A stretch of DNA of 64,000 nt from an uncultured Planctomycetia bacterium. Lineage in GTDB: Bacteria > Planctomycetota > Planctomycetia > Pirellulales > Thermoguttaceae. The DNA is taken from contig CAWFIG010000022.1 in assembly GCA_963815695.1 (NCBI GenBank), positions 96,648 to 160,647 on the forward strand. Reading direction: 5' to 3'. Position numbers and translations under genes: made by a program. Of the stretch, positions 1 to 64,000 are shown piece after piece (positions within the stretch are counted from its first letter, which is position 1; each line of letters starts with the position of its first letter). The notes below the pieces were generated by a model. It saw only the letters and a list, made by a program, of their open reading frames with translations. It was not told where the DNA came from and made no database searches.

Positions 1-550
1 AGCGCTCGTTCTTCGAGTTCCAGGGCTCGAAGAACGCCTTGGGGTCGGTGGTGTGAAAAGCGAGAACGATGTTTAGCTCGCCGGCCCTTTGCCAGATGGG
101 AAACAGCCGAGGATCATCGACACGCACCAGGGCGTCGTTTCTGTCCCGGACCATCAGGCCCAAGTCCTTGAAATTCTTCAGGCCTATCGCCCCGCCCTTG
201 ACGGCGCGGGTGAGCATATCCGGCGCCTTGCTGAAAAACTCAGGATCGGTCTTGATCAAAGACCAGTCGAAGGAGTACATCGTACCGATGCGGTTCTTGT
301 AGGGTTTGGCGGCGGCGATGAACCTGAAGAAATCGTCATCACCCGTGACGCCGATATTGTTTCCGTAGCGGATGTAGTTGTCATCCATCACTTTTATGCA
401 CCGCTCGATCGATCCGGTATCGATATGACAGTGGGCGTCGATGACTCTGCCGGTAACAGGCCTGTCGGAAAGATGTTCTGCCTTTTCTTCGATTCCATCA
501 GCTCGGCAAAGGGTGCTCAGGGTCAATCCGGCGGCGCCGATGCCCGCCAT
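1..550 (-). CDS. amidohydrolase-family metal-dependent hydrolase, N-terminal part (gene continues past window start)
   Basis: Manual reverse translation from ATG (548-550): MAGIGAAGLTLSTLCRADGIEEKAEHLSDRPVTGRVIDAHCHID. A signal-like leader is followed by the DAHCH metal-binding motif of TIM-barrel amidohydrolases. The frame stays open to position 1. Absent from the ORF track because no stop lies in the window. Confidence 0.6.
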   Translation of the reverse strand, partial: MAGIGAAGLTLSTLCRADGIEEKAEHLSDRPVTGRVIDAHCHIDTGSIERCIKVMDDNYIRYGNNIGVTGDDDFFRFIAAAKPYKNRIGTMYSFDWSLIKTDPEFFSKAPDMLTRAVKGGAIGLKNFKDLGLMVRDRNDALVRVDDPRLFPIWQRAGELNIVLAFHTTDPKAFFEPWNSKNER

Positions 551-1142
551 TTTCAAGAATGATCTTCGCGACGATGTTTCCACGGTTTAGTTCCTTCGAC
601 AAACGGCGATTAAGTTCGTCCAGTGCAGTAACGAATTCCGTTCCGTCAGCAGATATTGCCTTAATTTTACCCTTTTGCAAGACAAATGGGAAGTCTTGTC
701 CCGGACCGGAACGCCGCGGGGCACAGTGCGAAGCCGTCTGCAACAAACCCGAAGCCTGTCAAACTCGCGGTTTGCCGGGCCTGGCACGGTCGCCGTCGCA
801 GACAACGGCTATCTGCTCCTCCGTAAAGCACTTCCGCTGTATGACGCATGTCCTCCTCCGAAAGGTGTAAGATACCCAAAAATCTCACCTTCCGCATCGA
901 CCGAGCATCGGAGGGGCCGTCAGCGGCGGGACGGCACGTGTCTGCGTGGAGCGAACCCGGATTCCTCGCCGTCGGTCACTTGCCCGAGGGTGTGAGAAAT
1001 GCGGGCAAACGGGATTCTCCGCGCCGCAAATTGAAGGCGGCAAATGGCGATACATCAACCGACACGGCAATCGGGTGTGGAACCCAACACATTGGGAAGG
1101 GATAGGGCGATCCCGTTATTCTTTGCGTTTCCGCCTCCTCGC

Positions 1143-2591
1143 TCACTTCCGTTTTCGCCATACATAGGCGACGAGCGCGATCAGGCCGGCGGCCAACATG
1201 CCCAGCGTCGACGGCTCGGGGACGGGCGTGAAACTGACGCTCACGTCATCCAGGTACATGGTGTTGGCGGAAGTGGCCCAATAGTTGACATAGAGGTACT
1301 TGCCGATCGAAAGATTGTCGGCCGCGACGGTCCAATCGACGTTGATCGTGGTCCAGTCGCCGGCGATCAGTCCGGGGCCGGCCGTGTGGGAATCGCCGTC
1401 GCCCCACAGCAGGTCGGACGCCGTGCCGACGGTGTCGTCGCCTACCAGGAAGCCGGCCAAAAAGGTACCCACCGGGGTACCCTTCCCGCTCGCTGTTTTG
1501 AGCGATAGGTGATAGGTGCCTTGCCGGACGGTTGTGCCGGTAAACTGAAACATGGCGTCGTTCGTGACAGCGGCCACTTGGCTGCCGTCGGGGAGCGGCC
1601 CGTTGAACTTCGCCGCGATCATGGAGGCGGTCGGATTGATGACGGACACGCCGCCGCCAACAGCATCCGTCCAGCCATCGGCAGTCGAAGCCGACGCCCC
1701 GACGTTTAACTTCTGATATTCGAACGACGTGTTGACCGTGATCGGGTGCAGATCGGTATTGATGCCTTTGGCCTGCTGGACGACGTATTCGAGCGCCACC
1801 GCGTTGTCGCAGTAATCGGTGCTGTGGCCGCCGTTGGGCTGAACGAAACTGATGGTTTTTGGGTTCACCGGATTGGTGTTCTGCACCGTACTGAACAGTT
1901 GGAGAACGCTTGGAGCCGGAACTACCGTGTCCTGCAAGCCCGCTGTGATCGCCATGGGCATGGTAAAGGATTGAGAATAATTGATCGCACTGCGATACAC
2001 GTATTCGCTGGGGTTTTGCGAGTAGTAGCCCCCGAACGCCGTGGCGATTTGGTCAATAAGGGACGGCAAGCTGGTGGTGTAGCCGACGAAATTGCCAAGA
2101 CCGTTGACGGAGCATACTCCGTTGACCACATCGGGGTGCAGGGCGGTGAAGGTCAGACAGCTTGCGCCGCCCATCGATGCGCCGGTGAGAATCACATTGC
2201 CGATGTGGTAGTCGCTCTTAAGATCGTCGATGATTTGAACGACGTCGGATTCCGCGGCGGCGTTCATCCAGGAACCTACCCCGCGATAGTCGGGACAGAT
2301 CATAATCATGTCGTGGTTGGCGGCGACATCGCGGGTGGCGCGGCATTCGTCGCGAGTGTTGCTGGCATATTGCGTCATATCGGAGCCCGAACCGTGCAGG
2401 GCGATGACCACGTCATATTGGTTCGCCGCATTGAAATCCGTCGGGAGTAGTTGCATGTAATGCTGGGTGCTGCCGTCATAGGTGGCGGTAAACGCCATGT
2501 CGGTCGGCGCGCCGAGCGTGGCCGCCGAGAGGATGGGAGAAAACGCTATCGATAATACGGCAACGATCAAGACAATCAGAAATACTCGCAT
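1143..2591 (-). CDS. secreted alpha/beta-hydrolase (esterase-like) with C-terminal PEP-CTERM anchor
   Basis: Intact ORF 1143..2621; likely start MRVFLIVLIVAVL at 2591. Has an HGSGSD region, a GASMGG nucleophile elbow (G-x-S-x-G) and NGGHS. The C-terminus VPEPSTLGMLAAGLIALVAYVWRKRK is a PEP motif plus TM helix plus basic tail. Confidence 0.8.
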   Translation of the reverse strand: MRVFLIVLIVAVLSIAFSPILSAATLGAPTDMAFTATYDGSTQHYMQLLPTDFNAANQYDVVIALHGSGSDMTQYASNTRDECRATRDVAANHDMIMICPDYRGVGSWMNAAAESDVVQIIDDLKSDYHIGNVILTGASMGGASCLTFTALHPDVVNGVCSVNGLGNFVGYTTSLPSLIDQIATAFGGYYSQNPSEYVYRSAINYSQSFTMPMAITAGLQDTVVPAPSVLQLFSTVQNTNPVNPKTISFVQPNGGHSTDYCDNAVALEYVVQQAKGINTDLHPITVNTSFEYQKLNVGASASTADGWTDAVGGGVSVINPTASMIAAKFNGPLPDGSQVAAVTNDAMFQFTGTTVRQGTYHLSLKTASGKGTPVGTFLAGFLVGDDTVGTASDLLWGDGDSHTAGPGLIAGDWTTINVDWTVAADNLSIGKYLYVNYWATSANTMYLDDVSVSFTPVPEPSTLGMLAAGLIALVAYVWRKRK

Positions 2592-2819
2592 GACGCTGGC
2601 GCCTCCTATGGATGCAGACAAGGTCGCAAAGTCTCGAAAGCCGGGAATAGCTGCACTGTAAACAAATCTGTCGTCATCGCCACAACCACTCTTGCCAGCA
2701 AGGCGGAACAGTCGTCTCCGTTCGACCTTGCGTGTCGCGGGAGACCGCCGTAGGACGGAGGGAACCTCCGTCCCACGGCGTCTCGCTTCGCGACATTACT
2801 CGCGTCTGGAGGGTGTATC

Positions 2820-3698
2820 CTACCGACGGCGTCGGAACCAAACGAAAGCCAGGCCGGCTGCAGCGGCCAAGAGCGCCAGCGTGCCGGGCTCGGGAACCGC
2901 GGCCGCGTTGCCGTAGACCCGCAAATCCTGGAACGAGGCGTAACTCCCAAACGAGTACCTGGAAGCTGAGGTAGTTATGGGCGAAATCAGGTCCGCTTCC
3001 GGTGTCCATCAGATTTCCATTCACATAGACTGCGGCGTCGATGGTGCCCGAACCGTTGAACGGATTGTTGTCGGTTGCGTCGGTGAACACCATCGCCAGT
3101 TCGACATAGTCGCTGTAGCCGCCGCTCCAGTCTAATGTGCTGAACCACGCGGCCGTGCCGTCCGAGGCAAAGGAGGACGCGGCAAGGCCGGTCGCGACGT
3201 GGTGCCGTCAAAGGCATTCAAATAGAAACCGGGAACTGCAAACCAGTTGGCGTCGAGATAGGTATCGCCGATGTCGGAATAGGCGGAACCAGATTGCCCC
3301 GCGCCAATTCCGGCATATCCGCCGCGAGGATTGACTTTGACGCATACCGTCAAGCCGCCGATGGCGAGATCGTTATTGAAGTCTTTCGTCAGGCCCAAGC
3401 GGGCAGTAATGGCCCCGGCGCCGCCATCGGACAGATCCAACTTCTGGTTTGGGCCATCGATATCCATTAACCCTACCTAGTTGGCCTGATCGTATGTCAC
3501 TTGTCCCGCCAGCGGGCCAAAGACACGGCTGGGCGCGTTGATGCCGTAGTTGACGTCGCCGTTCCACGTATCGCCGTAGTTGTACGTGTCCTCGAACAGC
3601 AGGGACCCGACCGGTGTGAAGGCGGCCAACGCGGGGCCTGCCAGCATGGCGAACGCCGCCATCGCCAGCAAGGCCTCTAAGACATGGAACTTCTTCAT
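2820..3698 (-). pseudogene. PEP-CTERM sorting-domain protein, disrupted (in-frame TAG plus frameshifts)
   Basis: Stitched from ORFs 3477..3698 (signal peptide MKKFHVLEALLAMAAFAMLAGPALA), 3132..3467 and 2674..3093. The TAG at 3477-3479 is in frame with the next fragment. Manual translation of 2820-2900 gives AVPEPGTLALLAAAAGLAFVWFRRRR-stop, a PEP-CTERM motif. Confidence 0.55.
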
Positions 3699-4141
3699 AA
3701 GCTAGCTCCTCTTCAGAAGGTGAACAGAAAAGAACAGAAAAACGGTGAAACAACTTGACACAAGAGCACTAATCAGCATCTGGGTTGCGGGATGTCGGCA
3801 AAAACCAGTGTTTCCGACGTGCGCGAGGCAGCAAGAATACTCCGGTAATCACGGAAGCCGGTGACGCGAGGCCTGCGACAATTGTCGCCGTCACCAGACA
3901 AGAAAAAAGCGTCTTCACAGCCATCCCCCCCCAGTTGATTCAGCCTCTACTAATGCTGTCGTTCAGGCCAACAAGTTCGATTGTAGTCTCACCCATTGCA
4001 CGTTGTGCGCAATAATGTCCCATTTTTGCGGCAAAAAGCGAGAGCCTCCATTTACGTGAACGCTTCAAGCGTGCAATAATATCCCGTCCTTGCGACACAG
4101 ACCCAGACGTCCTCCGTTTGCCCAAATAGCTGGAGCACGCG

Positions 4142-5296
4142 ATGAAAACGTTTCGCCGAGTATTTGTGCTCGTTGAGACGAGCAGCGGCTACAGTCGCGG
4201 AATCCTCGAAGGAATCGGCCAGTATAGCCACGAGCATCAGGAGTGGTCGATCCTCTTCGAGGAACGCGGCTTGGAGGAGCTTCCGCCGCGATGGCTGAAA
4301 TCATGGCACGGCGACGGGATTATTGCCCGTACGGCAAACCGCAACATTCGTCGGCGACTGGACAAAGTTCACGTGCCGCGAGTGGAATTGCTCGGTTTGC
4401 AGGAAGATGAGCCGGCCAAAGTGCATGGCGACAATCGGGCCGCGGGCCGTATGGCGGCAGTACATCTGGTGGAATGCGGGCTGCGGAATTTTGCATTCTT
4501 CGCGGGGGGCGAGCCGTGGTGGATCGCCAACTGTCGCGAGGCATTCTGCCAAGAGTTGGCGGGACACGGCTTTTCGTGTGACACTTATCGGCCGCCGGCG
4601 AAGGATACCCGGATATTGCCACGCTGGCACGAAAGTCAGGAAAAGAGTCTGACGCTTTGGCTGCTGTCGCTGCCGCAACCGTGCGGCGTATTCTGCGCTA
4701 CCGATGCCAGGATCGTGCTCGAGTTCTGCCGGCGACTGGGCATTTCCGTGCCGGAACGCATGGCCGTCCTCGGCGAAGACGAAGATCCGGTGGTTTGCTG
4801 CATCAGCAGCCCCCCCCTATCCGCGATAGATTTCGGCAGCAAGCAGATCGGATATCGAGCGGCGGCGCTTCTCGACCGGATGATGGCCGGGGCGGCGGCG
4901 CCGAAAACGGTCGAATGGATCCCTCCCCTGCGAGTCGTGCCTCGCCAATCGACGGATATCGTTGCGGTGGAAGACGACGAGATGGCACGGGCCCTTCGCT
5001 TCATTCGCCAACATGCGTGCAGCGGGATCGACGTGGACGACGTCGCCACGGCAGCCTGCATTTCGAGGCGAGCGCTCGAACGTCGTTTTCGCGCACTCTT
5101 CGACCGAACGCCGAAGTCGGAAATTCTCCGGGTGCAACTGGATCACGCCAGAATGCTCTTGTCCACAACACTGCTTTCCGTTGAAGCGGTCGCTCGAAAA
5201 AGCGGCTTTCCTGTGTTCCGACATTTTGCGGAAGTGTTCCGACGTGAAACAGGAACGACGCCGCGTGCCTACCGCAGGTCGCAGCCAACGGAATAG
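4142..5296 (+). CDS. XylR-like AraC-family transcriptional regulator (sugar-binding-like domain + AraC HTH)
   Basis: Intact 384-aa ORF. The N-terminal part resembles a periplasmic-binding-protein/LacI fold (VFVLVETSSGYSRGILEGI). The C-terminal part has an AraC-type HTH (ISRRALERRFRALFDRTPKSEILRVQLDHARMLL, GFPVFRHFAEVFRRETGTTPRAYR). Confidence 0.8.
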   Translation: MKTFRRVFVLVETSSGYSRGILEGIGQYSHEHQEWSILFEERGLEELPPRWLKSWHGDGIIARTANRNIRRRLDKVHVPRVELLGLQEDEPAKVHGDNRAAGRMAAVHLVECGLRNFAFFAGGEPWWIANCREAFCQELAGHGFSCDTYRPPAKDTRILPRWHESQEKSLTLWLLSLPQPCGVFCATDARIVLEFCRRLGISVPERMAVLGEDEDPVVCCISSPPLSAIDFGSKQIGYRAAALLDRMMAGAAAPKTVEWIPPLRVVPRQSTDIVAVEDDEMARALRFIRQHACSGIDVDDVATAACISRRALERRFRALFDRTPKSEILRVQLDHARMLLSTTLLSVEAVARKSGFPVFRHFAEVFRRETGTTPRAYRRSQPTE

Positions 5297-5367
5297 CAAA
5301 CGGCACTCTCGCCGAATCAGAATGCCGGGCAGGGCAGGGGAGGGTAGGGGGGCTTGGCAGGCGGCCG

Positions 5368-6834
5368 ATGGCAATATCTAATGGTAATTTGGTTATGCAA
5401 AGTTCAGGCGGGCCGCTCCCTGGTCCGCCCCGCGACGATCCCGCTCTTCACGTCGGAGACACGGCTATGGCGGCGTTGCGTGTGCACGGCATGGGTGCTC
5501 TCGTCGTACTGGCCTTTGCATCGGTCGCGTTGGGCGACGGCGTGTACATTCCCCAACGGGCAGTGCGAAAAGTGCCGGATATCCCCGCACAGCGTGCCGT
5601 GCTGTCCTGGAGAAACGGCCAGGAAACGTTGTTGATCTCCTCGGCGCTGGATTCCGCATCGCAAAAACTCGGCTGGATCATTCCGCTGCCCGCCGTTCCG
5701 AAATCGATCGAAAAACAATTGCCCGGTGGACTCAAGACACTTGATTTCTGCATTCAGCCGAAGATCACGCACGATCTTTATCCGCTTGTCCTCTTCGCGG
5801 TTTACGCATTTTTTGTCATCAATCTCGCCCTGGCAACGCTCCTATTCAAGAAGAGGGACCGACTGGGATACCTTCTGATCGAACTTCTTCTTTTTGGAGT
5901 GGTGCCGTCGTTGATGCTCCCTGCATTGGGAGCATCGGCCCCGCGTGCGGCTAGGGTACAAATTCTGAAGACCGCCACGGTCGGTTCTTACCATATTAGC
6001 GTCCTGCGGCCAAAGAAACTCGGTGATCTGAACGCCTGGCTTGCCAAGAACGACTTCTCGCTTCTGCCGGCGACAGCCGGCCCGGCGGTCGCCGATTACA
6101 TCGCCGACGGCTGGGTGTTTGTCGCGATCAAACTGGTCCGCGCCGAGTCGGGAGCCAACGCCCCGCATCCGATCCAGATGACGTTTGCCAGCAAGGAGCC
6201 GGTGTATCCGCTGAAACTCACCGGACTGGCCGGCGGCAGCACCGCATTCGAGATTTTTGTGATCGCGAACGACCGTGCGGCTTGCAGGCAACTCGAAGTG
6301 GAGTTTTGCGACCGATTTCGGCAGGACATCGCTCATGCGAGCTATGCCTATGACTCAGAGTCAGATCCCCATTACGAGACGAAGACGCTTTTCGTGGGCG
6401 ATACGAGCAATCAGATCATAGGCCATCCGGCAATCTGTTCCCTGATGTGGGACAAGTGCATTCTTTCGAAGTTCGCGGGAACGATCGACGCCGATCGCAT
6501 GACCGCCGACCTGCAATTCGATCGCAAGCCGTTCGAGGCGTGTCGGCAACATCTCTATACTCGGCGAGGCGCACGCCACGTTGCTTTGATTCTGTTCACG
6601 TGCCTGACGGGCTGCTGGCTTGCCGCCTCGATGGTGGCGTGCCGGGCCAAGGTAGTGCAGCCGTGGGGACTGACGCGGTATCTCGGCCGGGTGCTGCTGC
6701 CCGTCGTCGCGCTGTATGCGGTCGGCGCTGCGATCCTGTTCGCCTGCTTGCCCAAACTCGCCACCTCCGAGGTGGTGACGGGGTCTCCCCTGGTGCTGCG
6801 GCGTTTTTGCAGAGGGTCTGCGCGGCAACATTGA
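5368..6834 (+). CDS. DUF2330-like membrane protein
   Basis: Intact 488-aa ORF; an internal start near 5464 is possible. Segment GVYIPQRAVRKVPDIPAQRAVLSWRNGQETLLISSAL...GWIIPLPAVP matches my recollection of DUF2330. Several TM helices at the C-terminus. Confidence 0.55.
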   Translation: MAISNGNLVMQSSGGPLPGPPRDDPALHVGDTAMAALRVHGMGALVVLAFASVALGDGVYIPQRAVRKVPDIPAQRAVLSWRNGQETLLISSALDSASQKLGWIIPLPAVPKSIEKQLPGGLKTLDFCIQPKITHDLYPLVLFAVYAFFVINLALATLLFKKRDRLGYLLIELLLFGVVPSLMLPALGASAPRAARVQILKTATVGSYHISVLRPKKLGDLNAWLAKNDFSLLPATAGPAVADYIADGWVFVAIKLVRAESGANAPHPIQMTFASKEPVYPLKLTGLAGGSTAFEIFVIANDRAACRQLEVEFCDRFRQDIAHASYAYDSESDPHYETKTLFVGDTSNQIIGHPAICSLMWDKCILSKFAGTIDADRMTADLQFDRKPFEACRQHLYTRRGARHVALILFTCLTGCWLAASMVACRAKVVQPWGLTRYLGRVLLPVVALYAVGAAILFACLPKLATSEVVTGSPLVLRRFCRGSARQH

Positions 6835-7144
6835 GGAAGCACTGCAAGATCAGCCGCAGATTCTTCAACGGACGCAGAAAGAAATTGCCGAATCGATCCT
6901 CGAACACTGCCGCAAACGGATGAAAGAATACACACGCACGAACCCAATGACCGGGGGCGACATCCTGCTGGAAGACAGCCCCGGCAACTTCACGGTTGAG
7001 AAGTCGGACAAGAGCGTCATCATTCGCGTCTACGACTACGTCGGCCGACCGATGCTGATCGACGAACAGTCGTTTCGCGATGCCGATAAGCAGGGCAGGG
7101 GAGGGCAGGGCGGCAGCCATCAGGAGACGAGCGATCTGCAGTAA
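6833..7144 (+). CDS. hypothetical protein, or frameshifted C-terminal extension of the DUF2330-like protein
   Basis: The frame of ORF 6920..7144 is open upstream to about 6780 (GVFAEGLRGNIEEALQDQPQILQRTQKEIAESILEHCRKRMKEY...). A T5 run at 6804-6808 is a plausible indel site. The tail contains the G-tract motif (KQGRGGQGG). Confidence 0.25.
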   Translation, partial: EEALQDQPQILQRTQKEIAESILEHCRKRMKEYTRTNPMTGGDILLEDSPGNFTVEKSDKSVIIRVYDYVGRPMLIDEQSFRDADKQGRGGQGGSHQETSDLQ

Positions 7145-7228
7145 CGATCACAGGCGACTGCACATGAATTTGGACTTCGCTCCGTCCGCCACGTGGACGC
7201 GGCGGCTAAACGTCGATGCCAGACTCGC

Positions 7229-8340
7229 TCATCGCTCATCCCTTTCCGCCGCCAGCCGGCTCGCCACGCGCAGGGCCTCGATCATGCTGCCGGTCTCGGC
7301 CTGACGCCGCCAGGCGATGTCGAAGGCCGTGCCGTGGGCGACGCTGGTGCGGATGATCGGCAGGCCCAGCGTGACGTTCACCGCCCGGTGCATTCCCAGC
7401 AGCTTCAGGGCGATGTGGCCCTGGTCGTGATACATGGCCACCACGGCGTCGAATCGGCCGTCGCGGGCGCGGACCATCAGCGTGTCGGTGGGCAGCGGCC
7501 CTTCGAGCCGCAGCCCCTCGGCCAGCCCGCGCTCGACGGCCGGGCGAATGATCCGCACGCTCCTCGTCGCCGAACAGCCCGCCCTCGCCGCCGTGCGGAT
7601 TCAGCGAGCAGACGCCGATCCGCGGGCGGAGCGAAAAGGGGTCGGTTCCAATTTGTCGGAACGGCGCCGAGGGTGCTTGGCAGGAATTGGACCTGGCCCT
7701 TTTCGGCCGCATCAGCCGCGACATGAATCGGTCGGCCAGCCGGGCCTTGGCCAGGATGGCCTCCTCGGTCAATTCGTCGAACACGTTCCGCAGCGCCGTG
7801 TGCAGCGTCACGTGGACCACGGCCAGCCCGGCCGGCGAGGCAGGTCCTCGTTCGGGCCCAGGTAGAGCATCATCGCGTAATCGTCGACGCCGCAGACGTG
7901 GGCCAACAGTTCGGTGTGGCCGGGATAATCGTGGCCGGCCCGGTGCAGGGCCTCCTTTTGCAGCGGCGCGGTGGTGATGGCGTCGACCCGGCCGTCCAGC
8001 GCCAGGCGGATGGCCGTCACCACGGCGTCGTAGGCCGCCTGGCCCGCCCGGGCGTCGAGCGTGCCGGGCGGCCACGGCCAGCACGTCGTCCGAGCCGCAG
8101 GGGATGCAGGGGATCACGTCGGCGCGACGGCTGGGCCTGCTCGGGCGACTCGATCTCGACCACCTCGACGCCGGTCTGCCAAAGACGGACGGCCCGGCGG
8201 AGGATCTCCGGATGGCCCACCACCAGCGGCCGGCAGCATTCGTGGACGACGGTCTCGGTCCATGCCCCGACGATGATCTCCGGCCCGACGCCGGCCGGGT
8301 CGCCCATCGTCACGGCAATCAGCGGTTTAGCGTTCTGCAC
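7229..8340 (-). CDS. pdxA: 4-hydroxythreonine-4-phosphate dehydrogenase, several apparent frameshifts
   Basis: Stitched from ORFs 8017..8406 (KPLIAVTMGDPAGVGPEII), 7808..8023 (AITTAPLQKEALHRAGHDYPGHTELLA) and 7229..7558 (AMYHDQGHIALKLLG...NVTLGLPIIRTSVAHGTAFDIA). GTG at 8340 taken as start. Confidence 0.85.
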
Positions 8341-8483
8341 TGTCAGTTCTGCTTCGTCTGAGTGGCTCCAAAGCGCGATTGTACGCCACGTTCTGCGTCG
8401 AGCCAAAGGGGAGTTGCCGAAAACCGCGATGCCTGAGTTGTTTCCGTTACTGCCAATCCCTGATCCCTGATCGCTTTACTTCC

Positions 8484-8925
8484 ATGCGAGCCTGCGTTCA
8501 ACGAGTCCGCCGCGCGTCGGTCACGGTGGCCGGCGAGGTCTGCGGCAGCATCGGCACCGGGCATGTTGGTGCTGCTGGGCGTGGCGCCCGACGACACCGA
8601 AGCCGACGCCCGCTGGCTGGCCCAAAAGATCGCCGGCCTGCGGATTTTCGAGGACAGTCAGGGAAAAATGAACCTTTCGCTGGCCGACGTGGGCGGGGCG
8701 ATGCTGGTGGTCAGCCAGTTCACGCTGCTGGGCGATTGCCGCCGCGGCCGCCGCCCCGACTTCACCGCCGCCGCCCCGCCCGAATTGGCCGAGCGGCTCT
8801 ACCAGGTCTTCATCGCCGCCGTCGCCGAGCAGGGCGTGCCCGTGGCCACCGGCCGGTTCCGCCAGCACATGGAGGTCGAGCTGGTCAACGACGGCCCGGT
8901 GACGCTGATCGTCGAGAGCGCCTAA
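8484..8925 (+). CDS. dtd: D-aminoacyl-tRNA deacylase, one apparent frameshift near 8555
   Basis: [24 protein letters not shown] (frame of ORF 8379..9176) joins ORF 8563..8925 ([31 protein letters not shown]...SQFTLLGD). The junction lies at a GGG run. Confidence 0.85.
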
Positions 8926-9042
8926 CGCAGCCGCTTGGCGGCTTCGCGAGCTGCCGGAACTCGTCAGCGGTGCCAGATATGGTCGATCAGCCGCGTGGCC
9001 GTCTGTTGGACCGAGCGGCCGATGGCCGGCAGTCGATGGCGG

Positions 9043-9676
9043 CTAGGCCAGTTGCGGCTCGAAGAGGATCACGGCGGTCAGCAGGGCCAGCTTCGCGTAG
9101 CCGAGACGTTCGACCAGTGCCGTGGCCGAAGAGTTTCAGCGCCGTGCCGAACGAACTCTTCAAGTGCAGCCCGTGACTCCACTCGACGCTCCAGATTTCG
9201 TCCAGCACCAGGTGCGAAAGATAGCCGAGCGTTACCGCGCCGGCCTTGTACAGCCGCAAATCCAGTCGTCGCCCGAGGCCAGCAGGAAGGCGATTTCGCC
9301 GAAGACCACGCGCCGCGGGCACGCTATGGAACATGCCGCGATGAACCGTGAACCATCGCAACAGCGCCGCCACGCCAAAGCGGATCGACAGATAGACGGC
9401 TGCGCCGGCCAGGAGGATCATCTCGTGCGACATGCCCCAGTGCTGAAACCGGTGCAGCAGCATCATCGGCACCACGGCCGAGGCAAAGGCCATGCTCTCG
9501 CGCTGCGGCGTGCTCGAGTCGCTGTCGATGTCGGGCAACATCCCCGAAACGCTGCACAACCCGGCCGCCAACGCGCAGGTGGGCCAGGGCACGCCGTACG
9601 TGCAAGTGCACGCCGCTCCGCCGTAGCCGACGCCGAGAAGACTGCTGGCGGTGATGTGAATTTTGAAGCCGGGCAT
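9043..9676 (-). CDS. YdjM/DUF457-like membrane-bound metal-dependent hydrolase, apparent frameshifts
   Basis: ORF 8987..9751 from MPGFKIHITASSLLG, LPDIDSDSSTP, HRGMFHS. The tail is restored in another frame (LKLFGHGLVERLGYAKLALLTAVILFEPQLA-stop at 9043). Confidence 0.6.
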
Positions 9677-9918
9677 GATAATCGAGCTCCGCCGCCGTTG
9701 CTGTACTTCGTTTCGATCGCGACTTGTATCCGAATCTGGAAATTCGGGCAAGAGTCTTTTCCAACAGGCGCTTCAAGGAAAGTTGCCCATTCATCGCAAG
9801 CCACCGATCTTATGTCATTCTGGACCTCCGGCAATTACTGTACCCTCCGTCATCCTCTATCCCTCATCTCTCATCTCTTCTGGCCTCAAAACGCGTTTCC
9901 CGCTATACTTCGTCCATC

Positions 9919-10605
9919 ATGCAAGTCTACGATATCGTGATGTTGGTCGTCTTGGTGGGCGCCACGCTGTTCGGCGTTTGGAAGGGGATGGCTTGGCAAG
10001 TGGCCTCGTTGGCGTCGGTGGTCGTTAGCGCCGCGGTGGCGGTTCACAGCAGCGCCGACGATCGCCCCCTACTTCCCCGGCCAGGAGCCGTGGAACCGCT
10101 TTCTGGCGATGGCGGTGCTCTACGTGGTCACGGCCGGGGCAATTTGGATCCTGTTCCGTCTGGTGTCGAACCTTATCGACCGCGTGAAGCTCAAGGAGTT
10201 CGACCGGCAACTCGGCGCGACGTTCGGACTGGCCAAGGGGGTTCTGTACTGCGTCGTGATCACGTTCTTCGCGGTCACGTTGTCGGAGCCTTCCCGGCAG
10301 GTGGTGCTGGCGTCGCGTTCCGGCGATCTGATCGCCCGAGGCATTCGCAACGCCAATCCGATCTTGCCCGAGGACGTCCGCAAGTATCTCGGCAAGTACA
10401 TCGACCAGTTGGACAAGGGGCTGCACACGCCGCCGCAGAACCCTGCCCCCAAAGCCCCGCTCCACAAACCGAGGAGTCGAGCCCAAATCCGCTACCCCCC
10501 CAAAAGGACACTGCAAAGGAGACGCCGAAGCCTACGGGCGCTGCCGGCCCTGCCGAGGGCAAGGGGGCGGTGGAAAAGCTCAAAAAACTGCTCGGCGAAA
10601 AATAG
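9919..10605 (+). CDS. CvpA-family membrane protein, apparent frameshifts
   Basis: MQVYDIVMLVVLVGATLFGVWKGMAWQVASLASVV (frame of 9724..10605) plus ORF 10109..10675 (AVLYVVTAGAIWILFRLVSNLIDRVKLKEFDRQLGATFGLAKGVLYCVVITFF). Low-complexity Pro/Lys tail ends at 10605. Confidence 0.65.
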   Translation: MQVYDIVMLVVLVGATLFGVWKGMAWQVASLASVVVSAAVAVHSSADDRPLLPRPGAVEPLSGDGGALRGHGRGNLDPVPSGVEPYRPREAQGVRPATRRDVRTGQGGSVLRRDHVLRGHVVGAFPAGGAGVAFRRSDRPRHSQRQSDLARGRPQVSRQVHRPVGQGAAHAAAEPCPQSPAPQTEESSPNPLPPQKDTAKETPKPTGAAGPAEGKGAVEKLKKLLGEK

Positions 10606-10907
10606 CCGCTCGCCGATCGGCGTTCGATTTGGCGTTGTCGTCGCGGGCTTTGTCCGGTGTGGCGGGGGCGGGTGAGGGGGGCGGAGTTTCGCTGCGGCAT
10701 CGGGCCCGCTCGCCGGGCATCCAAATCGGCCGACTGAGGGCGATTATGGGCGAGGCAGTGGAAACGATGGTTTGAGAGACTGGCTGTTTTCCCGGCGAAT
10801 TTGCGGCTCCCGACCGAACATAAGAAACATTATCGGACGTTGCAGGCCCGCTCCTTGTGCCGCCTCTTGGGCGAAAAAAGTGCGGCCGCCGTAGCGTCGC
10901 CATTCAA

Positions 10908-10969
10908 CACTAACCCGAATGCAAGCGAGGGACGGTAACACATTCCCTCGCTTGCGCTTCGGGTTAGTG
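10908..10969. repeat. long imperfect palindrome (25/26-nt arms, 11-nt loop)
   Basis: cactaacccgaatgcaagcgaggga (10908-10932) pairs with tccctcgcttgcgcttcgggttagtg (10944-10969). Lies between the CvpA-like stop and the LRR gene stop. Candidate bidirectional terminator or REP-type element. Confidence 0.8.
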
Positions 10970-11068
10970 CAACCACTGAGTGAATGCGTCAATCTTGGCC
11001 GCGAGCGGTATATATCGCCAGCGGTCTTTTCTGATGGCAGTGCGACGTCGCCAGCGGTTTGGCAACCT

Positions 11069-11885
11069 CAATGATCGACTGTCAGCCCCGGAATCGCCTT
11101 CTTCAGCCGATCGATTCCCGCCGCCGTGACTTTCGTGTGGTCGACGGTCAACCGGTGAAGGTGCTTCAGGGCGGCCAGTTGTTCCAGGCCGGCGTCGCTG
11201 AGCGCCGTGTCGGCAAGCAGAAGCCAATCGAGGTTCGGAGCGGAACCAGTTTCTTCATTCCCGCGTCCGTGACTCGGTCTTGGAAAGGTTCAAGATTTTG
11301 AGGTCGCTCAACCGGGCGATGTCGTCCAGGCCCGCGTCCGACAGTTCGTGTCCGGAGAGGTGCAACGTCTGGAGATTCGTAAGCGGGCGAAGGTGGACCA
11401 GTCCCGCATCGGTGATCGGGGTGTTCGTCAGAACCAGAGAGGTCAGCACCGACAGGCCGGAGAAGATACTTCAACTGGTCGTCGGTGATATTGGAGTTTT
11501 CGGCGATGACGGTGCCGATTCGATAGAGCGGGCCGTGAGCTTGAGCGTTTCCTCGTCGACGTGCGAACCCTTGTAGTTGATGCTCGTGACTCGTTTGTCC
11601 GGCTTGTCGGGATCGGGCCTTTCGGAGATCACCAGATACTTGCCTTTGCCGTTCTTGTCCTTGAAGGCTCGAAGCTTCTCGGCGGCCTCGCGTTCGGCGG
11701 TTTTGTCGCCTGACGGCTCGGCAATGTCCCGCTGTTCATGCTGGCCTTTGTCGTTCGGGTGAGAAGAGGGCCTTCTTGATCCCCTTCCAATTCGAGAAGA
11801 CGACGAAAGCCAGCACTGCCAGCAAGCAGACTTCCACCAGCAGCGTCAACAGCCGACGATGCGCCTTGTGGTGGCGGATGGGCAT
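11069..11885 (-). CDS. membrane-anchored leucine-rich-repeat protein, apparent frameshifts
   Basis: N-terminus [30 protein letters not shown] by manual translation from 11885. LRR units in ORF 11255..11449 (LTNTPITDAGLVHLRPLTNLQTLHLSGHELSDAGLDDIARLSDLKILNLS). C-terminus ...LKKAIPGLTVDH-stop at 11069. Confidence 0.6.
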
Positions 11886-12971
11886 GGCTGGACTGTCGCT
11901 CGATTGGCGTTCTGATTGTCACTCACTTTGTGATCTCCTGCTCGCGATCGGGTGCAATCAGTGGGGAAACGGTGGAAGAAGACCTGAAGGTTGTTCATTC
12001 GGCCGACCGCCTTCGAGAAGACTCCCATGCGGCGGAACTTCCGATAGCGCTCGTCCAAGAGCAGATCGGTCGGCTTGCCGAGCAACTCGCGGAGCGCGCC
12101 GCGAAGATAGAGCTTCAAGCGGCTGGCCATCAAGTGGTGGTTGCGATGGGCGCCGCCGAGCGGCTCGTGAGATGATCGTGTCGATCAAGCCCAACCGGCT
12201 GAGGTCTTTCGAGGTCATTTTCAGGGCCTCGGCCGCCTGTTCCTTGAAGGTGTGGCTCTTCCAAAGGATGCCGGCGCAGCCTTCGGGACTGATGACCGAG
12301 TAATAGGCGTGTTCGAGCATGGCCACGCGGTCGCCGACGCCGATCCCCAGCGCGCCGCCCGAGCCGCCTTCGCCGATCACCACGCAGATGACGGGCGTGG
12401 GCAGCCGCGACATCTCGAACATCGACTCGGCGATGACCTGGGCCTGGCCGCGCTCTTCGGCGCCGATGCCCGGATAGGCCCCGCCGGTGTCGATCAGGCA
12501 GATGACCGGCATGTGGAACTTGGCGGCCAGCCGCATCTTGGCCATCGCCTTGCGGTAGCCCTCGGGATGGGCATAGCCGTAGTTGCAGAGGTTGCGTTCC
12601 TTGAGATTCTTTCCCTTTTTGATGCCCGACGACCAGCACCCGGTAGGCGTCGAGTTTTGCCCAGCCCGTGCGGATCGCCCGGTCGTCGCCGAACGTCTTG
12701 TCGCCGTGCAACTCGACGAACTCCTCGAACACCAGTTCGAGGTAGTCGGTCGTCATCGGCCGGTCGGGGTGCCGGGCGACCTCGACCGTCTCCCACGGCT
12801 TCAGATTGCGCGTAGATCCGCTTCGTTCACCTCGACCAGTTCGCGGCGCAGCAGGCGGATTTCGTTGCGAACCTCCGGCGTCGAGTCGCCCTTGGCCTCG
12901 AGCTTCTCCAGCCGGGCTTCGAGCTCGTAGATCGGACGTTCAAACGATAGTCGGTGTTCGCTTCCTGCCAT
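11846..12971 (-). CDS. accA: acetyl-CoA carboxylase carboxyltransferase alpha subunit, apparent frameshifts; 3' end uncertain
   Basis: Stitched from 12801..13016 ([25 protein letters not shown] from 12971), 12130..12756 ([34 protein letters not shown]), 11958..12545 ([34 protein letters not shown]...[10 protein letters not shown]) and 11846..12133. One junction is an extra A in the run gggaaag near 12605. Confidence 0.85.
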
Positions 12972-13051
12972 GATATTCCTGTAGACGCAAATCATCCGTT
13001 CGATCCCACTACCCACTACCGCACTGACCGGCAGCTACCGCACTACGCCGA

Positions 13052-13957
13052 CTACGCCACCTTATGCCTTGTCGGTTCCGAAGCGGGGTTTTTGCACGAA
13101 TTGACGGGTGGGGTGATCTTAAAAACCCGCATCATACGAAATTCCCTCAGAAAATCATCCACCGATTTGGGGCGTGCGTCACGTTTTTTGGAGAGCGACC
13201 GCCGAATCAACTGGGAAAACTCCGGCGTGACGTTGTAGTTGAGCGCCTCCAACGAGGGGGGCGTCGACTCGCAGATGTTTGTTCAGCAGGTCGTTCGTGC
13301 TTGTCCCCGTAAATGGGGGTTTGCCGGAAAGTATCTCGTGGATGCGTGCAGGCAAAGCTGTACAGGTCGGCCCGACCGTCCAGGGCCTGGCCGCGGATCT
13401 GCTCGGGCGAAATGTAGCTCTTGGTCCCCTGAATCAGCCGTGCCTTGGGGGTGAACCAGTGCGTCAGCCCGTGCCGGCAACGCTTGGCCAGGGCGAAATC
13501 GATCAACTTCACGTCGCCGTCGTCGGTCACCAGGAAGTTGTCGGGCTTGATATCGCGGTGAATCCAGCCCATTCCGTGGAGATAGCACAGGGCCAGGCAG
13601 CCTTGGTCGATGATCTTCGGCATCAACGGGGCGATCTTCTCCGCCCCTTGCAGGAACCGCTGCTTCATGTTCGGCGAGGAGAACCACTCCATCGCGAAGT
13701 ACGGCTGGCGAGGCGTCCCAAGGCGAGGGATAGATCTCGATGATGTTCGGATGCTGCAGTCCTTGCCCGACGGTGTATTCCCATCGCAGATAGTGGACTT
13801 GCTCGCGGTCCTTCGCGTCCTTTTCCAGCAGCGTCTTCACGCCCACGATCCGCTGGTTGGCGTCGTCATAAGCCTGCCAGATCAGGCTGGCGTGGCCGGT
13901 ATGAACGACGTTCAGCAGGCGATAGGGCCCGAGATAGCCGGGAACAGGTTTCGCCAC
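13052..13957 (-). CDS. serine/threonine protein kinase, apparent frameshifts
   Basis: Stitched from 13283..13957 (GPYRLLNVVHTGHASLIWQAYD...VGVKTL), 13207..13692 (LHGMGWIHRDIKPDNFLVTDDGDVKLIDFALAK...GTKSYISPEQ) and 13052..13252. Confidence 0.8.
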
Positions 13958-14054
13958 GGAGATCCGCCTCTTGGGGGAGAATCTTGCCCATTAGCGTTCA
14001 GTTTAACCGCCGGCGGCGTCTGCGGCAACCTGGCAAGTGCTTCCCCGCCCACAG

Positions 14055-14089
14055 TCCCCTCTCCCGCTGGGAGAGGGTTAGGGTGAGGG
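14055..14089. repeat. short GC-rich hairpin element (CCCTCTCCC-GCT-GGGAGAGGG followed by TTAGGGTGAGGG)
   Basis: 9-bp stem at 14057-14065 / 14069-14077. A variant of the same element occurs at 40957-40982. Confidence 0.75.
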
Positions 14090-14424
14090 CTGAGCCAACG
14101 AAGCACGGTGGCCTTCTGGTATCCGGCATCTTCCCGGCAAGACCGATTGGCCCCCCCCTGCCCTGCCCCATTGATCGGCGTTAGCATCCTCGGAGTTGCC
14201 GGACCAGGGAGTGGCGAATCAATAACGGTCGCTCGTCGCTTCACTTCTCTGCGTCCTCCGCGCTTTCGCGTGAGTCCCGTTCAGTGACTTGGTTCACGCG
14301 AAGGCACGGAGGACACGGAGCGGGGAGACGATGACGATAGTTGATTTATCGGTCCCAAGCGGTCGTATGTCGAAATTCATAGGCGATCGAGATCGAGCGG
14401 CGTCGTCTTGCCCACCCTCTTCGC

Positions 14425-14595
14425 CTAAATTGCTTCATCGGCGAGTTTGTCTAGCACATCCTCCGACTCCGCAAATGTCTTCGACCAATCGCGATCCGCG
14501 TCCAACTCGTCAAGCAGCCACTTGGCCAATGCGTTTTGCTCCACGTCCGGAAGTTGGGTGGCCTGCTCAAATGCCTTTGACAGTAACGTGGTCAT
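14425..14595 (-). CDS. small acidic antitoxin-like protein (56 aa), orphan
   Basis: Manual translation: MTTLLSKAFEQATQLPDVEQNALAKWLLDELDADRDWSKTFAESEDVLDKLADEAI-stop. It resembles N-terminal parts of small antitoxin-type proteins. Below the ORF-track length cutoff. No toxin partner is visible downstream. Confidence 0.35.
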   Translation of the reverse strand: MTTLLSKAFEQATQLPDVEQNALAKWLLDELDADRDWSKTFAESEDVLDKLADEAI

Positions 14596-14692
14596 AGTAT
14601 GCCTCTTGTCACTTTGCTTTTCTTCGTTGTAGTTTCTCGGCTAGTCCGTGTCCATGCCGAGCGGGACGGTTGCAGTGACAGGCGTCTATGTC

Positions 14693-15950
14693 TCAGATTC
14701 CGAGCCTCTTGAACATGTCGTCGGCATTATTACAGTGCGTCAGGTTCTCGCCACGATCCGTTGCGCCGAATGTCCTTTGCGTCGTGGCGTTCGGATCGGC
14801 CAGCACTCTTTGATACAATTCTCGTAGTCTAGCGGTCATGTGTTCGTGGCGAAACACGTCGGTGAAGCGGCGGCGGCCTTCCTGGCCGAGGCGATCGCGC
14901 ATGGCGGGATCGGCGGCGAGCAATTTTAGCTTCTCGGCCAGCGCGTCGACGTCGCGGGGCGGAATCAGGAAACCGGTCTCGTCGGAAATGACCACCTCGC
15001 GGGCGCCGTCGACGTCGTAGCTGACCGCCGGCTTGCCGGAAATCAACGCCTGGGGCAGAACCCGGGCGAGCCCTTCGCGCAGACTGGCGTGAACCACGAT
15101 GTCCATCGCGGCGATCAGTTCGGGGATTCGCTCGGGCGGGACCAGGCCGGTGAACTGGAAATAGTCGGTCAGCCCGGCCGCGGCGATCTGCTGCCGCAAG
15201 CCGGTCGCGAAAGATGCCGTCGCCGACGAAGAGGAAACGGACGTTCGGCGCCGCGTCGATCACGCCGCGGGCCGCGCGAATCACGTCGTCGTGGCCCTTG
15301 AGCTTGAACAGCCGGGCGATCTTGCCGATCACGACGTGCTCGGGCCGATAGCCCAACTCGCGGCGCACGCGGTCGCGATGCTCGCCCGACTGGAGGAACG
15401 GCTCGACCTCCATGCCGCTGTAGATCGTGGTGAACTTTTCGCGCGGGGCCACGCCGGCCGAGACCATCAGATCGGTCATGGCGTCGGCCACGCTGACGAT
15501 GGCGTGGCATCGCTTCGCGGCCCAGCGTTCGCAGGCTTGAAAGAACAGCCGCGCCCCCCTGCCCTGGTACGGATGGAACGGCGCGCCGTGGACCGTGTGG
15601 ATCACGGCCGGCACGCCCAGCGACCAGGCGGCGGCGCGGCCGAGCATTCCGCCCTTGGCGCTGTGCGTATGAACCACGTCGGGCCGAAATCGCCGCAGCG
15701 ACCTTTTGAGTTGCCGATAGCTGACGGCGTCGCGCCACGGATGGATCGGCCGGCGCAGCGCGGGGATGATTTCCAGCGGCACCCCCCCTGCCCTGGCCCG
15801 ATCCAACAGACTCCCTTCCGGCCCCAGCGGCGGCCCGGTGATCAGCAGCACGTCGTCGCCGTGCTGGCGGAGCAGGTCTTCGCAGCAGAGCACGGTGTTT
15901 TCCTGTGCTCCGCCGAGGATCAGTCGCGTGATGACGTGGGCGATACGCAT
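14693..15950 (-). CDS. GT4-family glycosyltransferase, one apparent frameshift near 15200
   Basis: ORF 14829..15950 (MRIAHVITRLILGGAQENTV...HTHSAKGG...) joined to ORF 14693..15199 (FTGLVPPERIPELIAAMDIVVHASLREGLARVLPQALISGKPAVSYDVDGAREVV, the E-x7-E region). Confidence 0.85.
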
Positions 15951-15990
15951 GGACTGGCATCAACTCTGCCGAGCCGAGGACTGTTCGGGA

Positions 15991-16102
15991 GCGTTCACAG
16001 GCCGGAAACAGACGGGACGCAGGACGTTCAGCGACAGTAACCGCCGCAGGAGGCGATATGTCTCCGAAAACCTCTGCGTCCCCTTGCCGCCCAGTGAACG
16101 GT
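15991..16102 (-). repeat. MITE-like hairpin element, copy A (112 nt)
   Basis: The reverse complement aligns end to end with 40454-40568. Shared ends are ccgttcactgggcggcaaggggacg and gtctgtttccggcctgtgaacgc. Internal stem GGGACGCAG / CTGCGTCCC. Confidence 0.85.
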
Positions 16103-16227
16103 GGCCCGGTCGGACACAAACTCCATGCTAACCCATCGCGGCCGATTGTTACAGCAACCGCAGGCACGGGACGCGGCTGCAAGGAACGTTTGCCTGCCGC
16201 ACGCGTCAACCTGGGCGAATTGGTTCA

Positions 16228-16632
16228 CTACGATCGCGTCGTCCGCACGACCGGCTTGCCCGGCATGGGGGCGGGGCTGTATCTCTGAAGTTGCTGGGGC
16301 GACACATGCTGCTCTCCGGTCAGGCCGGAAACGACGCTCTGCGTCGAGATCAAGGTGTTGTACGCGTACTTCGAGCACGATGCCGATCATGCAGAGCCCG
16401 GCACAAATCACGAGCGTTCCGGTCCACGAGCGCAGCGCCTTTTGCTGTGGCGTCTCCGTGCTTTCATAGCGCGAGTAGAGCTCCATGATGGCGATCTTGA
16501 GCCGATTCCACGCGGCTCTCTCATTGGGCGGCAATTGAACGGTGTCTTAGCGGACCTCGCCAGCGCGAAGCAGATCAGTCCGGCGAAAATGCACGCGGCA
16601 AGCCCCAGGAAAAAGAACGTTGCGACAACCAT
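16228..16632 (-). CDS. hypothetical small membrane protein, frame uncertain
   Basis: MVVATFFFLGLAACIFAGLICFALA (frame of ORF 16408..16692) continues into ORF 16028..16534 (NERAAWNRLKIAIMELYSRYESTETPQQKALRSWTGTLVICAGLCMIGIVL). The 3' end is guessed. Confidence 0.3.
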
Positions 16633-16935
16633 GGATTTCTCCCAAAAGAACTGGTCCAGTTTCGGGCAACTCACGTTTCCCTCCTCCGTCAAACTTAGGT
16701 TACGCTAGAAGGGAGGCGGGTTTGGATGCGACGAAAATGTCGCTATACCCCTCATCGTGGTGGCAACGAGACGGGGACCGCCACCGTGCCCCCTCTGACG
16801 GAGCGGTAGGCCTCTTGTCTGCCCGGAGCAGGCGGCAAAGGCGCGCCCCGACGCTGCCGACCGCACGGCGAGAAGCCCGATGCATCTGACAGCTCTGATT
16901 TGTCGCCATCTGCCGCTGAGTCGGCTATCTTCCGG

Positions 16936-17802
16936 TCACCGACTGGGGCTCTGTATTGGACGCTCGATCAGACAGAGCCCTTGCGGCGGGGCGGTCGGAC
17001 CGCCGAGCCGGCGATCCGCGGCACGGAGGACTTCGCCGGGCCAACTTTCCGGCCGGCTGCCGCGGCCGACTTCCACCAGCGTGCCGACGATCGCCCGGAC
17101 CATGTTGTAGAGGAACCCGTCGGCCTCGATCTCGATGGTGATGAAGTCGTTGGCGATCGGGATCGCATGTTCCCCGCGACCGCAGTCGCGGGGCGTTAAC
17201 GTCGTTCTCCATCCCTGACCCCTGACCCTCCCCCTGACCCCTGTTCCGCCCCCTCCCCTGCCCTGCCCCGCTCGACGCGAGAGTTCGAAAACCGTTCGCA
17301 CGCTGGTCTTTCGTTCGGCGCCGCTGCTCTCGAAGCTGCTGAAGTCGTGCGTGCCCAACAGCGCCGCGGCGGCGCGGCGCATGGCGTCGGCGTCGAGCCG
17401 GCCGTAAACGTAATGCCAGACGAAATGCCGGCGGAAGACGTCGCGGACCGGCCCGTCATGGATCAGGTAGCGATAGCGCTTGCGAACGGCGTCGGCGATC
17501 GGATGGAATCCATCGGGCGCTTCGGCCACGTCGAGCACGGCGACGTCGTGCGGCAGATTGGCGTTGATGGCCCGCAGCAGCACCTCGGGCGGCAGCGCCG
17601 AATCGGTGCGAAATCCGACCACCTGGCCCAGGGCATGAACGCCGGCGTCGGTCCGGCCGCTGGCCAGAATGCGGACGTGCTGGCCGGTCACTTTGGCGAT
17701 GGCGTTTTCCAGCGTTCCTGCACGGTCGGCCTGCTCCGGCTGGAACTGCCAGCCGGCGTAGGCCGTGCCGTCGTAGGCGATGGTGAGCTTGAGGGTTCGC
17801 AA
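16936..17802 (-). CDS. truA: tRNA pseudouridine(38-40) synthase with a repeat-derived Gly/Arg-rich insertion
   Basis: Intact 288-aa ORF, TTG start. Contains KLTIAYDGTAYAGWQ, SGRTDAGVHALGQV and EADGFLYNMVRAIVGTL. Extra segment AGQGRGGGGTGVRGRVRGQGWRTT is encoded by 17213-17268. Confidence 0.9.
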   Translation of the reverse strand: MRTLKLTIAYDGTAYAGWQFQPEQADRAGTLENAIAKVTGQHVRILASGRTDAGVHALGQVVGFRTDSALPPEVLLRAINANLPHDVAVLDVAEAPDGFHPIADAVRKRYRYLIHDGPVRDVFRRHFVWHYVYGRLDADAMRRAAAALLGTHDFSSFESSGAERKTSVRTVFELSRRAGQGRGGGGTGVRGRVRGQGWRTTLTPRDCGRGEHAIPIANDFITIEIEADGFLYNMVRAIVGTLVEVGRGSRPESWPGEVLRAADRRLGGPTAPPQGLCLIERPIQSPSR

Positions 17803-17814
17803 GGAAGTCGGAAT

Positions 17815-18137
17815 CGCCGTCGATCATTGGTCGGGCTTTGCTGCAGGACGACGTATTGTTTTTCGATAATGCGTCGAAAATGGTCCTGGTCGTCGCCCAA
17901 TCGATCACGTCCACCTTGAACGGCAAATCGGATTCGCGGAACGCTTCCTGCAGATCGGCAAGCACGGCCGCGCGGCAAGCGGCTCATCGCCGAGGATCGC
18001 CAGATCGAGGTCGGAGAACTCCTTTGCCGTTCCGCGACGCGCGAGCCGAACGCCCAGACCTCACGGTCCGGCACATGCTCGGCCAGAATGCGGAGCACAT
18101 CGTGCAACTCGCCCGGACTCGCATCAATCGGCTGCAC
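17815..18137 (-). CDS. nucleotidyltransferase-domain protein (MNT/HI0073-like), multiple apparent frameshifts; 3' end approximate
   Basis: GTG at 18137: [34 protein letters not shown]. Continues in other frames as KEFSDLDLAILGDEPL, LADLQEAFRESDLPFKVDVIDWATT and FRRIIEKQYVVLQQ. Confidence 0.6.
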
Positions 18138-18550
18138 GGTTGCGCCGCTCCAATTCCGCCAGCAGAAGGCGAACGTCGTCCCGAAAATCGTTCAAAACGG
18201 CCTCGATCTGTTCGGCCTTGGCTCTGGTCGTAGGTGTGGCTCGTGATGTTGCGTTTTTCGCGATAATCGCGAAATCGGGCGACGTCGGCGATCAAGCCGG
18301 CCTCGGCTCCCGAACGCACGACATCCATGTAGGCCATTTTGTCGATGGCGGCCGGATCGGCCGCCATCTGCTCCAATTGCCGCTTGAGCATCTTGAACGC
18401 CAACTCGTGGGTAAACTCGAACGCCTGAACCGCCGCCGCCCGAAACTGCTCGCGCAGATCGGCGTTTTCGGCCAGTTCCGAGTTCAGAAACCCGAGGCTC
18501 TTTTCCAACGCGGCCAGGGCACTGCGAAGCGATGTCAGGTCGAGACGCAT
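18124..18550 (-). CDS. HI0074-family nucleotidyltransferase substrate-binding (HEPN-like) protein, one apparent frameshift
   Basis: ORF 17984..18550: [29 protein letters not shown]...[18 protein letters not shown]...[18 protein letters not shown]. The tail is restored manually as [31 protein letters not shown]-stop (18124). It overlaps the NTase start by 14 nt. Confidence 0.7.
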
Positions 18551-19553
18551 TTATTCCTCCTTTCACCAGCAATTCCGCAATCTGCACCGCGTTGGTGGCC
18601 GCGCCCTTGCGGAGGTTGTCGCTGACGCACCAGAACGCCAAGCCGTTCGGGCTGGAAAGGTCCTCGCGAATCCGGCCGATGAACGTCTCGTCGCGCCGGT
18701 CGCAGTTGATCGGCATCGGATAGACCTTCTTCGTCAAGGTCGTCCATCACCACCAGTCCCGGCGTGGCGGCGAACAGCTTGCGGGCCTCCTCGACCGTGA
18801 TCTTCCGCTCGGTCTCGACCAGGATGCTCTCGCTGTGGCAGTTGCTCACCGGCACGCGGATGCACGTCGGGCAGATCTGGATCGAGTCGTCTTCCAGCAT
18901 CTTCCGCGTCTCGTAGACCATCTTCATCTCTTCCGAGGTGTAGCCCTTGTGCTTGGGCGAGCCGATCTGCGGAATGCAGTTGAAGGCGATCGGATGGGCG
19001 AAGCACTCGTACTTGTAGTCTTCGCCGGCCAACTGCGGCCTTGGTGCCGCCGATCAGATCGCGGGTGCCGGCCAGGCCCGCGCCGCTGACGGCCTGATAG
19101 GTGCTGACCACCACGCGGCGGACCCGGCCGGCGTCGTGCAGCGGCTTGAGCGACTGGACCATCTGCGTCGTCGAGCAGTTGGGGCTGGCGATGATGCCCT
19201 TGTGCTGGCGGACCGCGTGCGGATTGACCTCCGGGATCACCAGCGGCACGTTCGGGTCCATCCGCCAGTAGCCGCTCTCGTCGATCACCACGCAGCCGCG
19301 GCGAACGGCGTCGGGGATGAAGTCGCGGGCCACGTCGTCGGGCGTGCTGCTGATGACCAGATCGACGCCGTCGAAGACCGGGCCGTCGAGTTCCTCGACC
19401 GTGATCTCTCTGGCCGGCAAACGGGATCTTCTTGCCCGCCGACCGGCCCGAGGCCACGAACTTCATCGTGCGAAACGGAAACTTGCGGGCTTCCAGCAAC
19501 TCGCGAATGATGGTTCCCACGGCGCCGGTGGCGCCGACGACCGCGACACGAAT
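18551..19553 (-). CDS. asd: aspartate-semialdehyde dehydrogenase, multiple apparent frameshifts; start approximate
   Basis: Stitched from 18924..19676 ([20 protein letters not shown]), 18734..19420 ([21 protein letters not shown]...[13 protein letters not shown]), 18535..19032 ([14 protein letters not shown]...[14 protein letters not shown]) and 18192..18737 ([20 protein letters not shown]). TAA at 18551-18553 directly abuts the ATG of the HEPN gene. Confidence 0.85.
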
Positions 19554-19702
19554 CGAACACGGACAATCTCCTATCAGCAGGGCGAAATCGTCATTCAACG
19601 CGACCGAACCCGCATTATCGCACGATCGATCCCAAATCTCAACCGCAAATCGCGCGCGGCAAGGCCGACGGATCATCGAGGCTAGATTCGAAGCAACAGA
19701 AA

Positions 19703-19740
19703 GAGCCCCCGCGCCGGAAGAACCCGGCCGACGGGGGCTT
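19703..19740 (-). terminator. candidate Rho-independent terminator downstream of the TIGR03000 gene
   Basis: GC stem gcccccg (19705-19711) / cgggggc (19732-19738) with an inner gccgg/ccggc pairing. On the minus strand it is followed by tctttctgtt. Confidence 0.45.
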
Positions 19741-19844
19741 CGTTTGATCGATCATTCGTCGTTTGTCGGTGATCCTGTTGTAGGACGGCGACCGCGTCGC
19801 CGATGATTCGGCTAATGGGCCGCCGCCACTTGCTTCCGGCGGCG

Positions 19845-20576
19845 TCAGTTGAAGCCAAACGCCACGGCCGTAATATGGCCGGCCGTCAGCGAGACCGTCC
19901 GGGTGTCCTCGACGACTGCCGTCGCGGACCACCGACGCCTTGACCACGTACTTGTAGCTGAGGCCCGGCTTCAGACCGTACGAAATGAACTGGCGTCGGC
20001 TGCCGGTGCTCTTGGTCGCCGGCCGTTGACCGTCACCTTGGCGTCGTACGGCACCCAGACCGTCAGCACGCCGCTGTTCTCGGTAGAGAACTCGCTGGTC
20101 TTCGGCGGTGGGGTCGGTCCGGGCAGCGCGCCCGGGGCGGGCTCGGCAGGCGTAGGCGCGCTGGGCGGCTCCATCATCGGCCTCTTCGCGGGGGTCGGAG
20201 TCTGAGTGCCCTCGGCGGGAACGCTTCCCGTCATCGACGTCTCGCCGCAGCACGGACTGTAGCCGTAAGCGTAACCGCAACCACAGCTATATCCGCAACG
20301 ATAACCGCATCCCCAGCCGCAACCGTACGAGCGGCACGGCGCGTAACGGCACGGCCGAGCGGCGAGGTACCAATCGCTGGCCAGGTAAGAGCCACAGCAA
20401 CCGGTCCAGCCGTAACACGGCGAACAGCCGGTGTAGCACGTGCCGCAGCCGCCATAGTAGCCCCAACCCCAACTGCAACACCGGCGTCCGCAAGCGTTCG
20501 CTTGAGGGACGGCAACCGAGACGGCAACTGCCACGACTGCTCCAATCAACAAACACTTCCAACTTGTACGACTCAT
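19845..20576 (-). CDS. TIGR03000-type planctomycete protein with Cys/Gly/Tyr/Trp-rich N-terminal region, apparent frameshifts
   Basis: ORF 19971..20576 (signal peptide, then CGRRCCSWGWGYYGGCGTCYTGC..., then LTVWVPYDAKVTVNG). Continues as TGSRRQFISYGLKPGLSYKYVVKASVVRDG (ORF 19639..20280). Manually restored tail VVEDTRTVSLTAGHITAVAFGFN-stop. Confidence 0.65.
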
Positions 20577-20824
20577 GTGTTTCTTGCTCCCTTCCTATTA
20601 GGACAGACCAAATCCCCGATTGACGCACTGTAAGAAGGATAGCAGCGAGCGGGTGAAAATCAAGTAGTGTGGGAGGACTTCTCGGGTCTGGTAGACTGCG
20701 AAAAACACGCAGTTTACAACGCTTTTTCATTGCAGGCCACACCTGTTGCGTCGCAAGCGTGGCCTGATCGCCCGTTTTCTCGGCGCAATTGACATAACCG
20801 CAATAAACGTTGTAGCTTACGACC

Positions 20825-21994
20825 TTGATGTTGCACCAAAAAAGAAGAGGGTTGGCCGTGAAGGCAACGGTCTGGTTTCGCCGATTGCCCTGGTCGATTG
20901 TTGCCGCCACGCTTCTGCTGGTTGGGCTGGGATGGATTGGCATCGCGCGGGTCGAGGAGCTTACCGACGGCAGCGGACGCTTTCTCCACCAGCAGATGGC
21001 CTACTCGGCAATCGCCCTGGTTGTGATGTTGCTGGCCACCGCGTTCAACTATCGCATCCTGGAGCGCTTCAGTTACGCTTTGTTTCTCGTCTCCGTCGCG
21101 CTGCTGGCAGCCGTATACGCCTTCGCGGCGAAGAATGGCGCACATCGCTGGATCCACTTCGGGTCGCTTGGATTCCAGCCGTCAGACTTGGCCAAGCTGG
21201 CGTTCGTGCTGGCGCTGGCAAGATACTTGATGTATCGCGACAACTACCGCCGGCTGCGGGGGCTGGTGGCGCCGCTGGTCTTGACGCTGCTGCCGGTGTT
21301 GCTGATTCTGAAGGAGCCCGATCTGGGCACGTCCTTGGTGCTCCTGCCGGTGCTTTTCGTGATGCTCTTCGCCGCCGGGGCCAAGCGGAGCGATCTGGCC
21401 TGCTTGGCGCTTTTGGGCGTGCTCGTGCTGCCGGTGCTGTGGACGCAAATGAGCCTCGAACAGAAATCGCGCATCACGGCACTGTTCGATCAGCCGCCGC
21501 CCGGCCGCCGGCCCAGCGACGACGCCTATCAGTTGCATCAGGCCAAGCGGATGCGGGCGCTGGGCGGCGTTTGGGGGAGCCTGATCGCGGGTCAGCCCAC
21601 CGAGGATCGCGCCGCATATCGACTTGCCCGAGGCCCGCAGCGATTTCATCTTCTGCGTGCTGGGCGAGCGGTTGGGCTGCCGGGCATGGCGCTGACGTTG
21701 TGCTTGTTTGCACTGATCGTGGGGCGAGGGCTGGGCATCGCCGCGGAGACCCGCGAGCCATTCGGGCGGCTGATGGCCGTCGGCGTGGCGGCACTGTTCG
21801 CCGTCGAGGTCGTCATCAACACCGGCATGAACGTCGGGCTGCTGCCCGTCACCGGCTTGTCGCTGCCGCTGGTCAGCTACGGCGGCTCCGGCCTGCTGGC
21901 CCACGCGGCGGCGCTCGGGCTGCTGCTGAACGTCGCTCTTCGCCCCGGTTATGAAGTGGCGAACGAGCCGTTTCGATGGAGCGGCGCGGGATAA
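20825..21994 (+). CDS. FtsW/RodA/SpoVE (SEDS) family peptidoglycan polymerase, with a compensated double frameshift
   Basis: 389-aa ORF with about 10 TM segments; SLGFQPSDLAKLAFVLALARYL and LPLVSYGGSGLL. At 21600-21690 the conserved PEARSDFIFCVLGERLG is readable only in another frame. Confidence 0.85.
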   Translation: MMLHQKRRGLAVKATVWFRRLPWSIVAATLLLVGLGWIGIARVEELTDGSGRFLHQQMAYSAIALVVMLLATAFNYRILERFSYALFLVSVALLAAVYAFAAKNGAHRWIHFGSLGFQPSDLAKLAFVLALARYLMYRDNYRRLRGLVAPLVLTLLPVLLILKEPDLGTSLVLLPVLFVMLFAAGAKRSDLACLALLGVLVLPVLWTQMSLEQKSRITALFDQPPPGRRPSDDAYQLHQAKRMRALGGVWGSLIAGQPTEDRAAYRLARGPQRFHLLRAGRAVGLPGMALTLCLFALIVGRGLGIAAETREPFGRLMAVGVAALFAVEVVINTGMNVGLLPVTGLSLPLVSYGGSGLLAHAAALGLLLNVALRPGYEVANEPFRWSGAG

Positions 21995-22002
21995 GCCCTG
22001 AA

Positions 22003-22058
22003 CCGTTTAGCCGCCGCGTCCACGCGGCGATCCCCGCGCGGACGCGGGGGCTAAACGG
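22003..22058. terminator. hairpin between convergent genes (19-nt arms, one mismatch)
   Basis: ccgtttagccgccgcgtcc (22003-22021) pairs with ggacgcgggggctaaacgg (22040-22058). Lies between the SEDS stop (21994) and the pcm stop (22078). Confidence 0.5.
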
Positions 22059-22077
22059 AGGGCAACGGTTGCTGCTT

Positions 22078-23337
22078 CTACTCCTTCACCGCGCTCATCT
22101 TGATGTCGTCGAACGAGACCTCGCCCACGCCGCCCAGCAAACCGATGCACATGATGCGCCTCGCGGGCTCTTAGCGGAACGTTGATCGACCGCGTTTCGG
22201 ACTGCCAATCGAACGTGCCGCGCCACGATCCGGCGACGGCCTCGCCGATCGGAACGCGGCTTTCATCGTAAAAATTGACGACGATGGCGGCCAATTGCTT
22301 GGCGCGCTGGCCCGGCCGGATGTCGTGGCCGCGGACTCGCGCCGAAATCCGCAACTGCACGACCTTGCGCCCGTCGACGGCAAACCCTTGCAGCGCCTGG
22401 CTGCCGCGGCCGGGCGTGGAGTTCTTGAACGTAATGTAATACTTCCCCTCCGGGGCGTCTCTTGTCCTTGACCAGCTCGAGCTGCCGCTGGTAGTGCCAG
22501 CCGGTGGGAGCCGGTGGCTCGCCGGCGACGCTCTCGAAGCCGCCGTTTTCGATCGTCGGGTGGGCGGGATCGGGCTGGACCTTGCGTTGCTGCTTCGGCC
22601 TTGCCGGTCATCGGCACGAACAGCGTCGGCTGCAACGACTTCCGCCACCAGCTTGCCCTTGCTTTTCTTCAGCAGGTAGAGCGTTTGCTGGTATCGCTCG
22701 CCGCAGGGAATCACCATCCGGCCGCCTTCCTTGAGTTGCTCGACCAAGGCCGGGGGCACGTTTTCGGGCGAGCAGGTGACGATGATCTTGTCGAACGGCG
22801 GCATGTTCGGGCCAGCCCTGGTAGCCGTCGCCGATCTTCACGTGGACGTTGTCGTAGTGCAGCCGTCCTAGCGTCTTTTCGGCCTTGCGGCCCAGCGCGG
22901 GGACGATCTCGATCGTGTAGACGTCGTGGACCAGCTTGGAGAGCACGGCCGCCTGATAGCCGCTGCCGGTGCCGATCTCCAGCACCTTGTCGCCCGGCTG
23001 CGGATCGATGGCCTCGGTCATGTAGGCCACGACGAACGGCGGCGAGATGGTCTGGCCTTCGCCGATGGGCAGCGCCATGTCGTAGTAGGCGTATTCTTCG
23101 CTGTCCGAGCGGGATGAACTCGTGCCGCGGCGTGTCGCGCATCGCCTCGATCACCCGCGGGTTCTTCACCCCGGCGGCGACGATCTCCTCATCGACCATC
23201 TTGTTCCGGGCGGCGTCGAAAGCGGTGCGGCCCTGGGCTATTGCACGGGGCGATGCCAGCACCAGAGCACAGGAGACAGAATCGCCAGTGGGGTTCGTGA
23301 CATGTGCATATGTCACATTCCTCCAAGGGAGAACCAT
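22078..23337 (-). CDS. pcm: protein-L-isoaspartate O-methyltransferase fused to a ~190-aa C-terminal domain, multiple apparent frameshifts
   Basis: Stitched from 22711..23337 ([20 protein letters not shown]), 22608..23078 ([45 protein letters not shown]) and 22007..22804 ([31 protein letters not shown]). Extension: ENGGFES...[26 protein letters not shown]...[12 protein letters not shown]-stop. Confidence 0.75.
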
Positions 23338-23503
23338 CGCCGCGTTCAGCGTGTAGCAACGTCTCCTATATTATAGTCGCCAATCCACCGCCCCCCAAGT
23401 CCGCGGCCCTGTTTTTCTGCGGCGGCATCTGCGATAATCGCGTTGCCGTGAAAAGACGTTAGCGGAAAGTGGCGGTTGTAGCAAGCATCTGCGGCCGAGG
23501 ATT

Positions 23504-25300
23504 ATGCTGAATCAGGCGTTGAAGGACCTCATTGTCGATCATCTGCTGCCGGATGTGCAGACGCCGGCCCAATACATCGGCGGCGAGTGGAACGCCGTGG
23601 TCAAGGACCATCGCTCGCGTGCGCGGCACGCTCTGCCTCGCCTTTCCCGACGCCTACTCGATCGGCATGAGCCACCACGGCCTTCAGGTGCTGTACGACC
23701 TGATGAACCGCCGCGACGACTGGGCCTGCGAGCGGGCGTTCACGCCGCTGGGCGACATGGAGAAAATGCTCCGCGAGCACGAAGCCTGCCGCTCTAGAGC
23801 CTCGAAACGTTCACGCCGCTCCACGAGTTCGACGTGCTCGGCTTCACGCTGCAATACGACCTCTGCTACAGCAACGTCCTGACGATGCTCGATCTCGGCG
23901 GGATTCCGCTTCTGGCCGAACGAGCGCACGATGGAGCATCCGCTGGTGATCGCCGGCGGCCCGTGCGCGGTCAATCCCGAGCCGATGGCGCGGTTCATCG
24001 ACCTGTTCGTCATCGGCGACGGCGAAGAGACGCTGCCGGCGGTGTGCGATCTGTGGCTGGAGCTGAAGCAATCGGGCGGCGAACGGGAATCGTCGCTGGC
24101 CGAGATGGCCGCACGGCTGCCATACGTTTACGTGCCGCGATTCTATCGGCTGGAAGAACACGGCGACGATCGGCCGTCGTCGGTCGTGCCGATTCGCGGC
24201 GACGTGCCCACGCACGATCGAGCCGGCGGTGGTCGCCGATCTCGATGCCTTTCCGCCGCCTCGCGAGCCGGTCGTGCCTTACGTCGAATGCGTGCAAGAT
24301 CGCATCGCCATCGAGATCATGCGCGGCTGTCCCGGCAAGATGCCGCTTCTGCCAAAGCACGACGATCAAGCGGCCGCTGCGGTTCCGCAAGGTCGAGACG
24401 ATCGTTCAGGCGGCCCTCGATCAGTACCACAACACCGGCTACAACGAAATTTCGCTGCTGTCGCTCTCCACCAGCGACTATCCGCACTTCGACGAGTTGA
24501 TGCGGCGGCTGCAAGAGACCTTTCGCCCGCTGGGCGTCGCCATCTCGCTGCCGAGCCTGCGGATCAACGAGCAGTTGCTGATGGTCGGCGATTTGATGAA
24601 CACCGACCGCCATTCCGGCCTCACGCTGGCCCCCGAGGCCGCGCGCGACGACATGCGGCGGCGGATCGGCAAGCCGATCACCAACGAAGACCTCTACGCC
24701 GGTTGCCGCCGCGCGTTCGAGAACGGTTTTTCGCGGGTGAAGCTCTATTTCATGTGCGGCCTGCCCGGCGAAGCGGAGGCCGATCTGGCGGGCATCATCG
24801 AGATGTCGGAGACGATCGCGCGGCTCGGCCAGGAGATACGCGGCCGAGCCGGTGACGGTCGTGGCCAACGTGTCGAACTTCGTGCCGAAGCCGCAGACGC
24901 CGTTCCAGTGGAACCCGATGCAGCGCCGCGAGTATTTCCGCAGTGCCCACGAGTTTCTGCACCGCCGAAAGCGGCTGCGGAGCGTGCAACTGAAGTGCCA
25001 CGACGTCGAGACGAGCCTGCTGGAGGGCGTAATGTGCCGCGGCGACCGCCGGCTCGGCGCGGCGATCGAGCTGGCATGGCGCGCGGCGCCCGCTTCGACG
25101 GCTGGGCCGAGCAGCTCCGCCCCGAGCTATGGTGGCAGGCGTTGGCCGACGCCGGCATCGACGTGGAAAAGACGCTGCACCTCCCCTGCCCCGCCGACGC
25201 CGCCCTGCCCTGGGACCATATCGGCATTCGGCAAGGACGAGGGTACTTGGAGCGAGAGTGCTGCCTCGCGACGGAGCAGTCGGCAAGACAGAAAGATTGA
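23504..25300 (+). CDS. TIGR03960-type B12-binding-domain radical SAM protein, multiple apparent frameshifts
   Basis: MLNQALKDLIVDHLLPDVQTPAQYIGGEWN; AFPDAYSIGMSHHGLQVLY; PLVIAGGPCAVNPEPMARFIDLFVIGDGEE. The radical SAM cluster RGCPG.CRFCQSTTIKRPLR is split between frames at 24322-24390. Confidence 0.8.
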
Positions 25301-25331
25301 CGACAGTGTCTTATGTCGTACAATGTAATAC

Positions 25332-25553
25332 ATGAAGACCACAACCCTTACCATCCGACTGACCGATGACCTGAACCAGCTCCTGACGAAGGCGGCCAAG
25401 CAATCGGGCAAGAATCGCAGCGAAATCGCCAGGGAGGCGCTGCGGCGGCAATTGCGCATCAGCCAGTTTGAGTCATTGCGGCGGCGAATGATGCCCTTTG
25501 CCGAAGCCCGCGGATATCTGACCGACGAAGACGTGTTCCGCGACGTCTCATGA
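25332..25553 (+). CDS. ribbon-helix-helix (CopG-family) antitoxin
   Basis: Intact 73-aa ORF: MKTTTLTIRLTDDLNQLLTKAAKQSGKNRSEIAREALRRQL. Overlaps the following PIN gene by 4 nt (ATGA). Confidence 0.7.
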   Translation: MKTTTLTIRLTDDLNQLLTKAAKQSGKNRSEIAREALRRQLRISQFESLRRRMMPFAEARGYLTDEDVFRDVS

Positions 25554-25948
25554 AGGCCTTGCTCGATACCAATGTCTTGGCCAGCGCCGTCGTCGCTCGG
25601 GGTCTCTGCGGCGATGTCTTGCGGGAAGTGCTTGCAGAACACGAATTGGTCGTGTGCCCCCAGATTCTCAGCGAGCTTCAGCGCATCCTCCGCGCCAAGT
25701 TCGGAATGCCCGATAGGCTGATCGAGACCTTCGTCGAGTTCCTTCGGCAGGATACGATTCGCGTCCAGCCCGCCGAGCTTCCAAGAGTCAAACTGAAAGA
25801 CAAGGACGATCTCGGAATTCTGGCCGCCAAGAGCGGAGGTGCGAGTGTCATTGTCACCGGCGACAAGGAATTGCAAAATCTTGGACAGTTTTCCAGCGTT
25901 AGGATTCTGTCGCCCAGACAATTCTGGGATGAGTTGACCACCCGATGA
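25550..25948 (+). CDS. PIN-domain toxin
   Basis: Intact 132-aa ORF: MKALLDTNVL..., ...DKDDLGILAAK..., VIVTGDKEL (the acidic residues typical of PIN). Confidence 0.8.
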   Translation: MKALLDTNVLASAVVARGLCGDVLREVLAEHELVVCPQILSELQRILRAKFGMPDRLIETFVEFLRQDTIRVQPAELPRVKLKDKDDLGILAAKSGGASVIVTGDKELQNLGQFSSVRILSPRQFWDELTTR

Positions 25949-26075
25949 TCGCCGGCCCGCCACCTGCGCGAACGGACGTCGCCTTTGTCCTTGCGGACAG
26001 CCGCGCGGCCGTTTAAGCTGAAAACAACGGCGTTGAATCGTGGCGTACCGACTACCTGCAAAAAGGAAGAATCGC

Positions 26076-26381
26076 ATGGGCTGGGGGAGATATTTCCTGC
26101 TGGGCGATCTTGGACAACAACTCGACCTGTCGGACCAGAAGGCCGAGATCGATCGACTGAGACAAGAAATGTTGCGCAGTCGCTCGGCCGGCGGCGGCTC
26201 GGCGGAGGCATTTAGAAGGCTTCAGGCGGAAAATGATGAACTACGGCTGTACCTGGCCGCCGTGATTCGCATTCTCGTCTCGAAGCGCGTCGTCACCCAG
26301 GCCGAGATGCGACAAATCGTCGATGCGATCGACGCCGAGGACGGCACGGTGGACGGTAAGTTCAGTGGAGATCTTCGCTAG
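26076..26381 (+). CDS. hypothetical coiled-coil protein
   Basis: ATG at 26076 preceded by aaggaag. MGWGRYFLLGDLGQQLDLSDQKAEIDRLRQEM... No family recognised. Confidence 0.4.
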   Translation: MGWGRYFLLGDLGQQLDLSDQKAEIDRLRQEMLRSRSAGGGSAEAFRRLQAENDELRLYLAAVIRILVSKRVVTQAEMRQIVDAIDAEDGTVDGKFSGDLR

Positions 26382-26459
26382 CGGAGACGCTACCGCGGGA
26401 CGTTGGCCCCCGGCTATTCTTCAATCAACAATCTGTAATCAACAATCTATCCTCCTGCC

Positions 26460-27300
26460 TTGTACCGCCTTCTTGCCATCGACATCGACGGAACGCTGGT
26501 CAACAGCCGCGACGAACTGACGCCGGCCACGCGGGCGGCGCTTGCGCGGGCGGGCGAGGCAGGCGTCCACGTTGTGCTGGCCACGGGACGCCGCTATAGC
26601 CACGCCCTGCCGTTGGTCGAGCAGTTGGAGATCGACGTGCCGCTGGTCACCGCCAGCGGGGCGCTGGTAAAGGACCCGATCGACCATCGCACGCTGTACC
26701 AGGCCCGGTTCGAGCCGCAGGTGCTGCGCGAGGTGGTGGCGATCGTTGATCGGGCGGGGTTCGATCCGGTGCTCTGCGGCGATACGTTTGCCGATGGGTT
26801 CGACTTCTACCATGCCCGCGACGAATCGCCTCGCACGCCGGAATGGGCGTACTACTTGGCGATGAACCCGCAGCCGCAGCCGGCTCTGGCCGGAGTTGGT
26901 CACCGATCCGCCGCCGGGGGTTTTCGGCGGTTTCGTCGTCGGCACGCTGGAGCAGATGCAGGATCTCGAAGGGCTGCTGCGGCGAACGATGCCGGGCAAG
27001 CTGCACACGCACGTGCTGCATCCGCCCGCGCTACAAAGGCTTCTTCATCGAGATTTCGCCGGCCGGCGTGACGAAATGGTCGGCCGATTCGGCGATTGGC
27101 CGCGGAGTGGGGAATCGCCGAGTCGGAGATTTGCGCCGTCGGCGACGACGTGAACGACATCCCGATGATTCGCGCCGCCGGACTGGGCGTGGCGATGGGC
27201 AATGCCCAGCCCGCGGTCAAGCAAGGCCGCCGACCGCATCGCCCCGACGCACGACCAAGACGGGCTGGTGCAAGTGGTCGAGTGGGTGATGGAGGGATGA
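26460..27300 (+). CDS. Cof-type HAD-IIB hydrolase, multiple apparent frameshifts
   Basis: TTG start. YRLLAIDIDGTLVNSRDELTPATRAALARAGEAGVHVVLATGRRY. Later frames give GVTKWSA, ICAVGDDVNDIPMIRAAGLGVAMGNAQPAVKQ and QDGLVQVVEWVMEG-stop. Confidence 0.75.
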
Positions 27301-27347
27301 GGATGAAGATCGCGAGGACGCTGTGCAACACCCTCGCCACTAGCGCG

Positions 27348-27678
27348 CTATTTCACCCCTGCTCCGCATTCGCACTCTCGGTCGGGCCGCAGCAGCACGA
27401 TGCCGGCCGCAGTCGCTGGCGGCCAGCAACATGCCGTGCGACTCCTCGCCGCGGAGCATGGCCTCTTGGAGATTGTTGACCACGATGATCTGCCGGCCGA
27501 CGAGTTGCTCGGGCGTGTAGTGGCCGCGGATGCCCGCCACGATCTGCTTTTCTTCCTCGCCGACCTTGATCTGCAGCAGCATCAGCTTGTCGGCGTTCGG
27601 GTGTTCGCGGGCCGCCAGCACGTCGGCAACGCGCAATTCGATCTTGGAAAAATCGTCGTAGGTGATTTCGGGTTTCAT
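27348..27678 (-). CDS. tRNA-binding (CsaA/EMAP-like OB-fold) protein, one apparent frameshift near 27405
   Basis: ORF 27340..27678: MKPEITYDDFSKIELRVADVLAAREHPNADKLMLLQIKVGEEEKQIVAGI...VVNNLQEAMLRGEESHGMLLAA. Restored tail GIVLLRPDRE...GAGVK-stop. Confidence 0.75.
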
Positions 27679-27783
27679 GGGGAGGCGATAGTAGGTAGTG
27701 GGTCAGTGGATCAGACGCCGCTTGCGGTTTCGCAGTGCTGATCGTATGCCGCCGAGCCGATTTCTGTCAAAGGGGGGGCCTGA

Positions 27784-30368
27784 TTGCTGGAAACCGTCGC
27801 TTGGGATATGCTGAAACGATCGGCCAAACTCGCGTTTCATTCCGCGATTTTCTGGGCTTCTTTGTGCTCGTTGTGGATCGCCTGCGAATCGGCTTGTATC
27901 TCTGTTGATTGTGTCGGCCGTGCGGCTTGGCGGCCTTCGGCCGACGAGGCCGCCAGGCCGCAGGCGCGGAAGCTGCTGCTGCGCGGCAAGTACGCCGAGG
28001 CGGCCGATCTCTATTCGCCGCTGGCGGCGAAGAACGCGCGCGGCAGCCGTCGGGCTGGCCCGATGTCTGGCGGCGCAGGGCAAGGACGACGCGGCCGACA
28101 AGGTGCTGGCCGCCGTCGCCGGCCGCCATGCCGGCGTGCTGGCCGAGCGGGCCGCGATGGCCTTTGCTCGCGGGAAGTCCGAGGACGCGCGGAAAGTGGG
28201 CCGAACGCAGGCGATTCGGTCTCGACCGCGACCAGTTGCTGGCCCGATGGATCGTCGCCGAATTGGACCGAACGGCCGGCCGGCTCGACGAGGCCGAGCG
28301 CGGCTACCACTGGCTGGTCGAACTACTACAACGACCACGACGAGATGTCGGCCGAGTCGCTCCGCTGGATCGGGTTGGGGGCGGCGCAATGGGCGCGGTG
28401 GAATCGGCTGGCCGATCAGTTCCAGTTTCTCGTCCACGACTTGTATCCCGACGCTCTGAAGGACGATCCGGACTACTGGCCGGCCCATTACGAGGCCGGA
28501 ATGCTGTTCCTGGAGAAGCACAACCGCGCCGACGCGGCCCGCGAGTTTCAGGCGGCGCTGGAGATCAACCCGAACGCCGCGGAGGTCCATCTCGGCTTGG
28601 CACTGGCGTGGGTCGAACAACGGCGGATCGAAAAGGCCGAGGCGTCGTTGGCCCGGGCGCTGGAAATCAATCCGCGTCTGCTCGACGGCTGGCTGCTGAA
28701 GGCCGACCTGCTCTGGGCGAACTTTCAGGTGCCCGAGGCGCTGGCGCTGTTGCAGCAGAAGGCCCTGCCGCTTAATCCGATCTGCGAGGAGACGCTCGGC
28801 CGCGTGGCGGCGTGCTATCTGCTGTTGGACAAGAAGAGCGCGCAGATTTCACAAGCTTGTCGAGCAAGTGACGCAGCGGAATCCCCATGCCGGCGAGTTT
28901 TACTTCGCGCTGGCCGGTCCAATTGCAGAATCGCAACAAGCAAGCGGAGGCCGAAACGTACTTCCGCGAGGCGATTCGCGTCATGCCGCGGCAAATCGGT
29001 CCGCAGGCCGATCTCGGCTTGCTCTACATGGCCGCCGGGACGCGAGGAGGAGGCTCGCAGGGCGTTGCGCACGGCGTTCGCGGCCGATCCGTTCAACGTG
29101 CGGGTGAAGAACTCGCTGGAAGTGCTGGACGTGCTCGGTGCGATGCAGACGCTCGACTCCGGTGCGTTTTGCGATCAAGTACAGCGGCGAGTACGACAAG
29201 CTGCTGGCCCGCTATGCCGCCCGGCACGTGGCTCGAGTGCTGCCGAAACTGTGCCAGCGATTCGGCTATACGCCGCCCGGCAAGACGTTGATCGAGATCT
29301 TCAATCGTTGCGGGCGGGCTCGACGGCCATCAGTGGTTCAGCGCACGGATGGTGGGCCTGCCGTACATCGGCACGGTCGCCGCCAGCACCGGGTACATCG
29401 TGGCGATGGCTTCGCCCACCGATCCCGAGGCCGGCCATCGGATGAATTGGGCCCGAGTGCTGACGCATGAACTGGTCCACGTCGTCACGCTTCAGCAGAC
29501 GCGATTCAACTGTCCCCACTGGTACACCGAAGGGCTGGCGGTCTGGAGCGAAGGCGGCCGGCGGCCCGATGCGTGGAACGAGTCTGCTTCGCGAGCGAGC
29601 GGCCAACGAAAAAGCTGTTCACTCTCGATACGTTGAACTTCGGTTTCGTCGCGTCCGCAGTCGGGCGGCGATTGGCAACTGGCCTACTGCCAGGCGGAAT
29701 TGTATCGTCGAATACATGCTGGCAATGCAGCCGACAGCACTGCGGGAGAAAGCAGGCGGGACGCCCGCGCCACAAGCGGCGCACGGCGAGGAGGTCTTGC
29801 GGCAGATGCTGGCTGCCTATACCGACGGCCTGAGCACGCCCGACGGCGATTCGCCGCGTGTTCGGCGTGTCACAGGCGGAGTTCGAGCGCGGGTACCTGG
29901 CGTTTCTCAAGCGGGAGATGGCCAAGGGGCTGAAAGCGCCCGTGCGAAAGCTTCGCAAGGCTGCAAAAGAGCATCCCGCCGACGTTGCCGCGGCCGCCGC
30001 CCTGGCCGCCGCCGATCACGAAGACCTGGCCGTCCGAAAGAAGCTCGCGCAGATGGCCCTCGACCGCGAAGGACTATGCGGCTGCGGAAAGATGGGCAAC
30101 CGAGGGCATCGAAATCGACGTGATGGACGCCGACCTGCACCGGGTGCTGGCGGAATCGGCCGCGGCACGCCATAATTACACCAAGGCTGTCGAAGAGTAC
30201 GAAACGGCCGTCGAGCTAAAACCGGACGATCCCAAGACGCAACTGGCCCTGGCCAAGGCGCTGGTCGAGACCAAGCGGCCCGCCAAGGCCCGCGAAGTGC
30301 TGCGGCGGCTGTTGAAACAATCGCCCGACCACCCGGGCGCTAGGAGACTGTTGGAGAGCATTAGATAG
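27784..30368 (+). CDS. large TPR-repeat protein with an internal HExxH (peptidase-MA-like) segment, many apparent frameshifts
   Basis: TPR-like stretches (AREFQAALEINPNAAEVHLGLALAWVEQRRIEKAEASLARALEINPRLLDGWLLKADLL; C-terminal YTKAVEEYETAVELKPDDPKTQLALAKALVETKRPAKAREVLRRLLKQSPDHPGA). ORF 29349..29636 carries THELVHVVTLQQTRFNCPHWYTEGLAVW. Fragments share direction and abut one another. Confidence 0.55.
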
Positions 30369-30529
30369 TCGTAAGCATTTCGGTGAGAAATGGCTTCCGT
30401 GTCCGGTTCGGTAGGGAACGCCCTCCGTGGCGTTCCGTCCGCCGGAACGCCACGGAAGGCGTTCCCTACAAGTCTGATATCGGGAACCTGTTTCCGACCT
30501 TTCGTAAGCAAGATCGTCGAGGAGCCGCC

Positions 30530-30881
30530 GTGACCGATCCTAGCGTCCAGAAGACCGAGCCGACTGCCTCGCCGAGGGCATTGACCCTCACGGATTTCCA
30601 ACAATTGATCCGTAAGATGTATATCGAGAAGGACGTTGCCCGGGGCATCGACGGCACGTTCATGTGGCTGATCGAGGAGGTGGGCGAATTGGCCTCGGCA
30701 CTGCGAAACGGCACGCACGAGGAGCAGAGCCTCGAGTTCGCCGACGTGCTGGCCTGGCTGGCCACGATCGCCAACGTGGCGGGAGTCGATCTTGACCGAG
30801 GCGGTGATGCGGAAGTACGGCTCGGGCTGTCCCGGCTGCGGACGATTCGTTTGCACGTGTCCCGACGCGGGAAAACCATGA
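30530..30881 (+). CDS. MazG-like nucleotide pyrophosphohydrolase-domain protein, one apparent frameshift near 30795
   Basis: GTG at 30530 after ggag. LTLTDFQQLIRKMYIEKDVARGIDGTFMWLIEEVGELASALRNG...EFADVLAWLATIANVAGVDL. Restored tail VMRKYGSGCPGCGRFVCTCPDAGKP-stop. Confidence 0.7.
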
Positions 30882-30936
30882 TGAAGATTGGACGACTGCG
30901 GATTGCAGATTGCAGATTGCAGGGCGAAAAGCGGGA

Positions 30937-33263
30937 ATGGCAGGTTCGGGATTTGCGATTTCCAATCTTCCATTGCTGGTCTTCTGTTTGTCCTTTTCGC
31001 CGCGGTTTTCCCCGCGGCCGCTTCCGCACAGGAGATCAAGCCGCCGAAGATCGTCGGCGTGCGGGTTGGAATCGCCGATCGCTACAAGGCGGGATTGTGG
31101 ACGCAGGTGGAAGTGACGCTGTTGGGCGGGAGCGAAATGCTTACCGGCGAGGTGTCGGTGATTGTGCCCGACGGCGACGGCGTGCCCGGCTGCGTCTCGA
31201 CGCCGCCGAGCAGGCCGTGCCAGGTCTTGCCGGGCCAGACGACGCCCGTTCGGCTGGTCACCCGCTTCGGCCGCGTCGACGGCGACCTGCAGGCCGAGTT
31301 CCGCGTCGGCGGCGCGTCTGGTCGCCGAGCCGAACGTTCGAGGCCGGCGTGCAGGCCGACGGCGAGCACTTCGCCGAGGCGATCGAACTGCAGGAAGCTC
31401 GATCGTTTCGCGTGGGCGACTCGTCGCTGGACGTGGCAGGGCGAGGCGCAAGCCCGACGGTCTCGATCCGGAAGCCAAGCCGGTCGTCGCTCAGCGTGAC
31501 GACATCGAGCGGCTGCCGAGCCAGTGGTGCGCCTACGAAGGCGTCGATGCGGTCATCCTTTCGACCAGCCGGCCGGAAATCTACCGCAAGCTGGCCGCCA
31601 ACAATGCACGGGTGCAGGCGCTCGACCAATGGGTGCGCATGGGGGGCGGTTGGTGTTGTGCGTCGGTTCGCAGGGCGACGAAATCCTGGCCGAGGGCTCG
31701 CCGCTGGGCGAGTTCGCCCCCGGCCGGCTCGAGAAGATCGTTACACTGCGCCAAACCGGGGCGATCGAGACCTACTGCGGAGGCCGCTCGTCGATCGCCC
31801 AGACGGCCGGACGGCAAGCCGAAGCTGCAGGTCTCGCGGCTGGCCGACGTCCAGGGCGTCGTCGAAGCCGACGAGCGCGGCGCTGCCGCTGGTGATTCGC
31901 ACCGCGCGGGCTTCGGCCAGGTGATCTTCGTCGCCGTCGACCTCGACCAATCGCCGCTGAACAAATGGCCGGACCGGCCGCTGCTGGTGGCCCAGCTGCT
32001 CGACCTGCCGACCGTGCGCAGCGACGAGTCGGCAGCGGAGAACGCGGCCATGATGCACTACGGCTACAGCGATCTGGCCGGCCAGTTGCGCAGCGGCCTC
32101 GGACCGATTCACGCGGCGTCCAGCTCGTGCCGTTCTGGCTCGTGGCGGGCCTGATCGTCGGATACATCCTCCTGATCGGGCCGGGCGACTATTTCTTCCT
32201 TCGCAAAGTCGTCGGCCGCATGGAATGGACGTGGCTGACGTTTCCGCTGATCGTCGTGCTGGTGTGCGTCGGCCGCCTACGTTCTGGCCTATCGGCTCAA
32301 AGGCAATCAGCTTCGCGTGAACCAGATCGATCTGGTCGACGTGGACGCGGCGTCGGGCGAGATGCGCGGCGACGACCTGGATGAACGTTTTCAGCCCGCG
32401 GATGGAATCGTTCGATTTCACCGTCGAGCCGCGCGAGGCCGACGGCCAGCCGTCGCCGAACGCCCGCGTGTGGATGGCCTGGCTGGGCTTGCCGGGCGGC
32501 GGGCTGGGCGGCATGAATCCGCACGCCAACGGCCCGTGCTCTGGACCGAGCAATTCCGCTACGCGACCGAACTCGACGCGTTGTACGGCGTGCCGATCCA
32601 GGTCTGGTCGACCAAGAGCCTCACCGCCCGCTGGGAGCGCCCAGCCGCGGCTTGTCCCGCGGCCGATTTGACCGAGAGCCGATCGCCTTCTTACCGGCTC
32701 GATCACCAACACGCTTCCCTTTCCGCTCGCGCGACTGCGTATTGCTGCACGGCGGATCGGCCTATGAGCTCGGCACGCTCTCGCCCGGCGAGTCGGTTCG
32801 CTTGGGTCCGACGGCCAAGCGGAGTGGAACTGAAGACGTTCTTGACCGCGAAAGGTCATCGGCGAAGGCGACGACGCTGTCGCAGCAGGCCACGCCCTAT
32901 GACCAGTCGAGCATGAATCTCGGCTACATCCTGCGGGCGATGATGTTTTACGAGGCGGCCGGCGGGCGCCGCTACACCGGCCTGTTGGAACAGCTACCAG
33001 GAGTTCGTCGATCTGAGCGACTTGCTGAAGACCGGCCGGGCGATCCTGTTCGCCGAGGCGCCCATCGCCCGCCGCCGAAGGACACCAAGGCGCCGACGCT
33101 GCTGCGGCAGACGGCCAAGCCGCTGGCCGGCCCGCAAGATCGGCACGAAACGATCTATCGCTTCATTTTTCCCGTAAAAACCGGACAATTGGCCGAGCGA
33201 GTAACAACGCGCGGCATGAACCGTCCCGCGCCATACTGCCCACTGCCCACTACGCCATCATGA
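30937..33263 (+). CDS. large hypothetical secreted/membrane protein, many apparent frameshifts; both ends approximate
   Basis: Signal-like LLFVLFAAVFPAAASAQE. Fragments 30888..31499, 31162..32154 (AYEGVDAVILSTSRPEIYRKLAANNARVQALDQWVRMGG), 31965..32384 (TM helices LVPFWLVAGLIVGYILLIGPGDYFFLRKVVGRMEWTWLTFPLIVVLV), 32317..32916 and 32652..33263. No family recognised. Confidence 0.45.
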
Positions 33264-34187
33264 TCAAAGACCCAAGACCTCACCAAAGTCTACGGCACGC
33301 TGCACGCCATCAAGAATCTCAACCTCGATCTGGCCGAGGGGGACCTGTTCGGCTTCATCGGCCCGAACGGTTCGGGCAAGACGACGACGATGCGCATTCT
33401 GGCCACGCTCTTGCAGCCCACCTGGGGCGAGGCGAGCGTCTGCGGCCACTCGATCTACACCCATCCGAAGGACATTCGCCGCCTGATCGGCTACATGCCC
33501 GACTTCTTCGGCGTCTACGACGACATGAAGGTGATCGAGTACCTGGAGTTTTTCGCCGCGGCCTATCGCATCAAGGGGCCCGCGCGGCGGAAGATCTGCG
33601 ACGAAGTGCTGGAACTGGTCGATCTGGGCTACAAGCGCGAGGCGTTCGTCACCAGCCTGTCGCGCGGCATGACGCAGCGGCTCGGCCTGGCCCGCGTGCT
33701 GCTGCACGATCCCAAGGTGCTGCTGCTGGACGAGCCGGCCAGCGGCTTGGACCCCCGCGCCGGATCGAGATCCGCGGCCTGCTGAAGGAGCTTCGCAAGA
33801 TGGGCAAGACCATCATGGTCTCCAGCCACATCCTGCCCGAGTTGGCCGACATCTGCAACAAGGTCGGCATCATCGAGCGCGGCGAGCTGCTGTTCAACGG
33901 CACGGTGGCCGACGTGATGAAGCAGGTCCGCCAGCGGATGCTCCTGAACGTCGGCGTCGTCGGCGACCAGGAGCCGGCCGCCCGGCTGTTGGAGCAGAGC
34001 CCCCTGGTCGAAAAGGTGGAGCTCAACGACGGCCACATCTCCGTCACGCTGGCCGAGAACGTCACCGACTACAGCGACCTGCCCACCGCTGCTGATCGAC
34101 GCCGGCTTCAAGCTGAGGCTCTTCCGCGAAGACGAGCTAAACCTCGAAACGGCGTTCATGGCGCTGACCAAGGGGATTACGGCGTGA
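33260..34187 (+). CDS. ABC transporter ATP-binding protein, apparent frameshifts
   Basis: ORF 33390..33785 (LSRGMTQRLGLARVLLHDPKVLLLDEPASGLDP). Walker A GPNGSGKTTT by manual translation of 33361-33390. ORF 33260..34207 tail (KTIMVSSHILPELADICNKVGIIERGELLF). Restored end LNLETAFMALTKGITA-stop. Confidence 0.85.
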
Positions 34188-34195
34188 TGAAGCGG

Positions 34196-34546
34196 CTACA
34201 ACAGTAGGTTGCAAAGGCAGCAACAATGCCTCCGTAGAGTCGCAAAGGCGAGAGTCGCCGCGGCAATGCCACGCCGCCATCTGCCTCGCCAAAGATTCCT
34301 TCCAGCGAACAGAAAGAGACATCCCAGGGCGAGCATCGCCGCGGTCGTAACAACAACGTATCCAATTTCGGACACCAACATCTGGTGGTCGCACCTCGGA
34401 CGAATTCGCCACCCCTCGAAGACAAGCCGCCAGGGAATTACCGCGAGTTGTGCGAGGCCGATTATGAGTGTGCCACCACCGTACAGGTAAAGGAGCGTAA
34501 CCGGAATCACACGCCAGCGGATATCGGCGTCGGACCGCGGGGGCAT
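34196..34546 (-). CDS. hypothetical small membrane protein
   Basis: Intact 116-aa ORF with 3 predicted hydrophobic helices (VIPVTLLYLYGGGTLIIGLAQLAVIPW; IGYVVVTTAAMLALGCLFLFAG). No family recognised. Confidence 0.35.
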   Translation of the reverse strand: MPPRSDADIRWRVIPVTLLYLYGGGTLIIGLAQLAVIPWRLVFEGWRIRPRCDHQMLVSEIGYVVVTTAAMLALGCLFLFAGRNLWRGRWRRGIAAATLAFATLRRHCCCLCNLLL

Positions 34547-34673
34547 CTGTCGCTGGCCTTTCGCGCCGTTTCCTGTGGGTGCGAGTGGCGAACGATAGGG
34601 ATTGCCTTCATTCGGGCTCGGTCTTCATCTCGTCTTCATCCGATCCGTGACACTCCACAAGCCGCTCGCTCCC

Positions 34674-34707
34674 CGGTTAATCCCTAATCCCTAATCCCTA
34701 ATCCCTC

Positions 34708-34708
<1 letters not shown>
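34674..34708. repeat. heptamer tandem array (TCCCTAA)x3 plus 2 degenerate units
   Basis: cggttaa tccctaa tccctaa tccctaa tccctct. The last unit overlaps the pgi stop codon (34708-34710). Confidence 0.9.
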
Positions 34709-36120
<1,412 letters not shown>

Positions 36121-36148
36121 GGGAGTGGTCAGTGGTTAGGGGTTAGGA
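36121..36148. repeat. heptamer tandem array (GGGAGTG GTCAGTG GTTAGGG GTTAGGA)
   Basis: Begins at the nucleotide after the pgi start codon. The last two units are the inverted form of the TCCCTAA array at the other end of pgi. Confidence 0.85.
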
Positions 36149-36431
36149 TCAGTTTAGCCGCCGCGTCTCGCGAGCGAGCCAGGGTCTCGCTGTTGACGGG
36201 TGGCACGTCACACTGCCGTCCCGACATGCAGGAAACGCTCGAATCGCCAGTGCAACTGCATCCCAACGTGGTCGAGAATCGTTCAGCTCGCCGCGTCCAC
36301 ACGGCGAACGCTGCGAAGGACGTTTCCTTCGCGGAATCGCGACTGCTCGCCTTCCCCCTTCCGCCTTCCCCCTTCTTTTGTTACCGTGAAACATTCTATC
36401 GACCCGAGCAGGAAAATAAAGGAGCCCCATC

Positions 36432-37643
36432 ATGGATATCCAACAACTCGTCCGCGAACTGAAGATCGCAGAACAAGTCGAAAATCGTCATGCTCGTGGC
36501 CGACGGGCTGGGCGGACTGCCGATCGAACCGGGCGGACCGACCGAACTGGAGGCCGCCAAAACCCCGAATTTGGACAACTTGGCAAAACGCGGGGTCCAG
36601 GGAAGCATGTATCCCATCGCTCCAGGCATCACACCCGGCAGCGGACCGGGACACTTGGGCCTGTTCGGCTACGATCCGGTCAAACACCTGATCGGCCGCG
36701 GGGCGTTCGAGGCCACCGGCGTCGGCTTCAAGCTCGGGCCGAAGGACGTGGCCGTCCGCTGCAATTTCTGCACGCTGGACGCCGCCGGCAACATCACCGA
36801 CCGCCGCGCCGGCCGGATCCCCAGCGAGGAGAGCGGCCCGCTGGCCATCAAGCTCCGGCAGGTGAAGGTGCCGGGCGTCGAGGTGTTCGTCGAGCCGGTC
36901 AAGGAGCATCGCTTCGTCGTCGTTTTCCGCGGCGAGGGGCTCGGCGGCAACGTGGCCGACACCGATCCGCAGCAGACCGGCGTGCCGCCGCTGGATCCGG
37001 TCGCCCACGACGCAGCAGAGCCAGCGAACGGCCGAGGTGGCCAAGCAGTTCATCGCCGGGGCCGCAGAAACTCTTGGCCGGCGAGACGAAGGCCAACGGG
37101 CTGACGATGCGCGGCTTTTCGGCCGCCCCGATGATCGACAGCTACGCCGACGTCTACGGGCTGAAGGCCGCCGCGATCGCCGTCTATCCGATGTACAAGG
37201 GCCTGGCCCAACTGGTCGGCATGGAGGTGGTCGGCACAGCCGACGACGCTGGCCGAGGAGATCGACGTGCTGGAGAAGGCGTGGAACGACTACGATTTCT
37301 TCTTCGTCCACTTCAAGTACACCGACAGCCGCGGCGAGGACGGCAATTTTCGCCGAGAAGGTGCAAGATGATCGAGCAGTTCGACGCGATCGTGCCGCGC
37401 GTCGTGGCCCTGAAGCCGACGGTGCTGATCGTCACCGGCGACCACAGCACGCCCGCCCGGCTGGCCAGCCACAGTTGGCATCCGGTGCCGACGCTGTTGG
37501 TCTCCGAGACGTGCCGGCCCGACGGCCTGACGGCCTTCGGCGAGAGGCAGGCGCTGCAAGGCGGCCTGGGCCATTTCGCCGCAGTGAACCTCATGCCGCT
37601 GGCCCTGGCCCACGCCGAACGGCTGGGCAAGTTCGGGGCGTAG
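36432..37643 (+). CDS. apgM: cofactor-independent (archaeal-type) phosphoglycerate mutase, multiple apparent frameshifts
   Basis: MDIQQLVRELKIAEQ (36432) joins ORF 36490..37104 (MLVADGLGGLP...AKTPNLDNLAKRG...PGSGPGHLGLFGYDP...DRRAGRI). ORF 36432..37643 tail (TVLIVTGDHSTPARLASHSWHPVP). Confidence 0.85.
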   Translation: MDIQQLVRELKIAEQVENRHARGRRAGRTADRTGRTDRTGGRQNPEFGQLGKTRGPGKHVSHRSRHHTRQRTGTLGPVRLRSGQTPDRPRGVRGHRRRLQARAEGRGRPLQFLHAGRRRQHHRPPRRPDPQRGERPAGHQAPAGEGAGRRGVRRAGQGASLRRRFPRRGARRQRGRHRSAADRRAAAGSGRPRRSRASERPRWPSSSSPGPQKLLAGETKANGLTMRGFSAAPMIDSYADVYGLKAAAIAVYPMYKGLAQLVGMEVVGTADDAGRGDRRAGEGVERLRFLLRPLQVHRQPRRGRQFSPRRCKMIEQFDAIVPRVVALKPTVLIVTGDHSTPARLASHSWHPVPTLLVSETCRPDGLTAFGERQALQGGLGHFAAVNLMPLALAHAERLGKFGA

Positions 37644-37986
37644 AGAAGTGATTAATCGCCACAGAGGCACGGAGGCCACGGGTGAAGGACGAAGAACGGT
37701 CAAGAAGAACAGCCGGGGGCCAACGGCCCGCGGAGGAACTGCCCAATCGTCTCCGGGCCGTGAACGGACGCTAGTTCCTCGCGCTTCGTCGTCTGCCGAT
37801 CCGTCGCCCCCTCCCCTGCCCTGCCCTCCCCGTTCTTGGCAGCTGACGTCCTTCTGCTTCGCGAAGCTCGGACAAACAACAGACCGACCGAGGTGAGCCA
37901 GATTGCCAGAGCGATGCAGTTGCGCCCGGTTCAAATGTCGCTCCTTTTTCGATAGTGATGGAGAGTAGCTGTCGCCCTCGAGTATG

Positions 37987-38846
37987 CTATCCTTGCAGCC
38001 GCCGACTTTCAGACACTTTGCCAGAACGTCGCGGCGGGAGGGACTCCGGCAGAAAGTACCGCACGCTGCCGTCGGCGAGCGGGCGTGCGCGCCGCACCCG
38101 TGCGATAGGTATAGAAGAAGTTGGTCGGATTGCCGTCTGGCTCGGAATCGTCATGGCGCGCCGGGCCATTACGAGTCGCTTCGGCGCCTAACGGAGAGGT
38201 CTTTCGGCTCCGTCCAACTGATGCCGGACTCAGCAACCTCGACCACTATGATCGTTTCGTGTGACGGAGCAAGATCGACAGCCTTTCTCGGCGTCGTCCC
38301 CCTCCACGCCGCGTTGCGTCCAACCACGGCAACGTAACTCGTTGGGCCAGCATCCGACCACCATGCGTTTCCATCGCTTGGACATACATATTCCCGAGGA
38401 CGAGCCGCCAGCAACTTCTTGTTGTTCGGTCCGTTCCAGGGTTCGTTGAACGAATATCGTTTGTACAAGGAGCCATATCCAAGATATGGCAAGATCAGCA
38501 CCCGCCAACTGTGCATGGGGCGTCCGTTTTTGTCAGCGATGTATGCCGGTGGGTAGCATCCGTTCGCCTTTTCGTAGTCGTATAGTGCCAGGGCGATCTG
38601 TTTCAGGTTGTTTGTACACTGAACTCGCCGGGCGACCGGGCGACAATTGGCCATTGCCGGCAACAGGGCGGCAGCAACCAGGACGAGCAGGGCCACAGAC
38701 CAGAACAGCACCATCCACGAGCGGGCGACAGCGATTGCCAATAAGAGGAGGATGGCGAAGGCAAGAACTCCTAGCGTCCCGAACACCGCCAGCGTTGACC
38801 AGAGGACGACGAACAGCAAGAAAAGCGTGCTGAGGCGAAATTGCAT
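37987..38846 (-). CDS. DUF1559-like protein with atypical multi-TM N-terminus (paralog 1), apparent frameshifts at the 3' end
   Basis: From ATG 38846: MQFRLSTLFLLFVVLWSTLAVFGTLGVLAFAILLLLAIAV...LLPAMANCRPVARRVQCTNNLKQIALALYDYEKANGCYPPAYI...HSWRVLILPYLGY. C-terminal LADGSVRYF in ORF 37987..38169. Confidence 0.65.
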
Positions 38847-38965
38847 GGTTGGCGGTCCCTTCCGGGAGCTGTTAGCTCCCCGCTGGGCTCGCAAGACCTG
38901 CGTAGTCTCCGGAAAACGGCGACTCAGTTTGGTGCGATTTTTGTTCCGTGTCGGCGGAGCCTGCT

Positions 38966-39236
38966 GCTCCACCGGCCCCGTGCCGGTGGACAGACGATTG
39001 GCCACTACCGAGGGCTTGCACAACTCCACGTCGCTCCACCGGCCCTGTGCCGGTGGGCGAAACGATTGGCCGCTTCCACGCCCGGCCCGCACAATCATTC
39101 GCTCCACCGGCGCGGGGCCGGTGGGGGCGATGACGCGAGACCTTTGCGGCTGTAGTGGCCAATCATTCGCTCCGCCGACGCGGTGTCGGCGGGGGCGGAG
39201 CGTTGCAACGAAAACCGTATCATTGGCCCGCTCCCC
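38966..39236. repeat. tandem array of four 67-68-bp units, each with an 8-bp-stem hairpin
   Basis: Units start at 38966, 39033, 39101 and 39169. Each begins GCTCCACCGGC-N5-GCCGGTGG. Unit 4 has CCGCCGAC-gcggt-GTCGGCGG, i.e. two compensatory base-pair changes. Confidence 0.85.
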
Positions 39237-39268
39237 ATACGTCGAGTTTTGCGCAGCCCACCTTCCGG

Positions 39269-40374
39269 CTATTCTTGCTGTTCTGTCTGCGTTTGTCCAG
39301 GTTCGTCTGCGGTCCCCTGCCCTGCCCTTACGGCGGCGAGGTTTGCGGTGAGCCGTTTTCCGCTTCGCCAAGCGCGGGACATCAGCAGGCTGACGGCCCC
39401 CAGCCATATAGCTAAGGCAATGCAGTTCGCCCAGTCCGGTTTCGGGGACTCAATCGCCTCGTGTTCGGCGCGTTCGTCGGGAAAGGGATCTTGATAGTCC
39501 GCTCTACCGATTCGCAAACGCTCCGAAAGGACATGCTTCGGGATATGTCCGAAATCAAGACACTCTGCATGTCCGTCTGCAAATATGGCATTGGAGTATG
39601 GGTTGACATGCGGAGTGGCGTTAAAGAAGGCCTTCGGGCCGACGTGCTGGCACGAGATCCTCAGCGGCGACGTAGAACTCCCCGCTCCAACCAAAGTCGC
39701 GACGTCGAGATCTCTGGGCTCGGTCCATCGGATGCCGGCGTGGGCGACTTCGACCAGCAGGATCGTCTTGTCCGCCGGGGCGAGATCAGCGGTCTTGTTC
39801 GCTTTCTCTCCCGCCCAAGCCGCATCAGGGCCGACCACCGCGACATAGCTCGTCAGAGCATCTTCCGACGACGGTGCCGATTCGGCGCCAGGGCAGATAA
39901 ACACGTCGGGACGAGCCGCCAACAACTTCCTGTTGTTCGGGCCGTCCCAAGGCTCATCAAATGAATATCGCTTGTACAGAGAATGGTACCCCAGGTACGG
40001 CAAAATCAGAACTCGCCAGCTATGCGCGGATGCCCATTCTTGCCGGCAACAAACGCCGGCGGGTAACAACCGTTCGCTGTCTCATATTGCCGTAGTGCCA
40101 GGGAGATCTGCTTTAGATGATTGATACACTCACACCGCCGAGCTTGCTGGGCGAATCGGAATTCATTGCGAACCGGCAGCACGACGGCAAAGGTGAAGAT
40201 GACCATTAGCGTGGCCAGAGCCGCACACCAGCCAAATGCCGCCCACGACCGTGCAATCCCAATCGCCAGCGCAAGGATCGGAAAAAAGACGAGAAGCCCC
40301 CCCAGACCGAACACCGCCAGCGACGACCAGAGCACCACAAACAGGAGCAGGAGCGTGCTCAGGCAAAATTGCAT
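39269..40374 (-). CDS. DUF1559-like protein with atypical multi-TM N-terminus (paralog 2), one apparent frameshift near 40040
   Basis: ORF 40006..40374 (MQFCLSTLLLLFVVLWSSLAVFGLGGLLVFFPILALAIGIA...RRCECINHLKQISLALRQYETANGCYPPAFV) joined to ORF 39269..40069 (HSWRVLILPYLGYHSLYKRYSFDEPWDGPNNRKLL...IFADGHAECL...). C-terminal TM helix. Confidence 0.7.
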
Positions 40375-40453
40375 GACGGGTAACTCCTTCCGCGGGCCGT
40401 TGACGCCCGGCTATTGTTCTTGATTCACCCGCGTTTGTTATGCCCTGCGGTAA

Positions 40454-40568
40454 CCGTTCACTGGGCGGCAAGGGGACGGAGGAGGTTTTCGGAGAAATAT
40501 CTCCTCCTGCGGCGGATACTGTCGCCGAAAACCTCCTCCGTCCCCCTCTGTTTCCGGCCTGTGAACGC
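40454..40568 (+). repeat. MITE-like hairpin element, copy B (115 nt)
   Basis: Perfect 21-bp internal stem ggggacggaggaggttttcgg / ccgaaaacctcctccgtcccc. Outer inverted ends cgttcac / gtgaacg. Aligns with the reverse complement of 15991-16102. Confidence 0.85.
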
Positions 40569-40621
40569 TTGCTGCCCTGCGACGTATTGTCCTTCGTGTT
40601 CTTCGTGTCCTTCGTGGATCG

Positions 40622-41851
40622 CTATGGTACGAGTCGGGCGTCGAGCCAGTCGGCGTGGTCGAGGACGTCGGCGCGGTCGGCGTAATCGACTAGTAGTTCT
40701 AGCTTCTTCGCGCCGCGAACATCGACGGAAACCGGCAGCGGGGCGTCGCCGCCGCGGACGATTGGACTGGTGAAACGTTCCTGGCCATCGACCAGGACGC
40801 GGAAGATCACGCTGCCGCGGCCTGGCGGTCGAGTCGTCGATGCCGACCTTGGCCTCGAAACGATGGAAACGACTTGGAAATTTCGGAGACTTGGGGATCC
40901 GCAGCCTCTGACCCCTGACCCCTGACCCCTGACCCCTCAGCTGCCCTTACCCCCTGCCCCTCTCCCACCGGCGGAAGAGGGGAGATTGTGTAGACCAGCC
41001 GGGCGGCGCTGTGAACGCCGAGGCCTTTCAGATAAAGCTGGCCGCTCGCAGCGGAGCATGCCGCCGGTGACGTTGCGGTCGCGGCGATACGGCCACGGCA
41101 GGCGAGGAACGGCGTTTGGCGATACTCGGCCGGCTTGAGGTCGGAGAGATAGACGGCGCGGCCGCCAGCGGTTGAAGGAAGACGAGCGGCGAGCGCTTGG
41201 CCCGTAAGCGTTTGGCCGGCGGCCGTGATTTTCAGCGAATCGCCTTCGAGCAACAATTCCGTGGCCAACAGCCGGCTGCCGTCGCTGAAGCCTGCCCAGA
41301 CTCGCAGCGAGTCGGGCTTGACGGCCAGTTTTCGCCGCAAGGCGGGGTTGAAGAGGATGGCCGTGATGCGGTCGGTCTTGACTTCGGACCGGCGCCGGCG
41401 TCGGTCTTCAACGTGACGGCGTCGTCGGCGATGCCCTCGAAGAGGCCGGCAAGCTCGTCGCCGTTGTCCAACAGCAGGCGGTCGGAGTCTCCGGCGGCGT
41501 TGGAGAGGCGATCGAGCAATAAGTCGTGCTGCTGGCGGTCGGACAGGCGCGAAGGACGATGCCGGCCAGCACGTCGAGCGGCAGCTTCAGCGTTCCGAAC
41601 AGATCGGAATCGGCGGTGAGCCGGTCCTTGTCGGCGGCGACCACCTCGGCCGTCAAGCAGGCTGCCGTCGGCCAAGACGAGCCCCCCTGCCCTGCCCTGC
41701 TCCGGGCATTGTCCCCAGCGGACCAGATCGGCCGCCGGCATGGTGCGTCGCTCGTTGCCGACGGCGAAGGTGAGTTGCCAGTTGGGCGTCGACGGCGACC
41801 AGCTTCGCCGCGGAACGGCTCGCCGTCGACGGGAACGGCCACGGGGCGCAT
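40622..41851 (-). CDS. NPCBM/NEW2-domain protein, frameshifted and carrying a repeat insertion
   Basis: C-terminal ORF 40622..40810 (IFRVLVDGQERFTSPIVRGGDAPLPVSVDVRGAKKLELLVDYADRADVLDHADWLDARLV). Upstream fragments 40807..41340 (YLKGLGVHSAARLVYT), 41232..41906 and 41408..42025. Start MRPVAVPVDGEPF at 41851. Confidence 0.6.
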
Positions 41852-41871
41852 CGGCGCGGACAGAGGGAAGC

Positions 41872-41962
41872 AATGCAAAATGCAAATTGAAAAATGCAAA
41901 ATGCAAATCTGAAATTCGAAATTGGAGATTTCAAATTCGAAATTGAAGATTTGAGATTGAAG
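41872..41962. repeat. AT-rich heptamer tandem array, 13 units in perfect register
   Basis: aatgcaa aatgcaa attgaaa aatgcaa aatgcaa atctgaa attcgaa attggag atttcaa attcgaa attgaag atttgag attgaag (91 nt = 13 x 7). Confidence 0.95.
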
Positions 41963-41993
41963 CTTCGCATCACGCCCTCGTCTCCTCTCAGTC

Positions 41994-42035
41994 GCCCTCT
42001 CCCCTCTCCCCTCTCCCCTCTCCACTACCCTACCG
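41994..42035. repeat. C-rich heptamer array (GCCCTCT, CCCCTCT x3, CCACTAC, CCTACCG)
   Basis: Counted directly. Overlaps the stop codon (42030-42032) of the prenyltransferase-repeat gene. Confidence 0.9.
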
Positions 42036-43065
42036 CTGAAAAATCGGCAGGTAGTTGTTCGGGATTTCCAGCACGATGCAGGCCATCGCGGTGGCGCAGT
42101 CGTTGCCCTCTTGGGCAGCCTGCCACGAGCCGTCGTCGCGCTGGCGGGCGATCAATTCGTCGCGGACGGCCGGATACCAGCGGTCGAAGCGCTCGCCGCC
42201 GGCCTGCCACATCGCCTGCACGGCGTAGTAATGGCCGTAGAAGAAGTAGCTTTCGCGGCGGGTGACGCCCTCGGCGGGGATGAAGTGCATCAGGTAGTCG
42301 AGCCCCTTGGCGATCTCCGGCCCCTTGTAGATGCCGGCACTGTACAGGGCGACCACGGCGGCGGCCGAGCGGGGGAAGTCGCTCTCGCCGGCGGTGGCTC
42401 AGCATGTACATGAACCCGCCGTCGGCGTTCTGGCTGCGCTTGACGTAGTCGATCGAGCGGTCGATCGTCTCGTTGGGAACGTAGAGGCCGGCGTTGCGGG
42501 CCGCTCGCAGGGCCATGACCTGGCAGACGGTGACCGAGATGTCGGCGTCGCTGCGGACCGGCTGGTAGCGCCAGCCGCCCTGCTTGTTCTGGCTGTTGAC
42601 GATGATCTTGACGGCCTTCGACAGCTTGTCGCGCAGCTCGGGCCGCGGCGACATGCCGTAACACTCGGCCAGGAACATCGTGGCGAAGCCGTGGCCGTAC
42701 ATCGGGCCGTGAGCTCGCGTCGGGGCCACAGATGAACCCGCTCGGCTGCGTGTTGGCCAGCAGATAATCGACGCAGCGGTTCACCTGTGCGCCGTACGGG
42801 CCGCGGCCGGGCGTGCTGCCGTCGGCCATCATCGCCATGCCGGCCAAGGCGCAGACCGCCACGTTGCCGCGGTACGAGCCGGCGCCGAAGCTGCCGTCGT
42901 CGTGCTGCTGCGACGACCAGCCATTTCAGCCCGCGCTCGATGCCGCGCTGCACGGCGGGCGTAATCAGCTTCGCCGCCGATCTTTTCGGAGTTCTTCTCT
43001 TCCGCCCCGAGCGATGCGGCGACGCCGCACAACAGAACGGCGGCGATGATTATCGAGCGATTCAT
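42030..43065 (-). CDS. prenyltransferase/squalene-oxidase-repeat (terpenoid-cyclase-fold) secreted protein, multiple apparent frameshifts
   Basis: Start MNRSIIIAAVLLCGVAASLGA (43065). Fragments: QHDDGSFG, GPMYGHGFATMFLAECYGM, NSQNKQGGWRYQP...SVTVCQVMALRAARNAG, RSQNADGGFMY and ARQRDDGSWQA (repeated QxxDGGW-type motifs). Confidence 0.7.
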
Positions 43066-43164
43066 CGGCAAGCTTCCAATTTGCAAAATCCTGTAGGACG
43101 GATTTCCAAATCCGTCCGAACCTGTTGGGGTGGCAGTTGAACTGCCACCCCAACGTCGAGACAT

Positions 43165-46100
43165 CTACGGCTTTGGCTTTTCTTCCGACAGGCGTCGGAA
43201 ATATTCTTCGATCTGCAATTCGTACTTCGGCGAGAACTCCTCGCCGGGCGATTGCAGCATCTGCTGGCGAGCGTGCTGCGGCAACAAGTACCAGAGCCGC
43301 TGCATCGCGTCCCGCGTTTCGGCGGCGGCTGCGTCGGACTTGCTTTGCGGCGTTCTTGCCGGGCGGACGCGGCGAACCGGGGGCGGCCGGTTTGTTGTTC
43401 GGGTTCTTCCCCGGCTTGCTGTTGGGCTTCGGCGGCTGCCGCGGAGGTTGCTTCCGCGTGCTCGGCTGCGATTGGCACTTGCCCGGTTTGCATTGGCCGG
43501 CCTTTTTGCGGGCCTGCTCGATCAGGCGGTCCAGATCATCGACGATCTGCCGCTGAAGCTGCTGCGTGGCCGCGCCGAGTCGGCCTTGGCGATCCGCTGC
43601 TTCGCCTCGCGTCATTTCGCGGGCGATTTGCAGCATCGGGTTGTCGCTCTCCTTCTCGGCGGCCGCACCTAGCTCGCGTTTCAACTGGTCCTCGTCTACC
43701 ATCCGTGACTGTACGTCGGCTTGACTTCCGGCGGCGGCTTCGGCGTTCCGCTCGGTCGGCGGCGGCCGATCGCAGCACGATGTCGGCCAGATGGCCTTGC
43801 TGTCGGCTCAAGGCAGCGTACTCGCGCAGTTGCTCGGGCGTGGGCTTGTCGGCGGCCGCCTGCTGCAAGGTCTCGATGCGGGAGTTGATCTCCTGCTGCA
43901 TCAGCTTCAGGAGCTTCAATTGGGCGATCGCCGGAAGGCGGTCGCCCGGCGGGCCTTGCTTCTTGCCGCCGTTGTTGCCGCCGCCGGCGTTGTCCTCCTG
44001 GTCGGCTTTCGGCTCGGCGGGCGGTTCGGGTTTCAGGGCCTCGACCAACAGATCGAGCCGGCGGAGCGCGCGGCGCTGCGGTTCTTGCGTGGGCGGGCCG
44101 GTCTCGCGCCGATCGAGCGACTCGGCGGCCTCGGCCCATGTCGTCGGCGGCCCCGGTCAGCGCGAGCTCGAACGCCCCGGCGGCGCTGAGCTGCTGGCCG
44201 AGCTGCGCGGCATCGGTCTGAAGCGAGCGTTGCAGCCGGGCCAACTCGAGGACGGAGAGCGCCTGCGATCGCGTGAGTTGGCCTTGCGACTCTTCGAGGC
44301 CGCGAAGCCGCTGGGCTTCGTCCAAGGCGTTTTCCTGCTGGCGGCGGAGATGCTTGACGTTGTCTTGCCAGCCGGGCAAGTTGCTCCTGGGCCAACTCGG
44401 CGGCGGCTTGGCGAAGCTGCTCGGCAAGCTGGCGGCGGGCTTCGGCCAGCGACGCGGCGGGCTTCGGCGGCCTTCGGGCGGCGTCCGGCCGCAGTCCCCC
44501 TGCCCTGCCCTGCTGGTTCGGCCTCGTCCATTTGCTCGGCGGCCAGCGCGGCGGCCTCGGCGGCCTGCTCGGCCTGCAATCGCGCAAGCTGCCGCGAGAG
44601 CCGTTCGGTCTCGTCGCGCAATTGCCGCTGTTGATCGGGCGAGCCGCTGCAACTCGCGCCGGCGGGCTTCCTCTGTTCTGTCCTTTGCGGCGGCGTCGAT
44701 CTGCTTCCGCAACTGGCTCTTGCCGCTGTTCGAGGGCGGAAAGATCGGCCTCGGCCGCGCGAAGTTTCTTGACCAAGCGGACCAGCTCGTTCTGGCGCGA
44801 TTGGCCAGGACGTCGAGCACTTCCTGCAAGTCCTGGGCGATCTGTTTTTGCGCGGCGGCGGCCTGGCCGATCTGGTTCTGCCGGATTGCATCGCGCCGGC
44901 ATCGCGCATTTCGGCCGCTGATGGCCAGCCGGCGGGCCTCGTCCAGCGGCGTCGGCGACGGTGTCGGCGGCCAGCGGGTCGGTCTTGCGCAGTTCGACGA
45001 CCGCCTGGTCGGCTTCCTGCAGCATGCGATCGAGCAGCGCGGGCAAGCTCAAACTGGCGGCCGGCGGCCGCGTTCAGATCGGCGGCGTCTTGCGGCGGCA
45101 AGGTCGCGGAGTTCGCGCGTCAACGTGCGGCGGCCGACCTCCGACGTGCGATGGCGCCGCGTCCTCCTGGTCGCGGAGCAATTGGGCCGATCTCGCGATG
45201 CAGGCGGCGATAGCTGTCCCATCGGGCGAGCTGATCGATCTGACTGTTCCAGTCGCGGCGATGATCGCGTCTTGATGTTCGGCGGCGGTCGGCCAGCGAC
45301 TTTCGCGACGCTGGCGACGTCCGCGGCGGCGCTCCTCCTGCCCTTCGCGATCGACTTGGGCCGTCTTGACGGCGGCGGTCAACTCGCGGCCCACCGGCGG
45401 CAGCAATTCGCGGTCGAGCCGATCGAGTTCTGCCAGTAGCGAGTTCATCCGCTGCCGGGCGTCGGCGTTGTCGATGCCGTTGTTCTCCAGATCGGCCAGC
45501 AGCGCCAGAACGTGCGTGGGAATGCCTTCGCTGCGGCTGGTGAGCAACTCGGCCGACCTCGCGCTGGGCGTGTTCGGCGGCTTGCAGGCGGTCGACGTCG
45601 GACTGCTCGAATCGCCGCAGATCGCCCAGGCGGATTCGCGACGACTCGACCTGATCGCGGCAGCCGCGCTGCATTTTCGACGCCCGCTCCAACTCGGCCA
45701 CGATCGAGCTTCTCGCGGTCGGCGAGCGCGATCGCTGCAACTCGTCGGGCGTGACGACGATCAGACGCCGCGGCTCGCTCTTCGCCGTTTGCGGCAGGTA
45801 GTCGCTGGCCGTGGCATAAAAGGTCACTTGCGCGCCCGGCTGCAAATTCAACGGGGCGAGGTTCCAGCGATAATCGACCACGCGGCTATCGCCCGCGGGA
45901 GTTCGGTTCCGGCTGCGGCGGCGGCTGTGGCGGCCCGGAGAACAGCGGCAGCGAGCTCTCGGGCTCCGATTCGCCGCGGCGGAACACCAGCGCGACGTCG
46001 CGGAGAGCGAGATCGTCCTTGGCCGACACGCGAATCGGCGCGACGGCCTGCGGAGTGACAAACAGATTGGCCGCGGGGCTGCTCGATCTGCACGCTGGGC

Positions 46101-47306
46101 GGAGCGTCGGCAATGGCGCGGATTTCCCAGCGGTCGTCGTCGCCGCCGTGCAGCCCTTCGCGGTCGGTCAATGCGAACCAGTAGGCGCCGGATTTGTCGA
46201 CGACGGCGGCGACGGTAGAACGTGCACAGCCGTCGTCGCTGAGTTGGGCGGGTATCTTGCGGCCGTCTTCGAGGCAGAGATCGGCCGAGGCGAGCGGCGC
46301 TGGTGGCCTTGCCGATGAATTGCACGCGCGTGCCGACCAGTGCGCGGATGTGCCGCTCGGACGACGCGGCGGGCCAGCCGGTGTATGCCGGCGGAATCAG
46401 GCGGATCGAGAGCGACTCGACGGCGGGCGGCTCGACCACTTCCACGTCGGTCCAGGGGATGGAGGTCTGGTCGTCGCCGCCTTCGACGCGATAGGAGAAC
46501 GGCCGCAAGACGTTCTCGCGCCGGGCGACCATCGCGCCGTCGGCGAAACGCATCCGTTCGGTTTCCTCGACGACGCCGCCGTCGGGCGTCGGCAGCCGAT
46601 AGTGGATGCGAACCTCCGGCGGCAGCCGGGCGCCGGAGGCGTCGACCACTTCGATCTCGAAAATCTGTCCGCGGGCGATGCGCTCGACCGGCTGGCGGAT
46701 CGTCAGGTGCGTCGTCCGCGGCCAAGCCGTATTGCCGAACGGATTGATCAGCCGAGCGACGGCGATTTGCGCGGCCGACGAGATTGGGCAAAACCAGCAA
46801 GACAATGGCCGCCGCGTAGGCCGATTGCCGCCACCGTGCCGGCGCGAACGACCGGGCGGCGATCGAGCGCCGCCGAGAAATCGAGCCGCATCGGCTCTCG
46901 GCCGATGCCTGGGCAATGACCGTCGCGGCGCAGGGCGACCGAGCCGGCCGCGGGATCGTCTTCGGCGGTGTGCAGGAACTCGACGGCGGTGACGAGGCGG
47001 TCGCCCAGCAACGGGAAACTGCCGCTGGACGCGCCTGGCCAGATCGACATTGGCCAGCCGCATCCGCAGCGACCGCCAGAACGTGGCGGTAGAAGCGTCC
47101 AGCCGGCAACACGCCGAGCACCGCCAGCGACGCGATGATCCGCAGGCCGCGGTCCTGGAAGCGAAACACGATAGTCGAGCAAGCCCGAGCACGACCGCCA
47201 GCGCCGCAACAGAGCCGTCGGCGACGATGCACAGTCCATGGAGCACGGCCATCGGCCGCACGCGGCGCCGCAACGCGACGAGTTTTTCTTCCAGCGGATG
47301 GAGCAT
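43165..47306 (-). CDS. very large membrane-anchored coiled-coil protein (DUF4175-like), many apparent frameshifts
   Basis: Start MLHPLEEKLVALRRRVRPMAVLHGLCIVADGSVAALAVVLGL (47306). Beta-rich middle in ORF 45120..47438 (LINPFGNTAWPRTTHLTIRQPVERIARGQIFEIEVV...VVDYRWNLAPLNLQPGAQVTFYATASDY). Ala/Gln/Arg/Glu-rich coiled coil at 43700-45500. Restored end ELQIEEYFRRLSEEKPKP-stop (43165). The family call is from memory of Bat-type neighbourhoods. Confidence 0.55.
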
Positions 47307-47319
47307 GATACGCACAATT

Positions 47320-49722
47320 CTATACCATTCCCCGGCGTTTTCTCGTAATATCCATTCGGCGATCAGCAGCAGCAGGAACAGCGCCAGCACCGGCCAGCGG
47401 TTCCAGAGCGGACGCGGCGGCAGCGATTCGATGGGCACCTGGCGGCCGGGCGGCAGGTCGTCGCAGCAAGCGGTCGGCCGTGTCGAACGTGTAGAATCGG
47501 CCGCCGGAGATTTCGGCGGCCGCGCGCATGGCGGCGGCGTCCATGCGCACTTGGGCGAATTCGCCGGGCGGCGGAACCACCGTGAAATCGACCGCCGGCG
47601 ACTGGCCCTGGCAGCGTCGGGCGCGGCGATCCAGGCGTGATAGCTGCCCGTGGCGGGCCGATCGAGCAGGCCCTCGAAGACGCCGCGGGCCGGCGGCCGC
47701 GCGGTGCAGCGACATCCGCCGCGTCTTTCGCCCGGACTGCTCGACCACGACCGTCACGCCGTCGTCTTCGGCCGGGGCCAGCCGCTCGTCGGCGAACCGC
47801 ACCCGCAGCCGCACCGACTCGCCCTGGGCGATATTCGCGGCGGTCGGTCGTGAGAGTGGCCGCGCGGCCGGCGTCGGCCAGCTTCGAGCGGCAGAGGTAG
47901 CGGATCGTCTGAATCCAGTAGCGGGCGAAATAGACGTCGCCGACGCGATAACGCCATCGCCAGGTCTCGTCGGTGGCGTGGAACAGCACCTTGCCGGCGC
48001 CGACGTACTGGAAGCAGGATCACCGGCAAGCGGCGGCCGTCGGGGCCGGTTCGCGTGGGGTGCTCGGCCAGCACGCGCACGCCCGGCTTCAACTCGGGAA
48101 TCTCCAGCAGCCAGTACAGCGGCGGCAGATTCTTCCAGATCCGCTCGCGTCTCCTCCGGCGTGTCGCCCAGTTGCATGGAGGGGCTGGCCAGGCCGAGAT
48201 CGGTCGGCTGCACGACGAAACCTTCGGTGAGCGTGTCCGGTCGGATAGCCGGACGCGATCGACCGAGAACGGCAGCAGCCGGGCCAGCGGCGTGTCGCGG
48301 AAGGCCGCCGGCATGTACGACGGGCCGGCGATCACGACCAACGAGCCCCCCTTGGCCGGCTGATCGACGAAATCGGCCAGGTTCTGCATCGCCGCCGAGT
48401 CCAGCAGAGCCGGATTCACGTCGCCGAGGATCACGACGTCGTAGGCGAAAAGGTCTTCGCGCCGCAACGGGAAGGCCCGCAACGACGAGGCGTCCTGCTC
48501 GGCGTTCTCCGGATCGGCGTCTTGCAGCACGGTGTCGAGCGAGATCGTCTCATCGCGGCGGAGCATGTTCCGCAGGTAGCGGAACTCGAAACTCGGATAA
48601 GCTTGAACCAGCAGCACGCGGATTTTCTCCTTGCGGACCTGGACAGTGCGCGTCTGCCGGTTGTTTTCGGTCAGCGACTCGCCGGCCAGCGGCTGGGCCT
48701 CGACGACGTACTCGAACTGGCCGACCTTGGTGGGCCGGTATTGCAGGCGGACCCGCAACGGCCGGTCGTCGGTCGGGGCGGTCACCTCGGTCTTCGCCAG
48801 GATGTTCTCCGGCGTGGTGGGCTTGTCCTTTTCGCGGAGTACGATCGAGACCTTTCGCCCCTCGAAACCCGCGGCCGTCAGCTTGCACTCGAAATTCACC
48901 ACGTCATCGACGAATACGACGTCATCGACCATCAGATCGGAGAGCTTCAGATCGCGGACGGGCCGATCGCTGCCGAGGCCGACGAAATAGAGCGGCACGC
49001 CACGCCGCTGTGCGTGCTCGGCCGCGTCGGCCAGCGTTGGGCCGTCGGTGTTGATGCCGTCGCTGAGCACGACAACGGCGGCGGGGGCGGCGCCGCGCAA
49101 GTCGTCGAGCGCCGCACGCACACCGGCGCCCAGCCGGGTAGTCTTCCCCTTGGGGGCCAACGATCGCAGCTCCGCGACGATGCCCGGCACGTCCTGGCGC
49201 GGGCTGGCGCGAACCCGTGACAAAATAGACCCGCAACTTGTGACCGGCGGCGATTCCGCGCAAGAGGCTGCCGTCGCGCTCCGCCGTCAACGTTCGCAGA
49301 AGATTCCAGCGGCTCAAATCGGTCGCGCCGAGGCCGCTGCGGCGCAACCGCGCGGCCATCGCCTTGCGAGGCTTCTCGGCGTAGTGATCCACGATCGTCA
49401 TGCTCTGCGAGTCGTCGATCAGCACGGCCGCGTAGGGCAGTCCGGTGCGTTTCAACGAAAGCGTAACCTGGGCGATCATCAGCAGCAGCAGCCCGAGGAG
49501 CGCAAGCCGCAGGGTCGCCAGCATGATCCGATAGCGCCGCGTCGCACGGGTGCCTTCCCGCCAGTAGATCATCGCCACGAAGGCCACCGCCAGCGCCACC
49601 AGCAGCAGTGTCACCCAGGGCGGCCAGGGCCACGCCGAGTCGATCGACCAGACCGTACCCTCTCCGCTCCCGGTGCTGATACCGAGCAGGCGTTCGACCC
49701 AGGGTGGCATGACGTGGTTCAT
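47320..49722 (-). CDS. von Willebrand factor A-domain membrane protein, multiple apparent frameshifts
   Basis: ORF 48922..49722 ([24 protein letters not shown]...[11 protein letters not shown]). ORF 47754..49223 ([33 protein letters not shown]...[11 protein letters not shown]). ORFs 47363..47989 / 47320..48213. C-terminal [21 protein letters not shown]. Confidence 0.7.
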
Positions 49723-49723
49723 A

Positions 49724-49828
49724 GGTTAGTGGGCAGTCGGCAGTCGGCAGTGGGCAGTGGGCAGTCGGCGGTCGGCAGTCGGCAGTCGGCAGTCGGCAGT
49801 GGGTAGTGGATAGTGGGTAGTGGGTAGT
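49724..49828. repeat. heptamer tandem array, 15 units in perfect register (consensus SGGYAGT)
   Basis: ggttagt gggcagt cggcagt cggcagt gggcagt gggcagt cggcggt cggcagt x4 gggtagt ggatagt gggtagt gggtagt (105 nt). Starts 2 nt upstream of the VWA gene ATG (49720-49722). Confidence 0.95.
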
Positions 49829-49865
49829 GCGAAACCGCAAGCGGTTGTGAAGATATGACGAAGTT

Positions 49866-49935
49866 CATCTCTCATCCCTCATCCCTAATCTCTCATCCCT
49901 CATCCCTAATCTCTCATCCCTCATCCTCTCCCCCC
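49866..49935. repeat. C-rich heptamer array, ~10 units with a 21-nt super-period (CATCCCT CATCCCT AATCTCT)
   Basis: Counted directly. Overlaps the 3' end and stop region of the BatA-like gene. Confidence 0.95.
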
Positions 49936-52085
49936 AGTTTCCATCCCAGGAAGACCTCCGCCAGCGCAGGCCGAGCGCCGCGTAGAGGAGATCGACGTGC
50001 AGCCCTTGCTGGCCGTGGGCCGTCCCGACGCCGGCGCCTTTGATGTCTTGCCAGGAAGTCTGATAGACGAACGGAATGTCCGGCCACGTCTGGTTGCGCA
50101 GGTCGTCCGCATCGATTTGTGCAAGGTCGCTCTCCGTCGTATCGACGTTGACCGCGAACGTCTGGCGGCGGTTGGCCGGCGGGCCGAACTGCACCGTGTA
50201 GATGCCGCTTTGCAGCGTGTCGGCGTACGTCAGGGCGAAGCGGTCGCCGGCGGGCTGCAACTGCGCGGGCCGCTTGCGGCCGTCGGGCGATTGCACGCTC
50301 GCCGACGATATGCCGCCCGACGACGTCAAGGCGTCGAACGTATCGCCCACCAGGACGTTTCGCTGTTGGAGTTGCCCGGCCGCACACCAGGCGACGATCT
50401 CCTGCACCAGCGGGACGAAGCTCGGCCAGAGCGGCATGGCGGTCCACGACGGCTCGGCCGAGGTGCCCACCAGCACGACCCGGCCGCGATGGACCGATTG
50501 CTCGATCACCAGCGGATCGCCGTTGCCCAGCGCCAGCACGGTCGTCGCGTGCGACTTCTTCGACGGCGTCAGTTGGTAATGCTTGAAGACCGGCGTGGTC
50601 AGCAGGCTGGTTTGTCCGCGGCCGCGAAACGCCTCGAGAATCGGATGCCGATAGCCGAGCGGATCGAGCCGGAACTGCGGCTGATCGACGACGTTGCCGA
50701 TGCGGGCGGGCAGAATGTGCGGCCCCCCTGCCCTGCCCTCCCCGGCGACGCCCAATTCGCGATTGTAGCGGTCGGCCAACACCTGATCGCCGAGGAAGAA
50801 GACCACGCTGCCGCCGCCCTGCAAATAGGCATCCAGGGCGCGGGCCTCGCTGGCGGTGAACTGGGCGACGTTGCAAAGGAACAGGCAGTCGTAGCGTTGC
50901 CAGGTTGCGCTCCAACAGCGCGCTTCTCCGTGGCCACCTCGGCTTGCAGCGGCGACTGGTCCGACCTTTCGCCTTGCGGCGTCGAGCGCCACGGCGAGAT
51001 AATCGGCGGCGCCGCGGAACGAACCGCCCGAGGGCCGCCCGTCGATGCACAATGCGCGGATCGCTTGCCGCAGCGGTCAGGGCCAGATAGCGGTGATTGT
51101 CGATCTCCAGGGCGTCGCCGGGGGCGCGGGCCTCGATGGCGTGATCGCCGGGCGACATCGAAACGATACGAGAACTCCGACCGCGCCGCTGCCGTCCGGT
51201 GACAATTCCGCTTGGGTCTGCGCGATCCTTCGCCCATCGACGAACAGTTCCACAAGTTGGCGATTGCGCGGCGGCGGCGACCGAAATGCTGCAGACGAAC
51301 GTGCAGGGGCGTGTCGCGGCCGACGGTGACCAGCGAATCGGTCGTGCGGAGATCGGTAATCGCCAGATTCTCCGCCGACGGCTGGCCCAGGTCGATCACG
51401 AACAGGTCGGCCAGTTGGGTCAGTTGGCTGGTCTGTTCGAGGAACTGGGCGCGGGCCGTCTGCGAGAATTGCGGCGCCCATGTGACTGCGCTGCAAGTCG
51501 GTGAGGAAATAGACCTCATGGCGGTCGAGCCGGGGGTTCTCGCCGGCGACCTTCTCGATCAGTTGCCGAATCGCGGGAATCGCCGCCGGCAGATCGGCCA
51601 CGGTATGCGGAAGCTGCAAGTTGTCGATCTCCTCGCAAAATGGCAGCGGACTCCAACGCCGCCGTGCCGACGACCACTCGCGGCGTCGACGACATCAGCA
51701 CCAGCGTGAAGGCGTCGCCCTGCGGGCTGTCGCTGACGATCTGCCGGGCAAGCTCCTTGGCGTGGTCGAATCGCGTCTTGTCGGCCGGCTTGTAGGCCAT
51801 CGAGTAGGAGCCGTCGAAAACCAGCACGCGGTGGACGTGGCTGCCGGGCGTGAAGGCCATGCCCGCCCGCTCGATGTACGGCTCGGCCACCGCCAGCACC
51901 ACTAGCACGACCAGCAGCGTGCGAACGGCCAGCAGCAGCCATTGCTCGAACAGCAGCCGCCGCGTCTGCCGCCGCACGGCCGCCAGCAGATACTCCATCG
52001 CCGCGAACGACATTTCCCGGTACTTCCGCCGGCTCCACAGATGGATCAGGATCGGCGCAGCCGCCGCCCCCAGCCAGCCGAGCAT
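49914..52085 (-). CDS. BatA-type protein (N-terminal double-TM domain), multiple apparent frameshifts
   Basis: ORF 51516..52085: MLGWLGAAAAPILIHLWSRRKYREMSFAAMEYLL...LLLAVRTLLVVLVVLAVAEP...VLVFDGSYSM. Further fragments 51077..51619, 50599..51519 and 49865..51052. Restored end AEVFLGWKLGGEDEG-stop (49914). Confidence 0.7.
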
Positions 52086-52134
52086 CGGCAGGCTGACCCA
52101 TCCAAAGGCGAGAAGTGGCGGCAGCGAAGGGCAT

Positions 52135-52175
52135 GGTGGATAGTGGGTAGTGGGTAGTGGGTGTGGTTAGTGGGT
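52135..52175. repeat. heptamer array (AGTGGGT)x4-5
   Basis: ggtggat agtgggt agtgggt agtgggt gtggtt agtgggt. Lies ~50 nt upstream of the BatA-like start. Confidence 0.9.
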
Positions 52176-52214
52176 CACTCGCACGATTCTTGTGTCTTTG
52201 AGTGAATCGTGGAC

Positions 52215-52572
52215 AGTCCACTCAGCAATCGGCCAACCTTAGCGATTTGTTCAAGCAAGGTGCATGCTGGCGACCGACGTTGGTGACGTATCTTCGAGCC
52301 GCTCGGCTAATTCATGACATCTGCTGTTTCAGCTTCCTTGACCGAGCCCGTGGGCGATGGACAGGAATATGCAGGAAATCGCGTGTCGTGTTGCGTCCCT
52401 GCTCCTCGGCGATATTGGACGGAACGGATCATTGCGGCCAACGTCGAAGCTGAGTCAGTGAGTGAATCGATCTTCTTCTCGCGGAAATCGATCCTTGTTG
52501 TCCGATAGACGATTCCACAAGGTCCATCGCCTTCTGCCAGACGACAAGATCCTGATAGCTTTGAACTGCCAT
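52215..52572 (-). CDS. four-helix-bundle protein (23S rRNA intervening-sequence protein family), apparent frameshifts; 3' end approximate
   Basis: Manual translation from ATG 52572: MAVQSYQDLVVWQKAMDLVESVYRTT..FREKKIDSLT.QLRR. Other frames give SVPSNIAEEQGRNTTRDFLH. Visibly lower GC than the flanks. Confidence 0.55.
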
Positions 52573-52610
52573 GTTCAACTCTACGATCGAAACAAGACCA
52601 GATTCTCATT

Positions 52611-52645
52611 CTACCCTACTACCCACTACTTCCACTATCCTCTCG
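52611..52645. repeat. heptamer array, inverted form of the 52135 array (ACTACCC-type units)
   Basis: ctaccct actaccc actactt ccactat cc. Overlaps the DUF58 stop codon (52635-52637). Confidence 0.8.
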
Positions 52646-53528
52646 ACGCCAAGTAACTCGCCAACGTCACTTCCAACGGCCGATCGGTTCGCATCGGCAC
52701 GTAGTCGATCGCGTGGGCACGGCAGCCGGCTTGCAGCTTGCGCACGTAGCGGCCGAACTCGGCTAGATAGGCTTTGCGAATCGCCCGCGGCTCGACCAGC
52801 ACGTCGGGCAGACTCTCCAGGCCGCGGAAGAGCGTGATCCGCTCGAACGGGAAATCGACCTCGGCCGGATCGAGCACGTGCATCAGGACGACTTCGTGCC
52901 GGCGATGACGCAGGTGCTTCAGCCCTGTCATCAGCGAATCGACGTCGTCGAACAGGTCGCTCAGCACGATCACGATTCCGCGCCGCTTGATCCGCTCGGC
53001 CAAGTCGTGGAAGATCGGGCCGATCGACGGTCTTTCGCTCGGCCGACGTGGCTTCCATGACGTGCAGGATCTCTTTCAGATGCGACGGATTGCTGCTGGC
53101 GCGGACCAGCGAGCGGATTTCGCTGTCGAACGCGACCAGGCCGACGCTGTCTTGCTGGTGCAGCACCAGATACGCCAGCGCCGCGGCCGCACGCCGGGCG
53201 TAATCGAGCTTCGACATGGCCGCGGCGTCGCTCGGTACCGCATGCTCTCGCTCGTGTCCAACAGCAGGTGGCAGACCAGGTTCGTCTCTTCCTCGAACTG
53301 CTTCAGGTAGTATTTGTCGGTCCGTCCGAACACTTTCCAGTCGAGATACCGCAGGTCGTCGCCGGGCGAGTAGTCGCGGTGCTCGGCGAACTCGATCGAG
53401 AAGCCGTGAAAGGGGCTGCGGTGGACGCCCGCCGTGTAGCCCTCGACCGTCCGCCGCGCGCGGAGCGGCAGCGCTTGCAGCCGGGCAAGCATTTGCGGAT
53501 CGAGGAGTTGCTGGGAGTGGTCGGACAT
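52635..53528 (-). CDS. DUF58-domain protein, apparent frameshifts
   Basis: ORF 53076..53528 ([50 protein letters not shown]), a middle fragment in the frame of 52606..53865 ([20 protein letters not shown]) and ORF 52635..53003 ([12 protein letters not shown]...). Confidence 0.8.
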
Positions 53529-53570
53529 CGGCGGATCGCTGCACGGTGAAGCCGCAAGCGGCTAGGGGGT

Positions 53571-54613
<1,043 letters not shown>

Positions 54614-54726
54614 GATGGTTCATTCGAGTGGGTCGTTGACGGAACGGGAATGGATGGGAATGCGAAAGCATTGCGACTTGCATGCGTGTTGGCACAACCT
54701 CTTGTCCCTTCGACATTGCTCGATTT

Positions 54727-56928
54727 TCATTTGCCGCGTTTCTCCTGCCATGCGGTTTTCCGCCGGTCGTTCCCAGCGCGATCAACTCGTCGTCGGTGGC
54801 GATCAGCAGTTTTCCATCGGCGACCAGCAGGTTGCCGCCGGAGGCGCCGATGGCGGCGAGATCGACGACCCTGCCGAGGCCGGGCGGTCTGCTGGTCGAA
54901 GATATACAATTTGTCGCGGGTGGACCAGAGGACGTCTTGGCCGGCGAGAATTCCGCGGCCGTAGCCGGGCCGCTCGGGACCGTCGGGCCAAACGTGCTTC
55001 ACCCGGCCGCGGTCCTCTTCCTTCAGGCTGATCCAGTAGAGCCGCGCTCCGCCGGCGATCAGCCAGTCGCCCGTCGTCGCCCAGCAGTCCGGCGGCGTCC
55101 TCCACCTCAGTGCCGGTTTGCCAAAGAATCTGGCCGGTGGCGGCGTCGAAGGCGAAGATGCGCGGGCTGTCCGGCGGGGCGACCAGCAGCGTGCCGCGAT
55201 CCAACAGGCAGGGATTCAGCTCGCGCCGCCAGTGCGGCGCGAGCTTGGCCAGATCGCCGCGCAACGCGCGGGGATACAGGCTGACCCAGAGCATCCGGCC
55301 GTCGTCGGCCCGCAGGGCCGCCACCGCGCCGAGATTGGTGTTGTAGTAGAGCGTGCCGGAGGAGAGCGTCAGCAGGTTGTGCGTTTGCTCGGGCAGCATG
55401 CCGCGGGCGGGCGTCTCGGCGCCGCAGATGAATCGCCGCCAGCGCAAGCCGGCCGGTGTCGGCGTCGAAACAGGCCACGAACGCCTGCGGCCGGATGTCG
55501 TGCCGGCGCATCGCCACATAGACGCCGCGCTCGTCGGCCAGCGGCGCGCCCTCGAAGGCCCAGCCCTCTTCCGGCGCGATCTTCCAGAGCAGCCGCCCCT
55601 CGGCCGCCAGGTCGAGGCAGACCAAATAGCCGGCCGCGGTCCGGTGCCGCAGCCGCGGGGCTGGGCGGTCACGGTCGAGCCCATGCGGGCGAAGAGCTCT
55701 GTCGCGAAAAACGGTCATCGTAAATCGCGGCGACCCGAAGCTTTCGGTCGGAATGGCCGACTGACCTCTCGCGGCACGGCCATTTCGCTTTCGATAAATC
55801 GCGGCCGTTCGTCCCCACGCCGGCTGGCCGCGTGTCGCATCGCACGGCCAGGACTTGCCGATCGTTGTTGACCAAACGCCAGCCGACCGATCAGAAGCGG
55901 GAAGAAACTCAATGGCTCGCGGGGATCCTCGCCGATAGTAGCTTCGCGCCCATCGGGCCGCTTGGGCGAGCCGTCGGTGCCGGAGCGGGATTCGCCACGC
56001 CACCGCCCCGACATCGACCAGCGACGCGGCGGTCTTGTTGCGCTGCGGATTGCCGGCGAAGGTCAGCCAGTCGGCGTCGAGCGGCGCGGCGGGCCACGAG
56101 CGCGCTTTCGGCCAGCAGCGATTCGAGCAGTTCGACGTATCGGCCCTTCGCGATCGCCGAGCCGGCCCTGCGCGTCGGGATGCAATTTGGCGAAGGCGGC
56201 CAACTCGCCGCGGGCTCGGTCGGTCGCCCCTTCGAGAATTGACACCAGCACGAGCCTCGCCCGAACCGCCGCCAGATCGAGATTGGTGTCGGGATAGCTG
56301 GGCCAGGAATCGGCGGCGACGTTTTGTTCGGGCGGCGATGAAACGGCTGCCGTGTTCTTGTACTGTGCACCGGCACGATCCGCTCCCAATTCCACCGCGC
56401 CGCGGCATAGTCGCCCGATTCCAGCGCCATATCGCCCAAGGCCATCAGGGCATCGTCGCCAAAGCTGCTGGCGAACGCCTGATCGACGATGTTCTGCAGC
56501 GGCTTGCGGTCGCGACTCGGCGATGCCCTGCTCGTACCATTTCTCGGCGACGGGATCGACGCGGCTGCGGTAGAGCTTCAACGCCTCGGGCGGCAGGGAG
56601 GCCAGTCGCAATTGGCACCACTCGCGCAGGCCGATGAAGCGATGCGGGGCGACGCCGAGCAGCTTGCCTTCGGACGTCTCCGAGAGTTGGCGGAGGATTT
56701 CGACGGCTTCGTCCCACTGACGGTCGGCCAGCAGCGGATTGACGCGATCCAATTGAGCCCGGACGGCCGTATCTACCTGGTCGAGTTGGACGGCGTCGGA
56801 GAGCTCGAATTGGCTGCTCGGGAACATGCCGCCCCACTGGGCCGGAGCGACTGCGGCCAGCCGACCGCTATGATTGCAGCGGCGGCGACGGTAGCGGCAA
56901 GCCACGATGTTTTTCGACCAGCCATCAT
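54727..56928 (-). CDS. secreted protein with TPR-like N-terminal region and PQQ-like beta-propeller repeats, many apparent frameshifts
   Basis: Start after GGAGG: MMAGRKTSWLAATVAAAAIIAVG (56928). Fragments 56063..56995, 55909..56445 (ALGDMALESGDYAAARWNWERI), 55107..56408 (YLVCLDLAAEGRLLWKI...GVYVAMRR) and 54803..55684 (LYYNTNLGAVAALRADDGRMLWV...IFAFDAATGQILWQ). Confidence 0.6.
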
Positions 56929-57025
56929 CCTCCAAGTATAAGCGAGAACGGGATTTGGGGAAAGAGAAGGGGCGGCAGTCCAACTGCCGCCCCAACGTCG
57001 CGGGCTCTTTGGCGCCTACGGTTCG

Positions 57026-59101
57026 CTAGAGGTCGAGTCCCATCAGGTACTCGTCGAGCGACTTGCGCAGGTCGTCTCCTGTTCGGTCAGCTCGGCGATC
57101 TCCGCGCTGAGCTTGTCGATCTCCTCTTCCTGCTCGGTGAACTTCTTCACGTAGCTCTTGTAGAGGTCGCTGGTGCGGTCGAGCTGGGCCATGTTCTGGC
57201 GGATGCGGTTCTGGTCCTCGTCGATCTCGTGGATGCGCTGCTCGAGCTGCTGGCGGTCGGCGGCGACCTGCTGCAACTCGTGCTTCCGCTTGACGATCTC
57301 GGCCAAGGCCGCCTTGACCTTGTCGCTGACCACCTTGGCGCTCAGGTAGAATCTGGATCGTGCTGTCGTTGATGTTCGTCAGCCCGATCTGCTGACGCTC
57401 GGTCCGCTCCTCTTCGACCGTCAGCTTGGCCGGCTCGCCCGGCTTGGCCTCGACGGCGAAGCGGTACAGGTCGCGGGTCTTCTCGCGTCGGCTTCTCGGG
57501 CGAGACCAGCGTCCAGGCGGCGTCGATCGGATACTCGATCAGCACGTTTTTCGCCTTCTTGCCGGAGTTCTTCACCGTGTACTCCTGCGACCGCGTGTAC
57601 TTGCGGACGGTAAGCATCGTGCCCTTGACCAGGCGGACGCTGAGCAATTCCTCGGGCTGGTCTTTCGTCTCGGGGGCGACTTCGGTGTCGAGGTCCATGC
57701 CGTAGCTGATCAGCCGCTCGCTCTTGGGCGGCAGGTCTTCGATCTGGGCGTCGCCGGCATAGACGCCGCCGTCGAACACCGTGATCGGGCCCTGCATCAG
57801 GTGCAGGTCGGTGGTGTTGGTGAACCGCAGCCCGTAGAGCGGGTGCTTGGCCTGCACGGCGGCGTTGTAGATGTCGAGACTTTTTCGCCCTTCACGTCGG
57901 CGTTGACGATCGGCAGCATGGCCGACTGCTGCCGCGGCAGGCTGACGGGCGTGGCGATGGCGTACTGGAACAGGTTGCCGACGTTGCCGGCCTGGGCGGC
58001 CGATTGGATGCCCTCTCGCCAACGGCGACTCGGATCATAAAGGGCGGCGGCATTGACTGCTGCATCCCCCGAGCCCGGAGCGACCTGCGGCTGCTCCATA
58101 GTCCGTGAAGCCGTTCGACCACGCCATTTGCCTGTGCTTCGCGACTTGCTCTTCCCGTTTCCCGTTGGCGGCCAATTCCGCCTTCCTGCGGGCCAAGTCC
58201 TGCCCGTAAGCTGCGGCAGCAGCGAGGAGTAAAGCTCCAACTGCACCGCGGGCCGCGGGACGTAGAGCGGCTGGTAGAGGTCCATCGTGAACGAGATCGG
58301 CCGGCCGCTCACCAGCGTCAGGTTGACGTTGTTCCAGTCCTCCTCCGAGGTGTTTTCGACGATGGCCCAGCCTTGCAGGAACGGCTTCTACGTCGGCCAG
58401 CACCAGCCGATAGGTGGTTTTCCAGATCGGGCGGCTTGGATGTAGCCCACGCGAACCTGCCTCGTCCCCTTGCCCAGAAAGCTCAACTCGACCGACTTCT
58501 TGTCGTTCGAGTGGGCCGAGGCCAGCACGGCCAGGGCCTTGCGCAGCTCGGCGTCGAGTTTCTCGTTGTCCAGCTTGATGCGGGCGACCGTGTCGAGTGA
58601 AACGGCGCGAAGGCCCTGCTCGGTCAGGAGATTGAGCACGGCCTGCTCGGTCGTCTCGTGGTCGCCGAGCTTCACCTTGCGGGTTTCGACTCCGAGAATG
58701 ACGCCGCTAAGCTCGTTAGGCGCTTCGACCATGACCCGCTCGCCGCGAAGCTGTTGCAGGAGTTGGGCCATCGTGGGATTGGTGGTCAGATCGATGGCGA
58801 AGCCCTTGAGCGTCTTGGTGATCGGGTCTTTCGAGGCGTAGGTGACCGTCGAGACCCGGCCGCCGTCGAGGTCCTGCACGACCATGCTTTTCAGCAGGTC
58901 GTTGACGTCGGCGGTCTTGAACTTCATCTCGACCTTGGCGTCGCCGGTCACTTGTCCGTCGTGTTCGAAGAAGCCGACGCCGGATGTGAACATCACGACC
59001 TTTTTCAAAGGCAGGTTCGTCTGCTTGGGCGCGTCGGCCCGGGCGGCGACGGCCGTAGCGGCAAAAAACAGCACGGCAAGATACGCGAGGCGATGCGACA
59101 T
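57026..59101 (-). CDS. DUF4139-like protein, multiple apparent frameshifts
   Basis: Start MSHRLAYLAVLFFAATAVAARA (59101). ORF 58388..59158 (VVMFTSGVGFFEHDGQVTGDAKVEMKF...). Fragments 57797..58312 (VSGRPISFTMDLYQPLYVPRP), 57342..58022 (LHLMQGPITVFDGGVYAGDAQI) and a coiled-coil tail 57043..57333. The family call is from memory. Confidence 0.6.
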
Positions 59102-59222
59102 GGCTTCAGTCTCCCTGAAAATGAGTAGAGCGTTGGTTTCGGCTGTTGTTTCAAACACGCGGTGTCTGCGGCGTGGGCGGGGCTAGTGATTGGCCAAGCG
59201 GCAGTCGACCGCCTTGGCGTCT

Positions 59223-59351
59223 CACCCAGTAGGTCCCGCCTGCCGGGCGGGACTTGTGTGCGTACCGTCTCGAGAAGTCCCGCCTGCCGGGCGGGACTTG
59301 CGTGCATACCGTTTCGAGAAGTCCCGCCCGGCAGGCGGGACCTACTGGGTG
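59223..59351. repeat. REP-like palindrome cluster (three GTCCCGCC-N5-GGCGGGAC hairpins inside a larger palindrome)
   Basis: Hairpins at 59233-59253, 59277-59297 and 59321-59341 (the third is the exact inverted form). Two ~44-bp direct repeats. Outer arms cacccagtag / ctactgggtg. Confidence 0.9.
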
Positions 59352-59588
59352 AACGGTGCCCGCGGCGCCGGCCAAGTACAATTTGGCAGTCCACCAGCAT
59401 TATGACGACCATCGAGACAAAATAGTTTCACCCCCCCCGTCGGTGGCGTTGCCGGGGCCGTATTTTCCTTTTTCTCGCCCCCGCGGTAGAATCTGGTGGT
59501 TGTCCCGCCTGGAAGGCGGAACGGAAATTCCTCCGTTCCGCGGCCTTTGTCAGTCTTGCCCATTGCGCACCCACAGATTGGAGAACCG

Positions 59589-60845
59589 ATGATGCTTCGC
59601 CCTCGTACCGTGCGTTTTGTGTTGTCGTTTGCGTTGATCGTCGTGCTGTCGGCCGTCGGTCTTCGCGCCGATGACTGGCCGGCGTTTCGCGGCCCGAATC
59701 GCGACGGAATCTGCCGCGAAAAGGGCCTCTTAAAGCAGTGGCCGAAAGAGGGACCGAAGCTGCTCTGGAAGGTCACCGGTCTGGGCATCGGCAACAGCGC
59801 CCCGTCGGTCGTGGGCAACGTGCTGTATACGATGGGGCAAAAAGACGACAAGGAGTGGGTGCTGGCGCTGGACGTCAGCCGCGCGGGCAAGCAGATTTGG
59901 GCGTCGCCGATCGGCCCGATCCGCAACAACGGGGCGGGCTTCCCCGGTCCGCGGTCGACGCCCACCATCGACGGCAACCGGCTCTACACCCTGGGCATCG
60001 CCGGCGACGTCGTCTGCATGGAATTGAAGCGCGGCCGAATTCTCTGGCATCACGACGTCGTTAAGGACTTCGGCGGCAGGACGCCGAGTTGGGGATACGC
60101 CGAGTCCGTTCTGATCGATGGGCCGTGGGTGATCTGCACGCCCGGCGGGTCGAAGGCCACGATCGCCGCGATCAACAAGAAGAACGGCCGGCTGGTTTGG
60201 GGCTCGCCCGTCGGCGATCCGGCCGCTTATGCCTCGGTCATCAAAGTGATGGTCGGGAAATCGAAGCAGTACGTCAACCTGACGGGAAAGGGCGTCATCG
60301 GCGTTGCTGCAAAGACCGGCAAGCTCCTCTGGCGCTACAACGCTCCGGCCAGCCGCGTGGCCAACTGCGCCGCCTGCGTTACCGCGGGCGACACGGTCTT
60401 CGCCGCCAGCGCCTACGGCACCGGCGGCGGACTGGTTCGCATCGAGCCATCCGGCCGCGGATTCACCGCCGACCAAGTCTATTTCACCAAGAAAATGCAG
60501 AACCACCACGGCGGCATGGTCCTGGTCGACGGCTATCTCTACGGTTGCAGCAACCCGAACCTGCTGACGTGCCTCGACTACAAGACCGGCAAGGTGATGT
60601 GGGCCGACCGCAGTTCCGGCAAGTGCTCGCTGCTCTGGGCCGACGGAATGCTCTACTGCCGCAACGAGAACGGGCCGATCAGCCTCGTCGAGGCCACGCC
60701 GCGCGGCTTCCATCTGAAAGGCCGATTCGACCAGCCCGACCGCAGCGACCGCAACAGTTGGCCCTACCTGGTCATCGCCAACGGCGTGATGTACGTCCGC
60801 GACCAGGACCTGCTGCTGGCGTATGACGTGCGGGGGAACGAGTAG
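59589..60845 (+). CDS. secreted PQQ-like beta-propeller repeat protein
   Basis: Intact ORF 59496..60845; start MMLRPRTVRFVLSFALIVVLSAVGLRA after ggagaa. DDWPAFRGPNRDG, then repeated G.LYT/LW motifs. Confidence 0.8.
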   Translation: MMLRPRTVRFVLSFALIVVLSAVGLRADDWPAFRGPNRDGICREKGLLKQWPKEGPKLLWKVTGLGIGNSAPSVVGNVLYTMGQKDDKEWVLALDVSRAGKQIWASPIGPIRNNGAGFPGPRSTPTIDGNRLYTLGIAGDVVCMELKRGRILWHHDVVKDFGGRTPSWGYAESVLIDGPWVICTPGGSKATIAAINKKNGRLVWGSPVGDPAAYASVIKVMVGKSKQYVNLTGKGVIGVAAKTGKLLWRYNAPASRVANCAACVTAGDTVFAASAYGTGGGLVRIEPSGRGFTADQVYFTKKMQNHHGGMVLVDGYLYGCSNPNLLTCLDYKTGKVMWADRSSGKCSLLWADGMLYCRNENGPISLVEATPRGFHLKGRFDQPDRSDRNSWPYLVIANGVMYVRDQDLLLAYDVRGNE

Positions 60846-60855
60846 CAGAGCGATT

Positions 60856-61158
60856 TCATTTGCCAACGATCACGCGAAGCTGCGCAATTAACGGCGGAAG
60901 ATCGTCATTTACGATGTCCCAAAGTATGTCGAAATCGACGACGTCGTATCCGTGAATCAAGCGGTTGCGCAGGCCGACGACGTCAGGCCAGGGAACGTTT
61001 GGATAGTGGTCACGAGTTTCCGCTGAAAGACGCGATGCCGCTTCGCCGACGATTTCCAGCAAGCGGACCAGCGACAAATTCAGAAGACGGTCGGCATCGA
61101 GATCTTCGCGCGTACGACCTTTCGCCAGATCAACAGCTTCTACTGCATGGTCCAACAT
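60856..61158 (-). CDS. HepT-like (DUF86/HEPN) toxin
   Basis: Intact 100-aa ORF with RNRLIHGYDVVDFDILWDIV (R-x4-6-H HEPN motif). Confidence 0.8.
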   Translation of the reverse strand: MLDHAVEAVDLAKGRTREDLDADRLLNLSLVRLLEIVGEAASRLSAETRDHYPNVPWPDVVGLRNRLIHGYDVVDFDILWDIVNDDLPPLIAQLRVIVGK

Positions 61159-61179
61159 GTGATGGAGACGCGCTGATCG

Positions 61180-61483
61180 TCATGCCGTGTCATACTGCAC
61201 CTCCGCCTCACTGAGCACTTCATCCCTGTAGTACTTGCCAAGAAAGCCGGGGGTATTTAAGTCAACTTTTCGGCCAAACATCTCCGACAATTCTCGCTCG
61301 ATGGCGAAGAACCGCAATCCCACCTTTGCTGCCAGGCTCGAACTCCACCAGGACGTCGACGTCGCTTTCCGGGCGGAAATCGTCGCGCAAAACGGACCCG
61401 AACAGCGCCAGGCGACGGATGCGGTGGCGGCGACAGAATTCGGCAATGCGATCTCTTCGAATATCGATCCCGTGATAGGCCAT
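61180..61483 (-). CDS. MNT-type nucleotidyltransferase antitoxin, one apparent frameshift near 61320
   Basis: ORF 61262..61495 ([51 protein letters not shown]) joined to ORF 61180..61446 tail ([28 protein letters not shown]). Confidence 0.75.
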
Positions 61484-61534
61484 CTTCCGGCTCACCTTGG
61501 TTTTCGGAAAGTTCTTCGCATGTTCTAGAGCGGC

Positions 61535-61822
61535 TCAATCCTGACCAATGGATTGTAGCTCCCGGCTCGGAAACACGTCGCTCGGGCTCTTGCCCGTCAC
61601 CTGCATGTACAGCGAATCGGGGCAGAGATCGACGGTGTCCGACCAGACGAGTTCGCCGCAATCGCCGATTTTCACATTCCGAAACGCGCCATAGTCGTTC
61701 CACAAACAGAACACTCCGCTGCCGACAAGCTCGTGGAGGTCGGCCTGCCCGCGAGTGCCGTCCTCGAATGTCAAGCGGAGGCGGTAATCATCCAAGACGT
61801 CAACGGAGACGATTTTGTGCAT
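61535..61822 (-). CDS. DUF2442-domain protein
   Basis: ORF 61535..61849, start MHKIVSVDVLDDYRLRLTFEDGTRGQADL... A typical DUF2442 N-terminus. Confidence 0.65.
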   Translation of the reverse strand: MHKIVSVDVLDDYRLRLTFEDGTRGQADLHELVGSGVFCLWNDYGAFRNVKIGDCGELVWSDTVDLCPDSLYMQVTGKSPSDVFPSRELQSIGQD

Positions 61823-61866
61823 ATCACACCCTCGCATAATTCGGGCCAAATGCCCCCTCGCACATT

Positions 61867-62475
61867 CTACCCCACTTTCCGCACCACCCCGACCACGACG
61901 CCCAGCACCTTGGCGTTCTTCACGTAGATCGGCTTCATCTTCGAGTTGGCCGGTTTCAGGCAGATGCGGTTCTTTTCGGGAAACCAGCGTTTCAGCGTGG
62001 CCTCGCCGTCGTCGGTCAGGGCGACGACGATCTGGCCCTTGCGGGCGGTGCGCTGTTTCTGCACCACGACGTAGTCGCCGTCGGCGATCTGGTCCTCGAT
62101 CATCGACTCGCCGCTGACTTGCAGGGCAAAGAGGCTTTTCGAGCCGGGATTGAACATTGCCTCGAAATCGACCCGCTCGTCCTGCTCGATGGCCTCGTGC
62201 AGCACGCCGGCGGCGATGCGGCCGGCCAGCGGCATGCCCCGCTCCTCGATCGGCTCGGCGATCAATTGGATCGCCCGCGACATGTTCGGCTCGCGCGAGA
62301 TGAATCCCTTCTTCACCAGTGCCTTCAGGTGGCAGACGACGCCGTTCGGGGAGTTGATGTCGAAATGCTCGGCGATTTCGCGGACGGTCGGGCCGTAGCC
62401 GCGGCCGCGGATCTTGTCGCGGATGAACTTGTAGACCTCCTGTTGCCGCTGCGTCAGTTTATCGAACAATGCCAT
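61867..62475 (-). CDS. lexA: LexA repressor
   Basis: Intact 202-aa ORF. Winged-helix LTQRQQEVYKFIRDKIRGRGYGPTVREIAEHF; cleavage-site region PLAGRIAAGV; S24 peptidase VSGESMIEDQIADGDYVVV...LKR. Confidence 0.9.
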   Translation of the reverse strand: MALFDKLTQRQQEVYKFIRDKIRGRGYGPTVREIAEHFDINSPNGVVCHLKALVKKGFISREPNMSRAIQLIAEPIEERGMPLAGRIAAGVLHEAIEQDERVDFEAMFNPGSKSLFALQVSGESMIEDQIADGDYVVVQKQRTARKGQIVVALTDDGEATLKRWFPEKNRICLKPANSKMKPIYVKNAKVLGVVVGVVRKVG

Positions 62476-62540
62476 GGGTTTTCCCTTCGTTGTTTGTTCG
62501 GATGGCGGATGTGTAGTATCGTCGCTGGGGTAATCCTACA

Positions 62541-62556
62541 ATATACGGGCGTACAT
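62541..62556. promoter_or_regulatory. candidate operator palindrome upstream of lexA (speculative)
   Basis: ATATACG-GG-CGTACAT: 6 of 7 arm positions are complementary. Lies 66 nt upstream of the lexA ATG. It matches no SOS-box consensus I know. Confidence 0.15.
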
Positions 62557-62586
62557 AGTCAAGGCAGTCGCCACGGCGGTTTTGCA

Positions 62587-62655
62587 GTAGGTCCCGCTTG
62601 CCGAGCGGGACTTCCGCCTTCCACGTCCCGGTCCCGCTCGGTAAGCGGGACCTAC
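62587..62655. repeat. REP-like palindrome pair of the same family as 59223-59351
   Basis: gtag-GTCCCGCttgccgaGCGGGAC (62591-62611) and GTCCCGCtcggtaaGCGGGAC-ctac (62631-62651). Confidence 0.85.
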
Positions 62656-63655
62656 AACTCGCCGGCTTCCCCCCACAGCGGGTAGCCTCCGCCGCGGATC
62701 GGGAAATCCGAGCCGCTTGTCGGGCAGAAAGTTCACCAGCGGCAGATTCTGACGCCAGCGGCGGAGATTTCGGCAGAACAGGTGCGTCATGTTGTCGATC
62801 CGCCAGGAACTTTGCCCGCCGACGTGCGGGGTGATGATGACGTTGGGCATCGCCCAGAGCCGGCTCTCGCGGCGGCGGCGGCTCGGGATCGGTTACATCC
62901 ATCACCGCCCCGGCGAGATGGCCGGCGTCGAGCGCCGACGACCAGATCGTCGGTGACGACCAGCGCCCCGCGAGCGACGTTGACCAACAGGGAATCCCGG
63001 CTTCATCCGGGCGAGCTTTGCCGCGTCGATGATTCCCCGCGTCGAATCGTTCAGCGGCAGGCAGAGCACGACAATATCGACCGCCGCCAGCAGATCGTCG
63101 AGCCGATCGGCCGGCCAGAGCGTCTTCGACGCACGCCGGCTTGTCGACCGGGAACATGTCGGTGGCGAGGATGCGAACCTCGAAGGGGGCCAGCAACTCG
63201 GCCAGCCGCCGGCCGTTGCCGCCAAGGCCGACGATGCCCACGGTGCTGCGAGTCAGGTCGCGGGTGGGCCGGCGAATGAACTCCTTCTTCTGCTGGGCGC
63301 GAAGAAACGTCGGCAGACTGCGGCACCAGGCCGTCACCAGCGCGATCGTGTGTTCCGCCACTTGATCGGCCAGCACGCCCGAGGCGCTGGTGACGGCGAT
63401 GTCGGACTCGATCACCGAGGGAACGAGGCAATGGTCCATTCCGGCCGCCGACGACTGAATCCACTTCAGCCGGCCGTGGCGCACGACGCCGTCCCAATCG
63501 ACCGGCACTTTGGCGTGTCCGCAGAAGACGTCGGCCGCAAAAAGCTCCTCGGCAACTCGCTCCTGGCCGGCGTCGACGATCTCGGCCTCGGGCATGGCGG
63601 CGGCGATTTGTTCGACGTGTTTTGGTTCGACCGGGTAGCAAAGGACGATTCGCAT
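62652..63655 (-). CDS. D-isomer-specific 2-hydroxyacid dehydrogenase family protein, multiple apparent frameshifts; 3' end uncertain (62536-62652)
   Basis: ORF 62459..63736 from MRIVLCYPVEPKH (63655), with GIVGLGGNGRRLAELLAPFEVRILATD (NAD-binding fold). Fragments 62902..63225, 62787..62987 (LVNVARGALV) and 62536..62850 (MPNVIITPHVGGQS). Confidence 0.8.
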
Positions 63656-64000
63656 AGGCACAACGGGGGGAGATAAAGCCGCTCGCGGCTTCGCAATGTC
63701 TTCATTTGAAATTTCAGTTTTCCGACATTCCCCCATTCTGCCCCATCGGGCGACTTTCCAACCAGCCCTGGATGATGAAAAAGCGGGAGGTTACAATGGA
63801 GGTTATGGCCGGAGGCGGCGAAAAAGGGGACAGGTCCATTTTTGCCGGAACGGCCCGGAGGGTGCTTCGCACAAATCGGCCTGTCCCCTTTTCCGGCCGG
63901 CAATCCTGACAGTCACGCCTGCAACTGCCCCGATGATAGCCTCACGCCCTCCGTGGGCTAGGCGGCGGCAAGCTTAGAAGGAGCACTGCCCTGAGCAAGA

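Follow-up and report, generated by a model that had tools for sequence, protein, structure and literature searches.

KOPS, polar octamers of the consensus GGGNAGGG, orient the FtsK DNA translocase in Proteobacteria such as E. coli (PMC3384302). Described in E. coli, V. cholerae and P. aeruginosa, KOPS fall within the wider class of architecture-imparting sequences (AIMS). A further polar octamer, the SpoIIIE recognition sequence of B. subtilis (SRS, GAGAAGGG), guides an FtsK-family pump in asymmetric division. The window analysed here, a 64,000-nucleotide stretch of DNA from an uncultured Planctomycetia bacterium, comes from a phylum other than those of the known KOPS hosts; Planctomycetota lack FtsZ and divide mostly by budding (PMC12673574). 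We find in it an over-represented octamer that is the same as KOPS, with the same free fourth position, and whose G-rich strand points toward a dif-type site on both arms, with the polarity that KOPS have on the leading strand of E. coli (PMC3384302, PMC2680272). In our estimate it is probable, at roughly 78%, that the motif represents FtsK-orienting polar sequences, often tandem as (GGGNA)n, that converge on a planctomycete dif site.

A preliminary description of this DNA had singled out a 14-mer, GGGCAGGGCAGGGG, in eight exact copies, one on the + strand and seven on the − strand. Their coordinates and strands were reproduced (Table 1), and the variants reported at 7093-7110, 15557 and 15786 are likewise present. 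The strong over-representation that it claimed is also borne out, as Markov models of order 0 to 5 expect 0.001-0.005 copies, 100 dinucleotide-preserving shuffles of the window contain none, and matches with at most two mismatches number 21 versus 1.1 expected. By its letters, the 14-mer is two overlapping copies of GGGCAGGG, an octamer that fits the KOPS consensus of E. coli and occurs 24 times in the window versus 2.7-7.7 expected (Markov, order 0-5). Far from being a discrete unit, the 14-mer represents just one of the sizes in which (GGGNA)n arrays occur (n = 1 to 6). Arrays make up 9 of the 15 motif sites in the window, and it is because overlapping tandem arrays (GGGNA)2-6 are so frequent that a 14-mer stood out. 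The sequences flanking the eight exact copies are unrelated and have nothing in common beyond further G-tracts; the copies therefore do not belong to any longer repeat. Frameshifts run throughout the window (pdxA, accA, the Ser/Thr kinase and the GT4 glycosyltransferase genes are each split across frames), so that the reading frames of motif copies are checkable only partly; exact G-run lengths are likewise uncertain, because the assembly is error-prone.

Table 1. Motif sites, the dif-like site and its conserved neighbours in the window. Orientation is given relative to the dif-like site.
Feature	Position	Strand	Sequence	Exact 14-mer (start)	Orientation	Context
Array, four GGGNA units	5327..5352	+	GGGCAGGGCAGGGGAGGGTAGGGGGG	copy 1 (5327)	toward	between XylR-like gene and DUF2330 gene
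KOPS-like array	7093..7110	+	GGGCAGGGGAGGGCAGGG		toward	directly 3' of pdxA
cvpA (Colicin_V family)	9941..10675	+			transcribed toward	
Single octamer	10441..10448	-	GGGCAGGG		away (sole such copy in the window)	antisense, in C-terminal tail of cvpA
dif-like 28-bp site (putative XerC arm, 6-bp centre, putative XerD arm)	10813..10840	-	ACGTCCGATAA-TGTTTC-TTATGTTCGGT			convergent intergenic gap, cvpA on one side, LRR-gene/accA pair on the other
accA	11958..12756	-			transcribed toward	frameshifted in assembly
Array	14151..14169	-	GGGGCAGGGCAGGGGGGGG	copy 2 (14155)	toward	between kinase and glycosyltransferase genes
Single octamer	15557..15564	-	GGGCAGGG		toward	sense, in GT4 glycosyltransferase gene
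One-mismatch variant	15785..15798	-	GGCCAGGGCAGGGG		toward	inside GT4 gene
Array	17249..17269	-	GGGGCAGGGCAGGGGAGGGGG	copy 3 (17255)		sense strand of truA
Two single octamers (25184, 25203)	25184..25210	-	GGGCAGGG		toward	within + strand radical-SAM-domain ORF; one antisense, other ambiguous
Array, four units	37807..37831	-	GGGGAGGGCAGGGCAGGGGAGGGGG	copy 4 (37813)	toward	no clear coding signal found around array
14-mer	39314..39327	-	GGGCAGGGCAGGGG	copy 5 (39314)	toward	3' end of, or directly after, frameshifted DUF1559 gene
Single octamer	40952..40959	-	GGGCAGGG		toward	
Overlapping GAGCAGGG variant, then 14-mer	41684..41702	-	GAGCAGGGCAGGGCAGGGG	copy 6 (41684)	toward	
14-mer	44497..44510	-	GGGCAGGGCAGGGG	copy 7 (44497)	toward	70% GC stretch, no Pfam match
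Array	50725..50743	-	GGGGAGGGCAGGGCAGGGG	copy 8 (50725)	toward	sense strand of frameshifted BatA/VWA gene

The dif-like site is the only match in the window to [AT]TAA-N6-TTAT[GC], and nowhere else in it do 16 or more of the 22 arm bases match. Two relatives (L121 and L122) carry an identical 28-mer, and a third (L123) differs at one central base. Scanning the arm pattern through one genome per species (185,579 species) returned at least 120 stretches with a single match each and, among the matches listed, nearly all are titled Planctomycetota. Among these listed loci the 28-mer is identical at 85 of 122, conservation extends to the outer and central bases that the pattern leaves free, and the site usually lies between accA and cvpA, its conserved left-hand and right-hand neighbours across Planctomycetota. 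In addition, the site occurs in eight viral contigs of IMG/VR that have neither accA nor cvpA, as one would predict of mobile elements that target Xer sites. The window and the pooled loci alike show no GC-skew flip at the site, which is therefore at most a candidate replication terminus. A 2011 survey predicted no dif in the one planctomycete genome tested (PMC3025954), and the site appears to be undescribed for the phylum.

The strand of the octamer changes at this site. As the preliminary description had noted for an interval between 7.1 and 14.1 kb, orientation flips: the + strand has four copies of GGGCAGGG, none beyond 7103, and the − strand 20, none before 10441, with the window's sole dif-like site at the switch. 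The syntenic loci of the three relatives gave toward:away counts of 12:0, 10:1 and 11:0. Across the 122 listed loci (901 kb), the octamer counts 331:27, the double motif (13-mer) 74:0 and the 14-mer 43:0, numbers that are not independent events because most of these loci are orthologous (accA-site-cvpA). Arrays of two or more units stand at 59:0 in a subset of 83 loci, and 15 of the 27 "away" copies in other genomes lie 0.5-2 kb from the site on its cvpA side. An unbiased screen of all 8-mers near the sites of the listed loci ranked GGGCAGGG first (220:15, z = 13.4), followed by its own sub-words. These polarity measurements cover distances from the site of up to 40 kb in the window and of about 8 kb in the other genomes. 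Convergence of the motif on a conserved dif-like site holds in at least 120 planctomycete genomes. In a substitution scan, position 4 alone kept the skew with every base (0.81-0.92), the change of G2 to A (GAGCAGGG) kept it in part (98:34), and all other changes gave 0.38-0.72; the resulting consensus, G(G/a)GNAGGG, resembles that of KOPS (PMC3384302).

The skew of the octamer near the dif-like site is 0.92, compared with values for E. coli KOPS of 0.91 over the whole genome and 1.0 around dif, whereas the density, about one site per 3.4-3.6 kb, is some 3-4 times that of E. coli (one per 12.6 kb; PMC3384302). Unlike E. coli KOPS, the planctomycete motif occurs very often as overlapping tandem arrays (GGGNA)2-6. 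With respect to E. coli dif (GGTGCGCATAA-TGTATA-TTATGTTAAAT), 17 of 28 positions are shared and the XerD-arm core TTATGTT is identical. Both sites have 28 bp, two 11-bp arms, an inner ATAA/TTAT palindrome and a 6-bp centre, and both occur once per locus as the point where polar motifs converge. The outer arm bases, however, differ (ACGTCCG... and ...CGGT), and, unlike E. coli dif, the planctomycete site lies in a phylum-wide conserved accA-cvpA gap with no GC-skew switch detected. The G2-to-A variant, abundant and skewed here, recalls SRS, although the dominant word is GGGCAGGG and not GAGAAGGG.

The preliminary description had offered a KOPS/Chi-like architecture sequence as its secondary reading. 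Overlapping GGGNAGGG octamers that converge on 10813-10840 support this reading, and within it KOPS and Chi have to be told apart. A Chi-like or leading-strand-specific signal, read by RecBCD/AddAB or the replisome rather than FtsK, would have the same geometry, and polarity data do not by geometry alone separate the two; Chi (e.g. GCTGGTGG) is likewise G-rich, over-represented and co-oriented with replication. Its sequence is different, however, whereas the octamer and the substitutions it tolerates fit GGGNAGGG with its free fourth position, and the E. coli Chi word in these loci counts just 68:32. The skew of E. coli Chi is about 0.75, lower than the 0.92 found here (1.0 for tandem copies). 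Known Chi sites are single words of 5-8 nt, and Chi is not known to occur in overlapping tandem arrays. Earlier work has used overlapping arrays as test substrates for FtsK (PMC3384302). On this balance we regard a Chi-like signal as improbable.

The primary explanation first proposed, in which a G-quadruplex element follows the sense strand of its host genes, is not sustained. Selection could have favoured a G4-forming element that serves structure or regulation on the sense strand or the lagging template, with polarity as a consequence; in its favour, (GGGNA)n with n of at least 3 meets the canonical G3+N1-7 rule. Four-tract runs lie at 5327-5344, 7093-7110, 17249-17269, 37813-37831 and 50731-50753, and the copy at 14151-14169 counts as one only if its long G-run is split; the four-tract extension claimed for several copies thus holds for five of the eight exact copies and not for all. 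At most sites the octamer is single and offers just two G-tracts, yet these sites are equally polar (98:15), whereas other G-rich octamers, and variants with one base changed but the G-tracts intact, are unskewed (GGGCCGGG 30:30, GGGCTGGG 33:26). Gene strand does not explain the polarity either. Most site-facing copies placeable in genes are indeed sense (35 versus 11 antisense), the background share of genes co-oriented with the direction to the site being 74%; however, of 16 copies placeable in genes that are directed away from the site, 11 are antisense yet still face it. The statement that every in-gene copy is sense is correct for the placeable exact 14-mers and fails for the motif family (the 25184/25203 pair and the cvpA copy at 10441). 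Convergence on the dif-like site is not predicted by a G4 role, and orientation follows the direction of that site. We therefore consider a selected G4 element very unlikely; the G-quadruplex potential of the motif is best read as a by-product of the tandem arrays.

Within genes, it is the nucleotide and not the peptide sequence that is conserved, as had been suggested: the truA copy is read A-G-Q-G-R-G and the BatA/VWA copy G-E-G-R-A-G, the two being sense-strand copies in different frames. The suggestion that copies lie in insertions holds for truA, where the motif falls within a lineage-specific loop of about 44 residues, length-variable, G/R-rich and of low complexity, that E. coli TruA lacks; truA of relatives also contains the motif. 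As further observations, the GT4 gene of L123 holds two copies (7797 and 8026), arrays in the same genome (14891/14896) lie just 3' of pdxA as putative counterparts of the array here, and one relative has an antisense motif copy in pdxA.

A neutral pentanucleotide microsatellite (GGGCA)n, shaped by slippage and strand-asymmetric mutation bias, would account for array lengths of 1 to 6 units between genomes and for the truA copy in a length-variable loop. Base-composition skews near the site are, however, very small (GC skew about 0.01), and the motif recurs in truA, in the GT4 gene and 3' of pdxA even where AccA identity between the genomes is no more than about 78%. Selection on both sequence and orientation is instead indicated by the position-specific consensus and by the 74:0 count for double copies, and we judge this origin as unlikely as the G4 element. 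Least credible of all, the motif could be the central part of a small mobile element or repeat (REP, MITE or DNA-uptake sequence): copies are many and dispersed inside and between genes, yet their flanks share only G-tracts, an inverted-repeat partner is absent, and strict polarity toward one site is no property of such elements.

KOPS-type sequences converging on dif remain the preferred reading. In this regard, the motif would be recognized by the FtsK gamma domain, and the 28-mer would be acted upon by XerC/D. The FtsK of P. limnophila is said to lack "PF17854 (FtsK gamma domain)" (PMC12283558), a statement that is ambiguous, since the gamma family that Pfam returns is PF09397, and yet a warning. 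The window is best read as spanning the convergence point of two chromosome arms, with the motifs on the + strand to the left and on the − strand to the right. At division, FtsK would load on the motifs in one orientation and pump DNA until it reaches dif, and tandem (GGGNA)n arrays, which offer several overlapping loading registers, may act as stronger loading sites. At dif, FtsK would activate Xer recombination, so that chromosome dimers would be resolved and, through FtsK/Xer action, DNA would be cleared from the division or bud neck.

The 14-mer GGGCAGGGCAGGGG occurs in eight exact copies in the window, at the positions and on the strands that a preliminary description had given them (see table). 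Markov models (order 0-5) derived from the window predict 0.001-0.005 copies, 100 dinucleotide-preserving shuffles contain none, and allowing up to two mismatches yields 21 matches against 1.1 expected; the claim that the word is far above a Markov background (8 versus at most 0.005) therefore holds, and the finding is real and strongly non-random. The 14-mer can be written (GGGCA)2GGGG and consists of the octamer GGGCAGGG taken twice with an overlap. This octamer forms the core of every copy and is itself found 24 times in the window as compared with 2.7-7.7 expected. Apart from additional G-tracts, the sequences on either side of the eight copies are unrelated, which means that they do not belong to any longer repeat element. 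The 14-mer is conspicuous because the lineage favours overlapping copies of the octamer.

The octamer is distributed in a strictly ordered way. Its four plus-strand copies all lie at or before 7103 and its 20 minus-strand copies all lie at or after 10441, which confirms the switch in orientation noticed earlier. In this regard, GGGNAGGG, with its fourth position free, is the E. coli consensus of the FtsK-orienting polar sequences (KOPS), which orient the FtsK translocase toward dif, the XerCD chromosome dimer resolution site, and GGGCAGGG is its commonest form (PMC3384302, PMC2680272); the corresponding B. subtilis sequence, SRS, is GAGAAGGG (PMC3384302). If the octamers are KOPS, a dif site is therefore expected at the strand switch. 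Where the polar motifs converge lies a 28-mer that shares 17 of its 28 positions with E. coli dif, among them the core of the XerD arm, TTATGTT. It is the sole match to [AT]TAA-N6-TTAT[GC] in the 64 kb (from base composition, roughly 0.2 chance matches would be expected in a window of this size), and nowhere else in the window do the arms match at 16 or more of 22 positions. This dif-like site occupies a convergent intergenic gap, with cvpA on one side and a leucine-rich-repeat gene and accA, on the minus strand, on the other. Read 5' to 3', 23 octamers point toward it and one points away, the exception being the copy at 10441, antisense in the tail of cvpA.

Features of the window discussed in the text
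Feature	Position	Strand	Description
14-mer copy	5327	+	intergenic
14-mer copy	14155	-	
14-mer copy	17255	-	
14-mer copy	37813	-	
14-mer copy	39314	-	
14-mer copy	41684	-	
14-mer copy	44497	-	
14-mer copy	50725	-	in BatA/VWA gene
dif-like site	10813-10840	-	ACGTCCGATAA-TGTTTC-TTATGTTCGGT, two 11-bp partly palindromic arms around a 6-bp centre
cvpA	9941-10675	+	beside the dif-like site
GGGGTCAGGGGGAGGGTCAGGGG	17219-17241	-	G-tract heptamer repeat, G-rich strand toward dif-like site
(GGGATTA)3GGG	34682-34705	-	heptamer repeat, G-rich strand toward dif-like site
(GGGGTCA)3GGGG	40912-40936	-	heptamer repeat, G-rich strand toward dif-like site
(GGGGAGA)3GGG	41995-42018	-	heptamer repeat, G-rich strand toward dif-like site
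pdxA	7229-8117		split over two frames
accA	11958-12756	-	split over two frames
Ser/Thr kinase	13207-13957		split over two frames
GT4 glycosyltransferase	14693-15959		split over two frames
877-residue open frame	45123-47753	-	no Pfam match

Relatives were picked through AccA homologues, some of them named Pirellulales or Thermoguttaceae, and three syntenic loci were fetched. The 28-mer is identical in two of them and differs by one base of the central hexamer in the third, and the octamer is again polarized (12:0, 10:1 and 11:0 toward:away). One of the three comes from a SPAdes assembly of short reads in which the genes are intact, and sequencing errors therefore do not account for the pattern. 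A scan of a genome collection with the arm pattern GTCCGATAA-N6-TTATGTTCGG (19 specified bases, for which a handful of chance matches was estimated) returned at least 120 stretches with one match each. Among the matches listed, all titles but two name Planctomycetota lineages, among them Pirellulales, Pirellulaceae, Thermoguttaceae, Planctomycetaceae, Gemmataceae, Mariniblastus and Pirellula staleyi. One of the two remaining titles is "uncultured bacterium"; the other, Alcaligenaceae, belongs to contig CAYPIE010000002.1, which may be mis-binned.

Around the sites among the matches listed, 122 non-redundant loci (901 kb, with flanks of up to 8 kb per genome) were assembled. The 28-mer is identical in 85 of them and the remainder differ mainly in the central hexamer; the bases left unspecified in the arm pattern are conserved as well. 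Near-invariant arms around a more variable centre are the pattern that an Xer site would be expected to present. A second dif-like site occurs in one locus only, the Alcaligenaceae-titled contig, where the two lie 75 bp apart and inverted. Both accA (87/122 loci) and cvpA (83/122) are transcribed toward the site, accA ending about 180 bp from it and cvpA about 400 bp, while AccA identity among loci falls to 54%. The conservation of this neighbourhood is unusually deep for the surroundings of a terminus.

In an unbiased screen of all 8-mers over 608 kb of flanks, GGGCAGGG ranks first (220 toward, 15 away; z = 13.4), and the words directly under it are all its own sub-words. Across the 122 loci, whose counts are not independent because most share the accA-site-cvpA arrangement, 331 octamers point toward the site and 27 away, and the longer words are exclusively convergent (74:0 for the 13-mer double copy, 43:0 for the 14-mer); GGGAAGGG, GGGGAGGG and GGGTAGGG give 35:8, 67:10 and 38:9, respectively. 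The few non-syntenic loci give 20:4, and a convergent majority is present in 23 of the 28 loci having copies on both sides. These values cover at most 8 kb of flank per genome and, in the window, one arm over 53 kb. A triple motif was also used to select metagenome contigs, which proved taxonomically mixed (GC 0.35-0.74); on these, 124 further sites share the strand of the triple motif and 26 lie on the other strand.

The specificity of the motif was examined by single substitutions over the same loci. Only position 4 retains the skew with all four bases (0.81-0.92); the G2 to A variant GAGCAGGG is abundant and partly retains it (98:34), and every other substitution lowers it to 0.38-0.72, so that the inferred word is G(G/a)GNAGGG. 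G-rich control octamers have no skew, e.g. GGGCCGGG (30:30) and GGGACGGG (12:13). The E. coli Chi word GCTGGTGG has a mild skew in the 122 loci (68:32), below the level that gene orientation alone would give (74%). The word G(G/a)GNAGGG agrees with the published KOPS consensus of E. coli. It also resembles the "FRS" variant GNGNAGGG. Taken together, the match to GGGNAGGG, the over-representation and a strand skew that inverts at the dif-like site support what the preliminary description had offered as its alternative, a KOPS/Chi-like architecture sequence. Our data are best explained by a system of a known kind, in which KOPS-type polar motifs converge on a dif site.

The reading originally favoured was that of a G-quadruplex (G4) motif. 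Four tracts of at least three G with loops of 1-7 nt are indeed present at five of the eight exact 14-mer copies and absent from the other three. The sites are made of one to six GGGNA units, and arrays of at least three units comply with the G4 rule automatically. In a subset of 83 loci, the toward:away ratio is 98:15 for single units, 41:0 for two, 12:0 for three, 3:0 for four and 3:0 for six; nine of the 15 sites in the window are multi-unit, dense overlapping arrays being a lineage-specific habit. Because single octamers with two tracts are equally polar, and variants preserving the tracts are not, the G4 potential is, in our view, a consequence of the arrays and not their purpose. Other short G-tract heptamer repeats of the window are included in the table.

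The polarity could also follow from gene orientation, since every copy inside a gene had been described as G-rich on the sense strand. Strand was called from a local coding-strand score checked against the gene calls of the short-read relative, codon-based calls being noisy because of frameshifts; the calls are approximate and the numbers modest. By this score, 74% of coding positions run in the direction of the dif-like site, which sets the background. In co-oriented genes 35 motif sites are sense and three antisense; in genes of the opposite orientation 11 of the 16 placeable sites are antisense and still directed toward the dif-like site, which speaks against gene strand as the source of the polarity. 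The long arm of the window, 27% of which is plus-strand coding in the strand-map tally, carries no plus-strand copy in that portion and two minus-strand octamer sites. Motif polarity is thus independent of gene orientation. Secondarily, the motif favours the sense strand or non-coding DNA, and 34 of 41 multi-unit sites fall in non-coding or ambiguous sequence as compared with about 52% of random positions.

The copies within genes are in line with this notion. In truA the copy is translated as RRAGQGRGG, within a segment of some 44 residues that is absent from E. coli TruA (1dj0, 2nqp), in agreement with the proposal that it is an insertion; the length and sequence of the segment vary among relatives, which likewise have the motif in truA. 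The copy in the BatA/VWA gene uses a different frame from that in truA, and conservation at the nucleotide rather than the peptide level, as first suggested, is upheld. The motif is accommodated in loops, gene ends and spacers, which fits selection at the DNA level.

A peptide repeat is dismissed by the differing reading frames of the 14-mer copies; a REP, MITE or DNA-uptake sequence is dismissed by the unrelated flanks and the strict polarity of the copies toward one site. As a negative control, IMG/VR viral contigs scanned for the 14-mer gave only isolated, scattered single matches, which is the chance level for so large a collection.

Four genes of the window are split over two frames (see table). 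Similar splits are seen in two relatives recorded as "contig_N" (L121 in the glycosyltransferase, L122 in pdxA), and the genes of the short-read relative L123 are intact. The likely cause is indel errors left uncorrected in long-read MAG assemblies, not pseudogenes, the source of the window being probably an unpolished long-read MAG. Separately, the stretch at 44000-48000 has about 70% GC, with a strong AT skew (-0.21 at 42-46 kb), and holds long open frames without a Pfam match, one of them of 877 residues (see table).

Pooled GC skew is almost flat across the dif-like site (+0.013 left, +0.001 right), does not flip there in the window and, like AT skew near the site, is too weak to confirm a replication terminus. 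A survey of 2011 predicted no dif in the one planctomycete genome that it tested (PMC3025954), and the flat skew may be the reason. In the literature searched, of which coverage was partial so that an earlier description is possible, no description of KOPS or dif in Planctomycetes was found.

Eight predicted viral contigs in IMG/VR carry the same dif-like core. In the stretches fetched they have no accA, cvpA or XerD-like gene and almost no GGGCAGGG, and six of the eight sites lie within about 1.5 kb of an end of the stretch. They are candidates for IMEX-like elements that would integrate at the host dif through host Xer recombinases. In L121, an insert of about 2 kb (L121:7386-9600) with two genes of unknown function separates the dif-like site from cvpA; it is absent from the window and the other two syntenic relatives and is flanked by no second dif-like site. 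It may be cargo placed next to dif.

From sequence identity with characterised systems, we infer that FtsK and Xer recombinases are involved. In tblastn searches with E. coli queries, neither FtsK (gamma domain and motor) nor XerD matched a planctomycete homologue, whether in the window or in any locus fetched, and no xerC was retrieved for this lineage. Planctomycetota lack FtsZ and mostly divide by budding, and ftsK is universal among them (PMC12673574). The FtsK of P. limnophila is said to lack "PF17854 (FtsK gamma domain)" (PMC12283558). The same paper labels PF09397 as "SpoIIIE linker" and PF17854 as "FtsK gamma domain"; Pfam assigns the E. coli gamma domain to PF09397 (FtsK_gamma), and the statement is therefore ambiguous.

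FtsK is the one universally conserved, essential division gene of Planctomycetota. On this premise, it is conceivable, though we consider it rather unlikely, that these budding bacteria without FtsZ use unusually dense tandem-array KOPS for SpoIIIE-like directional pumping of the chromosome into the bud. The (GGGNA)n arrays would then be where FtsK loads with high affinity, and the gap between accA and cvpA that holds dif would be a fixed end point. The G4 potential of the arrays on the lagging-strand template could add a further layer. If true, the phylum would have its first dif/KOPS map, and with it an entry point into how its cells segregate DNA.

The findings presented here provide a candidate dif site and a polar motif pointing at it for Planctomycetota, and with them a concrete chromosome map, open to testing, in a phylum about whose division apparatus little is understood. 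As GC skew is nearly flat there, GGGNAGGG polarity together with the 28-mer would be a practical means of finding the terminus, of giving contigs their orientation and of spotting assembly errors in planctomycete MAGs. The findings also predict mobile elements in Planctomycetota that exploit Xer. The polarity of GGGNAGGG extends to Planctomycetota and, if FtsK reads the motif, the same FtsK code would operate beyond Proteobacteria.

What the first reader, a model, noticed from the sequence alone, without database searches (positions are those of the whole stretch)
9851..52645. STRR-like heptanucleotide tandem arrays placed at gene boundaries
At least 16 arrays have a strict 7-nt period.
- Family A (SGGYAGT / AGTGGGT and complement): 13005-13058 (degenerate), 27690-27710, 33235-33255, 36121-36134, 42022-42035, 49724-49828, 52135-52175, 52611-52645.
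- Family B (CCCCTGA): 17213-17247 and 40905-40939.
- Family C (TCCCTAA / CATCCCT / AATCTCT): 9851-9878, 34674-34708, 36135-36148, 49866-49935.
- Family D (CCCCTCT): 41994-42021.
- AT-rich family E (AATGCAA / ATTCGAA / GATTGCA / CAATCAA): 26422-26456, 30901-30921, 30950-30977, 41872-41962.
Almost all touch a start or stop codon. One array starts 2 nt from the ATG at 49722, another 1 nt from the pgi ATG. Arrays overlap the stops at 34708, 42030 and 52635, and one ends 4 nt before the TTG at 26460. A period of 7 cannot be a codon repeat. The only well-described bacterial analogue I know is the STRR heptamer repeats of heterocystous cyanobacteria. I am not aware of a description for a planctomycete-like genome.
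Basis: partly seen in the sequence, partly recalled or inferred. Interest (0 to 1): 0.8.

Follow-up and report, generated by a model that had tools for sequence, protein, structure and literature searches.

The report
Polar heptanucleotide repeat arrays between planctomycete genes
The spaces between genes in this soil planctomycete (Thermoguttaceae-like) genome are packed with real 7-base tandem repeats, a kind of array already known from cyanobacteria and Xanthomonas, and they are strictly oriented: purine/G-rich just after stop codons, pyrimidine/C-rich just before start codons.

Summary
- TRF detects period 7 in 13 of the 19 listed intervals. A stricter scan finds 9 arrays, against 0.03 expected by chance. 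Periods 6 and 8-15 give 0-1.
- One listed array (17213-17269) lies inside the truA ORF.
- The window is a frameshift-ridden Thermoguttaceae/Pirellulales MAG. The same arrays occur in short-read MAGs of relatives, so they are not an assembly artefact.
- In 825 kb of related planctomycete loci there are 113 period-7 arrays, against 12 (period 6) and 8 (period 8). Outgroups have 4 in 429 kb.
- 77 of 88 arrays are intergenic, at a median 7 nt from a gene end.
- New here is a strict polarity. Arrays after stop codons are G/purine-rich on the sense strand (29:5). Arrays before start codons are C/pyrimidine-rich (25:2), p = 5e-10. Equivalently, each spacer reads R-array then Y-array (33:1).
- Neighbouring arrays with the same unit are inverted (16:3). 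They form long stems that place a stop codon next to the following start codon.
- Arrays appear where relatives have ATGA-overlapping genes, and copy number differs by whole units.

Verdict: a new lineage for a known kind of element (STRR, heptanucleotide LSSR, Xanthomonas GGGAATC, TAACTGA repeats). A role in translation is inferred, not shown.

The parts
9850..9878 (+). Weak array, TCATCTC/CATCCCT, ~4 copies, C-rich on the + strand. It sits in a non-coding dip upstream of a CvpA-like gene on the + strand.
   Evidence: TRF score 35. Coding-potential profile. Pfam Colicin_V hit on 10109-10675, matching from profile position 65.
13005..13025 (+). Short array, CCCACTA x2.9. It lies between a Ser/Thr kinase fragment and accA, both on the - strand. 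The rest of the claimed 13005-13058 is not periodic.
   Evidence: TRF score 33. Period-7 identity 0.34 over the full claimed span. Pfam.
17213..17269 (-). CCCTGAC-type repeat of mixed 7/12/19-nt period. It lies in frame inside truA and encodes a G/R-rich insertion. This is a coding exception.
   Evidence: TRF. Translation of 16936-17802(-). PseudoU_synth_1 matches on both sides. The same coding frame runs on both sides.
26422..26456 (+). Degenerate G-poor array (CAATCAA) that ends 4 nt before the start of the HAD/S6PP-type hydrolase at 26460.
   Evidence: TRF score 31, 68% matches. Homolog residue 1 aligns at 26460.
27690..27710 (-). Three degenerate units, C-rich on the sense (-) strand, 12 nt upstream of the tRNA-binding-domain gene that starts at 27678.
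   Evidence: Not detected by TRF.
30885..30977 (+). AT-rich arrays (AGATTGC x5.3, then degenerate GATTTSC units). They fill the ~100-nt spacer between the mazG stop (~30881) and the next gene (~30987). In relative L078 these two genes overlap.
   Evidence: TRF score 46. Homology mapping. L078 gene calls 12440-14623 and 14620-14946. An array at the same junction in L082.
33235..33255 (+). ACTGCCC x2.4-3, C-rich on the sense strand, ending 4 nt before the ABC-ATPase ATG at 33260.
   Evidence: TRF score 34. Homolog residue 3 aligns at 33267.
34674..34708 (-). (AGGGATT)4-5 on the pgi sense strand, overlapping the pgi stop. G-rich, after a stop.
   Evidence: TRF score 58, 100% matches. The pgi homolog ends at 34711.
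36121..36148 (-). Four degenerate units, C-rich on the pgi sense strand (CCTAACC / CACTGAC), abutting the pgi ATG at 36120.
   Evidence: pgi residue 1 aligns at 36120. Orthologous leaders are all G-poor and heptamer-like.
36348..36375 (+). CCTTCCC/CCTTCCG array, x3.7 at period 7 and 100% identical at period 14. It lies 57 nt upstream of the phosphoglycerate-mutase start at 36432. Its sequence is conserved in distant relatives.
   Evidence: TRF. An identical 26-mer occurs in L080, and the element is conserved in L078, L081 and L082.
40905..40939 (-). (TCAGGGG)4-5 on the sense strand, in a coding-potential dip between coding segments of the - strand (NPCBM-domain gene region).
   Evidence: TRF score 60, 100% matches. 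Coding-potential profile.
41872..41962 (-). About 13 AT-rich units, pyrimidine-rich on the sense strand (TTGCATT / TTCGAAT). They end ~20 nt upstream of the putative ATG (~41849) of the NPCBM-domain gene.
   Evidence: TRF scores 58/79/75, with a 21-nt super-period. Sequence. Coding-potential profile.
41994..42035 (-). (AGAGGGG)4 on the sense strand, directly after the stop at 42030 of the upstream - strand gene. The 42022-42035 tail is not periodic. An orthologous (GAGAGGG)n array occupies the same junction in L081.
   Evidence: TRF score 58, 100% matches. L081 865-892, 0 nt after the stop by independent gene calls.
49724..49829 (-). 15 units of ACTRCCS, C-rich on the sense strand, ending 1-2 nt before the ATG at 49722. 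The orthologous array in L041 has about 10 units in the same phase.
   Evidence: TRF scores 113-125. Alignment to L041 and other relatives.
49832..49847 (-). Small GC hairpin (AACCG-CUUG-CGGUU) between the two arrays. L041 carries a compensatory A-U to G-C change. The same hairpin sequence lies between arrays in L020.
   Evidence: read directly from the sequences.
49865..49935 (-). About 9-10 units of AGGGATG/AGAGATT, G-rich on the sense strand. The first units encode the last codons and the TGA stop (49914) of the upstream BatA-family gene. The 21-nt super-period is perfect.
   Evidence: TRF scores 89/120. C-terminal alignment with relatives.
52135..52175 (-). About 6 units of ACCCACT/ACTATCC on the sense strand, ending at 'CCACC' directly before the batA-like ATG (52134). 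This is the 3' arm of an inverted pair.
   Evidence: TRF score 59.. BatA domain.
52180..52572 (-). Frameshifted gene for a four-helix-bundle '23S rRNA intervening-sequence protein' (PF05635), bracketed by the inverted arrays.
   Evidence: tblastn E 3e-14. Intact orthologues in L004, L013, L017, L019, L022 and L039. Pfam E 4e-40 on the L019 copy.
52611..52645 (-). Degenerate GGATAGT/GGGTAGT units on the sense strand. They contain the DUF58 stop (TAG, ~52635). This is the 5' arm that pairs with 52135-52175.
   Evidence: Period-7 identity only 0.46. In the RNA fold the two arms pair, z = -3.9. Clean orthologues are shown.

Best explanation
What they are (shown): heptanucleotide microsatellites of the STRR / long-SSR class.

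Origin (inferred from behaviour):
- They arise and change by slippage in whole 7-nt units.
- They build the intergenic spacers of a Thermoguttaceae-type planctomycete lineage, often at junctions where relatives have overlapping ATGA stop/start codons.

Orientation (shown): their orientation is not free.
- The array next to a stop codon is purine/G-rich on the mRNA strand, and it often supplies the stop codon itself.
- The array next to a start codon is pyrimidine/C-rich and almost free of G.
- As a result every spacer reads R-array, then Y-array.

Function (inferred):
- This lineage rarely uses Shine-Dalgarno sites. The Y arrays probably provide the G-poor, structure-free leader that such initiation needs.
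- Where the R and Y arrays are complementary, they zip into a long stem whose base holds the upstream stop codon and the downstream start codon.
- A terminating ribosome would open that base and expose the start codon. Translational coupling would then survive across the spacer, even with a cassette gene sitting in the loop.
For: Excess of period 7:
- Window: 9 arrays against 0.03 expected.
- Relatives: 113 period-7 arrays against 12 (period 6) and 8 (period 8) in 825 kb. Outgroups have 4 in 429 kb.
- TRF run independently: 86 arrays of period 7, against at most 8 for any other period.

Not an artefact:
- The arrays are present in MEGAHIT/SPAdes MAGs such as L013, L015, L019 and L037.

Position:
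- 77 of 88 arrays are intergenic although 84% of the DNA is coding. The median distance to a gene end is 7 nt.

Polarity:
- After a stop, G>C in 29 arrays and C>G in 5. Before a start, C>G in 25 and G>C in 2. Fisher p = 4.6e-10.
- Independent gene calls agree.
- Without any gene calls, adjacent arrays at most 150 nt apart read R then Y in 33 cases and Y then R in 1. This includes 22:1 in unrelated metagenome contigs.

Translation context:
- Only 18% of starts have an SD-like motif. Positions -5 to -1 are 40% C and 20% G.
- Leaders with arrays fold at -3.8 kcal/mol, other leaders at -12.8 and mid-gene windows at -17.7.
- Orthologous pgi leaders are all G-poor, whether or not an array is detectable.

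Turnover:
- The BatA junction is an ATGA overlap in six relatives (L011, L013, L015, L016, L037, L040). In the window and L041 it is a ~200-nt R-hairpin-Y module.
- The Y array has 15 units in the window and 10 in L041, in the same phase.
- An array is present upstream of moxR in only about 13 of 42 loci, and the units differ.

Stems:
- Neighbouring arrays with the same unit are inverted in 16 cases and direct in 3.
- Predicted long-range stems have z-scores of -3.9 to -5.7. The stop and start codons lie at or next to the base of the stem.
Against: - No expression, ribosome or RNA-structure data exist. Every functional step is inference.
- The sense-strand rule is mathematically the same as a DNA rule that ignores gene orientation (R then Y on either strand). 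Geometry therefore cannot tell an RNA-level cause from a DNA-level one.
- About a third of R/Y pairs are not complementary. The window's largest module (49715-49945) folds worse than shuffled sequence, z = +4, so stem-mediated coupling cannot be general.
- The same R-Y pairs occur between convergent and divergent genes, where coupling is irrelevant.
- Nothing here explains why the period is 7. The polymerase-slippage idea comes from the literature and was not tested.
- The polarity statistics for gene ends come mostly from one operon neighbourhood and from my own gene caller. Four loci with independent gene calls, and the gene-free test, support them.
Confidence: 0.6

Rival explanations
1. Neutral by-products. 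The arrays are slippage-prone microsatellites with no function. Purifying selection only removes harmful orientations: G-rich sequence or structure next to SD-less start codons, and stop-free arrays running out of gene ends.
For: - Turnover at orthologous sites is high: arrays in about 13 of 42 moxR leaders, with different units.
- In L041 the R array has decayed while the window's copy is intact.
- Array density varies widely between relatives, from 0 to 7.6 per 10 kb.
- Leaders are G-poor even without arrays.
- 24 of 36 after-stop arrays carry stop triplets.
Against: - It does not explain why neighbouring arrays so often share the same unit in inverted orientation: 19 of 49 neighbouring pairs share a unit, 16 of them inverted.
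- It does not explain why the arms sit within ~10 nt of the stop and start codons.
- Some arrays are conserved in sequence across genomes whose pgi proteins are ~60% identical (36348-36375).
Confidence: 0.25
2. DNA-level structural elements. G-quadruplex, i-motif, H-DNA or cruciform-forming repeats act on transcription, supercoiling or replication, as proposed for the GGGAATC repeats of Xanthomonas. On this view the R-then-Y order is a property of the duplex, not of the mRNA.
For: - 54 of 122 arrays have a run of at least 3 G or C in each unit, against 27.5% expected. Window arrays at 34678, 40908, 41995 and 49865 are canonical G3N4 motifs.
- The polarity rule is symmetric on the two strands and holds for convergent and divergent gene pairs.
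- The inverted pairs could extrude as cruciforms.
- G4 formation and effects on expression are reported for the analogous Xanthomonas/Nostoc repeats (PMC4692102).
- G-patterns are reported as over-represented in the planctomycete Isosphaera (PMC4060949).
Against: - More than half of the arrays have no G-run, including the AT-rich families.
- Arrays abut translation signals at single-nucleotide distances, which a duplex-level role does not require.
- No promoter-like or terminator-like consensus coincides with them.
Confidence: 0.2
3. Binding sites for a protein that reads single-stranded RNA in about 7-nt steps, such as cold-shock-domain proteins or ribosomal protein S1, or CsrA for the ARGGAUG units. 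The arrays would then be post-transcriptional regulatory platforms.
For: - The strict 7-nt register, the absence of secondary structure and the position at the ribosome landing site all fit.
- The same candidates were proposed for TAACTGA repeats (PMC4679880).
- The units AAGGATG and AGGGATG recur in many genomes.
Against: - Dozens of unrelated units, from AT-rich to GC-rich, argue against one sequence-specific reader.
- No candidate protein was tested. The resemblance to the CsrA site comes from memory only.
Confidence: 0.1
4. Footprints or terminal inverted repeats of a mobile cassette or MITE-like element. The R and Y arms would be the ends of an inserted element, for example the four-helix-bundle gene cassette.
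For: - Inverted arms bracket an inserted PF05635 gene in the window and five relatives (L004, L017, L019, L022, L039), and a different small ORF in L026. The insert is absent from L041, L005 and L038.
- Modules appear at junctions that are overlaps in relatives.
Against: - Many arrays are single, and the arms are often non-complementary.
- Units differ between orthologous sites. In L013 the arms flank an ordinary DUF58 gene.
- No transposase or target-site duplication was seen.
- The cassette sits at one conserved site, which looks like a single ancestral insertion rather than mobility.
Confidence: 0.05
5. Assembly or basecalling artefact of a noisy long-read MAG.
For: The window has roughly one frameshift per 400-500 bp.
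Against: - The same kinds of array, at the same junctions, are present in independent short-read assemblies and in at least 120 metagenome contigs.
- The arrays keep an exact 7-nt phase between the window and L041.
Confidence: 0.01

Closest known systems
G-rich heptamer repeats of Xanthomonas (GGGAATC) and Nostoc (GGGGAYT), Rehm et al. 2015 (PMC4692102)
   Same: - 7-nt units, many with one G-run per unit. The units GGGGATT and AGGGATT occur here too.
- About 90% intergenic and close to the end of the upstream ORF.
- Frequent convergent (inverted) pairs.
- Length and sequence vary between close relatives.
   Different: - A different phylum.
- Dozens of unit families here, including AT-rich ones, rather than one dominant motif.
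- Arrays here also abut start codons in the C-rich orientation.
- That paper gives a 30-35% split between strands without separating the stop side from the start side.
STRR (short tandemly repeated repetitive) sequences of heterocystous cyanobacteria
   Same: - Tandem heptanucleotides, several unit families, dispersed and intergenic.
- The STRR1 unit CCCCAGT occurs as an 8.6-copy array in relative L022.
   Different: - The host is a planctomycete, not a cyanobacterium.
- Most units differ from STRR1-3.
- As far as I know (from memory), no stop/start polarity has been described for STRR.
TAACTGA direct repeats of marine Beggiatoaceae, cyanobacteria and Bacteroidetes, MacGregor 2015 (PMC4679880)
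   Same: - Heptamer arrays in a fixed 'forward' orientation that end 1 to a few nt before start codons lacking an SD site.
- Some overlap upstream stop codons.
- Indels come in 7-nt steps.
- A translational role is suspected.
   Different: - A single unit there, many here.
- No paired purine-rich arrays after stop codons were described.
Long heptanucleotide SSRs in prokaryotic genomes (Mrazek et al. 2007; Huang & Mrazek 2014, PMC4060949)
   Same: A genome-wide statistical excess of 7-nt repeats, mostly non-coding, attributed to polymerase slippage.
   Different: - That work is a statistical survey.
- The only planctomycete remark I could read concerns over-representation of G-patterns and oligopurine tracts in Isosphaera.
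- The 2007 paper itself was not available.
REP/BIME elements of enterobacteria
   Same: Short intergenic repeats inside operons, often in inverted pairs that form stems close to stop codons.
   Different: - REPs are 20-40 nt imperfect palindromes spread by a transposase-like protein.
- They are not tandem microsatellites and have no 7-nt register. This comparison rests on my own knowledge.

Membership tests
Heptanucleotide long SSR / STRR-type arrays | Head-to-tail tandem copies of a 7-nt unit, at least ~3 copies | tested here: met
   TRF and my own scanner: 13 of 19 listed intervals by TRF and 9 by the strict scan, with up to 15 copies.
Heptanucleotide long SSR / STRR-type arrays | Period 7 is over-represented relative to neighbouring periods and to chance | tested here: met
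   Window: 9 arrays against 0.03 expected. Relatives: 113 (period 7) against 12 (period 6) and 8 (period 8). TRF: 86 against at most 8. Only 0.9 Mb was tested, not whole genomes.
Heptanucleotide long SSR / STRR-type arrays | Predominantly non-coding and dispersed at many loci | tested here: met
   77 of 88 arrays are intergenic where 84% of the DNA is coding. The arrays are spread over 43 kb of the window and over two unrelated gene neighbourhoods.
Heptanucleotide long SSR / STRR-type arrays | Copy number varies in whole units between strains or relatives | tested here: met
   15 units in the window and 10 in L041, in the same phase. Variation within a population was not testable, because no reads were available.
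STRR in the strict sense (cyanobacterial) | The host is a heterocystous cyanobacterium and the units are STRR1-3 (CCCCAGT, TTGGTCA, CAACAGT; recalled from memory) | tested here: not met
   The host is Thermoguttaceae/Pirellulales. Only one array in one relative has the STRR1 unit. This is STRR-like, not STRR.
G-quadruplex-forming heptamer repeats (Xanthomonas/Nostoc type) | At least four units, each with a G-run of at least 3 | tested here: inconclusive
   Met by about 44% of arrays (54 of 122, against 27.5% expected), including window arrays at 34678, 40908, 41995 and 49865. Not met by the AT-rich and GG-only families. Actual G4 folding cannot be tested with these tools.
TAACTGA-type start-proximal repeats | Fixed orientation, ending a few nt upstream of start codons that lack an SD site | tested here: met
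   25 of 27 before-start arrays are C-rich on the sense strand and lie at most 25 nt from the start. Only 18% of starts have an SD-like motif. The unit sequence TAACTGA itself is not the unit here.
REP/BIME or MITE | A conserved palindromic unit of 20-40 nt or more, spread by transposition, with target duplications | tested here: not met
   The units are 7-nt tandem repeats of many sequences. No conserved element body was found.
Known structured RNA families (Rfam) | A match to a curated covariance model | tested here: not met
   No match at gathering score anywhere in the window.
Intrinsic terminators | A GC-rich hairpin followed by a T-run | tested here: not met
   None of the 28 terminator-like sites in 33.1-53.0 kb coincides with an array.

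The most novel reading that the evidence does not exclude
The R-array / loop / Y-array module is a general form of 'operon punctuation' found in several phyla. Slippage-grown complementary heptamer arms zip a spacer shut, so that the upstream stop codon and the downstream SD-less start codon sit together at the base of the stem. This would keep termination-reinitiation coupling intact while allowing spacers, and even whole cassette genes such as the 23S-IVS-type four-helix-bundle gene, to be carried in the loop. The 7-nt register might be read by a single-strand-binding protein.
Probability: 0.15. Interest if true: 0.75.

Novelty: new member of a known kind. Interest (0 to 1): 0.45.

Why it matters
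- It extends heptanucleotide intergenic arrays to Planctomycetota, where I found no published description. In this lineage they are a pervasive building material of intergenic spacers.
- The stop-side/start-side polarity is a simple rule that can be tested on any genome. The start side fits SD-independent initiation. A gene-free form of the rule also held in metagenome contigs spanning 38-72% G+C.
- If it holds genome-wide, it gives a handle on a question open since 2007: why 7-nt repeats are special in bacteria, and whether they act in translation.
- Practically, the arrays mark gene boundaries in noisy MAGs. They are also likely hotspots of length variation and mis-assembly.

Tried and rejected
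- Exact-protein look-ups of window genes failed, so the window's own contig could not be fetched. Its pgi product is on record on a 298,693-bp contig, but no accession is given.
- My first two codon-bias gene callers were too weak. A 4th-order Markov caller trained on the relatives worked on clean loci (76% coding on average, up to 93%) but not on the window (28%). That failure exposed the frameshifts.
- Rfam found nothing in the window. The terminator and promoter consensus scans found nothing at the arrays.
- A 21-nt super-period is present in three window arrays but is not general. In relatives TRF reports period 14 more often than period 21.
- The mobile-cassette idea for the four-helix-bundle gene was rejected. 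The gene sits at one conserved site only, and the arrays occur widely without it.
- The CsrA-site resemblance of the ARGGATG units was not pursued. It rests on memory, and most units lack the motif.
- The Mrazek 2007 paper could not be read. It is cited only through PMC4679880 and PMC4692102.

Full report

Tandem Repeats Finder on the window reports period-7 arrays at 13 of the 19 listed intervals. The strongest are:
- 49728-49829: 14.6 copies, score 113-125.
- 49865-49926: 8.9 copies, with a perfect 21-nt super-period.
- 41872-41958: about 13 AT-rich units.
- 40908-40937, 41995-42023 and 34678-34706: about 4 perfect copies each.
- 52136-52175 and 30885-30922.

Six intervals are too short or degenerate for TRF: 27690-27710, 30950-30977, 36121-36134, 36135-36148, 42022-42035 and 52611-52645. 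Only the first three units of 13005-13058 are periodic.

A scanner of my own, applied identically to periods 2-15, found 9 period-7 arrays (359 bp), against 0.03 in 30 order-2 Markov simulations. It found one array of period 6 and none of periods 8-15. The excess of period 7 is therefore real and large. "At least 16 strict arrays" is an overstatement.

**2. Where the window comes from, and its quality**

A MoxR ATPase (53303-54613) was used to fetch 77 related loci from species-representative genomes. The window belongs with uncultured Thermoguttaceae/Pirellulales MAGs from soil and peat. L041 is collinear with window 43.0-63.6 kb at 84-91% nucleotide identity.

The window is a poor assembly. 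A Markov gene caller that labels 76% of the related loci as coding (up to 93%) labels only 28% of the window. Proteins of a clean relative (L078) map onto the window in two or three reading frames per gene, for example pgi, the ABC ATPase, mazG and the hydrolase.

ORF ends in the window are therefore unreliable, so I defined gene ends by homology instead.
- The hydrolase starts at 26460, and an array ends at 26456.
- The tRNA-binding gene starts at 27678(-).
- The ABC ATPase ATG is at 33260.
- pgi runs from 36120 to 34708(-), with arrays abutting both ends.
- The ATG at 49722 and the DUF58 stop inside the array near 52635 are confirmed by alignment to relatives.

There is one exception. 17213-17269 lies in frame inside truA and encodes a G/R-rich insertion.

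**3. Not an artefact, and a trait of the lineage**
- In 46 planctomycete loci (825 kb) the scanner finds 113 period-7 arrays (3756 bp). It finds 12 of period 6, 8 of period 8 and none of period 9.
- In 31 outgroup loci (429 kb) it finds 4 period-7 arrays.
- TRF run independently gives 86 arrays of period 7, plus 10 of periods 14, 21 or 42. No other period exceeds 8. Outgroups have 2.
- Many array-rich loci come from MEGAHIT or SPAdes assemblies (L013, L015, L019, L037), which excludes a long-read artefact.
- Several planctomycete loci have none, for example a Blastopirellula MAG (L031), so the trait is clade-limited.
- A limited set of units recurs across genomes: AGGGTTC, AGGGATT, GCAATTT, AGGGATG, GGATAGT, AAGGATG and GGGGATT. 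One array has the cyanobacterial STRR1 unit CCCCAGT.
The 80 loci I analysed (522 kb, 38-72% G+C) held 129 further period-7 arrays, against 15 of period 6 and 6 of period 8. The phenomenon is probably wider than this lineage.

**4. Anatomy**

Position. In the 31 best-called loci (84% coding), 77 of 88 arrays are intergenic. Their median distance to the nearest gene end is 7 nt.

Polarity at gene ends. Arrays within 25 nt after a stop codon are G/purine-rich on the sense strand: 29 have G>C and 5 have C>G, and the mean purine content is 67%. Of these 36 arrays, 24 contain stop triplets, and the first unit often supplies the gene's own stop. Arrays within 25 nt before a start codon are C/pyrimidine-rich: 25 against 2, with 32% purine. 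Fisher p = 4.6e-10.

Independent support. Four pgi-region loci with gene calls from the public collection follow the same rule. This includes a convergent gene pair in which each gene has its own G-rich array on its own sense strand. The window follows the rule at nearly every homology-defined boundary.

An equivalent form. The rule is mathematically identical to one that ignores gene orientation: on either strand, read 5' to 3', a spacer has the R array first and the Y array second. Tested without any gene calls, adjacent arrays at most 150 nt apart read R then Y 33 times and Y then R once. Of these, 22:1 come from the unrelated metagenome contigs. Across gene-sized gaps the order reverses.

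Pairing. Neighbouring arrays that share a unit are inverted in 16 cases and direct in 3.

**5. Evolutionary behaviour**

Arrays are born at tight junctions.
- The junction between the BatA-family gene and the next gene is an ATGA stop/start overlap in L011, L013, L015, L016, L037 and L040.
- In the window and L041 the same junction is a ~200-nt module: a G-rich array that encodes the last codons and the stop, a small CUUG hairpin with a compensatory change, and a C-rich array ending 1-2 nt before the ATG.
- The C-rich array has 15 units in the window and 10 in L041, in the same phase. The G-rich array is intact in the window and decayed in L041.
- The mazG junction behaves in the same way.

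Turnover is high. Only about 13 of 42 moxR leaders carry an array, and the units differ. Orthologous pgi leaders are all G-poor and heptamer-like, whether or not an array is detectable.

A few arrays are conserved.
- The CCTTCCC element at 36348-36375 is an identical 26-mer in L080, whose pgi protein (P0053) is about 60% identical to the window's pgi. It lies in a conserved promoter-like block.
- The AGAGGGG array after the stop at 42030 has an orthologue in L081.

**6. How it may work**

Shown:
- Only 18% of starts have an SD-like motif, and positions -5 to -1 are 40% C and 20% G.
- Leaders containing arrays are almost structure-free: -3.8 kcal/mol, against -12.8 for other leaders and -17.7 for mid-gene windows.
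- The window's largest module folds worse than shuffled sequence, z = +4.
- Where the arms are complementary they form long stems. This holds for the window at 52125-52660(-) (z = -3.9), L019 (z = -5.7), L030 (z = -5.1) and L026 (z = -4.7). The upstream stop and the downstream start lie at or next to the base of each stem.
- In the window and five relatives (L004, L017, L019, L022, L039), such a stem brackets a gene for a PF05635 '23S rRNA intervening-sequence' four-helix-bundle protein, inserted between DUF58 and batA.

Inferred:
- The arrays grow by slippage.
- Selection at the transcript level keeps the G-poor orientation at SD-less starts and the stop-rich purine orientation at gene ends.
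- Complementary pairs preserve translational coupling, because a terminating ribosome would melt the base of the stem.

Limits:
- About a third of the pairs are not complementary.
- The same modules lie between convergent and divergent genes.
- The symmetry of the rule allows a DNA-level reading (G4, H-DNA or cruciform). 44% of arrays have a G- or C-run of at least 3 per unit, against 27.5% expected.
- No known RNA family and no terminator consensus matches the arrays.

**7. Comparison with what is known**

Heptanucleotide repeats are reported as the commonest long SSR class in many bacteria, with polymerase slippage proposed as the cause (Mrazek 2007, as summarised in PMC4679880 and PMC4692102).

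The Xanthomonas GGGAATC and Nostoc GGGGAYT arrays are 89-93% intergenic and lie on average 28 nt from the upstream ORF. They form 70-75 convergent pairs per genome and vary between close relatives (PMC4692102).

TAACTGA arrays end 1 nt before SD-less start codons and overlap upstream stops, and S1, cold-shock proteins and CsrA have been proposed as readers (PMC4679880).

Over-representation of G-patterns was noted for the planctomycete Isosphaera (PMC4060949). Two full-text searches found no paper that links heptamer repeats with Planctomycetota.

The finding is therefore a new lineage for a known kind of element. The additions are the explicit stop-side/start-side polarity, the birth of arrays at overlapping junctions, and the stem-bracketed cassette.

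**8. Verdict**

Novelty: a new member of a known kind. Interest is moderate (0.45).

Noticed in passing
window, whole; e.g. 33260-34207, 34708-36120, 26460-27291, 30560-30881: The window has roughly one frameshift per 400-500 bp. Homologous proteins map in 2-3 frames per gene, and only 28% of the window is callable as coding. It looks like an unpolished long-read MAG, so ORF-based annotation of it is unreliable.
   Followed up: yes
window 52180-52572 (-); L004, L013, L017, L019, L022, L039: A gene for a PF05635 '23S rRNA intervening-sequence' four-helix-bundle (bAvd-like) protein is inserted between DUF58 and batA. In the window and in L004, L017, L019, L022 and L039 it is bracketed by inverted heptamer arrays that fold into a long stem, an architecture reminiscent of rRNA intervening sequences. 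In L013 only the upstream array passed my scan. The insert is absent from the closest relatives L041, L005 and L038.
   Followed up: partly
window 59233-59341: A 44-nt tandem repeat (2.5 copies, 90% identity). Each copy carries a GC-rich hairpin (GTCCCGCC-TGCC-GGGCGGGAC), and the last copy is inverted. The whole is flanked by the inverted pair CACCCAGTAG/CTACTGGGTG. It lies in the divergent region upstream of a BamB/PQQ-like gene.
   Followed up: no
window 38966-39125: A 68-nt tandem repeat, 2.4 copies at 79% identity, in the region of the SBP_bac_10 paralogues.
   Followed up: no
window 36348-36431 (+); L078, L080, L081, L082: A ~105-nt block upstream of the phosphoglycerate-mutase gene is highly conserved across genomes whose pgi proteins are only ~60% identical. 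It contains the CCTTCCC/CCTTCCG element, a promoter-like TTGTTA...TTCTAT and a canonical AAGGAG site. This gene is one of the few here with an obvious SD site.
   Followed up: partly
window 49832-49847; L020 ~3720-3740; L041 ~14410-14425: A small hairpin, AACCG-CAAG/CUUG-CGGUU, recurs between R and Y arrays at unrelated junctions. L041 shows a compensatory change.
   Followed up: partly
window 17213-17269 (-): truA carries an in-frame G/R-rich insertion built from CCCTGAC-like repeats. Heptamer-like repeats also sit inside called NPCBM-domain ORFs in L081 (1967-1988) and L082 (1824-1852). Heptamer arrays may occasionally be absorbed into coding linkers.
   Followed up: partly
L075 (CAWEBD010000183.1): This contig is labelled 'uncultured Bacteroidetes', yet it carries a planctomycete-like moxR (67% identity) and five heptamer arrays of the same unit families. 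It may be misbinned.
   Followed up: no
The 80 loci I analysed span 38-72% G+C, are rich in further period-7 arrays and keep the same R-then-Y order. The taxa involved were not identified.
   Followed up: partly
L022 4493-4552: An 8.6-copy array of TCCCCAG, the same unit as cyanobacterial STRR1 (CCCCAGT), in a Thermoguttaceae MAG.
   Followed up: no

Follow-up and report, generated by a model that had tools for sequence, protein, structure and literature searches.

How does a stretch of G-rich repeats come to be read as protein inside the gene of a conserved tRNA-modifying enzyme, and is the peptide that it encodes real? The question is raised by truA, the gene of tRNA pseudouridine38-40 synthase, in a 64-kb stretch of DNA from an uncultured planctomycete that was analyzed over its full length (hereafter, the window). 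An earlier inspection of the letters (the sequence-only reading) had described a repeat of a non-coding type that appeared to have invaded an essential gene while the frame was preserved. The word essential was too strong, as neither E. coli nor Salmonella requires truA (hisT). Here, we propose that the segment is likely a real, inherited, translated, and tolerated repeat-driven expansion of a permissive β-hairpin turn.

The extra segment in the TruA turn

The gene and the parts of the insert are listed below.
16936-17802, minus strand: truA ORF, 288 amino acids as assembled (ORF list, Pfam, PDB, and Foldseek)
17149-17277, minus strand: expanded β-hairpin turn, residues 176-218, 129 nt (anchored loop lengths at 161 loci, and AF2)
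17213-17269, minus strand (sense strand of truA): G-quadruplex-prone tract with 9 G-runs in 57 nt, the longest such tract in the window (pattern scan; a sequence pattern only)
17250-17269, minus strand: KOPS-like module GGGGCAGGGCAGGGGAGGGG, consisting of two overlapping GGGCAGGG octamers and one degenerate unit (the "G4 14-mer" of the sequence-only reading)
17213-17247, minus strand: G-rich heptamer array, whose GGGGTCA-type units measure 7, 6, 6, and 7 nt in the assembly (Tandem Repeats Finder)
17172-17193, minus strand: perfect 9-bp GC hairpin CCCCGCGAC-NNNN-GTCGCGGGG with a 4-nt loop (inverted repeat search)

The assembled product matched Pfam PF01416 (PseudoU_synth_1) in two stretches (E=1e-38, 132.5 bits against a cutoff of 23.3) and the PDB sequences 1dj0/2nqp (E~5e-48), and its top Foldseek matches were TruA structures. 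The catalytic GRTDAGVHA motif (GRTDxGVHA) is present as SGRTDAGVHALGQ, and D52 is invariant among 72 homologues. The extra segment is the turn of a β-hairpin in the C-terminal half of the protein. HMMER aligns query residue 174 with residue 175 of E. coli TruA (1dj0) and query residue 219 with residue 182, leaving about 38 extra residues in between. The fold, the catalytic motif, and the hairpin itself are common to the window protein and canonical bacterial TruA (E. coli 1dj0/2nqp and T. thermophilus 1vs3), whereas the turn has about 6 residues in E. coli and 44 in the window. In the AF2 model, for which 72 homologues were used, residues 168-177 and 220-227 form strands, and the coil between them has pLDDT values of 32-47. 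The C-terminal domain is modeled poorly (mean pLDDT 62.7), and the model was used for topology only. The loop peptide is predicted to be disordered.

The turn length was measured at 161 planctomycete loci with tblastn anchors on both flanks. It ranges from 15 to 243 nt, with 15 nt in 53 loci (Gemmataceae/Isosphaeraceae types) and 27 nt, the usual Pirellulales length, in 45. The window turn of 129 nt exceeds the 27-nt baseline by 102 nt, or 34 residues, and the in-frame repeat insertion of ~30-35 residues that had been noticed by eye is borne out. The peptide quoted for it, ...SVRTVFELSRRAGQGRGGGGTGVRGRVRGQGWRTTLTPRDCGRGEHAIPIANDFITIEIEADGFLYNMVR..., is also the exact literal translation of ORF 16936-17802. 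On the sense strand, the insert is composed of three parts: the GGGCA-type 14-mer, the G-rich heptamers, and the 9-bp GC hairpin, the arms of which lie at 17172-17180 and 17185-17193. The first two together make up the 57-nt G-quadruplex-prone tract.

Inheritance of the insert at a hypervariable site

A metagenome scan for close relatives gave only a few of at least 60% identity among the matches listed, and individual contigs were used instead. The closest assembled relative, L001, shows 88% nucleotide identity over truA, asd, and a glycosyltransferase gene, and its gene order is kept. On this ENA long-read contig, whose neighboring genes are intact, the loop is also 129 nt long and aligns at 90% to that of the window. 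A JGI contig (L082) likewise carries a 129-nt insert with about 90% nucleotide identity. L001 and L082 are 12% divergent, and the flanking genes are about 88% identical. Homologous loops of other lengths (93-207 nt) are found in L162-L165, one of which is a Logan short-read contig. A check for close relatives without the insert had been suggested, and it came out against a recent origin: L001 and L082 both have it. Judging from these alignments, the loop genuinely exists and is also carried by relatives; it is not a private recent event.

Two accounts of the insert can be weighed on this basis. The assembly of the window is evidently noisy, as described below, and the whole insertion might then be an artefact made of a collapsed or chimeric repeat. 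Homologous inserts, however, sit at the same codon in independent assemblies from other samples and platforms, and we give the artefact practically no chance. The second account is that of the sequence-only reading, a recent invasion of this genome by a non-coding repeat, with the frame kept by chance. The repeat families are indeed common to non-genic arrays of the window. Against this stand the ~90% identity of the 129-nt insert in two assemblies whose flanking genes are ~88% identical, the homologous mosaics throughout the clade, and the presence of the octamer already in uninserted loops. A recent invasion is hardly credible on these grounds, and the picture of a newly invaded gene gives way to that of a clade-wide hot spot.

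The 117 closest protein homologues, with 62-81% identity, were compared over the segment between SVRTV and ADGFLY. This segment is a mosaic of 21-109 residues (median 52). A GRAG/RAGQG-type (KOPS-type) peptide is found in 88 of the homologues, the GLGIRDxGL heptamer in 28, the NAPRLRSRG hairpin in 19, PSP..GRGAGGEG in 17, VGCVQRT..AFHAPY in 16, and LPHAERE in 8. The palindromic VGCVQRT..AFHAPY module of the relatives was not found in the window. In other planctomycete families, unrelated, independent, non-repeat insertions have added 20-30 residues at this codon. Because of these unrelated insertions, the site appears to be generally permissive, and the alignments indicate a hypervariable hot spot within the clade of the window.

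TruA is an RNA-binding enzyme, and any frame of the G-rich strand gives a Gly/Arg-rich peptide, which would fit a disordered RGG-like arm that helps the enzyme to hold tRNA. The sequence is, however, unconserved, and the number of extra residues in close homologues runs from 0 to ~88. Acidic or Pro-rich modules also occur (LPHAEREEY, PSP...), and the insert is absent from 14 of the 117 close homologues. We regard such an arm as very unlikely. Because the sequence is unconserved and predicted to be disordered, the Gly/Arg-rich loop peptide is most likely a tolerated passenger that looks like a fast-evolving decoration of the protein surface, and the expansion is probably neutral for the enzyme. 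Whatever is selected here, if anything, is the DNA motif.

Reading frame of the loop and probable errors of the assembly

The truA, asd, and glycosyltransferase genes of the window were compared with those of five relatives in pairwise and 6-way DNA alignments. The following features of the assembled truA were found.
17278, 17230, 17226, and 17154, minus strand: window-only loop indels (+1, -1, -1, and +1, respectively), net zero with the inner frame shifted
17732/17720, minus strand: window-only +1/-1 pair, 12 nt apart, changing the conserved ..RPTVQ.. to ..QADRA..
16936-16967, minus strand: out-of-frame C-terminal tail after a window-only +1 at 16967, GLCLIERPIQSPSR in place of the consensus GLCLVxVEY
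17196-17459, minus strand: alternative-frame ORF ending with RVERGRAGEGAEQGSGGGSGVRDGERR and a stop codon, equal to what the relatives read over the first (5') half of the loop
16925-17212, minus strand: alternative-frame ORF starting with MENDVNAPRLRSRGTCDPD, equal to the relatives' reading of the hairpin half

Over its inner 120 nt, the window loop follows frames that occur in none of the relatives. VERGRAGEG... and ENDVNAPRLRSRGTCDPD, which the window gives in its two remaining frames, are how the relatives read the same DNA. T26 and Q28 (the T..Q motif), which are at least 90% conserved among 72 homologues, are lost at 17720-17732. The V..Y of the TruA C-terminus, also at least 90% conserved, is replaced through the +1 at 16967. 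Four near-invariant columns (T26, Q28, V281, and Y283) are replaced by frameshifted stretches in this way, and their loss is probably an assembly error. Window-only 1-nt indels number 7 in truA, 4 in asd (uncompensated insertions), and 1 in the glycosyltransferase gene, a rate of ~0.4% over the three genes. No such indels were found outside the loop in L001, L163, L164, and L082. The asd, GH172, and FtsW genes are also fragmented in L162, a contig of the same ENA series, in which the names are Flye-like. Because the same kind of indel breaks the neighboring genes, the window most likely represents a noisy long-read assembly, and the window-only indels are most likely consensus errors.

The internal frame changes might instead be real compensated frameshifts. 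The indels of truA as far as 17154 cancel out, as selection would also give, and the 17732/17720 pair, with its two members just 12 nt apart, fits a quick compensation. On the other side, asd is broken at four points and the glycosyltransferase gene at one by uncompensated 1-nt insertions. The further +1 at 16967 changes the conserved C-terminus, residues of at least 90% conservation are lost in the shifted stretches, and the sister contig series has a similar gene fragmentation. Real frameshifts are a doubtful explanation, though one that deserves to be taken seriously. The quoted loop peptide is probably in part an artefact of the assembly, with its inner frame shifted by the window-only indels, and is unlikely to be the true one. 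If the indels are errors, the true peptide would resemble VERGRAGEGAEQGSG..NDVNAPRLRSRGTCDPD. The description of truA as a fully intact ORF also needs a correction: the frame is open, but it is intact only nominally, with seven window-only indels relative to the five relatives.

At the level of the gene, the frame is kept, as had been stated. This holds in the window, and the flanks of the loop are in the same frame in 161/161 loci, a result that does not depend on gene calling. A GGGATTA array that runs through all three phases necessarily yields GAT-TAG. The corresponding peptide, GLGIRD-x-GL, occurs in 29 of 120 homologues, and its x is a one-step neighbor of TAG in 26 of 30 instances (W in 16, Q in 7, and L, S, and E in 1 each). 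At the stop-prone heptamer unit, the DNA is GAT CAG in L001 and GAT CGG in L082. The (TAATCCC)4 array at 34678, which is intergenic, consists of perfect units, unlike the stop-edited units of truA. In the sequences compared, the stop codon expected from a GGGATTA array is shown to be always mutated away in truA, and this pattern indicates that the insert is translated and under selection for frame.

Repeats of 5 and 7 nt in a coding region are non-triplet SSRs, and they could form a contingency locus that switches truA on and off, with the frames of the window reflecting population heterogeneity. The unit numbers differ between relatives, and the +1 frame meets TAA at 17196-17198, as such a switch would have it. 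High slippage rates, however, would need more than the 2-4 imperfect units that are present. The window-only changes involve one base at a time instead of a whole unit, and none of the 161 loci is out of frame. A contingency function is therefore highly improbable. As a general warning, stop-free G-rich repeats in noisy long-read MAGs can conceal several frameshift errors in an apparently intact ORF.

Repeat modules and a proposed origin of the expansion

The 14-mer module contains the 15-mer CCCCTGCCCTGCCCC at 17255-17269, and the window holds 13 matches to it with up to two mismatches, against 0.43 expected. Loci totaling 1.1 Mb were oriented by truA, and the octamer GGGCAGGG was counted on both strands: the truA strand has 283 copies and the opposite strand 26, and the corresponding numbers in the window are 20 and 4. 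The octamer ranks first among the strand-skewed octamers both in the loci and in the window, with a skew of 0.92 and a density of 1 per 3.9 kb. Its density in the truA loops is 21-fold that in the loci overall. The orientation is unchanged inside opposite-strand genes and between two opposite-strand genes. Because the orientation is kept inside opposite-strand genes, the polarity of the octamer appears to be chromosomal rather than transcriptional. A transcription-linked (promoter or 5'-UTR) role of the 14-mer was rejected as the main explanation on the same observation.

The 14-mer double copy recurs, often between genes, and several copies precede a start codon by 10-100 nt. Another in-gene copy is found at 50725, in an ORF (49865-51076) with no PDB relative and a weak Pfam match only.

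The uninserted 27-nt turns contain a single GGGCAGGG, which is read in three frames (CGG GGC AGG GGG, GGG CAG GGG, and AGG GCA GGG). All three reading frames are also used in the expanded loops (L086, L094, L103, and L084). Arg is encoded by AGG within the octamer region of the turn, and AGG is a rare codon in high-GC genomes. Because the motif is present in three frames and also in uninserted turns, it appears to be a DNA-level feature of the turn that is older than the expansion. It was thus not brought in as part of an invading repeat, as the sequence-only reading had supposed. The copy number of GGGCA is 2-4 among the relatives. In L165, L094, L084, and L083, GGGCAGGG motifs are found at both ends of the insert, which could be duplications or independent copies.

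The E. coli KOPS consensus is GGGNAGGG/GGGCAGGG, with a skew of 0.91 and a density of 1 per 12.6 kb (PMC3384302). The motif of the window clade resembles KOPS/AIMS (GGGNAGGG; PMC3384302) in the octamer itself, the strong skew, the over-representation, and a polarity that is independent of gene orientation. It differs from the E. coli motif in its higher density, 1 per 3.9 kb, and in the recurrent 14-mer double copy. In a KOPS reading, GGGCAGGGCAGGGG would be a candidate target of the FtsK gamma domain.

Perhaps the turn persists as a landing pad for a chromosome-polar, FtsK-orienting KOPS-like motif and/or a G-quadruplex element; the protein loop would then be driven by selection on the DNA and merely tolerated by the protein. 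The octamer is that of E. coli KOPS (PMC3384302), and its top rank, skew, and density would suit this role, as would its independence of transcription, the loop enrichment, the use of all three frames, and the AGG codons for Arg. Two points speak against it. The GC skew of the window is weakly positive on the plus strand, which is opposite to the direction expected if the G-rich polar motif marks the leading strand. In addition, a permissive loop would gather any over-represented motif of the genome without a local function. We consider the landing pad possible but unlikely.

The heptamer array was detected by Tandem Repeats Finder as CCCTGAC x4.7 (period 7, 17213-17243, 76% matches). A 19-nt period was also detected over 17213-17269, together with a 19-nt direct repeat. 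At the heptamer position, the relatives have GGGATTA/GGGATCA units. Outside genes, the (TAATCCC)4 array at 34678 lies directly after the stop codon of a pgi-like gene, and (CTGACCC)4.3 at 40906 has a GGGGCAGGG motif and a hairpin of the PSP/GEG type beside it; the 40906 site is 78% alignable to the truA tract. The loop repeats had been called repeats of a non-coding type, and the heptamer and GGGCA families do match these arrays. Tandem Repeats Finder also reported several further repeat arrays in the window.

G-quadruplex-forming heptamer SSRs are represented by GGGNATC in Xanthomonas and GGGGAYT in Nostoc, and they are reported to be under-represented in ORFs, notably on the coding strand (PMC4692102, Rehm et al. 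2015). Together with the cyanobacterial STRRs, they form a close known system. This class (PMC4692102) is characterized by tandem G3-4 heptamers of ~4 units that are dispersed genome-wide and often lie no more than 50 bp from the end of an ORF, and the arrays at 34678 and 40906 are examples in the window. The truA array corresponds to the class in its ~4 tandem heptamers with G3-4 runs, from which a quadruplex is predicted. It differs in being intragenic on the sense strand, imperfect, and edited against stop codons. The array lies 530 nt into the ORF, whereas that at 34678 does sit near an ORF end.

The third part of the insert, the hairpin, is identical in the window, L001, and L082. It is duplicated in tandem in L165 and has decayed without compensatory changes in L164. 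Outside truA, no copy of this module was found in the 64-kb window or in the 1.1 Mb of the 165 loci. The search for terminal inverted repeats of the insert found none, and no family reached the threshold in an Rfam scan of the whole window. The hairpin piece appears to be clade-specific, not a dispersed repeat. Because this module is not dispersed, the phrase "built from genomic repeats" covers only about two-thirds of the insert, and the view of the whole insert as an invading repeat fails for the hairpin third. A REP-like dispersed element was rejected for the hairpin, which is single-copy in the window and intragenic. A discrete mobile element of the MITE/RPE type was likewise rejected for the insert, for which neither a second full copy in the window or the loci nor terminal inverted repeats were found; only its G-rich part has a look-alike, at 40.9 kb.

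The case is best compared with other repeats that are translated. Rickettsia palindromic elements (RPEs) and intragenic MITE/ERIC insertions are repeat DNA that lies in frame in housekeeping genes and is translated and tolerated at fold-compatible positions (PMC10969869). RPEs are discrete elements of ~100-150 bp with a conserved peptide and many full-length copies (PMC10969869). In contrast, the truA insert is a mosaic of short tandem units and a unique hairpin, and many different modules are found at one site of one protein. The USS/DUS words of Pasteurellaceae and Neisseria are selected genome-wide and are translated, preferentially in poorly constrained parts of proteins and in several frames. 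The truA octamer resembles them as a translated word, but it is polar, whereas USS/DUS are non-polar, and nothing here points to competence or uptake specificity. By analogy, the truA case would be a translated repeat-derived loop expansion that works like intragenic RPE/MITE insertions and coding USS/DUS words.

Based on the relatives and the repeat modules, the likely expansion of the turn can be outlined as follows. The Pirellulales turn holds one GGGCAGGG, the most strand-polar octamer of the genome, which would have been the seed. In the clade of the window, this seed may have grown into a mosaic of 2-4 overlapping GGGCA units, 3-5 GGGRTYA heptamers, and a unique hairpin piece of ~45 nt. 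Elsewhere in the clade, the spot is occupied by other modules of genomic repeats. Length changes in non-triplet steps would come from slippage, local duplication, or template switching among the G-rich repeats; this growth mechanism is suggested by the differences in unit number between relatives. A pentamer and a heptamer add up to 12 nt, which would be one easy in-frame step. Combinations would survive only if the frame is regained ahead of the conserved DFITIEIEADGFLY strand, and purifying selection would act solely on the frame and on stop codons.

This TruA turn would then be a hot spot at which a conserved tRNA-modifying enzyme has naturally and repeatedly taken up insertions, with at least five kinds of genomic repeats read as protein. 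The hot spot spans hundreds of uncultured planctomycetes and maps a highly permissive site of the TruA fold. It may also be an example of selection on a DNA word, the KOPS-like octamer, leaking into coding sequence in three frames. We put forward a bolder version only tentatively, as an improbable one: the Pirellulales TruA turn may be a long-lived docking site for a polar KOPS-like word, kept in any frame, that nucleated a modular runaway expansion with pentamers, G4 heptamers, and palindromic elements in one clade. If this docking-site reading is true, selection on DNA motifs of chromosome architecture would write and rewrite a protein loop.

The polar 14-mer and its octamer core

The 14-mer GGGCAGGGCAGGGG, a GGGCA-type G-rich word present in the truA loop (the expanded β-hairpin turn), is hugely over-represented across the window, where its exact matches lie at the following positions.

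5327 (+): exact 14-mer
14155, 17255, 37813, 39314, 41684, 44497, 50725 (-): exact 14-mers

Its core, GGGCAGGG, is the top strand-skewed octamer and matches the E. coli KOPS consensus. Its strand counts are 20 versus 4 in the window, and 283 versus 26 in planctomycete loci that are oriented by truA and total 1.1 Mb. The GC skew of the + strand is weakly positive over positions 1-64000, whereas the G-rich polar octamer lies mostly on the - strand, which is the reverse of the simple leading-strand expectation. In other genomes, many copies of the 14-mer are intergenic, lying directly 3′ of terminator-like hairpins or 10-100 nt 5′ of start codons. The exact copy at 50725-50738 falls inside the ORF at 49865-51076 (-), where it is translated as GEGRAGG; the coding frame of this ORF is well supported (GC3 of 0.83).

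Tandem arrays

Heptamer arrays are numerous in the window, with G/C-rich as well as AT-rich units in up to 14.6 copies. They are sited at gene ends and in intergenic regions; at a pgi-like gene, for example, (TAATCCC)4 begins immediately 3′ of the stop codon. The arrays are similar to the cyanobacterial STRRs and the Xanthomonas GGGNATC repeats. Two repeats with longer units are also listed.

34678-34706; 40906-40940; 41872-41958; 41995-42023; 49728-49829; 49865-49926; 52136-52175: heptamer arrays
38966-39125: 68-nt unit, 2.4 copies
59233-59341: 44-nt unit, 2.5 copies, with the palindrome GTCCCGCCTGCCGGGCGGGAC in the unit

Broken genes and the asd-truA interval

14693-15959 (-): glycosyltransferase gene, inserted base at 15199
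17456-18550 (-): NTase_sub_bind (HEPN-like) ORF (E=3e-24) with frameshifted nucleotidyltransferase-like pieces, between asd and truA
18192-19676 (-): asd, inserted bases at 19550, 19410, 19036, and 18734

With three intact relatives as the reference, asd and the glycosyltransferase gene are broken by single-base insertions. These insertions, found only in the window, point to a noisy long-read consensus; pseudogenes are less likely. Such insertions probably explain the scarcity of intact-looking ORFs in the window. In two relatives (truA loci L001 and L163), a GH172 gene occupies the position of the NTase_sub_bind/nucleotidyltransferase-like region, which is likely a toxin-antitoxin insertion or replacement.

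Hairpin elements and motif-bounded inserts

14060-14095 and 40950-40990: hairpin elements of the form CCCCTCTCCC-N-GGGAGAGGG, followed by TTAGGGTGAGGG

Elsewhere in the clade (L083 and L027), DNA of this kind lies within the TruA loop and is translated as LPSP..GRGAGGEG. In the relative L165, the truA loop (1551-1759) contains GGGCA in four units as well as the 34-nt hairpin unit duplicated in tandem, after which comes another GGGCAGGGCAGGGC. The inserts of L083, L084, and L094 likewise have the motif at either end. The presence of the motif on both ends of the inserts in these four loci hints at motif-mediated duplication or recombination.

Follow-up and report, generated by a model that had tools for sequence, protein, structure and literature searches.

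A palindromic element with 12-bp inverted ends in a planctomycete genome is very probably a MITE, moved in trans most likely by a transposase of the ISBst12 type

Among the small repeats of bacterial genomes, REPs are 20-40 nt long, carry no terminal inverted repeats (TIRs) of the type described here, generate no target duplications and depend on RAYT, while the Correia elements duplicate TA. Bacterial MITEs are defined as short, non-coding, multi-copy elements that are bounded by TIRs, flanked by target-site duplications (TSDs) and dependent in trans on a transposase; for one of them, MITEPsy1 of Pseudomonas syringae, the duplication measures 4 nt and an IS5-family element is the probable source (PMC3189936). 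Members of the IS66 family have ends that start with GTAAGCG and generate 8-bp target duplications (PMC11946415), and ISDge4, which belongs to the single-ORF ISBst12 group, has the ends GTGACTACTCAGCA and GTAACTGCTCAGCA and an 8-bp duplication (PMC12898284).

Here we analyse a hairpin that occurs twice in the window, the 64-kb stretch of DNA under study, and conclude with high confidence that it is a MITE; the transposase that moves it in trans is most likely ISBst12-like. Like MITEPsy1 and the Correia (NEMIS) elements of Neisseria it is mostly intergenic and hairpin-forming, but it differs from them in its likely parent family, in its TSD and in its host phylum (Planctomycetota). As in REP/BIME and ERIC sequences, its copies are imperfect palindromes that lie between genes, whereas its TIRs and TSDs set it apart from REPs, which have neither TSDs nor DDE-type TIRs. 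To our knowledge, no MITE family with these ends has been described in Planctomycetota, and we know of few described MITE derivatives of ISBst12-type IS66 transposases; a literature search found no paper containing this TIR string.

The original prediction placed a 115-nt hairpin at two positions of the window, in copies judged by eye to be about 88% identical. Both copies are present at those places, but on each side they extend 4-5 nt beyond the predicted bounds, the 12-bp TIRs having been counted partly as flank. The two copies and their parts are the following.

40450-40572, plus strand: MITE copy B, 123 bp, non-coding, a long imperfect palindrome, with bounds taken from the TIRs and the TSD
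40450-40461, plus strand: left TIR of copy B, GTAACCGTTCAC, equal to the family consensus
40561-40572, plus strand: right TIR of copy B, GTGAACGCTTGC, with 2 mismatches against the consensus GTGAACGGTTAC
40441-40449, strand not applicable: left TSD of copy B, TGCCCTGCG, 9/9 identical to 40573-40581
40573-40581, strand not applicable: right TSD of copy B, TGCCCTGCG, 9/9 identical to 40441-40449
15987-16105, minus strand: MITE copy A, 119 bp, decayed and in the opposite orientation, its ends carrying 2-3 mismatches
16094-16105, read on the minus strand: TIR remnant of copy A, GCCACCGTTCAC
15987-15998, read on the minus strand: TIR remnant of copy A, GTGAACGCTCCC

In an alignment of the elements only, copies A and B differ at 16 of 123 columns (~87% identity), and their similarity ends exactly at the TIRs. 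The terminal 24-mer on the left and the 21-mer on the right each occur exactly twice in the window, compared to no occurrence in shuffled sequences. The open reading frames that run across the elements are long, spurious frames of high G+C content with no Pfam support. A direct repeat flanking copy B, which the original prediction had missed, measures 9 bp against the 8 bp usual in the family, although single-base features such as this one and the indels between A and B are uncertain because many genes of the window are frameshifted. On the other hand, no TSD was recognisable around copy A at several assumed boundaries (0/8 positions at the nominal bounds), and the best candidate, which matches at ~6/8 positions by eye with one end shifted by 2 nt, is unconvincing. 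As its ends are decayed, its duplication lost and its stem weakened, copy A looks like the older insertion, and copy B like a younger or better preserved one.

When metagenomes were scanned with the right-end 18-mer, 8 loci emerged with elements of 106-145 bp bounded by GTAACCGTTCAC and GTGAACGGTTAC, the perfect 12-bp TIR of the family consensus, and more copies were found within the same loci. These elements share the subterminal sequence of the window element (…GGCAAGGGGAC…, TTTTCGG-loop-CCGAAAA, …GTTTCCGGCCT) and carry additional or different internal modules with respect to the window copies. Many members in L031, L032, L036, L039, L045 and L049 contain an extra module, GGGGACTGTCCC-GATTTTCGCGG-CGAAGT-CCGCGAAAAT-GGGACTGTCCCC, a nested palindrome that is absent from the window copies, and in L032 one family element is inserted inside another. 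Further elements, of 124-201 bp, were detected by scanning viral contigs with the TIR; their TIRs are identical, their interiors are unrelated, and their G+C content ranges from about 32 to 62%. Over all TIR-bounded elements the two flanks matched at 8/8 positions in ten cases, at 7/8 in four and at 6/8 in two, with a perfect 9/9 duplication in two elements, window copy B among them, compared to 0-3 matching positions, and one case of 5, when the flanks were shifted by 12 nt as a control. Judged against this control, the match counts are what characterises DDE-type transposition in which the cut is staggered by 8, occasionally 9, bp.

As for copy number, a related organism holds ~7 distinct family copies in ~45 kb of contigs, and in the source organism two copies are visible within the 64-kb window. 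In a scan of the genome collection with the left-end 18-mer, all matches were due to chance or to coding sequence (a GSLGGK peptide motif). The original prediction had named, as an outcome speaking against mobility, that just these two copies might exist and without flanking duplications; instead, the TSD of copy B is perfect and the family is multi-copy elsewhere.

Among the viral-classed sequences, the IMG/VR contigs L090, L091, L118, L119 and L126 bear MITEs whose 12-bp TIR is identical and whose 8-9-bp TSDs are perfect, and one MITE-bearing contig of this class has a G+C content of 39%. Either phages carry MITEs or these contigs are misclassified host DNA.

The ends of ISBst12-group elements that were examined directly conform to GTAACnnTTyAG, are accompanied by 8-bp duplications and lie at most 3 substitutions away from the MITE ends. 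The insertion sequences (ISs) considered, including 3-ORF IS66 elements, are listed below.

Geobacillus plasmid pHTA426: ISBst12-type IS, ends GTATCTATTCAGCC / GTAACTATTCAGCC, TSD GACGAGTT
L135 and L136: two 3-ORF IS66 elements, ends GTGAGCTTACGG, TSD of 8 bp
L053, 16284-17797: single-ORF IS66-like IS with one frameshift, ends GTAACAGAATAGCC / GTAAGACTTTAGCC, no clear TSD
L150/L151: IS with end GTAACTATTTAG, TSD TAAAATCG
IS carrying P0250: left end GTAACACTTTAG
IS carrying P0276: left end GTAACTCTTTAG, TSD GCAATTAG
IS carrying P0323: left end GTAACACTTCAG
IS carrying P0282: left end GTAACAGTTTAG
IS carrying P0338: left end GTAACAAATCAG

ISBst12-like transposases are present in L053, the closest relative of the window organism, whose IS at 16284-17797 is 1.5 kb long, has GTAAC/GTAAG-type ends and shows the end GTAACAGAATAG. 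Metagenomes contain a very large number of homologues of the L053 transposase, and the IS ends of six of these homologues were taken from several independent contigs. An initial GTAA is found in the MITE end and in the directly read IS ends GTAACTATTCAG, GTAACACTTCAG, GTAACAGTTTAG, GTAACAAATCAG and GTAACTATTTAG. IS duplications of 8 bp were observed in L137, L138, L150 and L157, and the L135 and L136 elements of the 3-ORF IS66 type show the same length. The same L053 locus holds a truncated member of the MITE family (11250-11321), directly after the stop codon of a family-4 glycosyltransferase (GT4) gene, and the IS lies ~5 kb beyond it.

The comparison of the MITE with the ISBst12 group (the pHTA426 IS, ISDge4, and the planctomycete-type ISs with P0250, P0255, P0282, P0323 and P0338) reveals a common end template, GTAACnnTTyA(G/C), 8-bp target duplications made by both, and Thermoguttaceae-type hosts for both; a MITE variant from L041, GTAACTATTCAC, is identical to the pHTA426 ISBst12-type end at 11 of 12 positions. 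The ISs are ~1.5-1.65 kb long and contain a transposase gene, whereas the MITE has 123 bp, no transposase gene and a palindromic interior unrelated to theirs, and position 12 of the end is C in the MITE and G in the IS. Since GTAACCGTTCAC fits the end template and is 9/12 identical to the ends of the P0323 and P0282 elements, a derivation of the MITE from an ISBst12-type IS66 element, and its mobilisation by such a transposase, appear well supported by these end sequences, and we infer that this mobilisation would take place in trans.

No autonomous IS with exact GTAACCGTTCAC ends was found among the loci, viral contigs and transposase clusters examined. In tblastn searches with two IS66 queries, one of the 3-ORF type and one of the Geobacillus ISBst12 type, no IS66-family transposase was detected in the 64-kb window, and among all the examined loci only L053 and L054 matched. 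Scans of viral-contig proteins for an autonomous partner gave nothing, or only Geobacillus-like elements. Several candidates for the partner were discarded: long-range TIR pairs in viral contigs enclose phage-like genes and no transposases, the six transposase clusters all have GTAAC-type ends of which none is identical to that of the MITE, and the IS66 element of L054 has different ends (CCGTGTCCTTGCGGCA).

The elements are non-coding units of ~120 bp defined by 12-bp TIRs around a palindromic interior, and they fold as a long hairpin on either strand because that interior is itself palindromic. According to the proposed mechanism, a transposase encoded elsewhere in the genome, most likely an IS66-family enzyme of the single-ORF ISBst12 group to judge from the ends, would bind both ends and excise or copy the element. 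The element would then be inserted where the target is cut with a stagger of 8 (sometimes 9) bp, and the flanking direct repeat would arise when this cut is repaired. A broader proposal is that the GTAACCGTTCAC end defines a widespread, possibly active superfamily of ISBst12-derived MITEs, spanning element G+C contents of 32-62% and including some viral-classed contigs, in which the interiors turn over completely while the ends stay fixed. In that case the hairpin may be selected, because it serves transposition or influences nearby genes, and would not be an accident of the origin of the element. We regard this proposal as speculative and rather improbable.

The genes around the two copies encode GT4, TruA, an NPCBM-domain protein and DUF1559 proteins, and their closest database relatives are from Thermoguttaceae/Pirellulales MAGs (Planctomycetota), the best GT4 match being 92% identical. 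Copy A is located 36 nt upstream of the GT4 start (15950) and copy B 75 nt upstream of a DUF1559 start (40374), each between genes of the same strand. The original prediction that both copies precede minus-strand starts agrees with the orthologue alignments, which confirm these two starts, and the copies are indeed oppositely oriented relative to their downstream genes.

Orthologous regions of relatives were compared at both sites. Copy A is absent from L053, L054 and L055, where the order truA - small ORF - GT4 is kept, GT4 shares 90-92% amino-acid identity, and the region upstream of the GT4 start aligns to the window except for a clean ~120-nt gap exactly at the place of copy A. Copy B is absent from L132 and L133, in which the order prenyltransferase-like gene - NPCBM - DUF1559 is kept and the NPCBM-DUF1559 spacer measures 125-128 bp versus 247 bp in the window. 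This difference corresponds to the element plus TSD within ~10 bp, and deleting the element and one copy of TGCCCTGCG from the window restores a colinear alignment with L132 and L133. Because the relatives keep the gene neighbourhoods yet are without the element at both sites, both copies are insertions in the lineage of the window. The original prediction had leaned towards a mobile miniature element and away from a classical leader, and the TIRs, the TSD, the empty orthologous sites and the wide family with the same ends bear this out.

A mobile origin would be compatible with a later use by the host, in which the hairpin of the MITE acts as a transcription barrier or an mRNA-stabilising structure that separates the gene before it from the DUF1559 or GT4 gene after it, or in which the MITE supplies a promoter. 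The location of both copies between same-strand genes, at such short distances from the next start codon, would suit this role, and regulatory effects are documented for other bacterial MITEs, namely Correia elements and ERIC. However, a terminator scan revealed no terminator-like site inside either element on either strand and no U-tract after the hairpin, a promoter scan detected no sigma-70-like site inside the elements, the relatives do without the element, and the stem of copy A is decaying. We consider such co-option unlikely.

The original prediction had also offered a structured RNA with compensatory changes as an alternative, that is, a non-coding RNA or cis-regulatory leader whose hairpin is transcribed together with the downstream gene or before it and whose fold is selected via compensatory substitutions. 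The predicted folds are very stable: compared to shuffled controls, copy B reaches -72.7 kcal/mol (z -9.3) and its other strand -71.4 kcal/mol (z -8.6), with -75.2 kcal/mol over the full 123-bp element, and both copies are located in 5' intergenic regions near start codons. Copy A is weaker, with -58.4 and -49.4 kcal/mol on its two strands (z -5.1 and -3.8), a loss of 14-22 kcal/mol. When the minimum-energy structure of copy B (49 pairs) was projected onto copy A, 40 stem pairs were unchanged, one was compensatory, four were broken by substitutions and four by indels, a comparison of two sequences with low statistical power. The compensatory pair, G-C to C-G at alignment columns 30/89, is genuine, as had been claimed, but the accompanying claim that the stem is kept paired in copy A does not hold, since eight pairs are disrupted through substitutions and indels. 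The two copies differ at a similar rate in paired columns (12/98, 12%) and in unpaired ones (4/25, 16%).

No match at gathering score was obtained in the window with Rfam, and at E-values up to 1 the only hits were sub-threshold, generic models of eukaryotic or viral miRNA-precursor hairpins, with no bacterial family. In addition, the copies point opposite ways relative to their genes, the orthologous leaders of the relatives are entirely without the element, TIRs and TSDs are foreign to RNA genes, and the members of the family have common ends and not a common interior. Given the stem differences, the lack of Rfam, terminator or promoter matches, the opposite orientations and the absence in relatives, it is very unlikely that an RNA structure is under selection here. 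The hairpin comes about as a by-product of the inverted-repeat build of a transposon, and the element, which belongs to an undescribed family of ordinary selfish DNA, is no structured RNA gene.

Another way of accounting for an intergenic, palindromic and repeated element, in a window with several other small palindromic repeat families, would be a REP/BIME-like palindrome spread by RAYT (TnpA-REP, a Y1 HUH enzyme) or by a different system that recognises hairpins, and not by a DDE transposase. We give this explanation very little credence, as 8-9-bp duplications flank most copies and the ends match those of the ISBst12-group DDE elements.

Frame changes affect several genes near the MITE copies, as follows.

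14693-15950: GT4 gene, split over at least 2 frames
39269-40374: DUF1559 gene, split over at least 2 frames
40622-41900: NPCBM gene, with at least 5 frame changes
42025-42950: prenyltransferase-like gene, split over at least 2 frames

These frameshifts suggest either an indel-prone (long-read) assembly or a decaying genome undergoing pseudogenisation. An error-prone assembly would leave room for the two copies to be an artefact, or else a non-mobile segmental duplication, but the chance of this is negligible, as the A/B similarity stops exactly at the TIRs, the orthologous sites are cleanly empty and, refuting this explanation, independent metagenomes and viral contigs hold family members with the same ends and TSDs.

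The window contains further repeats. A 148-nt near-perfect palindrome at 59213-59360 (DNA fold -68 kcal/mol, z -14.4) consists of 44-bp units in which the hairpin GTCCCGCCTGCCGGGCGGGAC occurs; as its right end, ...GTGAACGGTGCC, shares the MITE terminal motif, this palindrome may represent a third, diverged relative of the MITE with a different interior. A hairpin pair at 62585-62655 is related to this palindrome and is without MITE-type ends. The 30-nt hairpin motif GAACAATAGCCGGGGGCCAACGGCCCGCGG occurs at 26393-26422 (minus strand), 37704-37733 (plus strand) and 40390-40419 (minus strand), three times in the window versus none expected; it is conserved at the orthologous position, just upstream of the DUF1559 start, in the relatives L132 (~11340-11375) and L133, and has a terminator-like score on the opposite strand. 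Short AT-rich tandem arrays (AATGCAAAATGCAAATCTGAAA / AAATTCGAAATTGAAGATTTC) occupy 41872-41952, in an intergenic region of otherwise 63% G+C, and very similar arrays of the GAAATTT/CAAATCT type flank ISBst12-like insertions in metagenome contigs (L145, L149, L151, L157, L158 and L162). Given that such similar arrays lie beside these insertions, arrays of this kind may be a preferred IS target. Repeats of CTGACCC / CCCTGACCCCTG at 17213-17269 and 40908-40937 lie within the coding sequences of truA and NPCBM, respectively, and correspond to Gly/Gln/Arg-rich inserts. Heptamer arrays were found at 49728-49829 and 49865-49926 (AGTGGGC/AGTCGGC ~14 times, TCATCCC ~9 times). The stretch 38966-39197, which precedes a DUF1559 paralogue, holds a 68-bp tandem repeat that includes the GC hairpin CCACCGGCnnnGnGCCGGTGG.

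As a class, MITEs are well known (PMC3189936), and this family is an undescribed one. The finding is unsurprising and changes no general principle; its use is in annotation and in insertion-sequence biology. As the hairpin is selfish DNA, annotators should not call an RNA gene, either riboswitch or small RNA, at this position. Being located 36 and 75 nt upstream of the GT4 and DUF1559 genes, the insertions may alter the expression of these genes, and they can be used as strain-level markers. The GTAACCGTTCAC ends together with the 8-9-bp duplication provide a signature for masking and tracking this MITE family in Planctomycetota and beyond, and tie it to the ISBst12-type IS66 transposases.

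Follow-up and report, generated by a model that had tools for sequence, protein, structure and literature searches.

Why should two genes that overlap in most related genomes be held apart by a spacer made largely of seven-nucleotide repeats, and why should these repeats be G-rich beside one gene and C-rich beside the other? This question is raised by the spacer between a BatA-like gene and a gene for a membrane protein with a VWA domain, in the stretch of 64,000 nucleotides analysed here (the window). It belongs to a more general problem: why 7-nt repeats accumulate, and why they take a fixed polarity beside genes, has been open since the STRR (1990), LSSR (2007) and GGGNATC (2015) repeats. 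The features on which the argument depends are the following.

49914..52133, minus strand: upstream gene, with BatA_N, VWA and C-terminal domains (Pfam BatA and VWA_2; homologues of 684-692 aa)
49865..49935, minus strand: G-arm, about 9-10 heptamer units, purine-rich and free of C (repeat scans, composition)
49828..49846, minus strand: hairpin or palindrome AACCGCTTGCGGTTTCGCA, conserved in all seven close alleles and dispersed as an intergenic motif
about 49723..49829, minus strand: C-arm, 15 in-register heptamer units (Tandem Repeats Finder and our own scan)
47320..49722, minus strand: downstream gene, a membrane protein with a VWA domain (Pfam VWA and DUF7408)
52136..52175, minus strand: second C-rich array, of the CTACCCA / CTATCCA unit family, located in this operon directly at the start codon of the BatA-like gene; not present in the related locus L001

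The spacer extends for 191 nt from the stop codon of the BatA-like gene (TGA, 49914-49916) to the start codon of the VWA gene (ATG, 49720-49722). In the mRNA sense its parts follow one another in the order G-arm, linker of about 20 nt, hairpin AACCGCTTGCGGTTTCGCA, C-arm and ATG. An earlier note on this DNA had the C-rich repeats precede the G-rich ones in the mRNA; that order has to be reversed, because the genes are on the minus strand. The two back-to-back heptamer arrays described in the note were recovered. Tandem Repeats Finder gave two period-7 arrays, one at 49728-49829 (14.6 copies, with 90% matches and 0% indels) and one at 49865-49926 (8.9 copies), and a separate periodicity scan gave arrays at 49724-49829 (15.1 units) and 49865-49926. 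The 21-nt super-period seen earlier in the second array was found as well (2.9 copies, 100% matches), as was the motif GCGAAACCGCAAGCGG at 49829-49844, between the arrays.

The G-arm begins within the last codons of the upstream gene. Its units are GAGGATG, AGGGATG and AGAGATT, repeated with the 21-nt super-period, and in the mRNA sense it starts with GGGGGGA followed by these three units in that order. It consists of 52% G and 32% A, with 0% C, and is rich in ATGA. The C-arm is composed of three CTACCCA units, one CTATCCA unit, ten units of CTGCCGA or CTGCCCA, and CTAACCT. Its regular units stop 7 nt short of the ATG; the degenerate unit CTAACCT fills this gap and adjoins the start codon. The composition of this arm is 50% C and 16% G. 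Period 7 is favoured in the window as a whole: at least 10 period-7 arrays are present, and period 7 covers 413 nt, whereas periods 8 and 9 cover 24 nt and 32 nt, respectively. Chance cannot produce such arrays. The two arrays of the spacer are heptanucleotide long simple-sequence repeats (LSSR, or STRR-like): they are tandem, have 7-nt units, are intergenic, are shared by the clade and vary in copy number.

The genes around the spacer are all on the minus strand and form an operon in the order MoxR, DUF58, a small ORF, BatA_N-VWA and the VWA membrane protein, as assigned from Pfam matches and open reading frames. Frameshifts break the genes of the window every few hundred bases. The contig names of the relatives, which belong to ERZ25039466 and ERZ25039480, suggest long-read assemblies. 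The BatA-like gene carries several frameshifts in the assembly, and both of its ends were corrected. Its true start, ATG at 52131-52133, is masked by a 1-nt insertion and was placed by comparison of the N-terminus with L001 (such labels denote orthologous loci of related genomes). Its stop, TGA at 49914-49916, was placed by comparison of the C-terminus with L001, L002, L083 and L084, relative to which the assembly has a 1-nt deletion near 49960. Owing to this deletion, the assembled ORF runs through the array to a stop at 49865. In the four relatives the protein ends ...WKLGAR-stop.

The corrected stop codon falls in the second unit of the array. The G-rich array does therefore reach into the 3' end of the upstream gene, as had been proposed, and it supplies the stop codon. 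The RDERLGM repeat peptide reported earlier for one frame of this array is present in the assembled frame, and only there; as a genuine C-terminal extension it was rejected, since it is probably an artefact of the 1-nt deletion. An ORF on the plus strand at 49855-50043, which encodes SHPSSLI repeats, was also regarded as spurious: it is made by the array and lies antisense to the conserved gene end. The VWA gene starts at ATG 49720-49722 (MNHVMPPW...), a start kept in L001, L002, L083, L084 and L105. This gene is frameshifted in the assembly as well, and its 3' end is approximate.

No promoter-like or terminator-like site was found in 49300-50300 on either strand. The hairpin does not have the form of an intrinsic terminator: its stem is no longer than 6 base pairs, and the sequence after it is UUUCGCA and not a U-tract. 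Because the two genes overlap in 51 of 77 relatives and the spacer contains no promoter- or terminator-like site, the spacer is very probably transcribed, to judge from sequence comparison. The same two observations bear out the shared operon that the earlier note had considered.

The evolution of the spacer was followed in 80 orthologous loci, with gene overlap counted in 77. By these loci and by its protein homologues, the window belongs among MAGs of Thermoguttaceae-like Planctomycetota. The BatA-like and VWA genes overlap by 4 nt in 45 of these 77 loci and by 1 nt in 6. Such a small overlap (ATGA) is the usual arrangement for translational coupling. Since the genes overlap in 51 of the 77 related genomes, the spacer is a derived state. 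Larger spacers are found chiefly in the closer clade, where they are filled with heptamer arrays of differing unit sequences; the array that follows the stop is always purine- or G-rich, and the one that precedes the ATG is always C-rich. In the seven closest alleles, whose downstream proteins share 75-100% identity across the first ~110 residues, the lengths of the two arms are as follows.

Window allele: G-arm 8.9 units, C-arm 15.1 units
L006 allele: G-arm 0, C-arm 10.3 units
L003 allele: G-arm 6.3 units, C-arm 4.6 units
L083 allele: G-arm 3.9 units, C-arm 3.6 units
L084 allele: G-arm 8.9 units, C-arm 0
L001 allele: G-arm 4.7 units, C-arm 0
L002 allele (42-nt spacer): G-arm 0, C-arm 0

All seven alleles have the hairpin, and no other part of the spacer is conserved throughout. 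An eighth allele, L105 from a JGI metagenome, has a short G-arm and no C-arm, and in L009 arrays are present without the hairpin. No match was obtained when metagenomes were scanned with the start of the downstream gene as anchor. Counting of the array units among relatives had been suggested as a way to separate a neutral slippage product from a functional element. The numbers do differ widely, from 0 to 15, between species-level relatives as judged from assembled consensus sequences; such variation is predicted both by neutral slippage and by tuning. Close relatives that lack one or both arrays indicate that the element is dispensable, and any effect on expression would therefore be modulatory rather than that of a dedicated switch.

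The spacer is not unique to this operon. It belongs to a class of heptamer arrays that occurs throughout the genome and the clade, often with this dispersed hairpin at the centre. When 1.25 Mb of orthologous loci were scanned, period-7 arrays accounted for 5367 nt, whereas periods 8 and 9 gave 409 nt and 335 nt, respectively. Most of the closer Thermoguttaceae loci contain such arrays, and it is there that they are concentrated; in the distant Pirellulales loci they are rare. They are not a long-read artefact, because short-read (Illumina) assemblies contain them too. Intergenic positions account for 136 of 160 arrays; among these 136 the C-arm of the present spacer is the second-longest, and C-rich arrays typically have just 3-5 units. 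The unit families GAAGGAT, AGTGGGT, GCAAATT, GGATAGT and AGGGATT recur in many species. The arrays adjoin genes of all kinds, with no particular functional class.

The orientation of the arrays follows a clear rule, for which the coding strand was called with a codon-usage model despite the frameshifts. In spacers between co-directional genes, 41 of the arrays nearer the downstream start had a C-rich sense strand and 6 a G-rich one; nearer the upstream stop, 49 were G-rich and 7 were C-rich (Fisher p = 8e-15 for the two sides jointly). Divergent and convergent spacers contributed only 8 and 2 cases. Both arrays of the present spacer obey this rule. Of the 49 near-stop arrays, 40 include a stop triplet, 20 an ATGA and 29 SD-like motifs; SD-like motifs occur in none of the 41 near-start arrays, and ATG in 3.

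Algebraically, this rule is the same as a strand-symmetric one, in which either strand of a spacer is G-rich in its 5' half and C-rich in its 3' half. Such halves were found in 68 of 73 array-bearing spacers. A general skew of intergenic composition was considered as the source of the polarity and rejected, since array-free spacers show no skew in distant relatives (92/174) and a weak one in close relatives (113/187). A mutation bias of the replication or transcription strand was also rejected, because the skew flips inside a single spacer.

The hairpin AACCGCTTGCGGTTTCGCA has a stem of at most 6 pairs (AACCGC/GCGGTT); more likely is a stem of 5 pairs (AACCG/CGGTT) with a CUUG loop, plus a tail. 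One pair of the stem covaries, being GC in 8 copies and AU in 6. Three copies are present in the window (in the spacer, at 27716 and at 63677), and 18 copies, in both orientations, were found in 1.3 Mb of loci. The exact 19-mer occurs in at least 120 metagenome contigs, with a GC content of 48-66% among the matches listed. The gene contexts among the matches listed were ++ in 34, -- in 26, +- in 17 and -+ in 6, that is, biased to the 3' ends of genes. As a short palindrome with many extragenic copies and this 3'-end bias, the motif is REP/REPIN-like; a GTAG or CGTC tag is not visible in it.

The flanks of the hairpin are themselves of period 7, with lag-7 match fractions of 0.36 and 0.32 compared with about 0.27, among the matches listed. 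The G/C skew around the hairpin was rejected as proof that its orientation is coupled to the arms, because the strand-symmetric polarity looks alike whichever way the motif points. The only orientation-specific feature is the presence of CTNNCCA units, in phase directly after ...TTTCGCA, in roughly a quarter of the hairpin copies among the matches listed.

Folding of the spacer, which had been proposed as a check, was carried out. The predicted free energy of the spacer RNA of the window was -49.8 kcal/mol, compared with -69.0 +/- 4.5 kcal/mol for dinucleotide shuffles (z = +4.2). All 200 shuffles folded better than the native sequence, and a long G-arm/C-arm hairpin was therefore rejected for this locus. 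As single-stranded DNA, the spacer is predicted to behave like the RNA. The leader that contains the C-arm is predicted to be almost unstructured (-18.8 kcal/mol for 158 nt). When 70 array-bearing spacers were compared, with mononucleotide shuffles in this case, the z value of the window spacer was the most positive. In 22 of the 70, the two arms are complementary to each other, which brings z below -2; one of these, from the orthologous site in L020, is predicted to form a very strong hairpin (-100.7 kcal/mol, z = -9). Since 22 spacers, including that of L020, are predicted to form strong hairpins and the window spacer does the opposite, the conserved property is the polarity and not the RNA structure. 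A search with the Rfam 15 covariance models gave no match at gathering score in the whole window, and in the spacer only chance-level matches (E > 1); a known RNA family or riboswitch in the spacer was thus discarded as a candidate.

The effect of orientation on predicted structure differs between the two sides. Leaders in which a C-rich array ends within 25 nt of the ATG had a median minimum free energy (-60 to +40) of -11.3 kcal/mol, compared with -24.0 kcal/mol for other leaders, and their unpaired probability was 0.68 compared with 0.48 (p about 1e-7). When the array was flipped in silico, structure was restored in 16 of 17 leaders with an array within this distance. Of all 41 near-start arrays, 37 were predicted to have less structure in the native orientation than when flipped (p = 1e-10). 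The effect was weak among near-stop arrays (31 of 49, p = 0.02).

The C-arm occupies the place where a ribosome-binding site would be expected, as the earlier note had pointed out, and array-bearing leaders in general have few SD-like motifs (3/39, compared with 55/191 in other leaders; p = 0.004). It is also true that no SD sequence is left at the VWA gene. This lack is not special, because ~70% of the genes in this lineage have no SD (it is found at only about 30%), and the VWA gene is without one in array-free alleles too.

How, then, might such a spacer have arisen? The reading that we favour, with somewhat better than even confidence, is that of a composite repeat element whose general kind is known. 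Heptanucleotide arrays would have grown by slippage on both sides of a REP-like hairpin between ancestrally overlapping genes, selection on the mRNA would filter the orientation of the arrays, and any effect on expression would be modulatory. A small, dispersed hairpin of REP-like type would have been inserted between two genes that overlapped ancestrally (ATGA) and were translationally coupled. Arrays of the STRR/LSSR type would have grown on either side of it, most probably by replication slippage, and the number of units would drift fast between lineages. The element would uncouple the two ancestrally coupled genes. Selection on the mRNA may then filter the orientation of the arrays, at least on the start side: C-rich, G-poor arrays, with almost no ATG and no SD-like motifs, would keep the initiation region open. 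The VWA gene, uncoupled from the upstream stop, would be initiated in an SD-independent manner on an unstructured leader.

The two sides of the spacer are not accounted for equally well by this composite, slippage-grown element. On the start side, the orientation is well explained by selection for open leaders without SD-like motifs and almost without ATG. On the stop side, avoidance of predicted structure explains it only weakly (31/49, p = 0.02), though the bias is equally strong there (49:7). Because selection does not explain the stop-side rule, an intrinsic handedness of array formation stays a serious rival; an intrinsic mechanism could yield the polarity without selection, since the rule is strand-symmetric and independent of the genes. 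Furthermore, about a third of the array-bearing spacers are predicted to form very strong hairpins, so that "unstructured" does not describe these spacers in general, which speaks against the open-RNA part of the reading. The recurrence of identical units in many species is not predicted by simple local slippage.

If the handedness lies in array formation, the element might be purely selfish or neutral: a REP/SDR-like hairpin, mobile or recombinogenic, whose G-rich 5' and C-rich 3' arms are by-products of the making of arrays (for example, by hairpin-templated slippage or template switching) and have no effect on expression that matters. We regard this as possible, though rather less than probable. 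It would account for the polarity, which by the array counts is strand-symmetric and independent of gene orientation, as in the repeats of Rehm et al. (PMC4692102), for a hairpin that recurs in at least 120 metagenome contigs, pointing either way relative to the genes and lying chiefly at their 3' ends, for the period-7 flanks of this hairpin, for unit families common to several species, and for close relatives that do without the arrays. It is opposed by the near-start arrays, which avoid ATG and SD-like motifs and are far less structured than their flipped counterparts, as fits selection, and by L009, where arrays occur without the hairpin. In another, more speculative reading, which is unlikely, the hairpin and its two arms would be one unit, made or spread by a dedicated mechanism that adds 7-nt units with fixed handedness (G-rich 5', C-rich 3') and that would underlie the heptamer arrays of cyanobacteria, xanthomonads and these planctomycetes alike. 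In the SD-poor planctomycetes the C-arm would have been co-opted as a structure-free, SD-independent landing pad for ribosomes, the length of which tunes the ratio of operon genes.

Adaptive tuning, formation of G-quadruplexes or i-motifs, and Rho-dependent attenuation are possible as well, and none of them is required by the data. A tuning or contingency device, in which the number of units in the C-arm (or in both arms) sets the rate of translation of the VWA gene relative to the BatA-like gene, is suggested by an array that adjoins the start codon and takes the place of any SD, by copy numbers of 0 to 15 among relatives, and by the second array of the same unit family at the start codon of the preceding operon gene; 5'-UTR repeats of AGAT upstream of Moraxella uspA2 and TAACTGA repeats upstream of start codons in Beggiatoaceae are analogues. 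Such a device is nevertheless doubtful: the variation was observed between species-level relatives and not within a population, loss of arrays is tolerated, and arrays adjoin genes of every class, as Rehm et al. report likewise (PMC4692102). G-quadruplexes on the G-rich strands and i-motifs on the C-rich strands, modulating transcription or replication as proposed for the GGGNATC repeats, are very unlikely to be what matters in this spacer. Canonical motifs are found in other arrays of the window (34678-34706, 40905-40937 and 41995-42023), with 4 units and tracts of G3-4 that match the four-unit preference of Rehm et al. (PMC4692102), and by its motif the G-arm could form a G-quadruplex if loops of up to 12 nt were allowed. 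However, no canonical motif (G3+N1-7 x4, loops of up to 7 nt) occurs on either strand in 49700-49950, and a canonical G-quadruplex in the spacer was rejected; the complement of the 15-unit array has mostly GG and not GGG tracts, and a GGG or CCC tract is present in only 71 of the 136 intergenic arrays. The least probable of these alternatives, to which we attach hardly any weight, is a Rho-dependent attenuator, in which the leader, 105 nt rich in C, poor in G and free of ribosomes, would serve as a rut site and couple transcription of the VWA gene to its translation. The leader, with the 50% C and 16% G given above, 23 YC dimers and almost no predicted structure, does resemble a Rho-loading site, and this resemblance also speaks against a helpful role of the untranslated leader. 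Such a site would be polar within an operon of normally coupled genes, and the usual C-rich arrays of 3-5 units would be too short for the loading of Rho.

The composite element may be compared with several known systems. Cyanobacterial STRR heptanucleotide repeats with nested small dispersed repeats (SDR) are said to have been described by Mazel et al. in 1990 and Elhai et al. in 2008. They reportedly resemble the present arrays as tandem heptamer families shared by a clade, with small hairpin-forming dispersed repeats embedded in the arrays, and differ from them in phylum and in sequence. The closest likeness in polarity is to the GGGNATC and GGGGA(C/T)T heptameric repeats of Xanthomonas and Nostoc (Rehm et al. 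2015, PLoS One, PMC4692102). Those repeats are over-represented in non-coding DNA, mostly between co-directional ORFs. Within 50 bp after a stop, which they often overlap, the coding strand is the G-rich one; within 50 bp before a start it is the non-coding strand that is G-rich, whichever the orientation of the ORF. They are transcribed, vary in length and sequence between close relatives and form inverted pairs, and their function is not established (PMC4692102). The present arrays share with them the 7-nt unit, the bias to non-coding DNA, the usual place between co-directional ORFs, the polarity at stops and starts, the inverted pairs and the variability among relatives. They differ in belonging to Planctomycetota, in their unit sequences, in having 15 and 9 units, where the repeats of Rehm et al. 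prefer 4, with no canonical G-quadruplex potential, and in flanking a conserved dispersed hairpin.

Heptanucleotides are the commonest units among LSSRs of 5-11 nt, for which polymerase slippage was proposed (Mrazek et al. 2007, as summarised in PMC4679880); so far as that summary goes, the work was a general survey, describing neither a hairpin nor a polarity rule. In marine Beggiatoaceae, TAACTGA direct repeats lie within a few nt of start codons and replace the canonical RBS, and a role in translation is only proposed for them (MacGregor 2015, PMC4679880). Like the present near-start arrays, they are forward-oriented heptamer arrays at start codons in place of a canonical RBS; unlike these, they have a single unit sequence in 2-6 copies, with no partner array after the stop and no hairpin. 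The hairpin resembles REPs and REPINs (PMC3116915; PMC3733652), which are also short extragenic palindromes in many copies at gene 3' ends and rarely between divergent genes. It differs from them in showing no GTAG or CGTC tag and in being flanked by heptamer arrays, as REPs are not (PMC3116915; PMC3733652).

Literature searches found no earlier description of such arrays in Planctomycetota. Heptameric simple-sequence repeats with the polarity of Rehm et al. were thus already known; what is new here is the phylum, the hairpin-centred architecture and the evolutionary series at one site. The locus adds a third, unrelated phylum to those with heptamer arrays. For genome annotation, it means that arrays can supply stop codons and that, where assemblies are error-prone, false tails of repeated peptide such as RDERLGM can arise. 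On the start side, flipping the arrays in silico offers a concrete, falsifiable reason for the orientation: open leaders without SD-like motifs and almost always without ATG. The same reason fails for the stop side. At this one site, a natural series leads from gene overlap through a bare 42-nt hairpin spacer and one arm to both arms with up to 15 units. This series makes the growth of the arrays, and its consequence for translational coupling, directly testable.

The orthologous spacer of the related locus L020 (3770-3980) has arms that are mutually reverse complementary (GAGATGA/GGGATGG..., then ...TCATCCC). These arms are predicted to form a hairpin of -100.7 kcal/mol, which is followed by TTTTT; as modelled, the hairpin together with TTTTT looks like a giant terminator within the operon. 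The longest array tract seen was at 8431-8910 of another related locus, L074, where the BatA-like gene is preceded by about 480 nt of CGCCTAA/TGCCCAA heptamer arrays.

In the window, the true start of the BatA-like gene (ATG 52131-52133) is directly abutted by an array at 52136-52175, which is C-rich in sense. Its units are of the CTACCCA/CTATCCA family, as in the C-rich array of the spacer between the BatA-like and VWA genes. In the relative L001, the corresponding spacer is an ordinary one of 37 nt. Two arrays are apparent exceptions to the rule that arrays are G-rich in sense near stops and C-rich in sense near starts: those at 13005-13025 and 40905-40937 are nearer a start, yet G-rich in sense. 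The former may belong instead to a small unannotated plus-strand ORF, the start of which is near 13065.

The REP-like hairpin motif at the centre of the BatA-VWA spacer has two additional copies in the window:
27686-27734, hairpin motif with 2 mismatches
63677-63695, hairpin motif with 3 mismatches
The former copy is preceded by the G-rich heptamers TAGTAGG TAGTGGG TCAGTGG; in the sense of a minus-strand gene with its ATG near 27678, these are a C-rich array that abuts this ATG.

Three arrays consist of almost exactly four units, and one of them is adjoined by AT-rich arrays:
34678-34706, TAATCCC
40905-40937, CTGACCC
41995-42023, CCCTCTC
41872-41958, AT-rich heptamer arrays AATGCAA/AAATTTG with 21-nt super-periods, adjoining the G-rich array at 41995
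The complements of the four-unit arrays are canonical G-quadruplex motifs. Four is also the preferred unit number reported for the Xanthomonas and Nostoc repeats (Rehm et al. 2015, PMC4692102). Many related genomes also carry the GCAAATT/GCAAAAT heptamer family, frequently in complementary pairs predicted to fold into strong hairpins.

Other repeats in the window are as follows:
59233-59341, 21-nt palindrome GTCCCGCC-TGCC-GGGCGGGAC, 3 copies with a 44-nt period
38966-39125, tandem repeat of a 68-nt unit, 2.4 copies, 79% matches
The palindrome copies are separated by near-identical 23-nt segments. The intergenic region that holds them lies between divergent genes, and within it they are enclosed by a longer inverted repeat, CACCCAGTAG ... 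CTACTGGGTG.

Throughout the window, the conserved MoxR, DUF58, BatA-like, and VWA genes show frameshifts relative to their homologues every few hundred bases, for example in these gene regions:
47320-49722
49914-52133
52600-54613
Most likely, these are a set of indel errors from long-read MAG assembly, rather than pseudogenisation.

Start-codon context was counted at the predicted starts of the window and of loci L001-L041. CC precedes the start codon (positions -2 and -1) in approximately half of the genes, with C at 49-53%, and an SD-like motif is present in only about 30%. Taken together, these sequence features suggest that initiation in this lineage is largely SD-independent.
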